A DNA stretch of 64,000 nucleotides from Chiloscyllium plagiosum. Taxonomy: Eukaryota. Positions 1-64,000 of this stretch are shown piece by piece (the first letter of the stretch is position 1; every line of letters begins with the position of its first letter). The stretch spans positions 10,982,911-11,046,910 of the forward strand of contig NC_057754.1 of the NCBI RefSeq assembly GCF_004010195.1. The letters are read 5' to 3'. Made by a program: the position numbers and the translations under genes. The notes under the pieces are model-generated. The model saw only the letters and a program-made list of their open reading frames with translations. It did not search any database and was not told where the DNA came from.

Positions 1-1341
1 GTTTTAACACTTCTGAAGAGTTCCAGCAAACCTACCGCCCAGGATATCAGTGTCCCTTCAGTTTAAGTGCAACCTGTCCTCTCTGTACAGGAGCCTCCTT
101 CCCCAAAAGGTATCCCAATTTGGTGATCATAGCTTGAAAATTTCTTTGATGCTTGTATTCATGTGTTTATATTACTTTCGTCCTAAAAAGGTGTTTTTAA
201 TATCGAAGTGTCCCTGAATTCGAGCTTTCTGTCCAACGTTAACATGGTGCACATTCTGACCTTGTTCGTTCAGGATGTGTTCATTAGATTTCCCTTTTCG
301 TAAGTTTTTCTCCCCCCATGAATATCAGACAACCTTTAGAGTCATGCTGGGGAACCAAGCAAGTTAAAAATATAAATAACGTAACGCAGGGTCTCAATCA
401 CTTGTCTTCCTCGCATGCTCGATGTGAGCAATAGCTAACCACCGAACAATCACGATCAGCCACCCAGCAATGCAGAACTGCAATGCTAGTAGTCTCAACT
501 ATCCTCAATGTGGGAGAAGCCTCCCGTCGACAACACATATCAATTGCTCCTGACTGCTCTACTTTGCTGGTTAGCATTCATTTCAACCATTTTGATTTTA
601 ACCTTTCGTTGCTCTCAGACTGTCATGATGAAAAAATATTATTGACCGTCCTTGATGCAACCACAATTGTTGGCTATCAGCAATTGCTCTCTTTTATCAT
701 ATACAAAACCCATCAGTAGATGATAATATAAGCGATAAGTTAAAATTCTTGTCTGCCCAGGTCTTTTCAAAATATTTCCAGAATACTTCATCAGATCATG
801 TTCATTTTGGGGCTCAGTACGTGGACACTCATCCTACTGTAACTACGAAATTAGTGCAAAGGTCGGACTGTAGAGTCCCGAAATCACTGGAATTGTTTTT
901 GTGATAAAATTACGTCATTATGACGACTTTATGGGATAAATCATATTCTGCTGCGGCAATAATATCCATGCACTTCGCAATGTTGATTTTTTAAAAGAAA
1001 TCTTGTCACAAAATAAATGCTAATTTCCGCGTTGTGAAATTAAAACAAACGCTATGTTGTTCATCCAGTGCATGATTGAACAACCTAATAAATGACGTTT
1101 CTATAAACGTGCAGTATAATACATTGAATGAAATGTATGAGCACTCCATTCTGCAACCACAATGAGTGCATTTCACCACACCACAGCGTAATAGCATATA
1201 ATGCATAAACATTCTGGAAACCTTTTGATAGCCCCTATATTCAGATAATGTTGATTTTGGAAAAGTTCAGCCCGATTTTGAAAATAAAATATAAGATTTG
1301 TGGAGATTTTCGAAGAAAAATCGTTGGCAACCATTACTTAC

Positions 1342-1411
1342 CCGGAGCACCAACAATAGCAATAATGGGATAGCAAATGGCATAAAAGAGCCCTTTTGGT
1401 GCCCCATGCAT
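1342..1411 (-). CDS. First coding exon of a third GPR139-like class A GPCR paralog (main exon outside the window, below position 1)
   Basis: Reverse strand reads ATG...CCG G|GTAAGT and encodes MHGAPKGLFYAICYPIIAIVGAP. It is 70 nt with a phase-1 donor, the same length and architecture as exon 1 of the two complete paralogs, and has the same upstream 15-mer. Confidence 0.85.
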
Positions 1412-1485
1412 TGTCTGTTGGAAGCTGGAGGAGTTCCCGACGATATAGAGCAACACCACCAAAAAGTACGATATTTGTTCGAACT

Positions 1486-1500
1486 GAGAGTCTCCAGAGG
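1486..1500 (-). promoter_or_regulatory. Conserved proximal promoter motif CCTCTGGAGACTCTC (third paralog)
   Basis: Lies 75 bp upstream of the ATG; identical to the copy at 62417-62431. Confidence 0.7.
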
Positions 1501-2446
1501 TCCAAGTATTTTGCAACACGCACCTTAGTCACAGCTCGATTAACAGTCACAGTTTCATGATTTCTTTTTGTAATATTAGGAAAGCGAATAATATAATTGT
1601 ACTTTTGAACCAATGGGGTCAGTTAACTCAGTTGGCTGGACGATTGGTTAGTGATGCAGAGTGACACCAATACAATTGATCAAATTCCACATTGGCTGAG
1701 GTTACCATGAACGTACATGTTTCTCAATTTCTCCTATTGCCTGAGGGCTGGTGGCCCTTTGGTTAATCTCACCAGCAGTCATTTCTCTCTAACGAGAGGT
1801 GAGCTCTATGATCGTCTTGGACTTTGCAAATCTACCATTAACTGTGAGAATTAAGTGACTGCATCAGTGCCAATATTTGAAGTATGGCAGTTAAGTGTCA
1901 TGTTTCCTGTTGTTCTCAAATATGGAATAAAGGCTGCCGTAAGACCTGCTGCTCCCTGACCAAGAAATGTACTCTCTTGAAAGAGGAATTTTAGGTAGAA
2001 TGAGGCATACTCTGCACAACAGAAAGCGATATTTTGGGAGGAAAAATCCCTGATATTTATATCGTAGTGTCAGATGTATTGACCTTTCAAAATTGAAATC
2101 TCAGATATGATGTAGGAGGTGATAGTGCATGGCAGTGTGTTTGTATGGACTGACTGAACTGCTGCATCAGTGTGAGGTTCAATGCAGAGAGATGATCTTG
2201 GGGATATATCAAATAACTGTTTCCTCGTTTTTACCCAAAATGGCAGCAACTTGTCATTGAAACCTGGAGACGTTCTCCTCTTCAAAACAAAACAATCAAA
2301 AGCAAAGAAAAAGACAGGATATTCCTACTTTTGTAATGGACCCAACAGAACCACCTGCAAGTATATCAAGAAGGTAGCCTAGACACTAAATAGGTCATAC
2401 CACTCAGCATATAGCAAAACACTTTTTCTTTCTCCCAGTTACATTC

Positions 2447-2780
2447 GAATCATAGAAACTACAGTGTGGAAATAGGCCCTTCGGCCCAACAAGCCCATAC
2501 CAACATTCCGAGGAATAACCCATCCAGACCGTACCATATTATCCGGTATTTACCCCGACTAATGCATTTAACCTACACATCCCTGAACATTATGGGCAAT
2601 TTAGCATGACCAATTCACCCAAACTGCATATCTTTTGGGAGGAACCGAATCACTGAAACAGTACACACACAGACACGGGGAAAATGTGCAAACTCCAACG
2701 CAGATAATCTCCTGAGGTTGGAATCCAACCTGGGTCCCAAGCACTGTGAAGCAGCAGTGCTAACCACTGAGCCACCGTAC
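2447..2780 (-). mobile_element. HE1-type SINE
   Basis: Reverse-complement similarity to 50246-50563. Confidence 0.85.
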
Positions 2781-4484
2781 CAAATTGCAAACAGCAGAAA
2801 GAGGAATTGGTATAACTGTAACTGTATTAGAAAACTAAACTGAATAATACATTATCTAATGAATAAACGGCAAATATTCCAATTCAGTAACATTCCACAA
2901 ATACACACTTGGCAAATGCAAAGTCACTAGAATACATTGCCTCACATGAGATTCCAGCACAGAAGGAGAACTCAAAACTTTTACGTGTAATAATGAGAGA
3001 GAGAGACAGAAAACCTTGCCACCAACTTCCAACCCTCAACAATTACAGAAAGGTGAAACTTAGACTCTGGCTCACCAGCTTTTACTTTATTGGCTTGAAC
3101 TAGACAGCTCCATACCTATGACTCAAAACTTATCTTTAAAAATCAAGGACAAAATACCCATCTCAAAACTGTAGTATCATCATACTTACTTTATTTTATG
3201 TATTTTATTTCTTATCAGAGCGGCAAGAGATTGCACGCTTATCCAAATGGAAGTTTAAACAAAAGGAAGTAACGTTTTTGAAGATCACCAACATTTCTAA
3301 AGATTTTGGTTTGGGGCAAACCAAGATATTGTAGAGTTTTTACCTGTTTGCTTCATTGCGTTTGTCTTGCAGTATGATATGCGGGTACATCTTGGGCGGC
3401 AGTGTCTCTTATAGAAATGGTGTTGGAGCTCCCTAGTAGGCACAAGGCCAGCGTGGTTTCCTCCTGTGGTCAGAGTCCTTTTCTGTATGGATTTGGTAAG
3501 TGGTTGGATTCATTGTCAGTGCTTGTAATGGGCTATATCGCCATTAGAGAGTTGACATTTCAGTTCAGCCGCTCTTTCTGCAATAAGCCTGCATAAGGAT
3601 TGTTCTTTGATACTCACACTGAATGACTGTTGAACAAAATTTTAAAAATCATTCAATTGTTAGAAGACGCTAAAATGCCTCAAACACGGCACCTGATTAG
3701 CGAAAAGAAAAACAATCAGAAACCGAACAACTACAGGTCTCCAATTAGAAATGGGTCTCTGCTGTGATTTCAGTTCATGATGATGAAGTTGAGAAAAGGG
3801 CAGGTCAATGCAGATCTGCTTCCAGACTAAGATTGCTGCTGAGTTTAAGACACTCAGTGGTTAAGAGAAGGAGGAAAGGGGACAATATTGCATTTTCCTT
3901 GTCGAGTGAGAGACTGATGAGTGATATTGTCACCAGCTACTTACGAAATATTGTTCGGAGATGCTAATTTGATTACCAGTCGAGGATTGGCTGTCTCAAA
4001 GCAAAGAGCTCTTCAATTATCTCAGGGAAGGAATTATCTTCATTTCCCCATTATTCTCTCTGTCTCTTCTTATGTAGAGATTAATTAAATGCTTCAGAGA
4101 GATTCGATTTCTGCTATACTTCTAACTAAAAAAAAACTCATGATTTATATTGGAATTTGTCAAGCAATGAATTGACGCTATCATTAAACTGAGAAGGGAG
4201 TCTTATCTGTTTATTAATATTGAAATCTCTTTTCAGTTGTTTGATGCTGCCAAATCAGCATTTGGAATAGAGATTTGTTGGCTCCATTTGGGAAATCACT
4301 GAGGTCTCAAACTACTGGTACCTCTTGTCTCTTAATTATCAATGTCCTGCACATTAATTTGACTAACTGTGTCCAGTGATTTCATGCCCTCTTCATTTCA
4401 TATACAGCTCCTTCAGTTTTACTTATTATGAATAATGATGATATTAAAGACACTTACCATGAATATATATCCTGTTTATAGTCC

Positions 4485-5437
4485 AAAACTTCAGCGATCT
4501 GGGACATTCGACTTCAGACCTTCGGGTGACCGTCTTCCAAGGCGAACTTTGGGACAGACAACAATGAAAAGTGGCCGAGCAGAGGCTGATAGCTAAGTTC
4601 AGTATCAATGGGGATGGCCTCAACCGGGACCTTGGGTTCATGTCACACTACAGGTGACCCCATTGCACTATACATACACACAGACAGACACATACACAGA
4701 CAGGCACACACACAGACACTCCTACACACAGAGACACACACGCATACATACACACTTCTATGCACACACTTGCCTACAGATACGCACACGCAGACCCTCT
4801 TTCATACGCTCATACATGCACTCCCAAACACACCCTCTCACAGACTTACACCCCTTTACACTCACACTCACACACATACACACACTCTCTCACAGACACT
4901 CATAAACCACACCGCCACATACACACACCCACATGCACACATACACATATAAGTTTGTGGGGTGAATTTGTACTTGCAGAATTACATTTTACTTTGCTCA
5001 AAAACTGCATGAACCCATGTAAGATTCTGTGAATCTGTTTTTTTAGATCAGAATCAGTCTGACCATTGTGGCACAGACAGCCTCACACAGGGAAGCTCAC
5101 ACCTTCAATACATTATCTGTTAAAGTTCACTTGAGAATGTAACTTTTCAAAACAGTTTTGCGATTTACCTTATGAAAGAACTGAAACCAATATGGTCATT
5201 CTAACAGATGAGAGACTTAACAAACAATCCAGATCTTTTTCAATATATAATTTCAGTTACATCACACTGTAAACTTTTGCTATAAATTCTGTGTCTTACA
5301 ATTTTATTTTCCAGAACCATCTGATGAAGGAGCAGCGCTCTGAAAGCTAGTGCTTCCAAATAAACCTGTTGGACTATAATATGGTGTGTGATTTTTAACT
5401 TTGTACACCCCAGTCTGACACCGGCATCTCCAAATCA
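4485..5437 (+). mobile_element. Penelope-like element 3' end (GIY-YIG C-terminus, CA-rich spacer, pLTR with hammerhead)
   Basis: Translates to GHSTSDLRVTVFQG...AEQRLIAKF...GLNRDLGFMSHYR*; hammerhead motif at 5318-5352. Related copies at ~45181-46450 (-) and ~56785-57570 (+). Confidence 0.75.
5318..5352 (+). ncRNA. Minimal type I hammerhead ribozyme (Penelope-associated)
   Basis: CAT-CTGATGA-A-GGAGC(AGC)GCTCT-GAA-AGCT-A-GTG: intact core, stem II, palindromic AGCT in place of stem III, 3-bp stem I. Confidence 0.7.
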
Positions 5438-8367
5438 TATCCCATTTAAAGATCTCAACAATACTCAGTTTAAGCATTTATCACATAATGTTGCTGATCT
5501 ACAGAACAAAGAAGGCAGCGAAACACAATAAATGCAATTCCAACTTCCAAGTGTCTTCAACCAAGCCAGTACTTTGTAAATAAGTCACCACTAAATCACA
5601 TGTCAATATTGTATTGACAGTTAGAATTGAAAACGCTGTGATCCAACAATCGCAAGAAAGTTTGCACAAGGTGGATAATCCACTGGCATTCAAAGACAGC
5701 AGGCACAAGGATTTCCAAGTGTACTTACTGGGGCAGGTAACTAAGAACCATGACAGAAATTTATCACACCATATATTCTTGGAAACGTTACAGATTGACA
5801 AATCATTTAAAAACAAATCTGTCTTTGTATGGAAAGAAACACGTATTTAACTCTGGAGTCTGTTGCATTTCAAAGAAACACAAGATTCATAGTTTTTTCA
5901 TTTCCAGTAAAATTGCTCCCACTAATTCAGCACATTGTCCCAGCGCCCTCTGCTGCCCTGAATACCGTGAATATTCATAAACTTCAGGTCCACGGATACC
6001 AACTATTCCGAAAGCCAAGGCTGAATCCGATTATGCTAAATCTTGCCAAACTCATCCTGTTGATTATTTACTTTTATTTTGTAGAAACGATTGCTTTTAG
6101 CCTTTTGAATATTACACATAAAATGCTAAAGCAAACTGAAAAGAAGACTGGATTATAACGATAAACGAAAAAAAAACCCAGATTTTTTTTGGATAACTGC
6201 ACCCCATCTATCAGCTTATGTGAAGAGAAAGCATGGTTAACTTTTCGAATCCAGTACCCCTTCATTTGAAGTTATAATGGAGGTGATGTTCCTTATTCAG
6301 CTGCTGTAATCTATTTAAGTATTTGAAAGGTTTATTCAGTTCCTTGATTTAGAAAGTAACGAAACAAGCATGATCCAAAATCGAGTGAATGCTTTAACAA
6401 GCACCTTCTGTTTTGGTATGAGTATTAACGTCCTTAAGGAAGTATGTGTGCCATCCTCACCAAGCGTGGCTTGCATGTGACAATAGGAATACAAAGAGGC
6501 ACCTTCCGAAATGCGTGGGCAATGAGGGCGGTCATTACCAGAGATGCTGACATTCCATCGATGAATTAAAGAAGTCTCAGAAAATAAGGGTCAGATCTTT
6601 TGCTGCATATTAATTAATATTAATCAAAGCAGACCCTGTTTTTTTTATCTTAGCAACTAGCTCCTGCAACAAAAGCATGAAACTTTGGAACCTTCGGCAG
6701 CATGTATAATAACTAATTATTACAATTTAATCACTAAATCATAAGCTCAATGCAATGCAAGCAACAATTCCGTCACTGTCCCTGGGTCAATCTTCTCGAA
6801 CTTCCTTCCCAGCCGAATTATGGATGTGCTTTCACCGGAGGTCTGCACCAACTGAATTCGATTGCTCACCACCACCTTCTCCATGGCAATTAGTGACAGG
6901 CCATAGGCACTGGCCTAGGCAATGCCTCCCTCATCCCATGAATGATTAATAACAAAACATGTTTGTTCTTTGAAATAGAATGGGATGCTGGAATGTTCTA
7001 TGATCAGCCATAATTACAGTAAAATCAGAACAGTTTTAACGTGGAATGTCCCTCTATGATTCTATTTCTTATGATCACCTCTGCAAACTCTGACTTCCCT
7101 GTCTGACCGATGAAGAAATCAGCAACAATCCAGGTATTCTGAAGAGTTCGAACAGACTGGTCCACTTTCGACCGGAAAATATGGAATTAGGAGTCGACTT
7201 TATAGAAACATCTTACTTTATGCATGGTTTCAAAAAGATGAATGTGGATTTTTTTTTTATTTTCTAGATCACTGCAAAAGAAAGAGCTATCAATGTACAA
7301 GTTCAGTAATACAAGTTCAGATGGACAAAGTAAGGAGATTTTTATTTTACTAAAAGATGTGTCAGAATATAGAACTCATTGATAAGTGAAGTACTCGAAG
7401 TTGTTCGAGGTGATACAATTATCAGGGCCGGGAAAATTGCAAGAGGAAGAAAGGAATCGAAAAGCACCATACTTTGGGTGAAAATGGCTTATTATTGTGA
7501 GAATGGAAAAAAAGATTCCTGCGGTGTGACAATTGCTGGCATTGTCCAATGGAGGGCCAATTAGCCCATCTCTGTCCTGAACATTGAAGATAAATTAAAA
7601 CTCAGTGACTCAGGGAACATGGGGGAGACACAGGAAATGAGTTATCGGGAATTGAATTTGTCAGGGATGCAGAAGAATCTGAGCCTTGTGAATAATAGTA
7701 AAATCACAGCATAACCTGCAGAAACTGAAACTGACTGACAATTTACAATCTGTAGGCCATGTTCTCATGATAGCAAAACACGTCAAACAAACCAAGGTAG
7801 GTGTATAAATAAAATAAAATGACCATGCACATTTAAATTTGCCAAGTGGCAAAGTGGAAAGAAAAAAAAAACCCGTGATGGAGGAATACAGACATATGGA
7901 AAGAAAGATAAGCAGCAACTCCCATGACGTGTTAAATTCAGAAATAAAAATGCTGAGGTTTTGACCAGTAACAATTACTTTAACTGAATATGTCCTTTTT
8001 AAAAATCTTCTTGTAGTCAATAAGAAATCCAGATTAGAGACACTCACTTGAAAGCGTTTTGGATAAGATTTAGCCCACTGCAATTAGAATGGTTTTATCT
8101 TTCACCAAGAAAAATAAAAATGGAATTTTAAAATGAAATATTTGTGTGTTAGCCACTTCGTGCGTATCCCTCATCTCTGAAGCTATAATGTAATATATCT
8201 GTGTCCATAACCTGTCTAATTAAAGTTCAGCAAATCTGCCTTAAAATAAACCTACGGCATGGAAACAGGCCAGGTAAAAACAATGACTGCAGATGCTGGA
8301 AACCAGATTCTGGATCAGTGGTGCTGGAAGAGCACAGCAATTCAGGCAGCATCCGACGAGCAGCAAA

Positions 8368-8401
8368 ATCGACGTTTCGGGCAAAAGCCCTTCATCAGGA
8401 A
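8368..8401 (-). ncRNA. Minimal hammerhead ribozyme (Penelope-associated)
   Basis: TTC-CTGATGA-A-GGGC(TTTT)GCCC-GAA-ACGT-C-GAT. Confidence 0.7.
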
Positions 8402-9269
8402 TAAAGGCAGAGAACAGCAATTGCACCTGGATAACCATCAACTTGGTGAAACGTGCTCTTTGATCTGCCTAAAACTTATTGGCGTTCCAGAGCAAGGAGT
8501 TTACCTCAACCAAGTGTTGCGGACTGGCGCATCCCAAGGTCTAGGACTACATAGTGGGGGAATGCACTGAGGTCTGGGGCAGCTGCTGCCAAGACACAGT
8601 GGGGAAAGATCACTGTCAGAAATTTTTCTACCCAAGTTAAATGGTGGGGGGGGGAAATCTATTCAGTTACATTTGAGACACTGGGAGGGTCTGATTTGCA
8701 CAAGTATGAAAATGCCTCCAATGTTTGCTGGTTTCTTCATATGCTACTTGTAAGAACTGAACTGCTTTAGTGAATATGTATATAAAAATGTTCTTGCGAA
8801 TAAAGTGTACTTTTGAAATTATAAAGACTCCCATATATCAGCTGTCACCAGGAGGTAAAGCTCCCAAACCTGTGGATGCTTTGGAACTTAAACTTGAGTA
8901 TGGACAAACCTATGCAATTTTGTTTTAATTAAAAGTTCATCAACCTTAAAAAAAATCTTTGGTAATACTGCCTGACCTGGAGTTTTACAGTGGGGAATGA
9001 GGCCCTTCAGCCCATTACATGCATACTGGTAATCAATCATCTATTTACTGGAGTCTATTTTCTATCATTTGTCTTAAAGCCTTGAATGTTGAGACTTTTG
9101 GTGATCCAAATTGAGAACTTGAAGCATTGCCTATTTTCATTCCTTTTTAGTACACTGTCCGCATATACCAAAAAAGTGTATTCTGGAGCATGCTTAAGTA
9201 CCATCACCCCTCCTACTCACCCCAAAGTGTGAAGAGCTCATGGACTTGGATCAAAGTCACCCAATCATT

Positions 9270-10230
9270 TGCCTCTGTCACATCTTCCCTTCCACTAGCC
9301 CAAATTTGAGTTTCTTGCCTATTTTCCTATTTGCCTTATCTTTGATCATCTTGTCCATGAAAACCATCTCATACTCCATCAATCTTATTCCCACTAAAGA
9401 GATCTCAACTTTACTCATCTCAATATTAGCTAAACTGTAAATGGTTCTCTTCAAATATTGTTGGACTCTCCTTTAAATTAGCCACCACAATCCTTTCCAA
9501 AAGAAAATTCCTTCAGCCTACTGTACTTGCAAACTACAATCTCATCTAATTGTCCTTTCTAAGCAAAGTGCTGTGATCTCCCAAATCAGTTTGCTATCTT
9601 TCCTGAAACTTCATGTTTGAATCCCTCGTTTGGTTTCTGTTCATTGTACCTAAATAGCTCTTATCAAAAAGTTTACAAATTATATCCTATTGATTATGAC
9701 AAAGGTAAACTTTCCTCATTATTCCTGACTCGTCAGTAAACTATGACAGTTGACCCCACAATTTTCCTCCAACTGAGTGGGTCTGCTCATCTAAGCATTG
9801 CTGTCTCAGGAATGGCATCTATTCCTGTTCCTGCAGGAACCACAGAGCCAAAGAGTGAACTTTAGGCAATTTAGGTTTCATCTGCGTGCCGTATCAGGAG
9901 TTACTATTAGTTTTCATTTAGTATGCTGATGTCAGCCAATTCTACAGCAATAACACCCTTCTCAACTTATCTCCTGTTATAAAATTATCAGACCAAGTCT
10001 GAGTCAAATTATTTCTCCAACTAAATAATGCCAAGCCAGAAGCCATTGTTTTTGGTCAACACTCCAAATTGTCAAAATGCCAACTCCATCCCCTTCACAG
10101 GAAATAAGAGATTAAGGCCTTCTATTCCCAATCTATTTAACCTCAAGCTGAGCTTCGGACCTCATCTGAGCCATCACTAAGATAGTCCATATCTAGCACA
10201 TTGCCCAACTTGAGTCGTCTTAGCTCATTT
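9270..10230 (+). mobile_element. Old L2-like LINE RT fragment
   Basis: Degenerate nucleotide blocks matching LANY.LISN..FLSKVL, YADV and LQLN..KPEAIVFG. Confidence 0.5.
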
Positions 10231-10529
10231 GAGCTAGGCACAGGATTAGGCAATTAAACCCCTGGAGCCTACTTCACCGTTTGATATGATCATGGTTGAT
10301 CACATCTCGGCCTCAACTCCACTTTCTTGCCTACTCTCCATAACATTTAAACCCATTAATTAAAAATCCACATCCTCAAATTTACTTAGTGTCGCAACAT
10401 CCACCACACTCTGGGGTAAATTCCACAGACCCTTTACTGCAGAAGCCCTCACTCATATTTCACTACCTCTAGGACTTGTCTACTCCAATGCCTTCCTGTA
10501 CTCCAACATTCTATGAATTCAAGGCCATC

Positions 10530-10769
10530 CATTGGCATTTGGCTTCAGCGGTGTAGAGGTCAGTGCGCCAGACTACCACTGTGCCCCCTTTATCCGCTGG
10601 CTTAATGGTGAGGTTGGTTTAGAGCAGAGGGATTGGAGGGCTGCGCGTTGTGAGGGTGAGAGGTTGGAGTGGGGGAGGGGGGTCGACAGGTTGAGGCGGT
10701 TAATGTCCCGGCGGCAGTTGGAAATGAAGAGGTTGAGGGCAGGTAATAGGCCAGCGCGGGGTGTCCAGG
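10530..10769 (-). mobile_element. Penelope-like RT fragment
   Basis: - strand open frame ...SNLSPSQRAALQSLCSKTNLTIKPADKGGTVVVWRTDLY contains the PLE RT 'KPADKG' motif. Confidence 0.8.
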
Positions 10770-11016
10770 TGGAAACAGGCCATTCAGCCCATTGCGTTTA
10801 CACTGACCAGCCTAAGAGCATCCCACCCAAAACCACACCTTACCATTTTCCATGGCTATTGTACATGCACATCCCGAGGGCAGGTAATAGGCCAGCGCGG
10901 GGTGTCCAGGTGGAAACAGGCCATTCAGCCCATTGCGTTTACACTGACCAGCCTAAGAGCATCCCACCCAAAACCACACCTTACCATTTTCCATGGCTAT
11001 TGTACATGCACATCCC
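10735..11016. repeat. Perfect 141-bp tandem duplication
   Basis: 10735-10875 equals 10876-11016. Confidence 0.9.
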
Positions 11017-11188
11017 CAGATACCATGCACAATTTAGTATAGCTATTTCACTTACACTGCACATCTTTCGACTGTGGGAGGAAAGCGGAGTGGCCAAAGG
11101 AATTCCGTGAAGACACGCAGAGAATGTGCAAACTCCACACAGACAGTCGCCTTAGGCTAGAATCAATTGCTGGTGCTGTGAGGCAGCC
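10769..11188 (-). mobile_element. HE1-type SINE (3' end included in a tandem duplication)
   Basis: Similarity to the other HE1 copies. Confidence 0.8.
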
Positions 11189-12439
11189 ACGAAAACCAAG
11201 GAGACACCGTGGTTTCTCGACCCATGCCCTGCGAAAAAGAGAGCCACCTAAATTTGAAACGCTGACTTGCTCTCCCTCCATGGCTGCTGCCAGACCCGCT
11301 GTAAACTTCAGCATTTTTTGTTTTCAGTTCAGATTCCAGCATCTGTATTAATTTGCTACTTCCATCAATGGTAGAAGTTTCACTTTCTCTGCTCTATTCA
11401 GACCCTTCGCGATTTTGAGTACCTCTATTACATTTATTTTTACTCCAAACTTCTCTTCTCTAAGGCAAATAGTTAATTATCTGCCTTCGTCTCTGAATTC
11501 TCTGGACCTTGAAATCATTCTTGTTGATCTTTCTGCATCTTCTGTCATGCCTTCACAACCGTCCAAAAGGATATTATCCAGAACTCGACATAGCATTCCA
11601 GTTCAGATGAACGTATGTTATTCCTTTGTTTTTGTACTCAATGCCATTCTTAATAAATCTCAGGATTGTGTATGCTTTATTTTGCAACTTCGCGTGACAC
11701 TTTTACCATTTTCTGCACTGATTTCAGCTTTCTGCTTCATTTTATAACCACATTGTAGGCCCATTCGGCCCTTGTATCTATTTGACTTTTCGATCATCAG
11801 ACAGCCAAACTACCTCCATTCCACTTTCCTGAGAATTACTTCAAGTTATTTCTTTTCAAAATCTGTATCTCTCACCTCTTGGTATTAGGTTGTTAGTTTC
11901 CATCATTTAAATTGAACAATTGTTGGCGATTGGATTCCAGTTGTACAACTTCCACTGTAGTTTAACTGTCACTGTGATGTCGATTTTCATCAGTCCTGGA
12001 CATTCCATCACATACAGAGAAACCAATGTCTCCACGTCCGTTCCATTCAGCAATTAACCTACTGTCAAGTATTTCTATGGAATCTCTTCGAAATGTCCGA
12101 CTTTTGAGGGAAAGCGGCTCAGGCTGTTCAAAAGTTCCAAATGATGTGCTGTTTTGTTCATCCCTTTTCTGAGTTGTGCAGGAAATCAACGCTGATGATG
12201 CAAAGTCATATCAGGCCGGGACAGGAGCGGGCATTTCACCTTTGATATCACTGTAAAATTTCAGAAACTTGGGGCGAATCAGGCATCTTTATATTATACC
12301 CCAACCTCTTTCTAAATCCATTGACTACTTTAATATCCGAATATTTATCAAAGCTTCTACATTGTTTATCGGATCCCTTAAGAGTTTGGAGACGTTTTAA
12401 TTCTACTTTTCCTAAGTTATGGTTAATATAATATAATGA

Positions 12440-12830
12440 CATGGGAATCTCACAGAGACTTATAAAATTCTAACAGGTCTAAAGAGAGTAGATGTAGGGA
12501 GGATGTTCCCGATGGTGGGTGTGGCCAGAACCCGGTGTCACTGTCTGAGGATTCAGGGGAGAACATTTAGGTCTGAGATGAGGATATATTTCTTCAGCCA
12601 ATAAAAAATGATGAGTTTGTGCAACTCATGACCACAGGAAGTAGTTGATGGCAAAACATTGAACGTATTCAAGAGGCAGCGACAAATAGCACTTGGTGCA
12701 AATGGGATCAAAGGTTCTTAGTAGAAAGCAAAATTAGGCAATTGAAGCGGACGATCAGCCATGATCGTGATGAATTGTGCATCAGGTTCGAAAGGCTGAA
12801 TGACCGCCTCCTGCAACAATCTACTGTGTT
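12440..12830 (+). mobile_element. CR1 3' fragment
   Basis: ETYKILTGL-type CR1 ORF2 C-terminus and 3' UTR. Confidence 0.65.
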
Positions 12831-13046
12831 TCAACGGAATCTCGTTGGTAACGGTGACCCTACCGCTAACAGTTGAATTCCACAAGCGTGATGGGAAATC
12901 ATGCCCAATTTACCGAATCACCAGATCAGCTTGTGAAAGGAAGAAATGAAATCAGACTGCTGACCTTACCAAATGAATGACAAGGCCACGAGCTTTGCAA
13001 CAAAATGGATAAAATAAGTCTGATTTAATCAATGATGGATACATAT

Positions 13047-15134
13047 TGCGATGATGCTGCGCCTTCAACAAGGTTAGGTTGTCCTTTTTTTTTCAGACGA
13101 GTCGCAAAGGCACAGGTTCCGAAATATCTGGGTTTATCTATTTAAAGAAGTTTTCAAGTTCTTTAAAAAATAACACTTGTACAATGAAACTGGACGCGCC
13201 AGTTCCCCCAGTTCAGCTTTACGCTGGTGTGCATTGATTTGATTTGAGCAAGCAGTCCGTTGTCTGAGGCTACTGGGCAAAGAAACAGTTACATGGAAGA
13301 AGTTGCTCCATGCTGAATCTCTCTGTCATCTCTCTCCCTCCTGCAAAACTTTGTGTTTGGTTTTTACCTTTTTTTTTCCACGCCTTGCTTATGAAGATGT
13401 GGCAAGTATTTGGAACAGCATCATTAATTTGGGATAATCTGTTGGATTTTCGGAAGTTATTCTATATTGTGATCGCTTTTGTTTGTATTTCATTCGGTAA
13501 TCTTACAAATAAATTGTTTTGTCTAAAACGAAGTGGTTGACCCAGCTGCATTTCATGGGGAATATCCACTCTGTATCTGCTTAAAATTACCAGAAAAGTT
13601 AGGGCCCGGGCCCTTTTCTTGAAATGTTTTGCTCGTATCTCGACTGGTCCATGGCAGATTGGGCCTTTTTGTGGGGTTTGCCTATAGTTTCAAATTGGAA
13701 TTAGAGTTGCTGGACTCAAAGGCAACAAGCAGTAGGCAGTCGTGTCTTTTGTTCTTGGTTTTGCATTCGGTTGGTTTAAACAGTGTTTGGTTAGCAATGG
13801 CTCTTTCAGTCACGAAAAGTTTTCTGGGGTGGAAGAAGTGACTTTGGAACAAGGAAAAGCTGCTAGAATTGTCAGTCAAGTTGGAGTTAGAGTTGGAGTT
13901 GGAGTTACCTTCACCGGTAAGAAAAAGAGATATTTAAATATGCTGGAAACACCGTCAATGTGTTTAGGGATGGCTAAAATCCAGCCTGTTGAAAATGTAG
14001 CAACTTGAATAAGAAAAGGAAAAGAAAAGGAAACGAGACTGAAACATGATTAAGTGCAGAGAAAAGAGAAAAAGAACAAATCGTTTTAGTACAACAATAA
14101 GAAAAGGAGCGACAGGAAATGGAGAATGGGAGAAAGTTTGAAGTTCACAAATTTGCACTTAGACAGGAAAGTCAGCTTAAAAGACTGGAGATGAAGGCTG
14201 AAGGTAAGCTTAGTGATGAAGAGAGAGATCAGCCATCCCATTGTAGCGAAAGACCTGGTGAGAATCTGTTTAAATATATTAAGCATTGTCAAAATTTAAT
14301 GAGAACGATGTGGAATCATTTTCCATCTCAGTTGAAAAGGCAATTAACACATGCGGTGATCGACATAAAGCTTGTGTGTAGAGCCGATGAAGTACTTGCG
14401 CCACTATCAGAGGAGGTGTCTGGGGCGTATCATTGAATCCTTATAGTGTGGAAACAGGCCATTCAGCCCAACAAGTCCACACCAATCCTCCGAAGAGTAA
14501 CCCATCCAGACCCATTCCCCCTACCCTATTATTCTACATTTACCCCTGACTAATGGGTAGTTTAGCATGGCGAATTCACCTAACCTGCACATCTTTGGAT
14601 TGTGGCAGGAAACTGGAGCACACAGAGGAAACCCACGCAGAGATGGGGAGAATGTGCAAACGCCACACAGTCTCCTGCAGTTGAAAGCTGTGAGGCAGCA
14701 GTGCTAACCACTGAGCCAGCGTGCCGCTCTGGGTGAAGTAAGTCATTTTCAGTGCATATAAGTTTGTGCCAGAAGCCTCCAGACAACGTTTCAGGAATCC
14801 AAAGAGGGACACTGGTCAAACCTGCATCGATTTTGAAAGAAACAAAGTAATTTTGAGAGGTAGATAACGGCACTTAAAATAGAGCACACCTATGATGCTC
14901 TTAGAGAAGCGATCATTTTGGAGGAGTTCAGAAATTCACATCCTGAGGGAGTGAGAATTCATTTAGAGGAGCATAGAGTTCAAACGTAAAATTAGCAGCT
15001 AAAATGGCTGACGATTTTGGTTTGGATCATAAATATAAGTTTGGCTTTCAACATCAGTTTCTATCCACGAGGGATAGAAATTGAGGAAAAGGGAAATCAT
15101 TCCGTGGAAAGGGAAAGATAGAACTTGGTGAAGG
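13047..15134 (+). mobile_element. Gmr1-like Gypsy 5' LTR (13047-~13656) and decayed gag, truncated by the assembly gap
   Basis: TG...CA LTR-like block followed by gag start MALSVTKSFLG. The later sequence (EEFRNSHP...HLEEHRV) resembles the gag at 23400-23520 (-). Interrupted by an HE1 SINE. Confidence 0.7.
14432..14728 (-). mobile_element. HE1-type SINE inserted in Gypsy gag
   Basis: Similarity to the other HE1 copies. Confidence 0.85.
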
Positions 15135-15927
15135 NNNNNNNNNNNNNNNNNNNNNNNNNNNNNNNNNNNNNNNNNNNNNNNNNNNNNNNNNNNNNNNNNN
15201 NNNNNNNNNNNNNNNNNNNNNNNNNNNNNNNNNNNNNNNNNNNNNNNNNNNNNNNNNNNNNNNNNNNNNNNNNNNNNNNNNNNNNNNNNNNNNNNNNNNN
15301 NNNNNNNNNNNNNNNNNNNNNNNNNNNNNNNNNNNNNNNNNNNNNNNNNNNNNNNNNNNNNNNNNNNNNNNNNNNNNNNNNNNNNNNNNNNNNNNNNNNN
15401 NNNNNNNNNNNNNNNNNNNNNNNNNNNNNNNNNNNNNNNNNNNNNNNNNNNNNNNNNNNNNNNNNNNNNNNNNNNNNNNNNNNNNNNNNNNNNNNNNNNN
15501 NNNNNNNNNNNNNNNNNNNNNNNNNNNNNNNNNNNNNNNNNNNNNNNNNNNNNNNNNNNNNNNNNNNNNNNNNNNNNNNNNNNNNNNNNNNNNNNNNNNN
15601 NNNNNNNNNNNNNNNNNNNNNNNNNNNNNNNNNNNNNNNNNNNNNNNNNNNNNNNNNNNNNNNNNNNNNNNNNNNNNNNNNNNNNNNNNNNNNNNNNNNN
15701 NNNNNNNNNNNNNNNNNNNNNNNNNNNNNNNNNNNNNNNNNNNNNNNNNNNNNNNNNNNNNNNNNNNNNNNNNNNNNNNNNNNNNNNNNNNNNNNNNNNN
15801 NNNNNNNNNNNNNNNNNNNNNNNNNNNNNNNNNNNNNNNNNNNNNNNNNNNNNNNNNNNNNNNNNNNNNNNNNNNNNNNNNNNNNNNNNNNNNNNNNNNN
15901 NNNNNNNNNNNNNNNNNNNNNNNNNNN
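15135..15927. other. Assembly gap (N run)
   Basis: Contiguous Ns. Confidence 1.
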
Positions 15928-16046
15928 GAACAGCACAGCAGGTCAGGCAGCATCTAGGGAACAGAAGATTCGACGTTTCGGGCACATGCTGCCCGAAACG
16001 TCGAATCTCCTGTTCCCTAGATGCTGCCTGACCTGCTGTGCTGTTC
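15928..16046. repeat. 57-bp inverted repeat (1 mismatch, 5-nt spacer) of a Penelope pLTR at the gap edge
   Basis: 15928-15984 is the reverse complement of 15990-16046. Confidence 0.85.
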
Positions 16047-18814
16047 CAGCAATAAAGTTTCAGCTTTGATCTCCAGCGTCTGCAGACCTCACTTTCTCCT
16101 CCGCATAGTGGATGTCCCTCAAGTGAGTTAGTTTGTTCGACTGTCAAGTTTTAAACAGACAGAATTTATTTACAAAATTACGGAACGAAGCACAAAGAAC
16201 ATAAAATAGAATAACAGATAGCTTATCCTATGCAAACCAGAGTTAATGATGCTGTTCCGAATATACTTGCAATAGTCCAACACAAAGAGTAAAAATGACA
16301 CAAACAGCTTACAAGTTGCGAGGTCAGTAAGGTAGAAAGAAATAGAGAGAGCTTCCAGTTTCAATTGTAACTTGACTCAACTAATCCCGGAACTGAACAG
16401 AACTGGACAGTGAGAGATGGCCACGCCCCCTTGATTATACCAGTTTTGTTTTAAAGACTTGGAAACTTTTAGCCTGAAGCACTATCTGTTAGGTATAAAC
16501 AAAAAAAAACCCAATGAACCATTCAAACTTCAGACATGATGAAAACTTGGGTGTCACCTCCTCGAAAAAAACTCAAGGGCACAGGAACTATGCAAAAAGA
16601 CCAACATTCTGACACCTCCCCCCTTAAGAAAGTGAACCATCAATATTCAAAGATGGCTTCACTTTTCAAGCCTTCCCTCCACCAATCAATTAGCACTTTA
16701 AACACACACATAATCACTGACTATAAGCATGCAAACATGCACGACAACATTCGGATTCAGTCTGTGGTTCTCCCACCACCGAAAACCTCAGTTTCTCATT
16801 CAAGTCTCGATAATGCATTGACAATCACGTTTTTTTTCGACATGCTACATGCAGAGTTGTCAAATTGAATAGTAGTAATAACAAACTCCATATAAACAGT
16901 CTGGCATTTTTGTCCTTAAATTTCTCTTTAAATTTCAATGGGTTATGATCAGTGTATATGATAGTCTGAGACGCGTTGCTTGGTAGGATAAACACTGAAA
17001 TGTCGTAGTGCCAGCACCAAGTTTAAAGTCTCTTTCTCAACTGGCGAATGTTCCTGCTGATGAACGTTCAACTTCCTGGGGAAATACCCAATAAGTCTTA
17101 TTGTTGTCTCGTCATCTTCCTGCAGGAACATGTCGCGGACACCCACATCACTCGCATTGGGAGCCACCTTGAAAGGCGTTGTGTAATCTGGTGTGTCGAA
17201 TACCGGGGCAGTAATTAACACAGTTTTCAGGCTGTCAAATGCCTTCTGACAGTCTGCTGTCCACTGAAATATTTTGCCTTATTTGTTTCGCAGTCCATTA
17301 AGTGGAGGAGCCACACTGCTAAAATTCGGCACAAACTTTTGCTAAAATCCACTCAATCCCAGGAACAACAATACTGTTGTTTTGTTTTTTGTCGATGGTG
17401 TGGGAAATTCCCCAATTACTTCCGTTTTTGCATCATTTGGGACCATTTGTCCATTTCCAATAACATGACCCAGGAAGTGACTTGGACTTTGGCAAATTTA
17501 CTTTTAGCTAGGTTTACCACCAAGCCTGCCTTTCGAAGTCAACTCAACAAGTCCAATAAGTATTGTAAATTTTCCTTCCATGAGTGACGGACAATCACCT
17601 GGCTATCGATGTAAACAAAGTTGGGCAAACCAACAATAACCTCATTGGTTCGTCCCTGAAATGGGGCTGGACTGTTTTTCATACCAAATGGCATGACTTC
17701 AAACTAATACAGTCCATCTGGCTTTACAAAAGCCGAAATTGCCTTTGCTCTTTTTGACAAAGGAACTTCAGTAGCCTCTGAAACCGTCCAACGTAGAAAT
17801 GCAAGTTGCTTGCCCCACTTTTTCAACACAGCCTGCTAACCACAGAACTGGATATGCATCAGTTCTTTGCAACTGCATTGACTTTGTGATAGTCCACACA
17901 TAATCGTTGAGTACCATCTGGCTTTGGCACCATTACTATGGGTTAGCTCCAGTCACTGTAACTCACTTTGATTATGTCATCTTGGTGCATGTGTTCTGTC
18001 TTCTTCTGAACCTGTGCCAACCTTAGAGGGTTATGCCTATAAGGATGTTGCTTAATCAGAGCAGCATCGCCTATATCTATATCATGCACTGGTAGGTTAG
18101 TATTTTCCAGTTTCTTTCCGCATATCTCCACATGTGATAGTCGCAACTCTTTCAGGACATTTTGATTGTTCTCAGGAAGGTAACCTATCCCAATTTTTGA
18201 CAACTTCCTCATTGTCCAATTTAATTTGGGGAATGTGCAATTCAGAATCCTCTGAATTTGGTTCTTCCTCCTGTGTTGTAATCATCAACACCTTCTCCTC
18301 TTGCTTTCCTTCCCTGTCAAAATACCTTTTGATCATATTCACATGACATACTCTGTGAGATTTCTTTCTGTCTGAAATCGCTATCAAGAAGTTCGCCTCA
18401 TTCAATTGCCTTTCGATTTGATAAGGGCCACTACCCCTTACGTATAAAGGTTCACATTTACTGGAAGTAACACTAATACCTTATCCCTGATAGCAAAATT
18501 GCGAATTTTTTATTTCTTTTCCATTTCCTGTTTCATTGCATCCCGCAATATTGTTAAATGCCCTCGAGCCAACTCCCCAACTCTATTTAATCATTCTCTA
18601 AAATTTAACCCATAGGCCATTTGTGTGGTCTCTAAATTCTGAGTTTCCAATTTCTCCTTCATCAATTTTAATGGTCCTCTCACGATATGCCCAAAAACTG
18701 AGTCAAATGGACTGAATTTGGTCGATTCATTTGGTGCATCTCTGATTGCAAAAAGAACAAACGGAATTCCTTTATCTCAATCATTTGGATTGTTTTGAGT
18801 GTTAATCCTCAACA

Positions 18815-19100
18815 AGGGTTACACGGTGGCTCAGTGGTTAGCACTGTAGCCTCACAGCACCAGGGACACAGGCTCGATTCCAGACTTTGTGTGGAGTTTG
18901 CACGTTGTCTGCAGGGGGTTCGTGCAGGTGCTCCCGTTTACTCTCACAATCCAAAGATGTGCAGTTCAGGTCGGTTGGCTAAATTGCCCAAAGTGTTAGG
19001 TGCATTAGTCAGAGGGAGGTGGATCTGGGTGGGTTGCTCTTCAGAGGATCAGTGTGGACTTGTTGGGCTGAAGGGCCTGTTTCCACTCTGTAGGGAATCT
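18815..19100 (+). mobile_element. HE1-type SINE inserted in the Gypsy integrase
   Basis: CACGGTGGCTCAGTGGTTAGCACTG head and V-domain. Confidence 0.85.
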
Positions 19101-20163
19101 AAAAAAAGCATGATATTGATTGTTTGATGCACTTCCTGCGATTCTGAATGGGACACAATAGATTTGAATTGTTTTATGCCTAAGCTGTCCATAACTTCCT
19201 TGAATAATTTGAATGTGAAGTTTGAGCTTTGATATGACTGTATCTCTATTGGTAGTCCGTATCTAGTATACAATTTGAGTAATCTGCAATCCTTTTAGCT
19301 GTGATATTGCGCAATGGAACAGTCTCTGGAAATCTCGTTGATAAATCCATTATTGTTAACAAATACTGATTCCCACTCTTTATTTGAGGTAGATAACCTA
19401 CGCAATCAATTAAGACTCTTGTAAAAGGTTCTTCAAATGCTGGAATAGGTATTAAAATCCAGGTTTCATTACTGCTTATGATTTTCCAATTACCTGGCAT
19501 GTATGACACGTCTGACAAAATTCAACTATAGCCTTGTGCAGTCCAGGCCGGTAAAAATGCGTTTGTAATTTCGCCTGTGTTTTCATCCCTCCTAAATGAC
19601 CTGTAAGTGGCTCCTCCTACGCCGATTGCAACCCCTCCTTGCTATCCCCCACTGGCAATATGATTTGATGAATTTCTGACCTTTTCTTATCTGCTTGAAT
19701 ATGTGATGGTGTCTACTTACTTATTTTAATAAAATAATTTTTCACTAATAACACACAGGGGTACATTCAGAGCTCTTCTCTACATATGCCTTTTGATACA
19801 ACTGGTTTAAATTTTCTTTTTTTTTTGCTGCAGCTCAATGCGTTTTTCAGAGGTAAAGATACTTGCATGGTTATTTCTTTGCTCCTGTTTTATCTCAACT
19901 ATCTGATCGAACACAGTCTCTGCTAATGCCACTTCAGCTTCCTTATCAATACCATTTGATGTCCCCTGTTTCAACCGGTGAATCTATGACCTCGTTACGA
20001 CACAATCAGGGATAAGCGTCCTGCATTGCTTCAGTTGTCTGTTTCTCCACTGGCTTATTAACTACAGTAGGCAGCACGCCTACTGGTGAATTAGCGATAC
20101 AATTTGCAAGGACAAATTGCATTCCTGCAGCTGAGAGTTTGTCCAGTACTCCAACCACAAATT

Positions 20164-22639
20164 GCTCCGCAAACCTTGAATTCCTCACCATCAAATGCAG
20201 CCCCTTTTATCGACCACAGGAATTTACCATTGCTATACTAACTGCTGTGTATATGCTGCCACAAGCAAAGTTTGAGGAAGCTCTGGACATGCTGCATTCC
20301 ACCACTAACACCTTGGAGACTGAACACCCCGAGGCTCTGTTTATTGCAACTGGCGACTTCAATCAAGCCAATCTAAGGAAGGTGTTGGCCCAAATGCCAC
20401 CAGAACATTACCTGCCCCACTAGGGACCTCAACATTTTAGACCACTGCAACACCACTGTGAAAGATGCTTACCACTCCATCACCTACCCTCATTTCGGGA
20501 ACTCAGGCCACAATGCCGAGTTTCTTCTCCCGGCTTACAGGCAAAAGCTCAAGCAGGAGATCCCCACACAACCCCACCCCCACCCCGCGGATACAGGGCC
20601 AGTGCTGGTTGGAGGAAGCAGAGGATAAACTCTAGTGCTGTCTGGAATCGGCTGATTGGGCCATGTTCAAACAGTCTGCAGGTACCTTGGACGATGAAGC
20701 CACCACCATCATAGACTTTATCAGCAAGTGTATGGAGGACAAAGTACTGAACAAGTCAATCCGGGTGTTCCCCAACATAAACCCTGGTTGAATCAGGATA
20801 CACAGAACCTGCTTGACGCCTTCAGATCAGGAGACCCACTCAAATATTAAGAATGCAAGAATGACCTTCGCAGAGCCATTAAAACAGCCAAGGGTCATTA
20901 CTGATCCAAACCAGAGACCCAGACAGATACCCAGCGAATAGAGCAAGGACTGAATGACATCACAGGTTCTCAAAAGAGACAGTGCAAGATAGCAGATGAT
21001 GACACATCCCTTCCAGATCGTCTCAACGCCTTCCATGCTCGCTTTGAGCAGAATTTTAGTGGAGAGGTAACGCCTATTCAGACAAATCCTGATGAAGCTA
21101 TCCCAACAGTCATTGTATCAGAGGTCAGATCAGTTTTCCTTCGTGTGTATCCAAGGAAAGTGATGGGACCAGATGGAGTACCAGGCTGTGCACTCAGAGC
21201 ATGCGCAGATCAACTGGCAGAGGTCTTAGCAGACATCTTCAAACTGTCCCTGCAGCAGGCCACTGTCACTGCATGTTTCAAATGGGCCAACATCAACCCT
21301 GAGCCTAAGAAGTCTCATGCAGCATGTCTCACTGACTATCGCCCAATGGCCCTAACTTTGGTTGTCGTGAAGTGCTCTGAAAGGCTGGTCATGGCATTAA
21401 TTAACTCCAGCCTCCCCACTACTCTTGACCCACTCCAATTTGCCTATCGGGCCAACAGATCCATGTGAGATGCCGTATCACTTGCCCTTCACTCCTCCCT
21501 AGAACATCTTGACACCAAGAACAGCTATGTAAGAATCCTACTCATTGACTACAGTTCAACCTTCAACACTATTATCCCCTTGAGACTGATTATTAAATTT
21601 AGTGATCCCAGACTAAGCCCTACACTCTGCAACTAGATCCTCACTTTCCTGACCCACAGGCCCCAATCAGTGAAGATTGGTGACAATATTTCATCCTCAC
21701 TAACACTCAACACTGGAGCCCCCCCGGGGTGCGTACTCAGCCCCCTACTGTATTCACTGTATACCCATGACTGCTTCACCAAATACCAGACTAATGCCAT
21801 TTACAAGTTCGCTGATGACACCCCCATAGTCAGCCGATTCTCAGATGGTGACGAAACGACTACAGACGGGAGGTGGAAGACCTGGAAAAATGGTGCACTG
21901 AGAACAACCTATCTTTCAATGCCGGCAAAACAAAGGAATTCATTATTGACTTTTGGTGGATGTTACTCATGCCCCCTACACATTAACAGCACAGAGGTAG
22001 AACTAGTGGAGAATGTCAAGCTCATGGGTGGTCATCAACAACAAGTTTTCGTGGACTCTTCATGTGGACGCACTGGTTACAAAGGCCCAACAACTCTCTT
22101 CTTCCTCAGGCAGCTGAGAAAATTTGACATGACGGCGAATATCCTTGCCAACATTTATGGGTGCACCATTGAGAGCATTCTGTCTGGATGTATCACTACC
22201 TGGTATGGCGTTGGTACCATTCAAGATTGGAGACGGTTACAGAGAGTGGTGAACTCGGCCTGGACAATCACAAAGGCCAACCTCCCATCTATTGAATCCA
22301 TCTACCAGGCCCGCTGTCAAAGAAAGACCGCCAGCATTCTCAAAGATCCATTCCACCAGGCAATATTTTTCTACAATCTCCACCATGTCGAAAAGGTACA
22401 GAAGCCTGAACACACACACTAGCCATTTCGAAACAGTTTCTATCCTACTGGTGTTCCAATACTGAACAGGTTCACAAACACTTAACATTCACCTGTACCT
22501 GTGTTTTTGCTTTTGCCGCTGTTTTTGTATTATTTACTTATGTATGCTACTTAACTCTGTGAAGTGCCTGTATTGCCCACAAGACAAAGCTTTTCACTGT
22601 TTCTCAATAAATTCAATCCAGTTCAATATAATTCAAATT
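20164..22639 (+). mobile_element. 5'-truncated Rex1/Babar LINE inserted into the Gypsy pol
   Basis: Endonuclease LEFLTIKCSPFYRPQEFTIAILTAVY...GDFNQANL; RT DYRPMALT, LDPLQFAYR, GAPPGCVLSPLLYSLYTHDC, KFADD; AATAAA and an (ATTCA)-like tail; flanked by CAAATT. Confidence 0.88.
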
Positions 22640-22681
22640 CTCCGCTTTTTTTTCTGGACACTTTAGCCTCACTTTACATAA

Positions 22682-22869
22682 AGTCAGGTGAATTGGCCAT
22701 GCTAAATTGCCCGTAGTGTTAGGTAAGGGGTAAATGTAGGGGCATGGGTGGATTACGCTTCGGCGGGTCGGTGTGGACTTGTTGGGCCAAAGGGCCTGTT
22801 TCCACGCTGTAATGTAATGTAATCTAATCTAATCTAATCTAATCTAATCTAATCTAATCTAATCTAATC
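22682..22869 (+). mobile_element. 5'-truncated HE1 SINE with a long (TAATC)n tail
   Basis: 3' half of HE1, flanked by a CATAA target-site duplication. Confidence 0.85.
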
Positions 22870-24899
22870 ATAACTGAGCGCGTTTTTGTCCCACCGTGGA
22901 TTCCCATTACCAGTACCTTTTCTGGCAATTGTCCATCAGGAGTACATATCACAACATCCTTCAGCAGACAGACTGAGAGAATCCTGTGTCCCTTAATATT
23001 GTAATCACTTTACCTGCTACACCTGGCCTATATGAATAAACTTTGCCTTTGCAGGTATATCTTTCAGTTGATTTGACACCTGCTCCGCAACCAACCTCCG
23101 ATTAGCTTGTCTACTCTGAAGCAGCTTTTTTAGTTCCACTATGCTTTCTGTTACCATGCCAAAAAAAAATCCAGACTTGTCATATTTTCATCTGGAGTTT
23201 TCGTAGCCCACCAACATTGTGATTTCATGTGGCCCATTTTGTTGCAAGGAAAGCATCGGAATTTTTTACCTTCTTTGTCTCCTTCAGGTTCTTCCTTTTT
23301 ACCCTGTAGTAGGTTCGCCTCATGATCTTCCCATGGAAGGATTTCTCTTTTCCACAACGTCTGTCCCTCATGGATTGAAATTGATTTGGGAAGTCAAACC
23401 GCGTTTTATGGAGAAACTCATAATCATCAGTCACTTCAGCTGCTAACCTCGCCATTTTAACTCTCTGCTCTTCCACATGCGCTGCGTCAGGCAGTGAATT
23501 TTTGAACTCCGCCAAAATAATTCTCTGCCTAAGAACATCATAAGATTGCTGTATATTAAAATCTCTTATCCACCGATCAAACTTTATTTGCTTGATGCTT
23601 TCAAACTCAATACAGGTTGAGATTAATAATGTATTTTATCTTCAAAAGCTATGCCTCACTACACAGTCTTCTAAAATGTATTGCAGGACATTGGTTACAA
23701 TCACCTAAATGGTTTACTGAATCATTGACAAATATTATCGTGATGGGATATGCAGGACCCCGCATGAATTATCATTGAGTCATAGAATCCTTACAGAGTG
23801 GAAACAGAACAGTCGACCCATCCAGACCACACCGAACCTCGGACGAGCATCCACCTTGTCTTAACTCTCTACCCTACCCCTATAACCCTGTTTTGCCCAT
23901 GGCTAACACATTTAACCTACACATCCAGAACATTATGCAGACACATAGTCTCTACTATTCTCACAGATAGTACTGAGTCTTTGGAAATCTCTTCTTTGGA
24001 AGGTGAAGCAATGAAGAATATTTTGGTCTGTTAGCTCAGTTAGTTAAATAATTGGTATCCAATGTAGAGTGATGCTGCTGGTAATTAGGAAATTCAGCAG
24101 ATATTTGGCACTTGTAGTAAGGGAAATTTAATATAAAAGTTCGGAGTTAATGCTTCAGTTATACAGTGCACTAATGGATTTACCTTTGGAGTAGTGTTTG
24201 GTCAACTTTGTTTCTGTAAAAATGTAGGTATATTAGAAGCAGTTCAGCGAAGCTTTAGAAGAGTAGTTGGAATTGGCGTGTTGTCTTACATGGAAAGATC
24301 AGAAGAGATCTATTGTACGCGCCAGACGTTGAAAGTGTGAGAAGTGATGAAACCCTGAGACATATTGACAGGGAACAGTAGAAAAACGGATTCCTCATCT
24401 GGAAGACTCTAGAACTGGGAATCACTGTTTTAAAACGAGGTTCCCTTATTTTAAAACAAGATGACATAATTAACTCTCCCTCTAAGTGTCACAAGCTTTT
24501 CTCACTCTGCTCCTTAAAAAAATGGTGGAAGCAATCATTTTGAATATGTTTAAGGCCGAGCTGAGTACATTGCTGACAATCAAGGAAGTTTGGCGGGAGA
24601 TGGAAACCGGATCTACGGATCAGAGGATGGGGTAGCTAGTGAACAGACAGATACAGCGTGGATTACCAGGATAATCTTTGCCAATGGTGCAGTAAACCAT
24701 TTCGATAGTTACAAGTCAATTTCATGCAATACATTTTAGATAGCTGTGCAGTGAGGCACAGCATTTGAAGATTCAAAAGGCATTAATAACCTCAGTGACT
24801 CTGAATATTTCAGATAAAGCAGAACTATATCACTTTGTTTCCACTTTAGTTCGGATTCTGAAAATGTGTTTGGATTTTAGGGCAAGATTTTCTCAAAAT

Positions 24900-27160
24900 A
24901 ATTGTTCGGATTCCAAGTTGTTCGAACAATAGGGCATTCGGATTCCGGGGTCATCACTGTATTTAATTAGGAAAGTGGGAATTACAATTCTATTAGGCAG
25001 GAACTGTGGAACATAAACTGGGAAGAGATATTCTGAGGGAAACGCACAACAGAAATGTGGAGTTTGCGTAGGGAGCACTTGCTGTGAGTGTTGGATGGCT
25101 TTGTCCCACTGAGGCACGGAAGGGGTGGTAAGATGAAGAAACCTTGGATGACAAGAGGTGTGGAACATCTCGTCATTAGGAAGAAGGAAGCTTACTTAAA
25201 ATTGAGGAAGCAAGGATCAGACAGAGCTCTAAAGGGTTACAAGGTAGGCAGGAAGGACCTGAAGAATGGGCGTTGGAGAGCTGAAAGGGGGCATGAGAAA
25301 GCCTTGGGGGTAGGATTAATGAAGATGCCAAAGCGTTCTACATTTATGTGAGGAACAAGAGGTTGACCAGAGTGAGGTTAGGGCCTATCAGGGGTAGTGG
25401 AGGGTACTTCTGCTTGGAATCAGAGGATGTAGTGGAGGTCCTTAATGAATACTTTGCTACAGCATTCACTCGTGAGAGGGACCTCGTCGTTTGTGAGAAC
25501 AATGTGAAACAGGCTGATATGTTCGAATAGTTTGATGTTAAGAAGGAGGATGTGCTGGAAATTTTGAAAAACATGAGGGTGCTGGAAATTTTGAAAAACA
25601 TGAGGATCGATAAGTCACCTGGGCCAGACAGGATATACGTAAAGTTATTATGGGAAGCAAGCGAAGAGATTGCTGCATCTTGACGATGATGTCTGCATCA
25701 TCACTGTCCACTGGAGTAGTATCCGATGATTGCAGGGTTGGCTATCTTATTCCCTTGTTCATGAAGGGGAATAGAGATAATGCTGTGAATTAAAGAACAT
25801 TTAGCCTTCAGTCGATGATGGGCAAATTCATGGAGATGATTGTAAGCGACAGGATTTGTGATTATATTGAAAAGCATAATTGCTTTATAGATACTCTGCA
25901 TGGCTTTGTGAGGAGTAGGTCAGACCAAACAAGCCTGATTGCATTCTTTGAGGATGTGACAATACACATTGATGAAGGTTGTGCAGTGGATATTGGTATA
26001 TAGATTTTAGCATGATGTTTGATAAGGTTCCCCGTGGTAGGCTAATTCAGAAAACAAGGAAGCATTAGACGCACGTAAATTTCGCTGTCTGGATACAGAA
26101 AAAGCTGGCCCATAGAAGACAGAGAATGGTACTAGATGGAAAATACTCACCCTGGAGCTGGGTGATCAGTGGTGTTCTGCGGAATCTGTTCTGGGACCTC
26201 TGTTGTTTGTGATTGGTATAAATGACTTGGATGAGGAAGTAAAAGGGTGGGTTAATATATTTGTCAATGACACGAAGGTTAGTGGAGTTGTGTATCGTGT
26301 GAAAGGCAGTTGTAGTTGCAACGGAACATTGACAGGGTGGAGTCGTGGCTGATGGAGTTTAAAGTAGAAAAGTGTGAAGTTATTCATTTTGGAAGATCGA
26401 ATTTGAATGCAGGGAATAGGGTTAAAGGCACGATTCTTGGCAGTGTGGTAGAACAGAGGGATCTTGGGGTCCACGTCCATAGATCCCTCGAAGTTGCCAC
26501 CCAAGTTGATAGGGTCGTTAAGAAGGCATACGGTGTGTTGGGTTTTATTAGCTGAGGGTATTGAGTTGAAGGACTGCGAGGTTATGCTGCAGCTCTATAA
26601 AGGTCTTGTTAGAATAGACTTGGAATATTGTGTTCAGTTCTGGTCACCTCTCTAAAGGAAGGATTGGAAAGCTTCTGGGAAAGTGCAGGGGAGGTTTACC
26701 AGGATGCTGCTTGGACTGGAGAAATTGTCTTTAGAATAAAGCTGGAGAATGCTGGAGGTTCTCTCGTTGTAACGAAGAAGGATGAAAGGTGACTTGACAG
26801 AGGTGTACAAGGCGATGAAAGGCATAGGTAGAGTGGACAACCAGAGACCTTTTCCAAGGATGGAAATCGCTATCTTGGGGGGCATAATTTTAAGATGATT
26901 GGAAGAAGATTTTGAGTGGAGATTTCAGAGGTAGGTTCTTTACACAGAGAGTGGTGAGTCCATGGAATGCACTGCCTGCAGTGGTAGTAAAGTTAGATAC
27001 ATTAGGTACATCTAAGTAACTCTGAGATAGACACATGGGTGATAGTAAAATGAAGGGTATGTTGCATAGTTTGAACCTAGAGTAGTATAAAAATTGGCAC
27101 AACATCGAGAGCAGAGGGGACTCTGGTGTGATGTACTGTTCTATTATCTATGTTCTATGA
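24900..27160 (+). mobile_element. CR1 LINE, decayed ORF2 and 3' end
   Basis: Motifs KKPWMT, VLNEYF, HGFVR, KCEVIHFGRSN, QRDLGVHVH, LEYCVQFWSP, and a TATGTTC-type tail. Confidence 0.88.
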
Positions 27161-27307
27161 AAGATTGCCAATGCTAGTGGGGAGAGTCAATTTGAGGTTA
27201 TGTCCAGATTAGCCATAAAGTAATTGAATGGTACAGTAGGCTCATAGAGCCAAATGGCATACTTACATTGCTAATCAGTGCAGTCACATATTCTTATGCA
27301 TCTTTGT

Positions 27308-27563
27308 GTCATAGAATCCCGACAGTGTGGAAACAGGCTGTTCAGCCCAACAAGTCCACACCGACCCTCCAAAGAGTAACCCACTCAGACCCATTCCCCT
27401 ACCCTATTATCCGATATTTATCCCTAACCAATACACCTAACCTACACATCCCTGAACATTATGGGCAATTTAGCATGGCCAATTCGCCTAATCTGCACAT
27501 CTTTGGATTGTAGAAGGAAACCGGAGCTCCCAGAAGAAACCCACGCAGACATGGGGAGAATGT
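27308..27563 (-). mobile_element. 5'-truncated HE1 SINE just upstream of the paralog A promoter
   Basis: Similarity to the other HE1 copies. Confidence 0.85.
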
Positions 27564-27662
27564 AATCATCTTGTGGATGTGACAAGTTGTCGGCATAATA
27601 ATGTGAGACAATCTGTTTCCTCATCAAATTCTAGCTGAAGTGCAAGTCAAAATTTAATTATG

Positions 27663-27689
27663 CCTCAGGAGACTCTCACTCTATATAAA
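27663..27689 (+). promoter_or_regulatory. Conserved promoter motif CCTCAGGAGACTCTC plus TATA box (TATATAAA, 27682-27689), paralog A
   Basis: 14/15 match to the motif of the other two paralogs, about 80 bp upstream of the ATG and preceded by TTAATTA. Confidence 0.7.
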
Positions 27690-27757
27690 TCAAGGCTGTT
27701 TCAATGTGTTTCACAACTAACATTGACAATGAACATTTCTTTTGTTGCTGAAGGGCA

Positions 27758-27827
27758 ATGCATGATCCGGCAAATGGACCTATTTTTGCCATTTGTTATC
27801 CAGTTATCGCTATTATTGGTGCCCCTG
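27758..27827 (+). CDS. GPR139-like class A GPCR, paralog A, exon 1 (N-terminus and first part of TM1)
   Basis: ATG CAT GAT...GCC CCT G|GTAAGT encodes MHDPANGPIFAICYPVIAIIGAP and splices in frame to the acceptor at 28225/28226, giving GAPANL. Confidence 0.9.
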
Positions 27828-28225
27828 GTAAGTAGTGGATAGAAAATGAAAAATGTGTTTGAAATATAGCTATTTTCATTCAGGACAGGGCCAAGTTTTA
27901 CTCACGTTTAATACAATCTACGTGTATGAGATTTCAGCCAGGTTTCAGCATATTTCAGTGAATTGAATGATAGAACGTTGTGTTCTGATGAACGACAGTG
28001 CATAATCTGTTTATTAAGAAACATTGTGAAAAATGTTATGCTGTATGAAAGGATGTCCTTTTCTTTGATTGCTGGAGTATTAACTGCCAGCAATTAACAA
28101 AAGTTGAGAGCAGTTAATCTCTGGATAAGGAAAATGGGCGGATCTGGAGTAACAGACTAAATGACACAGAAGCTGAATTGAAAATAGTCCTTTTGTAAGA
28201 ACTCATCTCTCCTGATCTCTTACAG

Positions 28226-29127
28226 CCAATTTGATGGCGATTGTAATCTTATGCCGAGGACGATGTGGACTCTCACCATGCATGACTTGTTATTTGGTGG
28301 CAACAGCCGTAGCTGATTTCTTTGCCATCGTCTTTGGCTGCATCCTCAACCGTATCAGTGGCATTTATTTTCGGTACAGCATCTTGTCCACCACACCGTT
28401 ATGCTCTCTCAGCCTTGTACTGATTCGGTGCACACGAGATGTCTCAGTCTGGCTAACAGTGGCCTTCACCTTTGACCGTTTCATAGCCATCTGCTGCCAG
28501 AACCGAAAGGCCAATTACTGCACTGAGAGAAATGCATCGCTGGTCACAGGAATAGTTTGTGCGCTGAGCTGTATCAAAGATATCCCTTTCTACTTCATTT
28601 TTAAGCCCTTGTACATCCTGGAAGGGGTTGCCTGGTTCTGTGACATTAAGATGCCTTTTTATACCTTGCCATTTTGGCAGGTCTACCACTGGATGGATCG
28701 CATCTTGACCCCATTTCTTCCGTTCTTCCTTATTTTGTTGCTCAATGTCTTGACGGTCAGGCACATCCTAATAGCCAGCAAAGCTCGTCAGAGGCTACTG
28801 GGTGCCAGGAATTGTGGAGACACGGAAATGGAAAACCGCAAGAGGTCCATTGTCCTACTGTTTGCCATCTCATTCAGCTTCCTCCTCCTGTGGGCCACTT
28901 ATGTCGGACATTTCCTCTATGTGCAAGTTACAGGTGAGGGTTACTACAGCGGCCAGGATTCCACTGACCTACGTTTCATCCTTCAAGAGACAGCAAACAT
29001 GTTCCAGTTACTCAATTCCTGCAACAACGTTTTCATCTATGTAATATCTCAGAACAAGTTCCGAGAAGAACTGAAGAAGTTGCTGTTGTGCCCCTTCACG
29101 TCCTGCACTAGATGCTTTAAACGGTGA
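28226..29127 (+). CDS. GPR139-like class A GPCR, paralog A, exon 2 (323 aa in total)
   Basis: Pyrimidine tract and TTACAG acceptor, then an uninterrupted ORF with rhodopsin-like TM segments: YLVATAVAD (TM2), SVWLTVAFTFDRFIAIC (TM3), ECL2 WFC, PFLPFFLILLLN (TM5), LLLWAT (TM6), NSCNNVFIY (TM7), FREEL (helix 8). These motifs resemble GPR139/GPR142-family receptors. Confidence 0.93.
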
Positions 29128-29725
29128 AAAGGAGAGAAAAAATACATTATGGATTTTGTTACTTTTCCTTCCGGATGGTTCAGTTTGTAGAACTCTCTTA
29201 CACACACATTTAAATCAAAAAGCTGTGCATTGTCGTTCTTGCACTCAAAAGACATTGGGTCAATTCTCCAGCTTTGTGGGCTTGCTTTCGTCAACTTGAA
29301 AAGAATGCGGAACTATTGGAAGTACTGCATGTCTGGATGAGTTTCTATACCACATTTCATGTTTCTGGTCATCATTTCAACGTCCCAGTCTTCTCGAACA
29401 ATATATATTGACTCTTGCAGTTTTTTTCCCCTTCCTTCTCTCACTTCCGTTTCTTCACTCACACCTTCCCTTCAGATCCTCCTACATCCATCGGGGGTTT
29501 CTTCTGGCTACATGTACCACCCATTCATCCTTCTTCCTCTATTCACTTCGTGAGGTAGGACTATCGTCATTATCCGTACCAATTTCTCCTTTATGTGCCT
29601 TTTATTTTATCCCGAACATGAATGTGTGCTCACAAATTTGGTCTATAACATTACACTGTGTCCTTAGCATTAATATGTGCAGTTTTACTGTTGCCTCTCT
29701 GTGTGCTAAGGTTTGTCCTCCAGAA

Positions 29726-29731
29726 AATAAA
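29726..29731 (+). terminator. Candidate polyadenylation signal of paralog A
   Basis: AATAAA about 600 nt after the stop codon; paralog B has one at a comparable distance. Confidence 0.35.
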
Positions 29732-30929
29732 ACACTGATTTATTAAAATTTTGACGTATCAACAGATTATTTCTCATAAACCGCATCTGAACACAGATTT
29801 ATTGATCATCCTTCCTTTCATTCATACATTTTCATGATAGTTCACATTTTGCTGCTTTTTTTCCATGTTGGAAACCAAAACGAAATGTACGTCATAAAAC
29901 TGATTATTAATTCATTTGTACAATTGTGAGGTGATTGTCACCCGAGTGGGCTAAATGCACCCCAAACTTAATTCAGTTATTTTAGCAACTTCCTTTTAAA
30001 TTGTTTGGGATGAAATATGCATCTTAAACCAATGCAAGAAGAAATTCTGTTTCTATATGTTTCAATGGCGATTATTCAGGGATGGGTGGTCCATTATTGC
30101 AAAAGCAGAAGATTCTTGTAATTTTCACTGAAAAGCATTGAAATGGAAAGACACTGAGTTATGGATTACTTAAGGAAATTGACACATCGATTGAATAAGT
30201 TCACTTGCTCGATGGCGCCATGACTTATTTAAAATTCCTGCATTGTATATAGAGATTTTGGCTATTTTAATCCCAGCAGTGCACCCATTCCACTTCAGTT
30301 ATTCCTTGGTCAAATTTTCCTACAATTATATGGTGTTGGTCCAACGTGAAATCCGGTGGTGTATAATGACATGGAATTTGATTCCTCAGTCGATGTCTGA
30401 GGAATCAGTAGCCATATTATGGTCGAATCCAACATTCAATGTGATAGTGAAAAATTTGGCTTGGAATTAAGTATGCCAAACTTAAACACTATCATCAGAA
30501 AGGATTAAGTGCACGTTGACTACAATGAATGAGAACGTACATTAACTACAGGGGAAAAAAAGAACTTGTTGAACAATGGCTGATGCAGAAATTTGTCCAT
30601 GGCTCACAAAAAATAAAGCAAAGCAACGAGAATAGATTCTAGTAATATATTAAAGAAACAATAGTTACGCAAGGAAGTCAAGCACAAAATCAATTTGTAA
30701 AAACAAAACGGACGTGAGGAAATTGCACAAGTACCGGGTATAATCCTATTTATGAAGAGTGTCGTTACGTTCCCTGATGGTATGTAGGTTAGGAGTATGC
30801 ACTTTTACTGCAGCAACACTGGTTCGATTTACATCTCGAGATAGAGACGTTTACTCTCGATGCAAATTTATCGCAAAACTTAAATTACATTCCTAAATTC
30901 CAGGATCAGAGCATGTGACGTAGACCCGT

Positions 30930-31530
30930 CAGAATTCTTGTTGTACCTCACATTATTCAGGTAAACCATGCAGCTCCCGAATAAAATGCTGGGATAAAAT
31001 GTCAGGATTAAAATGCTACAAGACATTGTCGGTTTCAGTAAGTTTTTTTTTTAGTTCAGACTGTTTAGCTCTTCGGTGATCGTTTGTTACAAAGTGGAGA
31101 GTGATTGAATTATTCACTGACACCGATTCGCTGTGGAGCCCATTAGTTAAAACAATAGCGATGACGTCTTCAATTCCACGGTCTTTCGTTCAAAATGGTC
31201 TGAATGAGTTTCATACGGTGCTGCAAATCTTTATTTGCTTCCACAGAGACGACCAGAACTGTTAAGTTTTTTCACTTTGCATTACCGTGTCCATCGGCAG
31301 TTTTTATTTCAGTTCTATCTTCAACTATTGCGGTACATGCAGTGCTGAAACGTCCCAGGAAGGGAATCAAACGATCCTCCATCTTAGTGGTAGCAATATG
31401 TTTCGAAATCACTGCAGAGTGTGTATTTTGTTGTCAATTCAGGGTTGATGGTCTGGCAATATTAGGTTTGTTCATGCTGATTTCAACAATCTCATAAGAG
31501 TTCGAAATTTAATATTCTGGATATCTAGCT
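30930..31530 (+). pseudogene. Possible decayed GPR139-like GPCR relic
   Basis: Colinear fragments: TV*LFGDR vs TVAFTFDR; aattattcactgac...tcgctg vs aattactgcactgag...tcgctg; SL-x13-IPxxF with the same spacing as TM4; LP-x8-VL (TM5); KRSSILVVAICF vs KRSIVLLFAISF. Confidence 0.4.
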
Positions 31531-31624
31531 GGTTCAGTGCTCCTGTGATACTTTTAGAAAGGTGACTGCGATTTTCCTCTTTGTTCAAGAACTCATGACA
31601 GGAACTCAATGACAACTCAATTAC

Positions 31625-32510
31625 AATCAAAAACAGAAATTGCTGAAAATTATCAGGCTGTTTGGTTGCATCTGTGGAGAGAAATCCGACTTAATGTCTT
31701 TTCCCAGTGGCCTTTTCTCAGGACTGATGACAACTAGGATTTTTTTTTATTCAGATGGTAGGGTACGGGAGAGGGTAAGGAATAAATGATAGATGGAGAT
31801 AGAGCCCAAAGGGAGATACAACAGTTGGTCAGACAAATGAATGATAACGATCTGGCTAGGAGACTGAATAGCTATTAATGGGAACTGTTACTGCCAACAG
31901 TGGGTTGTGTGCAATAGCAGACCATTTGATAATAAGGCCTGGTGTATGGGCCTTGGAGTAAGCGGAGAAATTCAAACCCTAAAGTGTTTGAAGTCGACAC
32001 TGAGTCCAGAAGGCTGTAGAGTTCCCAAGCACGAAATGGAATGCTGTTCTTCCAGTATGCAGTGAGCGTCTGTGGAACACTGTAGCAAGCCTGAGGCAGA
32101 GATGTTGGCCAGGGAACAAGGCGCTGTGTTGATCTGGCAGGCAACTAGAAGCTCAGGGTTCTTTTTTTGCGGAGAGAATGTAGATATTCCACAAAGTGGT
32201 CGTGAACTTGTTGCTTCGTTTCCCCAATATAGAGGAGATCACAACGCGAAGAGCGAATACAGAAGCATAGATTGCGTGAAGTGCAGGTGAAACGCTGCGT
32301 CAACTGGAAGGTGTGTTTGGGGCCTTGGTTAAATGAACTGGTGTAGCCACCTTATGTGATTGCAGGGGAAGGTGCCATATGGCTGTGGGGCGCGGGGAAA
32401 AGTGGTGTGAACCAGGGTGTCCTAGAAGGAACTGTATCAGCGGAAGGCTGACAAGGGAGGGAGGGGTTCTGTTCCTGTCGGAGGTGGCCGAACTGGCAGC
32501 TAATTTTCCT
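31625..32510 (-). mobile_element. Decayed Penelope-like 3' fragment
   Basis: Similar to the 52593-53010 family (GIY-YIG end and pLTR-type terminus). Confidence 0.55.
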
Positions 32511-32659
32511 AAAGATTTTTATGTATGTGTGTGTTAATTTCAACCTTTGTGTATACCTTCCTTCTGTGTGTATCTGCATCGCTAAATGCAATGGAAGATG
32601 TTTTATTTGCGCGTTGAATGAATTAAAGAAAATGTCAAAATCACTCTCCCATTGTGTGG

Positions 32660-35445
32660 GGGAAACGACCTAAAAGGGAAATGTCCCAGTAGCCAGGTTT
32701 CTGGCATTGAGCCTGGCTCTGCGGCTCATAGGGGAAGGGGCGAGCATGGGGGAGAGAAAGAGATCATGATAGGAGATTTAAAGTTTAGAGGAACTTTATG
32801 TGGTAGCAAGCAAGACTGACAGGGTGAGAGGCTGACAGGCAAGCAAGACAGGGTGAGGGATAACCCAGATCGAGCCTGCATGATTCATAAGTGAAAGGGA
32901 GAGCAAGAAGAACTTATGGTACACATCGATAACAATGACATAGGTAGGGTAAGAGAAGAGGACCTGAATAGAGAATATACGGAGATGGTAGGAAGCTAGA
33001 AGACAGAACGAGCAGAGTAATAATCTCAGGGTTACTACTGGTGTCACATGCTCATGAGGCTAGGAATGGAGAGCGAGTGCAGATGAACATGTTGCTGCAC
33101 GGTGGGTGAAGGAGGGAGTGCTTCAGATATGTGAATCATTGGCATACCTTCTGATGAAGGCAGGAACTGAACAAGAAGGATGGGTTGCACCTGAACTCCA
33201 GAGACACCAATATCCTGCACGGTGGATTTGCTACAACTCTTCTGGGTGGTTAAATCTAGATTGGCAGGGGTGTGGGAACTTGAGCTACCAGTCACATGAC
33301 AGAGTAGGTAGTGTAAAGCCAAATGCAGCTTGTGGAGAGTCCGTGAGGAGAGATAGGCACTTAATAGGACTATGGTGCAGTCAGTGTGATTGCTTGAAGT
33401 GTGCCTATTTTAATGCAAAAAGTATCAGGAATTAGAGTGACAAACTCAGAGCATGGATCTGTACTTTGAACTATGATGTTGTGGCCATTACGCAGACTTG
33501 GATGTCACAGGAGCAGGAATGGTTGTTAGATGTTCCAGACTTTAGATGTTTAAAAAAAATGGGGGGAGGTAAAAGGGGTGGTAGAGTGGCATTGCTAATT
33601 AGGGATAGCATCACAGCTGCCAAGATGGAGGTTGGCGAGGAGAGTTGGCACAGAGTCAGTATGGGTCCAAGCAGTTTCTTTATTGGGAGTTTTCTCCAGG
33701 TCCCCCAATAGAATGGAGACACGGAGGAGAAGATTGGCAGGCTGATTTTGGAAAGGTTCACAGGTAACAAGGTCATTGTCATGGGTGACTTTAACTTCCG
33801 TGATATTGGTTGGAATCTACTTAGTTCGAATAGTTTTAATGCATCAGTTTTTGTCATGTGTGTCCAGGAAGGGTTCCTGACGCGATGTTTAGATGGGCTG
33901 ACTAGGGGAGGCCATATTAGATTTAGTGCTTGGCAACGACCATGCCACATCTGTCGATGGGAGAGCATTTATCTGATAATGATCACAACTCCCTTTTCTT
34001 TACTATACTCATGGAGTGGGATAGGAGCAGATGGTATGGGAAAACATTTAATTGGGGAGAGGGGAATTACAATGCTATTCGGCAACAACAGATGTTCTCA
34101 GGGAAAAGCACGAGAGAAATGTGGTGGCTGTTTAGGAAGCACTTGCTAACAGTATTGGATACGTTTGTGACACTGAGCAAGAAAGGGTTGGCAGGTTGAA
34201 AGAACCTTGGGTGACAATGGATGTGGAACATCTAGTCAAGAGGAAGAGAAAGCTTACTTACAGTTGAGGAGGCAAGGATCAGACAGGGCTTTAAAGGGTT
34301 AAATGTTAGCCAGGAAAGAACTGAAGAATGGACTTAGGAGAGCTAGGCAGGTCATGAAGAAGCTTTATTGGGTATGATTAAGAGAATCCTAAGGCGTTCT
34401 ACACTTTTGTGAGGAACAAGAGAATGGCCAGAGTGAGGATAGGGCTGATCAGGGAGAGTGGGGGAACTTGTGCCTAGAATCGAAGGAAGATGGGGAGGTC
34501 CCTAATGAATACTTTGCTTTAGTATTCACTACTGAGAGGAACGTTAAGGCGTTCTACACTTTTGTGAGGAACAAGAGGATGGCCAGAGTGAAGATAGGGC
34601 TGATCAGGGAGAGTGGGGGAACTTGTGCCTAGAATCGAAGGAAGATGGGGAGGTCCCTAATGAATACTTTGTTTCAGTATTCACTAGTGAGAGGAACGTT
34701 GACGTTTGTGAGGACAGCATGAAACAGACTGATATGCTAGAGCAGGTTGATGTTAGGAAGGAGGATGTGCTGAAAATTTTGAAAAATAAATATAGATAAA
34801 TCCCCTGGGAGAGACGGGGTATACACTAGGTGCGTTGGCTTTCAGTAGCAGCGAGATTGAGTTTAAGAGCCGCTAGGTCATGCTGCACATCTATAGAGCC
34901 CCAGTTAGACCACACTTGGCATATTGTGATCAGTTCTGGGCGCTTCATTATAAGAATATTGTGGAACTTTCAGAGACGGTACTGAAGAGATTTACCAAAT
35001 GCTGCCTGATCAGGAGAGCATGTCTAATGAAGAAAGCCTGAGGGATCTAGGGATTTTCTAATTGTAGCGAAGAAGGATGAGAAGTGACTTGATAGTGGTT
35101 TACAAGATGTTGGTAGGCAAAGATAGAGTGGATATCCAAAGACTTTTTCCCATGGCGAAAATGTCTATCATGAGCGGGCACAATTGTAAGATAATTGGAG
35201 AAAGGTTTAGGGGAGATGTCAGAGGCAGGTTCTTTGCTCAGAGAGTGGTGGATGCGTGGAAAGCACTGCCTGCAATGGTAGTAGAGCCAGATACATTAGA
35301 GATATTTAAGTGACTCTTGGATAGGCACATGGAAGAATGTATAATGAAGGGTATGTAGGTTAGTCTGATCTTAGAGTAGGATAAAAGTCTGGCACAACAT
35401 CAAGGGCTGAAGGGCCTGTACTGTACTATTCTCTATTCTATTATA
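32660..35445 (+). mobile_element. CR1 LINE with ORF1 remnant, endonuclease, an internal deletion and 3' end
   Basis: FNAKSIRN, YDVVAITQTW, VIVMGDFNF, MRSDLIVVYK, GRFFAQRVVDAW; contains a ~155-bp tandem duplication. Confidence 0.85.
34390..34699. repeat. ~155-bp tandem duplication inside CR1, with a few mismatches
   Basis: 34390-34544 vs 34545-34699. Confidence 0.85.
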
Positions 35446-36249
35446 TATGTCTGCGATTCTTGGCACCCCGGACCCTCTGACGGGTTTTGTTGGCTGCTAA
35501 GGCATATCTGATCATCTGGACGTTGAGAAGCAGAATATGGAAGAATGGCAGAAATGGGATTAAGTTGCCAAACAGCCAGTAGTATCCATGCTAGAAGACC
35601 ACTTGTATAACGTGATCCTAATGTCACTAAATCAGAGCACTTCTTCCAGGATGTACAAGGGCTTAAAATGACTTTGAAAGGGCTATGTTTGACACAGTTC
35701 AGTGCACAAACTATCCTTGGGACTAGCGATGCAGTTCTCTTTGTGCAGTATCTGGCATTTAGGCTCTAGCAGCAGATAGCCATGCAATGGTCAGCAGATA
35801 TGCATGAGGCTGAGAGTATATAACGGAATGATAGACAAGGCACTGTACCAAAAAGAGAGATGGTTATAGTAGATGACGGTTGTAGTTTTAACTGGTAAAG
35901 TCTGCTGTTCATAATTTCTACCAGCACATAAAATATATTCATGTTTTTTTTTGAAATGCTGATTCCTATTAAGTACAGAAACCCGGTTCATGTTTTCTGT
36001 TAACTCAGAATTAACAGGTGAAGAGGATATTCTGCGAATATTGACATAATCTTCAACCTCTAACTCCAGTTAGAGTGGAGTGTGGCGCTAGACAGACATT
36101 CCACTCATACAGTTATGTTCATAAATGTAAATATTTAATTGTGCTCTGTCTTCGGAGGAATAACTGCGCCTCTATCTCTACTATTTGATCACCCATTGAA
36201 ATTTGATTCCCCATTTCCAAAGTAACATGCAGTACAATGGGAACTTCAT

Positions 36250-37362
36250 CAGACAGGCCAATGTGTCAAGGAATGGCAGACTGAATTAAATTCAGATAAA
36301 TGTGTAATGTTGCATTTTCGTAAGGCAAATCAGGACATTTATATTCAATTTTAGGGCCCTGGAGAGTGCTGCTGAGCAAAAAGTCCTTTCAATGCAGTTT
36401 CATAGTTTCTTGAAGGTGGATTCACAGATAGACAGAGTAGTATTATTCATTCACAGGATGAGGGCGTCGCTGGTCAGGCAGTATCTATTGCCCAGAGTGC
36501 AGTTAAGAGTCAACCAAATTGCTTTGGGTCTGGAGTCACTTGTAGGCCAGACTGGATAAGGTTGTCAGTGACCTTCCCTAAAGAGCAATAGTGAACCAGA
36601 TGGGTTTTTCCAACAACATTCAGTCATCATTAGATTCTTAATTCCAAATATTTATTGAATTCAAATTCTACACAGGATTCGAACCCAGGTTTCCTGAACA
36701 TTATCTGGGTCGCTGGTTCAAAAGACTATTGCTTCCCTATAATTAAGTATTAGTGAAGGCATTCGTGCACGTAGCTTTATTGGTCAGTGTATTGAATGTA
36801 GGAGTTGGAATGTCATGTTAACTCGGCTGTGTTCGACTTTGGTGAGGTCACTTTTGGAAAAAAAAATGAATTCAATTCTGGTCTTCCTGCCATATAAAAC
36901 ATGTTGTTTAATTTGCAAGAGTGCAAAAATATTTACAAGGATGTTACCAGGGTTAGAGATGTTGAGCTAGAGGGAGAGGCTGAAATGGCCGGGACTAATT
37001 TTCCTGTAACATCTGATGCCAAACGTTGCGTGAATTCATGAGGGGCGTGAATCAGGTCTTTTTTTCCCCAGTACAGGGGAGCCCAGAACTAGATAGCACA
37101 GATTTAGGTGAGCAGGGAAAAATTTAAAAGGGAGCTAAGGAACAACTTTTACACTCGGAGGACTGTTCGTATATGGAAGGAGCTGCCAGATTAAGTGACA
37201 GATGCTGGTACAATAAGATGGTATCAGGATGTGTACATTAATCGAAAGAGTTTACAGGGTTATGGGCTAAATGCTTGTAAATGAGACTCGGTTGATTTAG
37301 AATTTCTGGTCGATATGGGCAGTTGGACCAAAGGGTCTATTTCTGTGCTGTTAAACTCTATG
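36250..37362 (+). mobile_element. Old CR1 3' fragment containing a DeuSINE-like insertion (~36440-36745, -)
   Basis: Degenerate EWQTELNSDKC-type RT end and CR1 3' UTR. Confidence 0.65.
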
Positions 37363-38126
37363 ATGACGTTTTTAAAATGCTGAATACCTGGAGAGCACTC
37401 TTGGTTTTTGAGAATTAGGAAGTATATATTACAGATCTCCATACATCACCTAGTCGGGCACCCAATATTAGCAGGTGTCTTGGCTCAATTAAGGACCATT
37501 ACTTCTTGAGGAAAGTGAATGTGAAACACCGTCTATGTTCAAATTATACAGTGAATGTGGAACCCATTCCAAGTTTAAATTAAACAAGTAAATATCTGTC
37601 TTATCTGTTGTTAAAGTTCCTTTGTTGTCCCGTAGTCGAGATAAAGTTTGAATTTCTGATGGCAGAAGCAAGAATTGTTTCAACGTTTCAGTTCAGTTAA
37701 TGTCTTCAAGAACATCCGAGTCAATGACACAGCTTCTTAAAATAGACGAAGGAGCCTGGACAATCTCTGCTCTGTCGATCAGTTCAACATTCATTCTTCT
37801 CTGATTCCAGTGCCCAAATTGTTTCTAAATACTCACAAGGTTGGGGGCAATGTTTTCTGATCTCTTTCCTTTCGACTCACAGGAGATGCAGTGATTGCGT
37901 TGGTCGGTTTCAGAAATTGGAATTGCACATTAGCCCGATTTGGGGCCATTTCAGCTTAAAGTTCATGTCATGCCCCAGCTCATCGTAATGGCCCTGGAGA
38001 AGTTGCTTGTATTTTACCTAAAGATGTGTTTTATGGGAGGTACTTTTGCCTGGGAATGGGGTGGAGGGAGGTGACGTGAATCAAATGGAGCATGTATAAT
38101 CCTTGCTGTATACATCGCTGTCTGCT

Positions 38127-38185
38127 TTCCTGGTGGTCTAATGGCACGGACTCAGCGCTTTAAGTGCCGGGGCCGAGTCAAGGAA
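38127..38185 (+). pseudogene. Degenerate tRNA-Glu-like relic
   Basis: TTCCTGGTGGTCTAATGG...CAGCGCT...GGCC...GTCAAGGAA resembles vertebrate tRNA-Glu (TCCCTGGTGGTCTAGTGG...GGTCAGGGAA) but lacks the T-arm. Confidence 0.4.
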
Positions 38186-39549
38186 AAAGCGTTGATGACC
38201 TATATGAATGATTTTCATTCATCATAATGAATACGAAATCTTGATTGATCTTTTGGTGCATAATTATGTCGTGGACCGTCGGGAACATCAGTTACAAGTG
38301 TCTGACGTGTACTGGATTTAAAACATGATCAGAGGGGAGTCTGGATAAATCAAGGGCTATGATGGTTTATGGGAGGTTAACGCCAGTATAGTAGAGTAAG
38401 GTCAATGTGATTGCTGAAGATCGATTTTCACTGTTTTCTCTGGCACACAGAGGAGTCCACATCAATCACCTTCAATGACTCTATCTTGTGTGTTTCCCTC
38501 TGCTTCACCGTGGGGCAATTCCCTCAGAGAATGAGCGCTTCAGTCAGGTGAGCTGTGCAGTTTCATATTAAGACCATAAGATGTAGATTCAGAAGTAGTC
38601 CATTCAGCACATCATCTGTCCTTCACCATCCAATGAGTTCATGGATAATGTAATAATCGTTAAATTCACTTTGCCGCTCCATCCGCCATAAACCTTGATT
38701 TCAGACTGATTAAAAAGCTGTCCACCTCAGCGTTGAAACTGACGCATCAACGATAGTCGTCTATAGTAAAGAATTCCACAGATTTAATACCCTCTGACAA
38801 AAGAAATGCTTCCTCATCTTTGTTTTAAATGTGCGACTGCTTATTCTGAGATTATGTCCGCGAGTCTTAGTTTTAGCACACTTTTAGCACCAACCCTGTC
38901 AGGTCGCCGAAGAATCCTGTTTGTTTCAATAAGAAGCAGGTTGTATGTAATATTTTGGTGGAGCGGTCTAAAGAAGACGATTGCCTCTGCCAGAATGCTG
39001 TCCTTTCTGATAGGAAGCCATTACTGATTGTGGCAGAATTGCTCTGTTTTCACTGTCATTGTACCAGCTTGTAAAAATGAGATTTAATCAGAACGTTCCC
39101 TTTTGATAATGTTGAAGGCAAGAGGGATTTAACAGACCATTAGAGGTCCTGGTACCCTGTATGACATAAACCAAGGCAGCCTAATGTATGAAAACGGAGA
39201 CAGGGCTGAGTGGAGTATATGTAAAAGGCTGGGAGATTTTATTTTTATTCATTCATGAGATGACGGCATCGCTGGAATGGTCAGAATTTGTGGCCCACCT
39301 CACACTACCGAGAGGGCAGTTAAGAATGAAGCACATTATTGCCTCAGTCACACTTAGGCCACACCAGGTAAAGATAGCAGCTTGCTTCACTCAAGGGAAT
39401 TAGGAAATGCAATGCCGAGTCAGTCACGGTCCAGGGAAACATAAATGGAGCCCTCGCCAATTGTGAGTGTGACTTTACTATGAGTCCAGGAGGTATATTT
39501 TGTCCTGTGTTTTTTTTTTACATAGTAAGGTTGAGACCTAGTTTGTTTT

Positions 39550-39870
39550 TAATTATTTATTCACAGGATATGGGTGCCTCTGGCTAAGTCAGTATCTATT
39601 GCCCATCCCAAATGCACATTATTATGGACCAGGAGTGATGGGTCGGCCAGACCACGTAAGAAGGACAGATTTCCTTCATTAAAGGGCATTACTGAACCAG
39701 TTAGGTTTGTCCAGCAATCGACAATGGATTCGTGATTATTATTAGATCCAATTCAGGATTAATTTCAAATTCCACTATCTGCCATGGTGGAATTTGTACC
39801 TGGGTTCTCAGAACATTAGCTGAGCCTCTGGAATAATAATCTAGCCGTAATGCCGTTAGGCCATCACCTT
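39550..39870 (-). mobile_element. DeuSINE/SacSINE-like element
   Basis: Reverse-complement similarity to 46850-47390 and 36440-36745. Confidence 0.6.
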
Positions 39871-39899
39871 TCCAAAGCCCCAAAGCCAATACAATAAAC

Positions 39900-42800
39900 A
39901 GTTTGTGTGGCCACGTTCTTTTTTTTTAAGTCGGAAGAATAGAAGCAACCTGAATGATGAGGGTCAAGCTCCCACAGAACCAAGAGGTTTGTTGTAATTT
40001 TAGTATTCTGTAACAGTTGCTGTGGCCTTGAAGCTGGATGTTGGAAGACCTTACTCTTCTCTGGGCTAAATGCTGGGGTTTTCATCCTGCTGCTGGAATT
40101 GCATGCGAGACAATTTTAATTTTCAGAATTTGTCTTTATTGGACGTATTTATGAGATGCTCTGGTTAATTAGCAATAATTAATATGATATTTTATTTTGT
40201 TAAACATTTCGATAAAGTTGCAATTAAGCTAGTTATTCTCCCTTTTCTATCAGTATTTTACTGTAGTGTAAAAATGAAGTGTGTTTCGCTTATATTCAAT
40301 AGTTTGACCAATTGAATTCCATCTGAATGTAATACCTTACACTTACTTTTAATATAAGAAAAGCATATGTTCTGAACTATCTTCTAAATATACTTTGTGG
40401 AGGTCTAGTTCGTCCCATGACATTGGTTAATTTCATACGACCCAGTCTTAAAACCTGAAACCTAAACATTTTTTTAAGATGAGCCCAGACATTTCGACTA
40501 TTTTGAGGGCTTATAGTAAAGACTATCCACATAATTGGGATAAGTGAATTCCTTTTGTAGTTTTTTTTATGCTTAGAGGCACACCAAATGAATTGATCAA
40601 ATTCAGTCCATTTGAATTAGTTCTTGGGCATGAAGTAAGAAGACCACTGAAATTGATTGAGGAGAAATTAGTGAGTCAGAATTCAAAGGCCACAGACTTG
40701 TGTCAAACCTTCCGAACGATTAAGTTGAGCAGGGGAGTTGCTTTGACAGCATTTAAAAGAGTCGCAGCATGCAATGAAACAGGAAACGGGCAAGAGAAAA
40801 AAAACTTGCAATTTCACTATAGGGATAAGAAGTTACTGTTACTTCCAGTGATAGGTGAACCTTAAAAGACAAAGTTTAGTGGACTGTAGCAAGTCGAAAG
40901 TAAATTGAATGAGGTGCACCATGTGATAAGAACTCCAGATAGAAAGAAATCTCGCAGAGTCTGTCATGTGATTATGCTCAAAAGGTATTTTGATGGGGAA
41001 GGAAAACAAAATGAGAATATTTTGATGGTTACAACACAAACTGAAAAACCAAATTGAGAGGATTCTGAATTGGACATTCCTCAAATTAAATTTGACAATG
41101 AGGACGATTTCAAAAATTGGGATAATTATTCAATTACCTTCCCAAGGAAAATCGAAGTGCTCTGAAAGAGTTATTACTGTCGCATGAAGAGATATATGGG
41201 AATAAGCTGAGAAGTATTAACCTAATTATGCATGATGTCGAAACAGGAGCTGCTGTTCCAAAAAAAAGCAACATATTTATAGACTTAACTCCCCAGAGTT
41301 AACAAAAGTTTAGAAAGAGATCAAACATATGCTCCAAGACAACATATTCGACCTGATTTCAATGACTAGAGCTCACCCGTAGTAATAGTGTCAAAACCAT
41401 TTGGTATCTAATGGTTATATGTAGACTACCGCAAAGTCATCAATGCAGTCACAAAGTCTGAATCAGATCTGATTCCATATTTGGAAGATTGTATTGAAAA
41501 GGTGGGGCAAATAATTTATATTTCTGAGTTGGACTTACTCAGAAGATACTGGCAGGACCCTTTATCTGAAAGAGCAAAGGTGGTTGTAACACTGAATGTA
41601 CTGTATCAATTTAAATTCTTGCCATTTGTTATGAAAATTGCGCCAAACATATTTCAAAGAAGAGCCAGTAAAGTCATTTCTGGCTTACAATTTTGTGTGG
41701 TATACATTGACGACCTAGAGATTTTTATTTACACATGGAAGGAACATTTGCAGCATTTATAGGAATTATTCAGTCGACTTTAACATGCAGGTCTGGTGAT
41801 AAACCGTCTGAGAGTGAATTCACCAAAGCCCAAGTCACGTTATCGGACATTCACAGATGATTTCACGAAATGAGAAAGCAAAGGTTATTAGCGAATTCCC
41901 CAGACATGGACGAAGAGAGCAATATGAATCCTGGGATTGAGTGGGTTTCACTCGAAATACATGCGAACCTTTTACAATGTGACTGCTTCAGTGACTGACT
42001 TATTGAAGAAGTACCGAAAAGTAGAGGAATGTCAGAAGGCATTCGACAGCTTGAAAGCAATGTTACCCACTGCCCCAGTATTAGCCACACTCAATTACGC
42101 AAAGTCATTCAAGGTGGCTATTGATGCGAGTGATTTGGGTTTGGTGCTGTACTTTTACTTTGATGATAGTGATCACAATTTGGTTCGGTTTACTTTGCGA
42201 TGCAAAGGGATAGGAGTATACAGCAGGGCAAAAGATATATCTGGGGGCAAGACAACTATGATGTGATTAGGCAAGATTTAGGATGCGTAGGATGGGGAAG
42301 AAAACTGAAGGGGATGTGCACAATTGAAATAATGTACCCATCAGGCATGGAGGAAGTGGTCCAGCGAGGGAGCCATGGCTCACTAAAGAAGTTGAATCTC
42401 TTGTCAAGAGGAAGAAGAAGGTTTATGCAAAGATGAGACGTGAAGGATCGGTAAGGGCGCTTGAGAGTTACAAGTTCATCAAGAAACACCTAAAGAGAGA
42501 GGTAAGAAGAGCCAGAAGGGGATATGAGATGTCGTTGGCAGGTAGAATCAAGGAAAATCCAAAAGCTTTCTACAGGTATGTCAGGAGTAAAAGAATGACT
42601 AGAGGAAGATTAGGGCCAGTCATAGGCTGTAGTGGAAAGTAGTGTGTGGAGTCCGAGGAGATAGGAGAAGCGCTAAATGAATATTTTTCATCACTATTCT
42701 CATGGAAAATGATAACATTGTCGAGGAGATACTGAGATGCAGGCTATTACATTAGATGGGAATGAGGTTTATAAGGTCGAGGCGTTAGCAATTCTGGAAA

Positions 42801-45180
42801 GCATGACAAAAGGTAAGGCCTCTGTGCTGATGGGTTTTATCCTAGGATTCGCTAGGAAGCTAGGGAGGAGACGACAGAACCGTTGGCTTGGATATTTATA
42901 TCGTCATTGTCTACAGGAATAGTGCCAGAAGACTGGAAGATGGAAAACGTTGTCCCCTTGGTCAAGAAGGGGAGTAGGGACAATCCTGGTAATTATAGAC
43001 GAGTGAGCCGTACTTCAGTTGTGAGTAAAGTGTTGGAAAGGATTATAACAGAAAGGATTTATAATCATCTAAAAAGGAGTAATTTGATTAGGGATTGTCA
43101 ACACGGTTTTATGAAGGGTCATGCCTCACAAACCTTACTGAATTCTTTGAGATGGTCACCAAACAGGTGGATGAGGATAAAGCTGTTGATGTGGTGTGTA
43201 TGGATTTCAGAAAAGCGAATGATAAGGTGCTGCACGGTAGACTATTGTACAAAATGAGGAGGCATGGGATTGAAGGTAATTTAGCGGTTTCGATCAGAAA
43301 TTGGCTGGCTGAAAGAAGACAAAGGGTGGTGGTTGATGGGAAATTTTCATCCTGGAGTTTAGTTAATAGTGGTGTACCGGAAGGATTTGTTTTGGGGCCA
43401 ATGTTGTTTGTTATTTTTATAAATGACCTAGATGAGGGCATGGTTTAGTAAATTTGCGGATGACACTAAGGTGGCATGTGGACAGTGCTGACGGATGTTG
43501 CAGTTACAGCTGGACATAGATAAGCTGCAGAGCTGGGCTGAGCGGTGGCAAGTGGAGTCTATTACGGAAAAGTGGGAGGTGATTCACTTTGGGAGAAGTA
43601 ACACGAATACAGAGTACTGGGCTAAAAGTAAGATTCTTGGTAGTGTGGGAAAGCAGAGAGATCTCTGTGTCCATGTAGATAGAAGCCTGAAAGTTGCCAT
43701 CCAGGTTGATAGGGTTGTTAAGAAGGCATGCGGTGTGTCAGCTTTTCCTGTTAGAGGGTTTAGGTTTCAGAGCCATGAGGTCATGCTGCAGCTGTACCTA
43801 ACTCTAGTGCAGCCGCAGTTGGATAATGCGTACAGTTCTGGTCGCTGCATTATGGGAAAGACATGGATGCATTGGAAAGGGTGCAGAGAAAATTTGCCAG
43901 GATGTTGCCTGGTATGGAAGGAAGGGCTTATGAAGATAGGTTGATGGACTTGAGGCTGTTTTCATTTGAGAGAAGAAGTTTGGGAGGTGACTTAATGGAG
44001 ACATACAGGATCACCAGAGGATTAGATAGAGTGAACAGTGAGTGCCCTTTTCCTTGGATGGTGTGGCTTGCACGAAGGAACATAGCTTTAAATTGAGGAG
44101 TGATAGATATAGGACGGATGCCAGAGGTACGTTCTTTACTCAGAGAGTAACAGTAGTAGTCTCGCCAAATGTAAGGGCATTTAAATGATCATTAAATAAA
44201 CACATATATCATAATGGAATAGTGTAGGTTAGATGGGCTTCAGATTGTTTTCATGGGAAATCAAGGGCCGAAGGGCCTGTACTGCCCTGTAATGTTTCAT
44301 GTTCTGAACTCTAATGTTCTATGATGTTACAAGAAGAGAGCGAGAAGAACGAAAGACCATTTTTTTGTGGAGGAAATTGGACATTCACCAACAGAACTTT
44401 ACACAATTGAGAAGGAGACTTTGAGCTTGGTCTTGGCATTACAAAATTTGATGTACCAGAGACACTTATATAAACTGATCGCAGCCCATTAAAGTTTTTT
44501 TGGAAAAAAAAGGCAACAAAAATTCCAGACTGTTTAGATGGAACTCATTACTGTAGCCATTCGATTTGAAAATTATACATGTGGCAGGATGAGAAAACGT
44601 AATTGCTGATGCATAGTCGAATCTTGAAATAAAAGAAAGTGGAAGCATTTGGTGGCAGGAGTAAATGGATTGAAACAGAATGCCAGAGTGCATTATTTGC
44701 ATACTTAGAGACAATGTAATATATATTTGTTGTATTATACTAACAAAATAAGACTAATGGGTTTAAAATGAAGCCATCTTTGTATACTGACAGTTCAGTT
44801 TTATTTTTAAAGAGGGGAAGTGTGACAATGATGTCATGCTGGCAAGGTTATTTTATCCTTTTTTATTGAAGAGAGCTCATAATTACAGAGATGCCGATGA
44901 GTCAAAGGAGTTTAATAATGGAAGGGAAATGTTCAGTTCTCCTAGTTCAGTTTTTTTTTCTAGTTTGTTTAGCTGTAACAATCATAAAATGTGTGAATCC
45001 AGGGAGTTCCAAACTTCCGTGAAGAAATCTTCTGACTTTCTTCTGCCATCCCTTTGGATGTCGCTCTCTCCTGCCTGTAAAAATCTGCGCTTGAATTTCC
45101 TTTTTCTTTCCAAGAGGTGTGTTTATGGTATGCTATTGTATTGGAACAGTTAATTTGTAATTGTTACTGTATTATGATTT
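39900..45180 (+). mobile_element. Decayed Gmr1-like Gypsy element (LTR remnant, integrase C-terminus, RT, RNase H, PPT, 3' LTR from 44821), split by a CR1 insertion
   Basis: Integrase FSPFELVLGHEVRRPL precedes RT (LDLLRRYWQ, VYIDDL) and RNase H (FKVAIDASD, then EKETLSLVLAL after the CR1). PPT AAGAGGGGAAG abuts TGTGACA. Homologous to the - strand element at 16.1-19.6 kb. Confidence 0.85.
42160..44322 (+). mobile_element. CR1 LINE nested in the Gypsy RNase H region
   Basis: [63 protein letters not shown]; 3' tail near 44320. Confidence 0.9.
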
Positions 45181-45343
45181 GGAGGAGCCAGTGTTGAATT
45201 GGGGTGGATAAAAATCACACAACACCAGGATTAGTCCAACAGGTTTATTTGGAAGCACTAGCGTTTGAAACGCACTTCTTCATCAGGTGGTTGTGAAGCA
45301 GGACCGTAAGACACAGAATTTATAGCAAAAGATTACTGTGACA

Positions 45344-45963
45344 TGTTTTTTTTATGGACCAGGCCCGACCCTTCAAAATGTTTTTAAGCAGGCAGTCCAG
45401 ACTATAACTTTGCTATTCGTTTTAGATTAGTGCACAGTCGATATTCCATGATTGAATTAGCTGGTACAACTGCCAAGTTTAAAACAAACTGGATTTATTT
45501 CCGAAATTACAGAATGAAACACAAAGAACAAAAAAAAGAAGACCGGTAACTTATTCTGTCCAAACACCTGACAGACTATCTCGACTTAATGATGCTGTTC
45601 ACAAATACTCGCAACAATCCTCATAAACAGACCCCTTCGCACATAAAGTAAAAATGAAACAAAACACTTAGAGGTTACAAAGTCAGAAGAGAGAGTTCAG
45701 CAGCCTTTTCACACATCCACTGCTGTAACTAACTCTAATCTAAACGATGATTAGCTACCCAGCGAGCTGGATGCTCCCCTTCGATTATATTAGTATTTTT
45801 AAGACATGGAATTCTTAGGTTGGAGGCATTATCTGTTAGGGTTAAGCAAAAGGACCCAATAAAACCATTCAAAGACAATCAAGTTGCAGCCTGGCCAATT
45901 ACCCCCTCTCTGAAAAAAAACCTCAAGGGCATAGTAACCTTGTAAAAGACCAGCATTGTGACA
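45344..45963 (-). mobile_element. Solo LTR of the Gmr1-like family inserted in a Penelope-like remnant
   Basis: TG...CA ends; clearly similar to the LTR at 16110-16614 (e.g. 45471-45530 vs 16142-16200). Confidence 0.65.
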
Positions 45964-46849
45964 AGCTGAACTGTTATATTGCACAAATGTTATATTGTCA
46001 GGTCTTTCATCTTTTAGAATGGGTTTGCTGATTTCGGTTCTTTAATGTATAAATCCAAGAACTTATTTTATGTCACATTCTCAAGATAACTTAAGGTTTT
46101 ATTAAAAAAAAGTTGATATCTCAGCTCAGACAATGCATTAAAGGTGTGAGGTTAGAGTCTGTCGGCATCTTAATCTTGAATCGCACTTGTTCTACTTCCA
46201 AAGTGGAACGTACAAAGTATTACTTGGATTGACTGCTGACATTGACTGCCTGCATTTGTGCATTTCTGTGAGCAAAATAGAATGTATCTGCAAATATAAT
46301 TCTGCAAAAACAAATTCAAACCATAAACATGTATGTGTGTGCACATGCAGGAAAGAGAGAGAGACAAAGTGAGTATGTGTGTGTGAGTGTGAGTGCAGGT
46401 GAGAGAGTGTGTTTGTATGTGTGCAAGCTTGGTAAAGTCCGTGTTTAAGTGTCCCAAAATCTATCACTGAGGCATACAGGGTTTAATTACAATAGATGTT
46501 GTTTATCTAATCACCATTACGCTACTTTTACTTTTGTATTTTAAAATTAAAGTCACCATCTGTCTCACTCCCAGAGCTTTAACCGTGGTTTCTGGATGAT
46601 TAAATCAGTTATCACAACAGCACTGCCTCCCGGCATTGGTTGTAAGATCAAGCTTGGAGAACATATAATTTTGGTCATGTGCAACTTGACGATTGAACTT
46701 AGGTTTGTTTCAAGCGTAGTACAGGACTTCTGGAAAATTTCTGAAATAGAAAATCAAGGAAATAGATCTTGTTTGATAACTGTATTTCGGAGGTGAATTT
46801 GAATACGTAAATGTGCTCAGTAAAACATGTAATTAAATTCTACACAGCT

Positions 46850-47390
46850 GCAGATCCATCCATGGCAAATGGTGAAATTTGAACTCAATTTTTTAAAGTC
46901 TAGAATTTAAATTCTAACAAACCATCACGAATGGGGCGGCATGGTGGTTAGCACTGCTACCTCACAGCACCAGGGTCCTGGGTTCGATTCCCTCCTGTCT
47001 GTGTGGAGTTTGTGCATTCTCCCTGTGTCTGCGTAAGTTTCTTCCCGCAATCCAAAGATGTGCCGGTCAGGTAAATTGGCCATGCTAAATTGCCCAGAGT
47101 GTTAGTCAGGGGTAAATATAGGGTAGGGGGGTGGGTTTCTCTTCGGAGGGGCGATGTGGACCCCTTGGGCCGAAGGGCCTGTTTCCACACTGGAGAGAAT
47201 CTGTTTATTGGAAACACCGATCTGATGCCTTGATGAAAAATTCCATGCTTATCTGCTCTAGCCGACATGTGACTCCCGATCCACAGCAATATGGTTGACT
47301 CTGAGCTGTTCTCTAGGCAACCTAGAATAGGTAATAATTGTTGGCTTATCCAACAATGCCCTCATGCTCGGAATGAATGAATTTTTAAAA
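46850..47390 (+). mobile_element. DeuSINE/SacSINE-like element with a nested HE1 SINE (46933-47193)
   Basis: CATGGCAAATGGTGAAATTTGAA...CATGTGACTCC...CCACAGCAATATGGTTGACTCT Deu-type core, interrupted by HE1. Confidence 0.65.
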
Positions 47391-48520
47391 AAGAAAACAT
47401 TGTTGGCCAATAGTCAATTTTGATCAGTTAGAACAGTCATTTCCTGGTACTTATGTGGTACGCATAGTATTTTCACTTATCAGGCCAGACATCAAAGTTT
47501 TCCACGTCTACCTGCATGCAAAAATAGGTGCTTCAGTCTGTGACGAGCTGATAATGATGCTATACATTGTGTAGACATTAATAAGCATCAATGCTTCTAA
47601 TTTGAAGCTGGTGAATATGTTGAGAAATAGAAAACTATTCTGATGAAATTCTGCTATGGTTTTCCTGCAACTGAGATGAGGGGGTTTGGAAATACACCTG
47701 TCACGTCGAGGAATAGGAGTCTGTTGTCGTTCTCCTCCTCTTTTGTGAATTTTATGCCTGTCAGGATATTGTGGGGATATCCCCTAATTTGTTCCAATTT
47801 TTGATGACACAGGTGTTATCCACGTAGTGGACCCAAAATTTGGGTTGGATAGATAGGAGGGCTCTCAACATCAGGTTATAGTCCAACAGGTTTATTTGGA
47901 AGCACCTGCTTTCAGAGAGCTGATCCTTTATCAGGTGGTTTGCTGTAAATTCTGTGTCTTACGATCTTATACTTCACAACCACCTGATGAAGGAGCAGTG
48001 CTCTAAAAGCTAGTGCATCCAAATAAACCTGTTGGACTGTAGCCTGGTGTTGTGTGATTTTTACCTTTATACACTACAGTGCAACACTGGCATTTCCAAA
48101 TTTTGGAAATCCACAATCATCTTTCTTTGGGCTAACTACCATGGCTACTACCAGAGTTCAGCTAGGCTTTGTTAAACAGTCAAATGCCACATGGATGCCA
48201 AAGAGTCATAGAGTCTTATAGTACAGAGACAGCCTTTTGGTCCAAACTGGTCCATGCCGAACAAAATGTCCATCCACGCTAACCCCATTTCCCTGCACTT
48301 GACCCGAATCCTTCTAGTCCTTTCCAATCCATGTACTTGTCCAAATGCCTTTTAAGTAATGTTAATGTATTTGTCACAACCACTTCCGCTGGGAGCTCAT
48401 TCTATATGCAAACACCCTCTGTGCAAAAACGTTGTCCCTTAGGTTCCTCTTTATTCTTTTCCCTCTAATCTTAAATCTTTAGTCCTCGATTCTAGTACAT
48501 TCACCTTATTCATGCCTCTC

Positions 48521-49565
48521 AGAGCCCTCCTATCTATCCAACCCAAATTTTGGGTCCACTACGTGGATAACACCTGTGTCATCAAAAATTGGAACAAATC
48601 AGGGGATATCCCCACGATATCCTGACAGGCATAACATTCACAAAAGAGGAGGAGAACGACAACAGACTCCTATTCCTCGACGTGACAGTTGGACATACAG
48701 TTAATGGAGAACTTCAAACAACGTCTACAGAAAAAACAAACAGGACCACAGACCAAATACTTAACTTCAGAAGCAATCATCCCAACATCCACAAATGGAA
48801 TTTCATCAAGACATTATTTCAAGGAGCTACATCACACTGCAGCACCCAAGGACTACAAACAGTAGAAGAATAAGACAACGTTTTCAAGGTAAATGGGCAC
48901 CCGATCAACACAATCCACCGATTCCTCAGAAACAAACCCAAACAAGCATATACAACGCAACCAAAATCTACAGCCACATTATCTTACATCAAAGACATAC
49001 CAGAAATAACTTTCAGACTATTCAGACCATTTGGCATCATGGAAGCCCATAAACCTACCAAGCATTTAAACAGCGACTAATGAATCTAAAGGGTCCATTA
49101 GATACTACCAGAAAAACTAACATAATTTACAAAATACCATGCAAGAACTGTAAAAAGCACTGCATCGGACAAATAAGCAGGACACTTGCCACCATGATAC
49201 CTGAACACCAACTAGCCACCAAAAAAACATCATCCACTATCACTAGTTTCCATTTATACAGACAAAGAAAGACACCACGTTGACTGGGACAACACACACA
49301 TTCTGAGACAAGCCAAGCAAGACTCGCAGACACCTGGCATTCCAACCGGAACTCCATCAATAAACATATCTATTTAGAACCCATCTACCGTAAAGAACCG
49401 GAAGTGACATCACCCACCTTAAGAAACCAAGACCAAAAAAATAGAGAAGCGGGACATACCACCAGCGCTTCACCGGAGGCTCTCATTGATGATGTTAGCT
49501 AGTCATGGTGACGAAATGTCTAAAAACAAACCTTTCAGTTCAGCGAGCTAACTTACATCCATATC
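48521..49565 (+). mobile_element. Penelope-like RT/GIY-YIG 3' fragment
   Basis: ITFTKEEENDNRLLFLDVTV, DQILNFRSNHP, NIIYKIPCKNCKKHCIGQ (GIY-YIG); degenerate hammerhead near 49486-49522. Confidence 0.85.
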
Positions 49566-50245
49566 TTATACACCTTTATAATGTCCGTCCATCAGTCTCC
49601 TACGCTTTAAAGAAAAAGGTCCTGGATGTCCAACCTCTCCATATAACACATACCGATGAGTCTAGACAACATCCTTGTAAAGTCCTTCTGCTCTCTTTCC
49701 AGTTTAATAACATCATTCACATAATAAGGTGACCAAAACTGCACACAATACTCCAAGTGTGGCCTCACCAACGCCGTGTATAACTGCTACATAACTTCCC
49801 AACTTCTATAATCAATGCCTTGATTAATGAAAGCCAGTGTTCCAAAGTGTTGCCTACCTGTGTCTTCACTTTCATAGAACTGTGAACCTGAAATCCAAGA
49901 CCATTCTGTTCCACTACACTCCTTAAGGCCCTACCATTCACCATTAAACTCTTACCTTGATTTGACTTTGAAAACGCAAGACCTCACACTTATCTATATT
50001 AAACTCCATTTGCCATTTCTGGGTCCACTTCCCCAGCTGATCAAGGTCCCGTTGCAATTTCTGATAACCTTCCTTGCTGTCCACAATGCCACGTATTTTA
50101 GTGTCATCAGCAAACGTACTAATCAAACCTTCCACATTCGCATCCAAATTATTGATATAGGTACAAACAGGAAAGGCTCAGCACTGACCCCTGAGGCATT
50201 CCAATAGTCACAGGCCTCCAGTCTTACAAGCAACTTTCAACTTTG

Positions 50246-50563
50246 TGGGCGGCACGGTAGCACAGTGGTTAGCACTGCTGCCTCACAGCGCCGGAGACCG
50301 GGGTTCAGTTCCCGCCTCAGGCGACTGACTGTGTGGAGTTTGCACGTTCTCCCCGTGTTTGCGTGGGTTTCCTCCGGGTGCTCCGGTTTCCTCCCACAGT
50401 CCAAAGATGTGCAGGTCAGGTAAATTGGTCATGCTAAATTGTCCGTAGTGTTAGGTAAGGCGTAAATGTAAGGGTATGGGTGGGTTGCGCTTCGGCGGGT
50501 CGGTGTGGACTTGTTAGGCCGTAGGGCCTGTTTCCACACAGATTAAGTAATCTAATCTAATCT
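50246..50563 (+). mobile_element. Full-length young HE1-type tRNA-derived V-SINE
   Basis: GGCGGCACGGTAGCACAGTGGTTAGCACTGCTGCCTCACAGC head with A/B boxes, V-domain TGTGTGGAGTTTGCACGTTCTCCCCGTG, (TAATC)n tail, flanked by AACT. Confidence 0.9.
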
Positions 50564-51536
50564 AAACTATTAGCCTCTGCCTCCTACCATCAAGCCAATT
50601 TTGTAACCAACTTTCTAGCTCGCTCTGCATGCCATACGATTTAACTTCCCTGAGCAGCCGATAATGTGGAATTTATCAAACGTCTTATTGAAATCCATAT
50701 ACACCACGTCCAAAAAATATTTTAGTAATTATTCCACTCTTTACTGAGCGAATTACTTTGCCAAATTTGTTAACTGGAAGTAACCCTGTTATGTGTGCAT
50801 GTTTTTATTTATTCTTGGAATGTGGAAGTCACTCTCTGAGCTAGAGTTCATTGTCCATCCATAGTTGCTAATCTGAAGGTGGTGATGAACTACCTTCTTT
50901 AACTGCTGCACTCCATTGGGTACAAATACACTCACAGTGCCGTTAAAGAGTGATTTTGTAGGTTTTAAGATATCTTTCCAAGTCGAATGGTAATTGGTTA
51001 AAAATTTGCAGATGGAGGTTTTCCCGTGCATTTTTGTTATATGATTGACTGCAGAGAGATTCCATAGAATCCAATGAAGTTTAGAGTCCCAGTTGACTGT
51101 CATCAATTTAATAATCATCGACTAAAATCACAGAATGATTACACAATAGGAGATCATTTGACCCGTTGGTAACGTGCTGACTTCCTTAAGGAGCAGCTCA
51201 AAGAGCGACACGGACAATTTGAAACGCCATTCCAAGAACATTATAATTCAATTCAATTTTGAATCTTAGTTTATAGGAATATGTAGACAGGTCGGTCAGG
51301 TGGGTAGAAGAATGGCAGAGTTAAACATAACCCCTTTCCAGTAGTGAATTTCACATTACTCCCAATCTTGCTTTGACTCTAAAGAAAAAGACACAAAATA
51401 AATTAGCTTCTCTTCAAAGTTAAAAGCTGATGAATCTCTCTTTATGAGAAAGTAAGGGCTTCAGATGCTGGAGATCAGAGCTGAAAATGTGTTGCTGGAA
51501 AAGCGCAGCAGGTCAGGCAGCATCCAAGGAACAGGA

Positions 51537-51573
51537 GAATCGACGTTTCGGGCATAAGCCCTTCTTCAGGAAT
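51537..51573 (-). ncRNA. Minimal hammerhead ribozyme (CUGAAGA variant)
   Basis: ATTC-CTGAAGA-A-GGGC(TTAT)GCCC-GAA-ACGT-C-GATT within a pLTR fragment at ~51452-51575. Confidence 0.7.
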
Positions 51574-51920
51574 CCCTCTTTATGCCCTGAAGTGAAGTCA
51601 CACCTTGCCTCTCATGTGGCGATGACAAGTGCACACAATTATCCAGCTGTGGTTTAAACAATGTTGCACATCGGCAAAGTTATACTCTAGTCTTGTTAAT
51701 CCACCAAAGTGCATCAACTTACGCGTTTTTTTAAAAGAAGCATATTTGTTTAAGGGATGTGAAGATTTGCTTCCTAGTCCAATATGTATTACCCAAACCT
51801 ATTTGCCGAGAGGTCAGGTAAGAATAAATCACATTGCTTTTGGCCTGGAGGCACATGTAGGCCAAACCAAGTAAGAACAGCGACTTTTCTTTCCTAACGG
51901 ATATATTCAGTGTGAAATTC

Positions 51921-52590
51921 ACTCTGCCATTCTTCTACCCACCTGACCGACCTGTCTACATATTCCTATAAACTAAGATGTTCTTCTTCTCTATTAACCA
52001 CACTGCCTCTTCAGTAATCCAAAAAATATTTACATTCGCCCCAACCACTCATCTATACAGTTTAAATGTATGTCATGAACAATAAGGGCCAACCACTGAA
52101 GTTTATGGTACACCACTGCACATCAAGTTCCAGTCACACAAACACACTTCTATCACCTCCCCCAGTCTTCTACTACTAACCCAATTTTGAAACCAAATTG
52201 CCACAGTATCATGGATGCCATTTTTATTAACATTCTGTATAAGTCTCCTGTGTGGGCATTTCAGAAGATCATACAAATTTCAACAACTGCATCTACACAA
52301 GGAACCTTGCCACACAAGCGATCACCACCTCAATAAATTCCATTAATTTGTTAGACATGTCCTCCATCTGACAAAGCACTGCTGGTGAGCCTTGCTTCTT
52401 CAAGTGGAGATTAATTCTCTATTTCCCTTCCATTGATGTGAAAGCTTCTGCGCTGTGATTTCCTGGTTTATGCACATGATGCTTCCTGAAAAGTGAAACC
52501 ACATTTGCTGTTGTCCAGTCCTCTGCCCGTTCCCAGAGAGAAATTGATAACTTTACACAGGTCACTGTGATTACCTCTGTCATTCCCTCC
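51921..52590 (-). mobile_element. Decayed CR1 RT fragment
   Basis: EDWTTANVVSLFRK on the - strand, with further degenerate RT blocks. Confidence 0.55.
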
Positions 52591-52592
52591 AC

Positions 52593-53125
52593 AAGGTAAA
52601 AACAATGACTGCAGATGCTGGAAACCAGATTCTGGAGTAGAGTGATCCTGGAAAAGCACTGCAGTTCAGGCAGCATCCGAGGAGCAGGAAAATCGACGTT
52701 TCGGGCAAAAGCCATTCAACAGGAATACAGGCAGAGTACCTGAAGGGTGGAGAGATAAATGAGAGGAGGTTGGGGGTGGGGAGAAAGTAGCATAGAGTAC
52801 AATAGGTGAATGAGGGTGGGGATGAAGGTGATAGATCAGAGAGGAAGGTTGAGTGGATAGGTGGAACAGAAGATAGCCCGATAGGACAGGTCATGGGGAC
52901 GGTGCTGAGCTGGAAGTTTGGAACTGGGGTGAGGTGGGGGAAGGGGAAATGAGGAAACTGGTGAAGTCCACATTGATGCCCTTGGGTTGAAGTGTTCCGA
53001 GGGGGAGCATGTCCGAGGCCCTTCACTCTGCCTTTATTCCTGATGAAGGGCTTTTGCCCGAAACGTCGGTTTTCCTGCTCCTCGGATGCTGCCTGAACTG
53101 CTGTTTTTTTCAGCACCACTCTACT
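52593..53125 (-). mobile_element. Penelope-like 3' fragment with an inverted pLTR copy
   Basis: Terminal segments ~52640-52740 and ~53020-53125 are inverted copies, each with a hammerhead motif. The terminus is nearly the same as 8272-8412. Confidence 0.75.
53036..53071 (+). ncRNA. Minimal hammerhead ribozyme (Penelope-associated)
   Basis: ATTC-CTGATGA-A-GGGC(TTTT)GCCC-GAA-ACGT-C-GGTT. Confidence 0.7.
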
Positions 53126-55544
53126 CCATTTTCTCCAGCAGCCTGGGTCATAATTCGTCTGGATCTCAAAATTCTCACCTAATCTCCCACAACAAGACTT
53201 AAGTGCTACAGATTACAAAAAATAGAATGCTAGTGAGCATTGCCTGAGGCAGTCAGTAACACAGTGAATCACTGACCTGGGATGACAATCACTATGGTCC
53301 CGGGTCCATCCACAGTATCATGCTTCTGGCATAGGGACACCGCTAATCGGCACCGTCATACAAAAACTAACAGTACATTATTCTGATGGCCGCATTTACG
53401 AGATACAGGCCCCCTAGGATTTATATCAATTAACAATGTTCAATGTTAATAAACCTCTTTGGTTTAACCTGTTATTTGTGAGACTCAGAGGTCTTACCAC
53501 GTAATCCAGGAATATGGATTGGGCATGAACACTTCATGGAAATGGAGACCATTGTCACAAAGAGATGTCAGAAAATTGTCCCAGGATTTCGGAAATTAAT
53601 AAATATATTTCACAGTCCGGAATGGCAAGCAACATTCTTAAATTAAATGTGACATTTGGTTAGGTCTCATCCAGCCCAAAATTGAGCACAGTCTTTCAAA
53701 TCATGATTAAAACCCAAGGCATTGGTGAGATGTGGAAATAATGATTAAACTGCAGAGGTTGTGTCTCCATGCTCTGGATTGCAATGCATGTTCGGGACTC
53801 GGGACTGGACTCAACATTTCCCGACATTTCAGCGCAGACTCAAATTGCAAGATTAAAAAAAAAGAATGTGCACGCAGGCTTAACATTTTGACAATTCGAT
53901 ATGTTAACACCAAGATCGTTAAAGTAGAAATTAGACTGCAATGCATACGGAATGAGCTATAACGACATGTTTGCTTGATTTTTAAACTAAGATTTCCCTT
54001 TTCATTTACTGCTATGAAAATCTGGAGAGAAACTTGGAACATATGATGCATTGGGCCAACGCCGACTTTGCAGCAGTAATAAGCCCTCATACTTATACGG
54101 CAGTGCTTCAATTCTCTCATCTCGAATACACAGCGAATATGTCTTTTTTTTACTCAACCGTATTCACCTGGAGATCAGCTCCTATTCTGTATCTGTCTGG
54201 ATTTCCATGAGGAAATATCTGTTTTGGAAAGGACAGTATTAGTTGTGACTGTCGTAAACGCTGGTGATCACGGGACTCTGACATTCCTTTCAGTCCATTG
54301 TTCCTGGGGTTTGTGTCACTTAGTGACTGAAAGACCCCGGAAAATAAACAGTGAGGTTATTGGGTGGAATCAGTAATAGAACCGGTTTAGAGTGTAAGTT
54401 TGGCTCAGGAGACCAGGAGGTTCCACTTCCCGTCTTCTTCCCCTCGAACTAGGAACTCTAGCATCTTCCGGAATACGCTGGCTGGATGTTGGCTCAATGC
54501 CTAATCGAAGAAAGGCGGCTCGGCTCAGTGGTACGTCCAGCTCCAGGCAGAAAGAAGCAACACACACAATCAATAAACAAAAAAAAACAGAAATTGCTGG
54601 AAAAGATCAGCAGGTCTGGCAGAATCTGTGGAGAAAAATGAGAGTTCTGAGGAAGAGTCAATAGACCCGAAACATTAACACTGATTTCTCTACACAGAGG
54701 CTGCCAGGCCTGCTGAGTTTTTCCTGTAATTTTTGTTTTTGTTTCTGATTTATAGCATCCTCAGAGCTTTCGGATCTAACACAAAAAATCAATTTTCTCT
54801 GCCGTTTTAGTGAAAATTTCCTGAATCACTTCCCAACGCAGATGGCATCGAAAACCTGGTTTCTGTTGAGAAATTATTGATTCCGTCTCCATTTGAAGCA
54901 CCTCTCACAGTCACAGTGATCGAAAATGAAGTGGGGCACCGATAGTCCATGGGTATTTGGGTAGCACAGATCCTTTTAATTCATTCTTTGGACGTGGATA
55001 TCACTGGCTTCATGCCCAGTTGTAATTGAGACGATGTTAGTGAACTGCATTAGTAATCATAGAACATAGAACAACACAGCACAGAACAGGTCCTTCGGCT
55101 CACGATGTTGTGCTGAACATTTGTCCTAGCTTAAGCACCCATCCATGTACCTATCCAATTGCCGCTTAAAGGTCACCAATGATTCTGTCTCTGCCACTCC
55201 CATAGGCAGCGCATTGCTGCAGATTATTTGGTTTGAGTGCTGTAGAAGGTTTAGTAATTTCGATGTAGCACGTCCTCATTGTGCAGTTTTTTTTCCTGAC
55301 GCAATACCATATTTAAATAAACCATATGGACGTGTCGCTATCAAATCCTTCAGAATACCGTTAGGTGAGGTGGACAAATAACTGTTTAATACAGACATCT
55401 AATAGGCAGGAAATGACAGTTTCCTCGCAATTAATGTCTCATAAACCCTGACTAACATCGTTTTTATCCTGTCGCTTTCTTTTTCGTTATACAGAGCTCT
55501 ATATTCAATGATTAGCCAGACCCTGGTTATTACTGCATTAGTCT

Positions 55545-56300
55545 GTGGAAAATCAGACGTTCTGTATTTTTGTTAAGCCAATTCATTATTATTGTATCTA
55601 TCCCTGGCATAAAGTTTGAATCTTGATTTGTTATATTGAATCGGACTCGTTTCCATTTATGGCTTACTTCACACTTTCGCAGTTTGTATTCAGCGAATGT
55701 GTCTTTATCTCAATTAAACTGCATTCTTTACCAAATGATAGAACACCAGTTCATGTCGAGGACCTTTGGTGTTATTTCTATTACCTTTGTTTCTATTGCT
55801 GTAAACAATGTCTTTTTAAAAAATCGGAATAGGCTACTTCATTTCTCTGCAAATTTTGCCGTTAATTTTGTTTCTGTTTCGATTGCCTCATAGTTCTTGA
55901 TATTAGCCAGGCTTTGTCTCAGCGGTATGTGTTACAGAGAACGTATTGAATTGACTTCTCTCTCTGTTATAGCTGAACGTGTCGCCATGCCTCATGTGAT
56001 TACTTGACATGGCTATATTTCAGTTTACATGATACCATAGGACTTGCCTCTGTGACGTTTTATGGAACCATGTCTTTGTTCCTATTCAGCTCGTCTGTGG
56101 ATGAGCTACTATCACAGTCAGCCTGGACCTAATTGCTGCTATGCTGGAAGACCATATTATCTTTATATTACATTATTTACGAAAGCTGTTTTGATTACAA
56201 TCAGTTCCGTTGCAGTTATTGCTACACTAGGTCAGACATCAATTTATGTAATATTGATCATGTGTCTATTTCCTTCGCACTTGGTGCTATAATTTCTAAG
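55545..56300 (+). pseudogene. Heavily decayed GPR139-like GPCR relic, apparently intronless
   Basis: Colinear, frameshifted matches to the intact paralogs: VILNRTRFHL vs VILCRGRCGL; T-x8-AN-x7-CIL-x7-F vs T-x8-AD-x7-CIL-x7-F; FDCLI vs FDRFI; Q-x4-RY-xx-QRT vs Q-x4-RY-xx-QKT; CLCDV vs WFCDI; LLLCWKTI vs LLLNVLTI; VSISF vs VSLSF. Total spacing is roughly as expected. Confidence 0.5.
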
Positions 56301-56784
56301 GCATGTCTTAGTAGTAACTCTCTACGTCTTTATCTATTTTTAATTCACACTGTCCTGGGGTCAATTGTTCACTGCCTGAATAGAGATGAAGAACAATGCG
56401 GAGAAAAGTGAGGTTATTCACTTTGGCCGAAGAAACGCATGCGTAGTTACGTCTTAAATGGCATAAGCTTGGATAGTGATAATGTCCTTGCCAATGAGTC
56501 ACTGAAGGTGAAAATGCAGCTGCAATAAGATATTTATAGGATAATAGAATGTTAGTCTTATAACGATAGAGGATAAGAGTGGTGAATTCCAGTTCATGTG
56601 TATTTGGACATGTACCTGAAGGGGAAAACGCAGGCAAATGGAATTAGTTTAGTTAGGGAAAACTAGTCGGCATGGACTAGTTGTACTGAAAGGTTTATTT
56701 CCATGCTGGATTACTCGATTACTCTATGACCTTGGTTAGACATAGAGTGGAGTACTGACTGCATTTTTTCTGCTGCCTAATCTC

Positions 56785-57570
56785 ATGAACTTGGTGTTCA
56801 TGTCACACACAGATGACCCCACTACACTATACAGTCTCTTTCTGTCTCTCTCTCTCTTACACACAATTTCTGCGCACGCACACATACACAATCATTCACG
56901 TAGACTCACTCTCATACACAGATATAGAAAAACCCACACTCACACCTATATGCACACCCTCTCATAGGTTTATATTCGGTCACACGAACACACTCCAGCA
57001 GGCACACACATGCACGCAAACACTCCCACTCACACTCACTCCCACTCTTCTCTCCCTCTCTCTCTCCTTCACGTGTATGCACGCACACATTAAAGTCTAT
57101 GTGGTGAATCTGCATTTGCAGGATTATATTTGCAGATGCATTCCATTTTGCTCAAAAAACACACAATTAGCAGGTAGTCAATGCAGTAAATCCATGTGAC
57201 ATTTTATAAATACCTACTTTGGAAATAGAACCGTTCTGATTCAAGGTTGGAACACAGACGGACTGTAACCTTACACTTCAAATGTATTGTCTGAGCTGAG
57301 ATGTCACTTTTTTAAAAACTTAAGTTATCACTGGAATGTGACTTGAAAGAAGTTCTGGGAATTACATCGTAATGAATCGAAACCTGCAACCCATCCTAAA
57401 AGATGAGAGACCTAAATACAATCTAGACTTTTAAAATTGCATGTGCTATAAATTGTGCGTCTTATGATCCTGCCCCACTAGGTACCTGAGAAAGGAGCTG
57501 TGCACCGAAAGCTAGCACTTCCAAACAAACCTATTGGGGTATAAAATGGTGTTATGAGATTTTTAAATTT
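56785..57570 (+). mobile_element. Penelope-like 3' remnant (CA-rich family)
   Basis: Homologous to 4630-5437; degenerate hammerhead at ~57485-57520. Confidence 0.7.
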
Positions 57571-58166
57571 AACCTCATGCAAGATATTATTGTCATAGAA
57601 GAGTGCAACAAAGGCACCCCAGATTTGTTCCCAGAACGATGAGACTGTCTTCTGAATACAGGCAAACTTGGTGCATGTTCTCTCGAGTTTAACAGAATGA
57701 AAAGTGATCACGTTGATATGTATAATGTACTTAAACAGCTACAGCAGAAAGATGCAGATGTGTGTTTTCCCATAGATGGAAATCTGGAATCACATCACAA
57801 TTTAAAATTGAGGTGTCTGCCACTGACGTCCAAGATGGGAGAATTAATTTTAATTTCCTTGGTTGTGAAATTTTGGAGCTTTCCCCTGTGATGCTCAGTC
57901 TTTGCGAATGTTTAAGGTATAGCTTAATAGATTTGCGATCATTAATAGTGTACAGGGCTATTTGGTTGGGGTGGTCAAATGCATTACAGTAACAATGCAT
58001 ATGGTGGATACCATGGTCATACTATCCCATATATTCACACAGATGGAGAATTCACACAAATCAACCAAGAACGATTGAATGGGTAAGTTAGTTATAACGT
58101 CTTTTACAATTAAAATATGGATTTATTATAAGGAAATCATCAACATATTGCTGTCAAGGAAATGAG

Positions 58167-58172
58167 TTTATT
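58167..58172 (-). terminator. Candidate polyadenylation signal of paralog B
   Basis: AATAAA on the - strand about 740 nt after the stop codon. Confidence 0.3.
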
Positions 58173-58907
58173 TTAAAAATTGTGTTAGAATGCAGAAAAT
58201 GAGGAATAAACTCCTGAAGCTTGAAGAATTCAACAACGGCTTGCAAATCGACAGGAAATAGGATGTTGAACATGGAGCGACAACAATAATGCTGTGCACA
58301 GCATTATTGAAGACAATTATATCATTGAAGATAGTTCTTACCAAAAAGACATTGAGCAGCATAATAAGGAGAAATTGGAGAAAGGGTCATAAGGTGTGAC
58401 CCAGCTAGCCATAGTTTTAGCAGTTAGGAGAAACACAATCGATAGACTTGACAATGCAGAACGAGGGCACGCCAGGCAAGCACTTAAATGAATATCATAA
58501 TATTTTCGTTTGGGTCCTGTCAAAGTGAATGAAAGCGCGAAAAGGAGATTGGCCAGATTATGATATTGAGACAACACAAAAAGGGGAGCGAAAGAGAAGA
58601 GGCGGGAGGAAGGAAAAGTGGGAAATAAATACAGAAAAGATTGAAAATTAGTCTATAGCAATGGAGTCTTGGAGTACAGACTGATGACTGAAAGCATGGC
58701 ACAGCATCAATTGTTTAAAAATACAGCAGGTCCAGAAGTTACACAATCCTTTAGTGTTGGCAACACAACAGAGAACTGGCGAAACTGGAGACTGAGCTTT
58801 TCATAACCATAGTGGACCAAATTGAATGAAAACCCTGATGCAGGTTTGTCAGCTGAGATACTGCTGATAGCAGAAAAAGGAAAATATGAGACTACTGCTT
58901 GGTCTTT

Positions 58908-59809
58908 TCACCATTTTATACAACTTCTGAAGGTGGTGAATGGAAAGATTAGCACGTTCTTCAGCTCTTCGCGGAATTGTTTTTGGGCTACAGTGTAGAT
59001 CAAGATATTATTGCAGGAACTGAGGAATTGGAGCATGATAGCCGTCTCTTGAAGGATATATTGCGGGTCATTGAATTCCAGGCCACCAAAGTAGCCATCA
59101 CCTGAAATCTGCACGTACAAGAAACGTCCAACATACGTGGCCCACAGGAAAAGGAAGCTGAGAGAGACCGCAACGAGTAGTACAATGGACTTCTTGCGGT
59201 TGGACACTTCCTGGTCTGCACGATTCTCGGCGCCCCGGATCCTCTTGCGCGCTCGGTTGGCTGCTAATATGCTACTTATAGTCAGCACATTGAGCAGCAG
59301 AATGAGAAAGAAAGGGAAAAACGGTACTAAGATGTGATGCAGCCAGTCGTAGGTTTGCCAGAAAGGCGAATTATAATAGATTGATTTAATAATGCAAAAC
59401 CAGGGCACGCCGTTCAGGTTGTACAATGGCCTAAAAATGAAGTAAAAAGGGATGTTCTTGATGCAGCTCAGGGTACACACGATTCCTATCACTACTGAGG
59501 CCGTTTTCTGAGTACAATATCTGTTCTTCATGCTCTGGTGGCAGATGGCCACGAAACGGTCGAAGGTAAAGGCCACCGTCAACCAGACTGAGCCATCTCG
59601 GACTGCAAAAATCAGAGTACTGCTGAGTCTGCATGCAAAAGTGGTGCCAAGAGCAGTGTCTCGAAAGTAGATCCCGCCGATCCGGTTAAGGATGCACCCA
59701 TTGACGATGACAAGGAAATCACTCACCGCTATTGCCACCAAGTAGTAGGTGATGCAACAAGAGAGTCCACACCGACCTCGTTTTAGAACGACAATCGCCA
59801 AGAAATTTG
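58908..59809 (-). CDS. GPR139-like class A GPCR, paralog B, exon 2 (323 aa in total)
   Basis: Acceptor TCTCTCACAG|CA AAT TTC TTG. The 902-nt exon equals paralog A exon 2 in length and aligns to it without gaps (TFDRFVAIC, WFC, LFLWAT, SSCNNILIY, FREEL). Confidence 0.93.
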
Positions 59810-60914
59810 CTGTGAGAGATGAGAAAGGAATTGTTTGCTACAAGTGTATTTTTTTGGTGAAACTTTAGTAGTAATCTTCGACCAAATTTTAACTATAACC
59901 TTCTACGTTTCTCAACTCTAGACATCATCGATTCCAAAGCTATTGATAATTATCTGACGTGTAATGCTGGATCAATTACTTCCCATGGTAAGAGACATTG
60001 CAATCAGTCCTCAGCATACACTCCGTTCTCTGCTCACTGCATTAATTACTGTGGCTAGTTACCAAACTAAAATCATCTCAGCCAGTTACTTCCCGTGATC
60101 ATATGCATAAAACACCTCATGTACTCGTCAAACATATGTTCACTGATGTGCAGTAACTTTCCAAATTATCTTCGATATTGTCTTTTTTTCAACTGACTCC
60201 TCACTCAATCGTGAGTGCAGGAATGTTCAATTTTTTTTTGTAAGATTTAAGTACTGTACTGACACATTAGCACATTCTTTACTTCCTCAAGGATTTTGTT
60301 TTTTCCAAGCTATTCTGGGGAGAAACATTGCCGAGTTTACTTTCCACTTTGGACCAGGTACTAAAGCACACACTGAGTATGTGAATATTAAATGTCACAA
60401 ATTCATTATTTTAATGTTTATCAGAATAAAGACAAAGAAAGGACTTTAAAAAGGCATCATACATCAACTCACAATTTCTGGCTGACAATGCATCCTGTCA
60501 CTTTGACAGAAATTCTTCTGTCTATTCTTTTTATTGGGTGCCTGGATTCTATGTATCATTGCTAAGTCATTACTTTGGTTTTCAAGCAATCGAAACATAT
60601 AATCATTCTCATCCCTGACCACCTAATGTTTTGATTATGCAGAAAAAAAAATGATTGCTCTCAGATCTTCGACGCACGTGAACGTTCAAACTTCCCAAGT
60701 TAGGTCATTGTCCTCTTATTTTCTGATTGGTCTCTGAAGATCTCAATCATTTATAGGAACATCCTTCTCAACTAAGTTATTCCTTTTGTTTACCAAGTTT
60801 ACAGCTCTGGACATATCGACAGAGTTGCAGCATCCCATCTTCTGAGGAAGGTAAGACTGGGGTTTAAATCACAACTACTCTAGCAGTGTGCAACAAGATT
60901 TCTGAAAGTATTGA

Positions 60915-61990
60915 TAGAAAATAGAATATAGAACAATACAGCACAGAACAGGCCCTTCGGCCCACAATAAAAAAAAACTACTCTCACTCCACATTCCTCT
61001 CCTTCCCAGAAGAGACATCTTGATTTTTGGCACCAGCTGTACGAAACAGATTTCAAGTCTTTCAGTCTTTGGGGTGGTAAGCCCTACTATCTCCCTCCCA
61101 ATTTGCTCTCTTCCCTTATCACTATGACTTTCTCTTCGTGCTTCATTTGAATGGCGCTCCTGACCATGATTCCTAATGTGTTTCATTTATCCTCCCGGTA
61201 CTCTGTAGTCTCATTCATACTGAGAGCAAATTCCTCTACATACGAGATAAAAGTACAGCTGATGCTCCAGTAAAGCTAAATTCTGCATCCTCTCGTGGCT
61301 CCCTCATTCGCTGTCACACCCTCCTGTCTCTAAGTGTGATTGACTGCACAAGCTGTATTTAAGCATATTCATCCATCACTGATGTGTTGCAGTGCCTACA
61401 GCTCAGACTCCAGATCATCAACTCTCTTCTAACTGTCGCTGCACTGGTGTCCAGCAGTTCTCATATCCTGCACCTTCAACACATCACCTGCTCAGGTATT
61501 TCTAATTACTTTATTAAATGGAATTGAAATAAGGTTGAATGTCTTAACTGTATTCTTCAGTTAAATTGAAGTCTCTGATTTAAACTAATTAGCCAATTGC
61601 AAGTTTGGTGTGATGGCACATATTAGCTCTTTCAGAAAGAAACAAGCTGGAACGTCTTTCTGTCAATGATTGTTTTTTTCTCTCTCTCCCAGTATCACTG
61701 TCCTTTTCACGCAAGTTACACAACATCTTTCCGATAGGAAGGAGACTAGAACTGCACGCAATATTCCAACAGTGGCCAAACCAATGTCCTGTGCAGCCGC
61801 AACATGACCTCCCAACTCCCGTACTCAATACTCTGACCAATAAGGAAAGCATACCAAACGCCTTCTTCACTATCCTATCTACGTGCGACTCCACTTTCAA
61901 GGAGCTACAAACCTGCACTCCAAGGTCTCTTTGTTCAGCAACACTCCTTAGGACCTTACCATTACGTGTATAAGTCCTGCTAAGATTTTA
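60915..61990 (-). mobile_element. CR1 fragments within the intron of paralog B
   Basis: QVCSSLKVESHVDRIVKKAFGML (61918-61850); CR1 3' tail near 60915-60970. Confidence 0.65.
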
Positions 61991-62262
61991 GCTATCTAAT
62001 AAACACCATTCCCGTTAAGTTGCACCATTATCAATCAGACAGTATCTTGTGGTATCCCGTAAGGTAATTCAAAGTAACATGCCATATTTGTTCATGGCAT
62101 AGTATAGTATCCTCCAACACATTTGTTTACAGTAACAATTATTCGAATTTTCTTACGTCCAGGCAGTGATGAATATCAGAAGAAAATCCTGATCCGGACA
62201 GGGAAGATACAAAATATCCGATATTTATAACATACGAACATTTTAAAGAATCCGTTTCTTAC

Positions 62263-62332
62263 CAGGGGCACCAATAGCAGCGAGAATAAGATAGCAAATG
62301 GCAAAGATACGCCCATTCGCTGGCACGTGCAT
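62263..62332 (-). CDS. GPR139-like class A GPCR, paralog B, exon 1
   Basis: Reverse strand ATG CAC GTG...GCC CCT G|GTAAGA encodes MHVPANGRIFAICYLILAAIGAP; 70 nt, phase 1; intron 59810-62262. Confidence 0.88.
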
Positions 62333-62416
62333 CCTGTTTTCAGAAAGAATAGGTGTTCCTAAAGCAGTTGATCTTTGCATTATGTCGTATTGAAATCATC
62401 CAACATATATTCCAAA

Positions 62417-62431
62417 GAGAGTCTCCAGAGG
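62417..62431 (-). promoter_or_regulatory. Conserved promoter motif CCTCTGGAGACTCTC, paralog B
   Basis: Lies 85 bp upstream of the ATG, preceded by GCAAATTAATCC and followed by AATATAT. Confidence 0.7.
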
Positions 62432-63099
62432 ATGGATTAATTTGCAATATCTACCTCAGTTCCAAGTGAGTGAACAAACAGATTAGCTTATTTCCCGTTA
62501 AAACTTTGACAGAGCAATTGTATTTATAGAAGAACAGATGTTTGCAGATTCTGTGTTTGTCCCCATGCCAGCAACCATATTTTACATTGACGTCACTGGA
62601 ATCGTTGATGGGAGATTCTGGCTTGAAATCTCACCTCAGACTTCAACCTGACTCTTCTTTCTCTGCCACCTTCGCCAATTTTTTTTTGTTTGAAGTTGTC
62701 AGATAACTTTATGTATTGTTTTCATTACCCAATGATTTCACGTTCAATGGCCTCATGTTACCTATGTCGTAAATGGTTTCAGTCTGAAATATTTGAAACC
62801 ACAATTAGTCAAATTGGAGGGAAAATTAGGTGCAGAACATCCATTACATGGAAATAGTGGGTCGCGTTTACAGTGCATAATTTGTTCTGCTCAGCTAAAA
62901 ATGCTGGAGTAACCTCAAATTTTCATGTCTAGATTCTGAGTTTTTATTTCAAAGTAGCCATTGACAAATATCCTGATGTAACAAAACAAAGAGATTACCT
63001 AGTGAAGTAACAGCGGACACATGGTTTCGATTATTAGCATTAAGACCACTGCCATCAATGATATTGTTATTGCAATGTGGAAAGGCAAATGTCCCTACT

Positions 63100-63720
63100 G
63101 AGACTGAGCCATGCATAAAGACTGGTAGGTGTAGAGAATGCCTAATGTCGAAAGCAATTGAGACTCTACTCAAGGAAAAGAAGGAGGCATATATCAGATG
63201 TAGACAGCTGGGATGGAGTGAATACCAAGAAAGGTATTAAGAGCAGCAGGAATATTCTGAAGAAGGAAATCAAAACAGTAAAAAAGGGCATAAAATAGTT
63301 TTGGCAATTGGAGTAATGAAGAATCCAAAGAGATTAAATAATTAATGATCATTGTGGCCGTCTATGAGTGGAATCACAGGAGATGAGTGAGACACTAAAC
63401 TAATATTTTGCGTCAGTATTTACTGTACACAGGCACACGGAAGCTAAGGATCTTGGGAAATAAATAGTAATGCCTTGAAAATAAGTACTCTTACAGAGAA
63501 GAGGTGTCAGAAGTCTTAAAGTGGAAAAATGGAGATAAATCCCTAAGACCTGATCAGGTGTTTCTCGGAACTTCGTGAGAAACTGGAAAAGGTTTTTGGG
63601 CGCCTTGCTGAGACATTTGTATCATTCACAATCATGGTTGAAGTGCCGGAAGACCAGAGACTATCTGATGTGGTGCCATTATTTAAGAGGTCTGTACAGA
63701 AATGCCAAGAAACTATAGAT
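63100..63720 (+). mobile_element. Decayed CR1 ORF2 fragment
   Basis: EVPEDQRLSDVVPLFK and KEKKEAYIRCRQLG. Confidence 0.65.
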
Positions 63721-64000
63721 GGGGGAGCTTTCCCCCCCACAGATACTGCCAAACCGGCAGAGCTTTTCCAGCAGTTTCTGCTTTGGTATCTGACACACAA
63801 CATCTGCAATTCTGTTGGTTTTTATTTAGTTGTCCTGAGTACTGCTTTTTGGATTGGAGGACTGTTAGAACAGAACAATATAAGAGCAGAAGAAATACGA
63901 ACAGGAGTAGGCCATTTGACCCCACAAGCCTCCTTCACCATTCAATAAGATCATGAATGGTCTTTCTGTGGACGCAGTTCCACTTACTCGCCCACTCACC

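Follow-up and report, generated by a model that had tools for sequence, protein, structure and literature searches.

[quoted passage not shown] The receptors described here resemble them in these respects, and most of their subfamilies have a short N-terminus; however, they do not belong to those families by sequence, being a lineage of the GPR139 clade. In Caenorhabditis, the srw genes make up a birth-and-death family related to the myosuppressin/FMRFamide receptors and are proposed to be sensors of environmental peptides (PMC2576165). The myosuppressin/FMRFamide receptors are the protostome sister group of GPR139/142, although the srw family itself is an independent nematode expansion whose function is only proposed.

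A cartilaginous fish carries 6–13 OR, 3–5 TAAR, 2–4 V1R and 8–43 V2R genes, and shark olfaction has been described as essentially V2R-based (PMC10116579), which counts against an olfactory reading of the family. In the catshark, olfactory neurons form a nearly continuous monolayer, while probes for known receptors label 0.45–5.9 cells per mm; most neurons would therefore have no assigned receptor. In a catshark brain and olfactory library, no GPCR is among the 50 top genes, V2Rs likewise being missing, and papers on cartilaginous-fish genomes report a paucity of GPCRs. No description of the present family was found in the literature searched, subscription journals lying mostly outside that search; the supplements of a bioRxiv survey of tandem clusters may list it. 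Term look-up in PMC11979771, bioRxiv 2025.06.08.657570, PMC10620051, PMC13320880, PMC8455134, PMC7677710 and PMC12208981 returned none.

The window analysed is a 64,000-nt stretch of the Chiloscyllium plagiosum genome (contig NC_057754.1, positions 10,982,911 to 11,046,910). Three intact class A GPCR genes of 323 aa, A, B and C, with pairwise identities of 63–66%, lie in it or reach into it. Gene B, on the plus strand, consists of a 70-nt exon 1 (27758..27827), a 398-nt phase-1 GT-AG intron (27828..28225) and a 902-nt exon 2 including the stop codon (28226..29127), which encodes the protein from the remainder of TM1 to the C-terminus. Gene C, on the minus strand, has a 70-nt exon 1 (62263..62332), a 2453-nt phase-1 GT-AG intron (59810..62262) and a 902-nt exon 2, again with the stop codon (58908..59809). 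Gene A is represented by a minus-strand exon 1 (1342..1411) whose 70 nt comprise 23 codons plus one base and end at a GT donor; its 902-nt exon 2 lies past the left edge of the window, 9,933 nt downstream (first base 10974318), and the two exons joined give the third intact 323-aa protein. Over exon 2, gene A is 66% identical to both B and C. The initial annotation had proposed a common architecture for three paralogs, a gapless identity of 60–65% between the two complete proteins and dead copies in between. All of this is borne out: B and C align without gaps at 207 of 323 identical positions (64%), and two minus-strand exon 2 fragments were found. The larger (35449..35854) retains approximately 400 nt with 75% identity to B and contains stops and frameshifts; the smaller (58330..58479), some 130–150 nt covering ECL2 to TM5 and interrupted by stops, lies just beyond the 3' end of gene C. 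A search for exon 1 at both fragments found none. The Pfam 7tm_1 profile scores 72 and 81 bits against a cut-off of 30.5, and 7tm_4 stays below its cut-off (25.1 vs. 27 bits for C, no match for B). Gene B is present with few differences in three public sequencing runs (X1, X2 and X4), which span its intron and show no exon joint and are therefore DNA.

The locus is a small sample of a large family. It was counted genome-wide with three independent motifs. A TM3 motif gives 447 exact matches and 2,898 with up to two mismatches, a TM6 motif 1,980 and an exon-1-plus-donor motif 2,857, with no match to any of the reversed-pattern controls. An origin of these counts in repeat elements was considered and is countered by the loci themselves, which translate as family sequence at 30 of 30 TM6-motif loci and as family exon 1 at most exon-1 loci; the zero-mismatch matches were inspected. 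Of 30 motif-picked loci, 14–16 are open and the remainder are broken. At least 198 distinct loci with a stop-free exon 2 match were counted by hand among the matches listed, and the intact members may number about 1,000–2,000. Among the matches listed, 25 of 130 and 21 of 118 lie on small contigs and may include redundant haplotypes. Related loci number thousands, are mostly clustered, and undergo ongoing duplication and death. The lineage-specific birth-and-death expansion suggested from the window is confirmed at far beyond its guessed size, and the copy-number and clustering check proposed with it returned thousands of matches rather than a low copy number. When 7.1 kb upstream was searched at 40 loci, exon 1 was not found at 11. 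In a long-N-terminus subfamily, no exon 2 was found within 9.4 kb of exon 1 at any of 18 loci; public protein models, several of them truncated, join this exon to the family 7TM. Copies of this type share many kb of intron sequence and therefore derive from large segmental duplications. One large subfamily carries an N-terminal repeat of variable length.

NCBI names most members "probable G-protein coupled receptor 139", and none of the best 120 homologs bears an OR, TAAR, V1R or V2R name. GPR139 and GPR142 are the nearest named human relatives and share the class A fold. However, each gives a single motif match in the C. plagiosum genome, away from the window, against thousands for the family, and the family is only 24% identical to GPR139 and 23% to GPR142. 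A careful maximum-likelihood tree of 70 rows, the phylogeny called for at the outset, places the family outside both as a branch of its own, and the AU test rejects its grouping with GPR139 (p 1.9e-5, lnL 152.7 lower); the suspicion that these genes are not GPR139 orthologs was well founded. The closest relatives are unnamed "GPR139-like" paralogs. An amphibian gene (P0226 type) is sister to the family with support of 99/97, followed by a coelacanth type (P0233) with 100/99. Unlike the family, the amphibian type occurs once per listed species (a sturgeon protein is 46% identical), and the coelacanth type, the third paralog, has a single listed match in C. plagiosum. A phase-1 intron just before the TM1 Asn is shared with GPR139 and GPR142. 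Its acceptor position agrees between GPR139 (L062), the shark copy of the third paralog (L032) and the majority of the 58 family loci compared, in 7 of which the scripted pick was 3–15 nt off. Vertebrate rows group against invertebrate rows (98/92), with one unnamed row (P0264) among them, and some family members give weak Srw/Srx profile matches. On these comparisons, the family is best described as a distinct branch within the GPR139/GPR142 clade, broadly defined. It spans sharks, rays and chimaera, and in the tree the shark subfamilies are shared with rays and chimaera; its origin, as reconstructed, precedes the chimaera-elasmobranch split.

Among A, B and C the dN/dS ratio is 0.22–0.28. 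Across the family it is 0.18–0.56 in 29 of 31 pairs with dS below 0.6; of the two exceptions, one is a duplicate locus and the second a near-identical pair. In 69 sequences, for which we assigned the residue numbering, entropy is 1.87 bits in the pocket vs. 1.34 in the remaining helix positions (p 0.0015). These values indicate purifying selection on a conserved scaffold with a variable ligand pocket. GPCR paralogs commonly differ more in the outer pocket than elsewhere, and such variability is by itself no sign of external ligands. The activation motifs are largely kept, with D2.50 in 67, D3.49/R3.50 in 69, P5.50 in 68, W6.48 in 60 and Y7.53 in 68 of the 69 sequences, and P7.50 is found in only 13. 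An AlphaFold model of the relative P0003 (pLDDT 86.8) superposes on peptide-receptor structures and GPR139 with a TM score of approximately 0.7, a fold search in which GPR139 could not be told from other peptide receptors. By 7tm_1, the activation motifs and the seven-helix fold, the family is one of class A (rhodopsin) GPCRs.

The Trp/Phe site of GPR139 consists of F3x33, H5x43, W6x48, R6x51 and N7x38 (PMC5430874). In the family, the tryptophan and an aromatic residue at 3.33 (F/Y in 44 of 69) are shared with GPR139/GPR142, while the histidine is found in 7 and the asparagine in 27. Differences from GPR139/GPR142 are that R6.51 and E3.32 are not common, R being missing from the five commonest residues at 6.51, that position 5.42 is mostly D in place of H, and that P6.50 occurs in only 4 of 69. 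Shark GPR139 has no C3.25-ECL2 cysteine pair, whereas the family has one. Part of the site is lost. The initial annotation had argued for chemosensation from the L-Trp/L-Phe ligands of GPR139; this argument is weak, because R6.51 is not kept and H5.42 and N7.39 are retained only by a minority.

The core promoter of the family typically contains an Ebf-type site that is often preceded, at 1–2 nt, by a homeodomain site and is followed by a TATA box. The composite consensus, TAATTR-NN-YYYY-NN-RRRR, resembles the Lhx2/Ebf composite of mouse Greek Island enhancers (PMC5608512): as in the Sfaktiria probe, TAATTR and two bases precede a block of the form pyrimidine-NN-purine. It differs in that the predicted shark site lies in the core promoter, approximately 14 nt before the TATA box, whereas the mouse composite marks enhancers more than OR promoters (PMC5608512), and in that the shark spacing may be one base shorter (perfect matches have spacer 1 in 4 of 28 promoters and the mouse spacer 2 in 2 of 28). 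The sole perfect match within the window precedes gene B (27655..27689, plus strand; composite 27655-27672, TATA-like box 27685-27689, 0 mismatches). Gene A has a minus-strand site at 1491..1508, 97 nt before the ATG, with one mismatch, and gene C one at 62422..62439, also on the minus strand and 107 nt before the ATG, with two mismatches, both in the homeodomain half. Of the shared motif noticed earlier, an exact 14-mer stands before A and C, whereas B has a variant in the same place.

Among 28 held-out promoters, 10 carry the composite, compared with 13 of 397 control windows, 16 of 560 shuffles and 1 of 28 for the reversed pattern; 23 of the 28 carry the Ebf-type site, compared with 97 of 397. 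These statistics overstate independence because the 28 promoters share ancestry. The pattern was built from one mouse example and the wording of the mouse paper rather than from a published weight matrix; 18 of the 28 promoters have no composite, and 8 of the 10 matches come apparently from one broad subfamily, as judged by exon 1. With the TATA box at a 13-base gap, set from three known promoters, the pattern has 40 matches genome-wide vs. 1 in the control, at least 19 of them lying upstream of a listed family exon 2 at a distance of 10 kb or less; a 12-base gap gives 1 match vs. 2 in controls. Both sites are missing within 400 nt of the single-copy third paralog. In the family, these sites are kept while their flanks diverge. 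Predicted Ebf and homeodomain sites are thus enriched in family promoters.

Taken together, A, B and C are probably members of an unrecognised olfactory receptor family of cartilaginous fishes that branches from the GPR139/GPR142 clade. Copy number, pocket variability and the olfactory-type promoter lend indirect support to a chemosensory role, and the large clustered repertoire with birth-and-death evolution is what an olfactory family should show. Expression data bear little on the matter. Among the runs listed for gene B there is no RNA, and no transcript of any family member was seen. A single-cell run from an unstated tissue (X5), sampled at about 2 in 100, contains no gene B reads, which says nothing because gene B is one among thousands, and two Logan-derived proteins start inside exon 2 and therefore show no splicing.

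The birth-and-death and pocket evidence would fit any array for external ligands, so that the receptors could serve outside the nose, in taste buds or in solitary chemosensory cells, or else in the trigeminal and dorsal-root neurons that monitor the surroundings of skin and mouth, like T2R or Mrgpr arrays. Ebf and TAAT-binding homeodomain factors are also active in other neurons, sensory ones included, and in B-lineage cells. However, adjacent homeodomain and Ebf sites are a described hallmark of olfactory receptor regulation, and a thousand or more receptors suit olfactory coding better than taste or itch, whose known arrays comprise tens of genes; we regard a non-nasal site as unlikely. Slightly less probable still are immune or barrier receptors of the FPR, MRGPRX or chemokine type, diversified by microbes on leukocytes or epithelia. 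EBF1 is a B-cell factor, the variable-length N-terminal repeat is of a kind that may be common at host-pathogen interfaces, and PMC7677710 reports small, fast-evolving shark chromosomes to be rich in immune genes. Against this, "receptor 139" is absent from 8,645 cluster-marker rows for cells of the liver, spleen and kidney of bamboo shark, in a table where descriptions of this sort do occur (gpr160, for example); the absence is weak evidence, because one-of-thousands expression would never yield a marker.

The broken half of the motif-picked loci, the shared introns of the long-N-terminus copies and the matches on small contigs would also agree with a mostly passive amplification, in which a neuromodulatory or gonadal receptor was carried along in repeat-rich segmental duplications and most copies are redundant. 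This seems improbable in view of the dN/dS range, the subfamilies shared with rays and chimaera, and promoter sites that outlast their flanks. That the genes are GPR139 co-orthologs sensing L-Trp/L-Phe in the brain is what the database names imply, and human GPR139 is indeed the nearest solved structure by sequence (E 2.6e-6) and has the same intron position. The orthology part is refuted by the separate GPR139 and GPR142 genes, the low identities and the AU test, and the Trp/Phe site is not kept as a set; we give this reading hardly any credence.

Under the olfactory reading, Lhx2 and Ebf would bind the family promoters in olfactory sensory neurons, and each gene would be on in a sparse subset of the microvillous (Go+, TRPC2+) neurons of which the shark olfactory epithelium consists. 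Each receptor would have ligands of its own, either small water-soluble molecules or short peptides, the acidic pocket residues hinting at amines or amino groups, and may signal via Gi/o or Gq, PLC and TRPC2. It is an even question whether the family goes further and supplies sharks, rays and chimaeras with their main repertoire of odorant receptors. Its intact genes, about a thousand or more, would then have been recruited out of the GPR139 clade and placed independently under Lhx2/Ebf one-receptor-per-neuron control.

A single automatic database name has concealed a receptor family of such size. The olfactory organs of sharks are large, yet their known olfactory receptor genes number only a few dozen. 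If the family is olfactory, this paradox would be resolved, and one more independently evolved odorant-receptor family of vertebrates would be added; if it is the main repertoire, it would overturn the notion that smell in cartilaginous fishes depends on a few dozen V2Rs. An olfactory family would also serve as a natural experiment on whether Lhx2/Ebf gene choice arose around another, second type of receptor, and it would supply targets for shark repellents. If it is not olfactory, it would still be among the largest GPCR expansions in vertebrates.

Genes A, B and C of the window are paralogous class A GPCR genes from one cartilaginous-fish family. In gene B (+ strand), exon 1 (27758-27827, 70 nt) is separated by a phase-1 intron of 398 nt from exon 2 (28226-29127, 902 nt). 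Gene C (- strand) has exon 1 at 62332-62263 (70 nt), an intron of 2,453 nt and exon 2 at 59809-58908 (902 nt). Exon 1 of gene A (1411-1342, - strand) is its only exon within the window; its 902-nt exon 2 lies 9,933 nt beyond, and once it is joined a third intact 323-aa product is obtained. The architecture that the initial annotation described as identical (70-nt and 902-nt exons) is indeed that of all three genes, each encoding 323 aa. The proteins of B and C share 207 of 323 positions without gaps, in agreement with the 60–65% first estimated by eye, and the dead copies suspected between the genes are two decayed exon-2 fragments at 35449-35854 and 58330-58479. Gene B is present in three public DNA runs with few differences; the single-base differences at 28117, 28664 and 28735 are probably alleles or assembly errors. 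The nearest public protein, from Hemiscyllium ocellatum, is 98% identical.

The inter-gene space is filled by decayed retroelement fragments with reverse-transcriptase-like frames, recognized by eye without a profile test (16100-19500, 20905-22419, 25000-27150, 33400-35450 and 40500-44150), one of which adjoins the first pseudogene fragment at about 35450. A very high-copy short repeat occupies 27300-27563, some 90 nt upstream of the gene B composite promoter site. The window also contains an assembly gap of 793 bases (15135-15927), and two almost exact tandem duplications, one of 141 bases (10735-11016) and one of 155 (34390-34700), may be assembly artefacts.

A protein search across the 3.56-Gb shark genome gave 7,916 candidates; the best 130 were scored, and each of these shares 50% identity or more with gene B. 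A second search with a distant relative gave at least 117 family matches at 30–38% identity, 14 of them common to the first list; by hand count among the matches listed, at least 198 distinct ones are stop-free (105 + 107 − 14). Genome-wide, the TM3 motif occurs at 447 places exactly and at 2,898 when as many as two mismatches are allowed, the TM6 motif at 1,980 with up to one, and the exon 1 end plus splice donor pattern at 2,857 with up to one; the reversed-pattern control gave 0 in each case. The TM3 motif, within two mismatches, fits all 58 examined loci from the protein searches and only 22 of 30 TM6-picked loci, so the count of 2,898 probably misses some members. Among the first 30 zero-mismatch TM6 loci in genome order, 23 of them on contig C8, 14 were intact by test (two slightly short at the C-terminus), 2 more fully open and 14 broken. 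Scaled from 16 of 30, this would correspond to roughly 1,000–2,000 open exon 2s, the sample being small, local, biased to well-kept motifs and confined to exon 2. About one-fifth of listed matches (25 of 130 and 21 of 118) are on small contigs and may include redundant haplotypes; clusters occur on contigs C7, C8, C17, C37 and C43-C49, among others. Thousands of motif matches with open and broken loci mixed bear out the proposal of a lineage-specific birth-and-death expansion.

The best 120 of 1,177 database homologs are all shark, ray or unnamed proteins, and a chimaera family protein is 47% identical. GPR139 (L062, named by likeness to the human sequence) and GPR142 (L063, named by elimination) are separate genes in the same genome with one motif match each. 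A third, conserved paralog, automatically named GPR139, also has a single match (L032, G000:C26:36600769-36601743); its relatives (P0233, P0287-P0404) come from sharks, coelacanth, teleosts, amphibians, turtles and squamates, and none of the 120 matches listed is from a mammal or a bird. Two of its gene models bear the name TMEM183A, which suggests a gene next to it. A fourth GPR139-like type (P0226, P0405-P0424) is represented by a single gene in each amphibian species listed (20 clusters); its sturgeon relative (46% identical) was left out of the tree. In a careful maximum-likelihood tree of 70 chosen rows the family comes out as a single clade (97/88) within which the chimaera row is nested, the amphibian gene is its sister (99/97), the third paralog comes next (100/99), and GPR139 and GPR142 fall outside. 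The gene B protein shows 24% identity with GPR139, 23% with GPR142, 27% with the third paralog and 28% with the amphibian gene. The grouping of the family with GPR139, named by the initial annotation before the tree existed, is rejected by the AU test (p 1.9e-5), and its view that these genes are not GPR139 orthologs stands. A phase-1 intron before the TM1 Asn is common to all types checked in this genome. Taken together, the tree, the AU test and the shared intron indicate that the family forms a separate branch within the GPR139/142 clade, one older than the divergence between cartilaginous and bony fishes. Among protostome receptors, those for MIP, proctolin, myosuppressin and FMRFamide are reported to be the sister group of that clade (PMC8557429), and the nematode srw chemoreceptor candidates as related to myosuppressin/FMRFamide-type receptors (PMC2576165).

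For a close relative (P0003), AlphaFold with a 55-row alignment gives a confident seven-helix receptor with an ECL2 hairpin (pLDDT 86.8), a model that resembles peptide receptors and GPR139 in fold comparison. In 69 exon-2 sequences from this genome, the 26 positions that we take to form the generic pocket, numbered in this analysis, are more variable than other helix positions (entropy 1.87 vs. 1.34 bits, p 0.0015), and variability is highest in ECL3 and ECL2. Compared with the Trp/Phe site of GPR139 (PMC5430874), W6.48 is found in 60/69 and an aromatic 3.33 in 44/69, whereas N7.39 is found in 27/69, H5.42 in 7/69 (D in 36/69) and R6.51 is absent from the common residues. Since the site is kept only in part, Trp and Phe are unsupported as family-wide ligands, and the earlier argument from GPR139 is weak. 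D3.37 is nearly invariant (63/69) and E7.36 is found in 50/69, which hints at ligands bearing an amino group. The D5.42 of the family is reminiscent of the aspartate with which teleost clade III TAARs bind amines. Loss of canonical class A residues is evident: P6.50 remains in only 4/69 and P7.50 in 13/69, and 4.50 is mostly Cys. A large subfamily (L094-L123, L164-L181, contigs C1-C8) has a long N-terminus of a 14-residue (42-nt) repeat of variable copy number, with several in-frame ATGs, some N-glycosylation sequons and introns apparently >9.4 kb, homologous between copies.

The shared promoter motif noted initially is present as part of a larger element: in most of the window genes and eight other loci, TAATT(A/G) and a pyrimidine-purine block lie about 85–105 nt before the ATG, followed by a TATA-like box. 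Mouse OR enhancers carry an Lhx2/Ebf composite whose Ebf half tolerates pyrimidine and purine runs at fixed spacing, mouse OR promoters are enriched in the two sites separately, and a probe table (supplement 7) contains a single composite along with the OMP Ebf site (PMC5608512). The patterns TAATTR-NN-YYYY-NN-RRRR and TCCC-NN-GGGA were derived from this table. Forty new upstream stretches, with exon 1 located by protein profile in 29 and one already-seen case dropped, left 28 held-out promoters of 150 nt. The composite (≤1 mismatch) occurs in 10/28, against 13/397 same-locus control windows, 16/560 shuffles and 1/28 for the reversed pattern, and is missing from the other 18; the Ebf site (≤2 mismatches) occurs in 23/28 vs. 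97/397. The p-values are too small because the promoters are related by descent. With spacers of 0 to 8 the composite gave 6, 7, 10, 4, 5, 2, 1, 1 and 2 matches, perfect ones being more numerous at spacer 1 than at 2. In a distant subfamily, whose promoters had been seen before the test, it is found in 9/27, mostly on the opposite strand, vs. 11/132 controls. Genes A, B and C have 1, 0 and 2 mismatches; the gene B site (27655-27672, + strand; TATA-like box 27685-27689) is the only perfect match across 64 kb. Composite and TATA at a 13-base gap occur at 40 places genome-wide vs. 1 control, at least 19 of them no more than 10 kb upstream of an exon 2 among 27 picked from earlier lists; three of these 19 were seen beforehand, two of which had fixed the gap. 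The third paralog, a comparison of one single-copy gene, lacks both sites over 400 nt counted from the ATG rather than from a mapped start site. By likeness to the mouse patterns, these are putative Ebf/Lhx2 sites. Several subfamilies (L094-L163) share a second element lying farther upstream, TGTTT(G/A)(T/C), presumably forkhead-like, followed by a TAAT-type site (10/28 promoters vs. 49/397 controls).

We consider it fairly probable that the family encodes odorant receptors. Each would be chosen, through the Ebf and Lhx2 promoter sites, in a small, scattered fraction of the microvillous olfactory neurons and would signal via Gi/o or Gq to TRPC2. Established here are the copy number, the selection, the diversity of the pocket and the presence of the promoter sites, whereas expression, gene choice, coupling and ligands are inferred. 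Cartilaginous fishes have 6–13 OR, 3–5 TAAR, 2–4 V1R and 8–43 V2R genes, and in the catshark the olfactory neurons, all of them Go+ and TRPC2+, make up a nearly unbroken monolayer (PMC10116579). In that study the probe for v2r1, a putative co-receptor, marks 5.9 cells per mm and the other probes 0.45–2.8; if the monolayer has about 100 cells per mm, our own estimate, most catshark neurons have no assigned receptor. Its authors, by contrast, conclude that a small V2R set is enough for shark olfaction. No GPCR is among the top 50 genes given for a catshark brain and olfactory library (PMC11979771), as is expected for any sparse family.

Chemosensing outside the nose by the same diverse receptors seems unlikely, the promoter patterns resembling those of mouse OR regulation. 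Immune or barrier sensing appears slightly less likely still: the 8,645 cluster-marker rows given for cells of bamboo shark liver, spleen and kidney (PMC11372145) include no member of the family, which speaks weakly against a shared leukocyte receptor. Largely passive amplification, for which broken copies might be cited, is quite improbable; dN/dS is 0.22–0.28 among A, B and C and 0.18–0.56 in 29 of 31 close pairs. That these are GPR139-like brain receptors, as their automatic names would have it, is scarcely credible, GPR139 itself lying outside the family clade.

Public annotation already lists the family genes, with a misleading name assigned automatically, mostly 'probable G-protein coupled receptor 139' among the best 120 homologs. 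Full-text literature searches, mostly without subscription journals, found no description of the family: 'gpr139' with 'shark' returned unrelated papers, 'gpr142' with 'cartilaginous' none on the family, and family terms gave nothing in the available parts of genome and review papers, one of which describes GPCRs as relatively scarce in cartilaginous fishes. In general, the family would work like the known chemoreceptor arrays, yet it belongs to no known vertebrate chemoreceptor family. It stayed at low copy number in some bony vertebrates and was amplified before the chimaera and elasmobranch lineages separated, and the expression site of the amphibian-type sister gene could reveal the ancestral role.

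Follow-up and report, generated by a model that had tools for sequence, protein, structure and literature searches.

A 15-bp word that has been retained nearly without change precedes the first coding exon of three paralogous receptor genes in a 64,000-nucleotide stretch of the Chiloscyllium plagiosum genome (referred to below as the window, i.e., the whole stretch of DNA that we analyzed), and it probably serves these three old family copies as a common on-switch. On balance, we favor its interpretation as a putative binding site in the proximal promoter that the paralogs inherited from their common ancestor and that selection has maintained. The sequence of the element, its position, its constraint and the family of the genes behind it can be read directly from the data.

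The Element and Its Three Copies

The pattern CCTCWGGAGACTCTC has three exact matches in the 64-kb window, one in front of each of the genes designated here A, B, and C. The copy of gene A (CCTCAGGAGACTCTC) is located at 27663..27677 on the plus strand and spans positions -50..-36 relative to the predicted transcription start; that of gene B (CCTCTGGAGACTCTC) is found at 62417..62431 on the minus strand, and that of gene C, identical to the gene B copy, at 1486..1500, likewise on the minus strand. These are the three sites at which the first-pass annotation of this DNA had reported the word, and its description of two identical copies and a single-base variant is accurate, since only the gene A copy (27663) deviates, by one base; 14 of the 15 columns are invariant. 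The end of the motif is separated from the ATG of coding exon 1 by 80 bp in A (ATG at 27758), by 84 bp in B (ATG at 62332) and by 74 bp in C (ATG at 1411), close to the 75-85 bp given for it previously. The 15-mer has sharp edges, the three bases just upstream being different in all copies, and two quasi-palindromes can be read directly off its sequence, CTC-WG-GAG and GAGA-C-TCTC.

A fourth match to CCTCWGGAGACTCTC, with two mismatches, is situated inside a SINE at 2703-2717 on the minus strand. Four matches with at most two mismatches thus compare to 0.22 expected ones, and a count of four was reached in none of 100 shuffles. No fourth promoter of the family was found in the 64-kb window, and inspection by eye of the N-terminal extensions of the protein models P0042, P0059, and P0109 revealed no clear translation of the motif.

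The Genes Downstream of the Element

Coding exon 1 of gene A (27758..27827, plus strand; 70 nt with a phase-1 GT donor) has homologous N-termini among its relatives, and exon 2 (28226..29127, plus strand) completes an intact class A GPCR of 323 aa. Gene B is built alike: a coding exon 1 of 70 nt with a phase-1 GT donor (62263..62332, minus strand) and an exon 2 (58908..59809, minus strand) that completes an intact GPCR, again of 323 aa. Gene C is known here from its coding exon 1 only (1342..1411, minus strand; 70 nt, phase-1 GT donor), its exon 2 being placed outside the window. The A and B proteins are 64% identical (208 of 324 codon positions); both genes have the MHxP first exon and are close to proteins of sharks and rays that carry the name GPR139.

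With exon 2 of gene A as the query, 953 protein clusters out of 2119 candidates were recovered at E <= 1e-5. By our own count, 105 of the 120 matches listed are named GPR139 and none is named "olfactory receptor"; a species is given for 116 of these 120, and all 116 are sharks or rays. The gene A protein is identical to a Hemiscyllium ocellatum protein at 274 of 281 positions, and the gene B protein to one from Chiloscyllium punctatum at 288 of 299. When a profile of 50 members was compared with solved structures, human GPR139 was the top match (E 6.7e-20; next 2e-13), and no odorant receptor structure was present among the best 60 of the 100 profile matches. Pfam 7tm_1 was detected in 50/50 members; 7tm_4 was matched weakly in 8/50 (best E 5.7e-5), with 15.2 bits for gene A versus a cut-off of 27. 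These comparisons place the genes within a large GPR139-related expansion of sharks and rays and not among the odorant receptors, and the olfactory receptor setting that had been suggested for these promoters is therefore not supported. The likeness to the GPR139/GPR142 class A receptors resides in this best structural match of the shark profile; GPR139 of bony vertebrates is a single-copy gene, whereas its shark and ray relatives form a large family with a short first coding exon. In bony vertebrates GPR139 is described, in the accessible part of the report, as a conserved habenular gene (PMC7946892).

In a quick tree built from 78 of the 120 listed matches together with A and B (80 rows), A clusters separately from B, with a protein of the whale shark (SH-aLRT 100); the A-B duplication is therefore older than that species split. 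The window also holds a decayed exon 2 fragment of a fourth family member, interrupted by stops and frameshifts (35456-35801, minus strand), to which neither a promoter nor a first exon in the window could be assigned, and an assembly gap of 793 N at 15135-15927.

In the public databases, many models for members of this family (P0001 and others) lack the 70-nt exon 1 or have it replaced by unrelated N-termini, and the closest match of gene A starts at a Met inside exon 2. Promoter studies that set out from the annotated starts would therefore be directed to the wrong region. Two public runs yielded 107 and 111 contigs on gene A, none of which covers its promoter; two single-cell RNA runs, sampled at about 2% and 6%, contributed no reads, a depth too low to count as a test, and a search of sequencing runs listed no RNA run carrying the sequence. 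The name GPR139 does not occur in four files of a bamboo-shark immune atlas or in one file of a catshark retina atlas, a negative with no bearing on expression, as the genes may go by other names there. Contigs of two public runs pile up at 27795-27869, the end of exon 1, to a summed depth of 600-980, with about 10-20 in the unique parts; this pile-up fits the presence of many paralogs in the species and is not to be read as a copy number. Metagenome scans returned no matches, and among open-licence PMC articles and bioRxiv we found no papers on the shark GPR139-like family or its promoters.

Constraint on the Element

An unbiased search for the best word common to the three 190-bp upstream regions returned the 15-mer, with summed mismatches of 2 as compared to a minimum of 11 in 200 dinucleotide shuffles and to 14 in an intron control. 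Since the upstream regions of A, B, and C are homologous, neutral decay is the proper null. At four-fold sites, A and B are identical in 44 of 92 cases (48%), with dS at 0.73-1.03. Simulated neutral decay (on a star tree, without indels, with the neutral rate taken from the A-B pair alone) gave P values of 0.0001, 0.001, 0.009, and 0.04 at pairwise identities of 0.48, 0.55, 0.60, and 0.65, respectively; at an identity of 0.70 (P 0.16) the footprint would lose significance. At the measured divergence it is significant, with the neutral distance of gene C as a caveat. An element invariant at 14 of 15 positions between genes whose A-B synonymous sites are 48% identical is thus a real footprint, documented by three promoters of one genome.

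The flanks are more diverged than the element, as claimed beforehand, with an identity among the three promoters of 0.53-0.62 when gaps are allowed and of 25-29/50 in register. A 60-bp block directly upstream of the motif (A 27603..27662, plus strand; B 62432-62491 and C 1501-1560, both minus strand) is colinear without indels, whereas the downstream spacer varies from 74 to 84 bp. In this block, 21 of 60 columns are invariant as compared to 4.6 in shuffles, and the identity peaks at shift 0 only; its level is only about the neutral one.

Core Promoter Anatomy

The core-promoter consensus consists of TATAWAWR at about -31 and an Inr at +1. In gene A, a TATA box (TATATAAA; 27682..27689, plus strand) starts 4 bp after the motif and is followed by the Inr-type word TTCACA (27710..27715, plus strand), which sets the predicted +1 at 27713 and the TATA box at -31. 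TATAWAWR is matched in full in A, with one mismatch in B, where it is degenerate, and with two mismatches in C, where it is absent. An Inr at +29..33 accompanies 1 of the 25 TATAWAWR sites in the window, and a TATA word would begin no more than 10 bp from the motif by chance with a probability of about 0.002. A constrained element in such a proximal-promoter position substantiates the promoter assignment made in the first-pass annotation, and both the TATA box of gene A and the upstream flanking words are present as quoted there.

One of these words, the homeodomain-type TAATTA of gene A (27655..27660, plus strand), has the in-register counterparts TAATCC in B (62434-62439, minus strand) and TACTTG in C (1503-1508, minus strand). 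TAAT is consequently found 8 bp upstream of the motif in two of the three promoters, and TACT in that of C. B and C have TTGCAAA in common further upstream of the motif (62440-62447 and 1507-1516, both minus strand), a word which we take to resemble C/EBP or octamer words; gene A reads GTCAAAA in register. A 5'-truncated SINE (27314..27563, minus strand) ends 99 bp upstream of the element of gene A, so that the intact proximal promoter of this gene measures about 150 bp. A search for upstream satellite arrays gave none near the three promoters among its 10 rows. The predicted 5' UTR of gene A contains an out-of-frame ATG at 27729 (plus strand) whose frame overlaps exon 1. Gene B has an in-frame upstream ATG at 62380 (minus strand) that would add 16 residues; the C. 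punctatum model P0059 likewise begins at this ATG.

Likeness to Mouse V1R Promoter Motifs

Mouse V1R promoters carry the motifs MV3, MV7, and MV12, reported in the accessible sections of PMC3247230 as not overlapping O/E-like sites; according to the same sections, MV12 was the only one to give a gel shift, in extracts of vomeronasal and olfactory tissue, and this shift was not competed by the Olf-1 site. Bases 1-10 of the shark element agree with MV7 (CMTCTGGRRA) at 10/10 positions in B and C and at 9/10 in A, and gene C also matches MV12 (GWNYTCTGGR). Exact CMTCTGGRRA sites occur twice in the 64 kb, in promoters B and C only. Such a match has a chance of about 1e-4 per 19-mer, or of about 1e-3 over the 12 motifs tested; those in B and C count as one inherited event, not as two tests, and the TCTGG core of the V1R motifs is not preserved in gene A, which reads CCTCAGG. 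Judged by sequence, MV7 is a better fit to bases 1-10 than EBF, with the caveats that it was chosen post hoc, that it itself resembles the loose O/E consensus, and that, according to the accessible sections of PMC3247230, it produced no gel shift. The likeness extends to the position near the predicted start of genes of a GPCR family. The differences are that this gene family is unrelated, that the 3' CTCTC of the shark element has no counterpart (MV15 was rejected as a poor fit to it), and that MV12 is, as far as these sections go, the only one of the three V1R motifs to have bound nuclear protein. A chance likeness is possible, and we do not claim a common origin.

Alternative Explanations

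The first-pass annotation had read the element as an O/E (EBF) site adjoining a TAAT homeodomain site. YYYCARRRR is a loose O/E-like consensus, and this part of the claim stood: it is matched without mismatch in A (plus strand), B and C (both minus strand), and the sole variable base of the 15-mer is limited to the two letters with which this consensus is still matched. The same consensus has 103 sites in the window and fits 2% of random 19-mers; TAAT lies within 20 bp of 30 of the 103, which detracts from its presence in register in A and B, and gene C has none. A relaxed EBF form, in our own wording TCYCNNGRGA, is met with one mismatch. Stricter comparisons turn out otherwise. EBF1 binds TCCCNNGGGA, according to the available text of PMC4312928; in the register common to the three genes, the motif (halves CCTC and GAGA) departs from it at three of eight positions and contains no intact TCCC/GGGA half-site, and about 16% of random 19-mers fit TCCCNNGGGA as well as B and C do. 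The MatBase O/E core, as printed in the part of PMC3247239 at hand, is missed at 2-3 of 11 positions, with a different best register for gene A, and the EBF 10-mer leaves five equally invariant bases of the 15-mer unexplained. PMC11643329 and PMC7804114 held no usable consensus in their accessible parts.

Known sites lend the EBF reading some backing. The mb-1 (Cd79a) site of B cells likewise combines an imperfect, CTC-containing half (ACTC) with a GAGAG flank, and the reverse strand of our motif has this flank in common and agrees at 10 of 13 non-spacer positions (hand count); mb-1 retains one perfect GGGA half, whereas the shark element has none (PMC2394523, accessible portion). The Lhx2/Ebf composite of the Greek Island enhancers, whose weak Ebf halves are tolerated (PMC5608512, accessible portion), resembles gene A in its TAATT followed by a degenerate Ebf-like 10-mer; the TAATT spacing in A equals that of the Sfaktiria composite probe in the 9-mer register and is one base longer in the 10-mer register. 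That composite is described there as marking intergenic enhancers with the homeodomain half as its conserved part, whereas the shark element stands in promoters and its homeodomain half is the variable part. Like mouse odorant receptor promoters, as far as these are covered in the available text of PMC3247239 and PMC5318403, the shark promoters belong to expanded clusters of class A GPCR genes and have their site close to the start; the loose O/E pattern of pyrimidines followed by purines, a neighboring TAAT (two of the three shark genes) and, in a subset, TATA are further common features. They differ in that their genes are not ORs, that the TCCC core is lacking and that gene C misses the homeodomain core; moreover, the shark element is a fixed 15-bp word in a fixed register, and the mouse OR sites are scattered and degenerate. 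Indirect counter-evidence, for a probe that is not specified there, is that MV7-type motifs gave no shift in extracts that shifted the Olf-1 site, in the sections of the V1R study available. A weak O/E site at bases 1-10 that cooperates with a homeodomain site upstream of it, in the manner of olfactory receptor promoters, is hence a conceivable but doubtful reading, though the main rival of ours, and the homeodomain plus O/E olfactory label fails strict sequence tests and is not established. Moreover, EBF1 is active in B cells, in adipocytes and in neurons of other kinds as well (PMC4312928, available text), so that olfactory expression would not follow even from a genuine EBF site.

Neutral survival, in which the word would be a lucky remnant of decay or a short gene-conversion tract with no function, has in its favor that any three homologous regions contain some best-kept window, that the neutral distance was taken without gene C, and that the third positions of exon 1 are identical at 13-15 of 23 sites. 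We nevertheless judge it very unlikely in view of simulated P values of at most 0.009 up to an identity of 0.60, the sharp edges with three adjoining upstream bases that differ in every copy, and a position next to TATA that chance does not predict. Just as improbable, in our estimate, is a transcribed element that acts as RNA or as a downstream-promoter element in the 5' UTR. The transcription start is only predicted, B and C are without canonical TATA, and the in-frame upstream ATG of B is used in a bamboo-shark gene model as well; set against this, the motif of gene A is followed by TATA and Inr, additional upstream ATGs would enter the leaders of A and B if these were longer, and the consensus RNA fold is weak (-3.2 kcal/mol), with no both-sided change in pairs touching the motif. 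With zero Rfam matches in addition, we rejected an RNA hairpin. The SINE at 2703-2717 carries the motif-like word CCTCAGGAGATTATC and other copies carry similar words, which raises the idea that the promoters acquired the site from a SINE. The SINE segment that follows the B box is motif-like in some copies and deleted in others (copies from 50253, plus strand, and 11211, minus strand). The motif agrees at 12-13 of 15 positions with a four-copy SINE consensus whose seed copy was picked for its likeness; a SINE model built without the seed copy matched no promoter, and its consensus agreed with the motif at 10 of 15 positions, the shuffle median. Since the promoter flanks also match the SINE only at chance level (11-12/45 and 7-10/30), we give next to no credence to this origin.

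We also compared the element with the consensus words for NF-kB, AP-2, STAT, and BREu. NF-kB reached 9/10 on the reverse strand with its GGG broken, AP-2 fitted gene A only, and STAT and BREu were set aside.

Proposed Mechanism

For the constrained proximal-promoter site that we favor, the following course of events would apply. The 15-mer would already have been present in the common ancestor of the GPR139-like paralogs, and selection would have retained it. Just upstream of the TATA region, it would be occupied by one sequence-specific activator or by two that abut each other, and transcription would start about 36 bp downstream of the motif; family members would thereby be given a common cell-type programme. 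A multi-finger protein or two adjacent factors would suit the 15 near-invariant bases, with their MV7-like 5' part and their GAGA-C-TCTC 3' part. EBF bound to a canonical site is probably not the factor. We infer where transcription starts, that a protein binds and activates, what kind of factor this is and in which tissue it acts, and it weighs against this mechanism that it builds on three promoters of one genome, of which that of B has a degenerate TATA and that of C none.

Significance for the Receptor Family

Promoter words common to receptor clusters are already known from OR and V1R genes; here, the constrained promoter element is real and the receptor expansion that it belongs to is apparently undescribed. 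A near-invariant promoter word provides a handle on this family: it can locate first exons missed by gene models, can serve as bait for the factor and is testable with reporters. That it resembles promoter motifs of chemoreceptors makes the olfactory epithelium a place to look for these genes, but is not evidence of their expression there.

In the accessible portion of PMC11979771, catsharks are credited with 2 canonical OR, 6-7 OR-like and about 32 V2R genes, and no GPCR is reported there among the top 50 genes of a catshark brain and olfactory library. The GPR139-like family of sharks and rays is far larger than the catshark OR or V2R sets. It might be an unrecognised chemoreceptor family, with the 15-mer as a family-wide promoter element read by a factor of the V1R/OR-promoter type, a reading that we put forward as rather unlikely. 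Expression in the shark nose, in microvillous neurons of the vomeronasal type, or in chemosensory cells of another kind would go along with it and is equally speculative, and we are no less tentative about a factor that would be EBF-like or a binder of MV motifs, of the same kind as at mouse V1R and OR promoters. If true, this chemoreceptor reading would offer an answer to the question of how sharks smell with a handful of OR genes.
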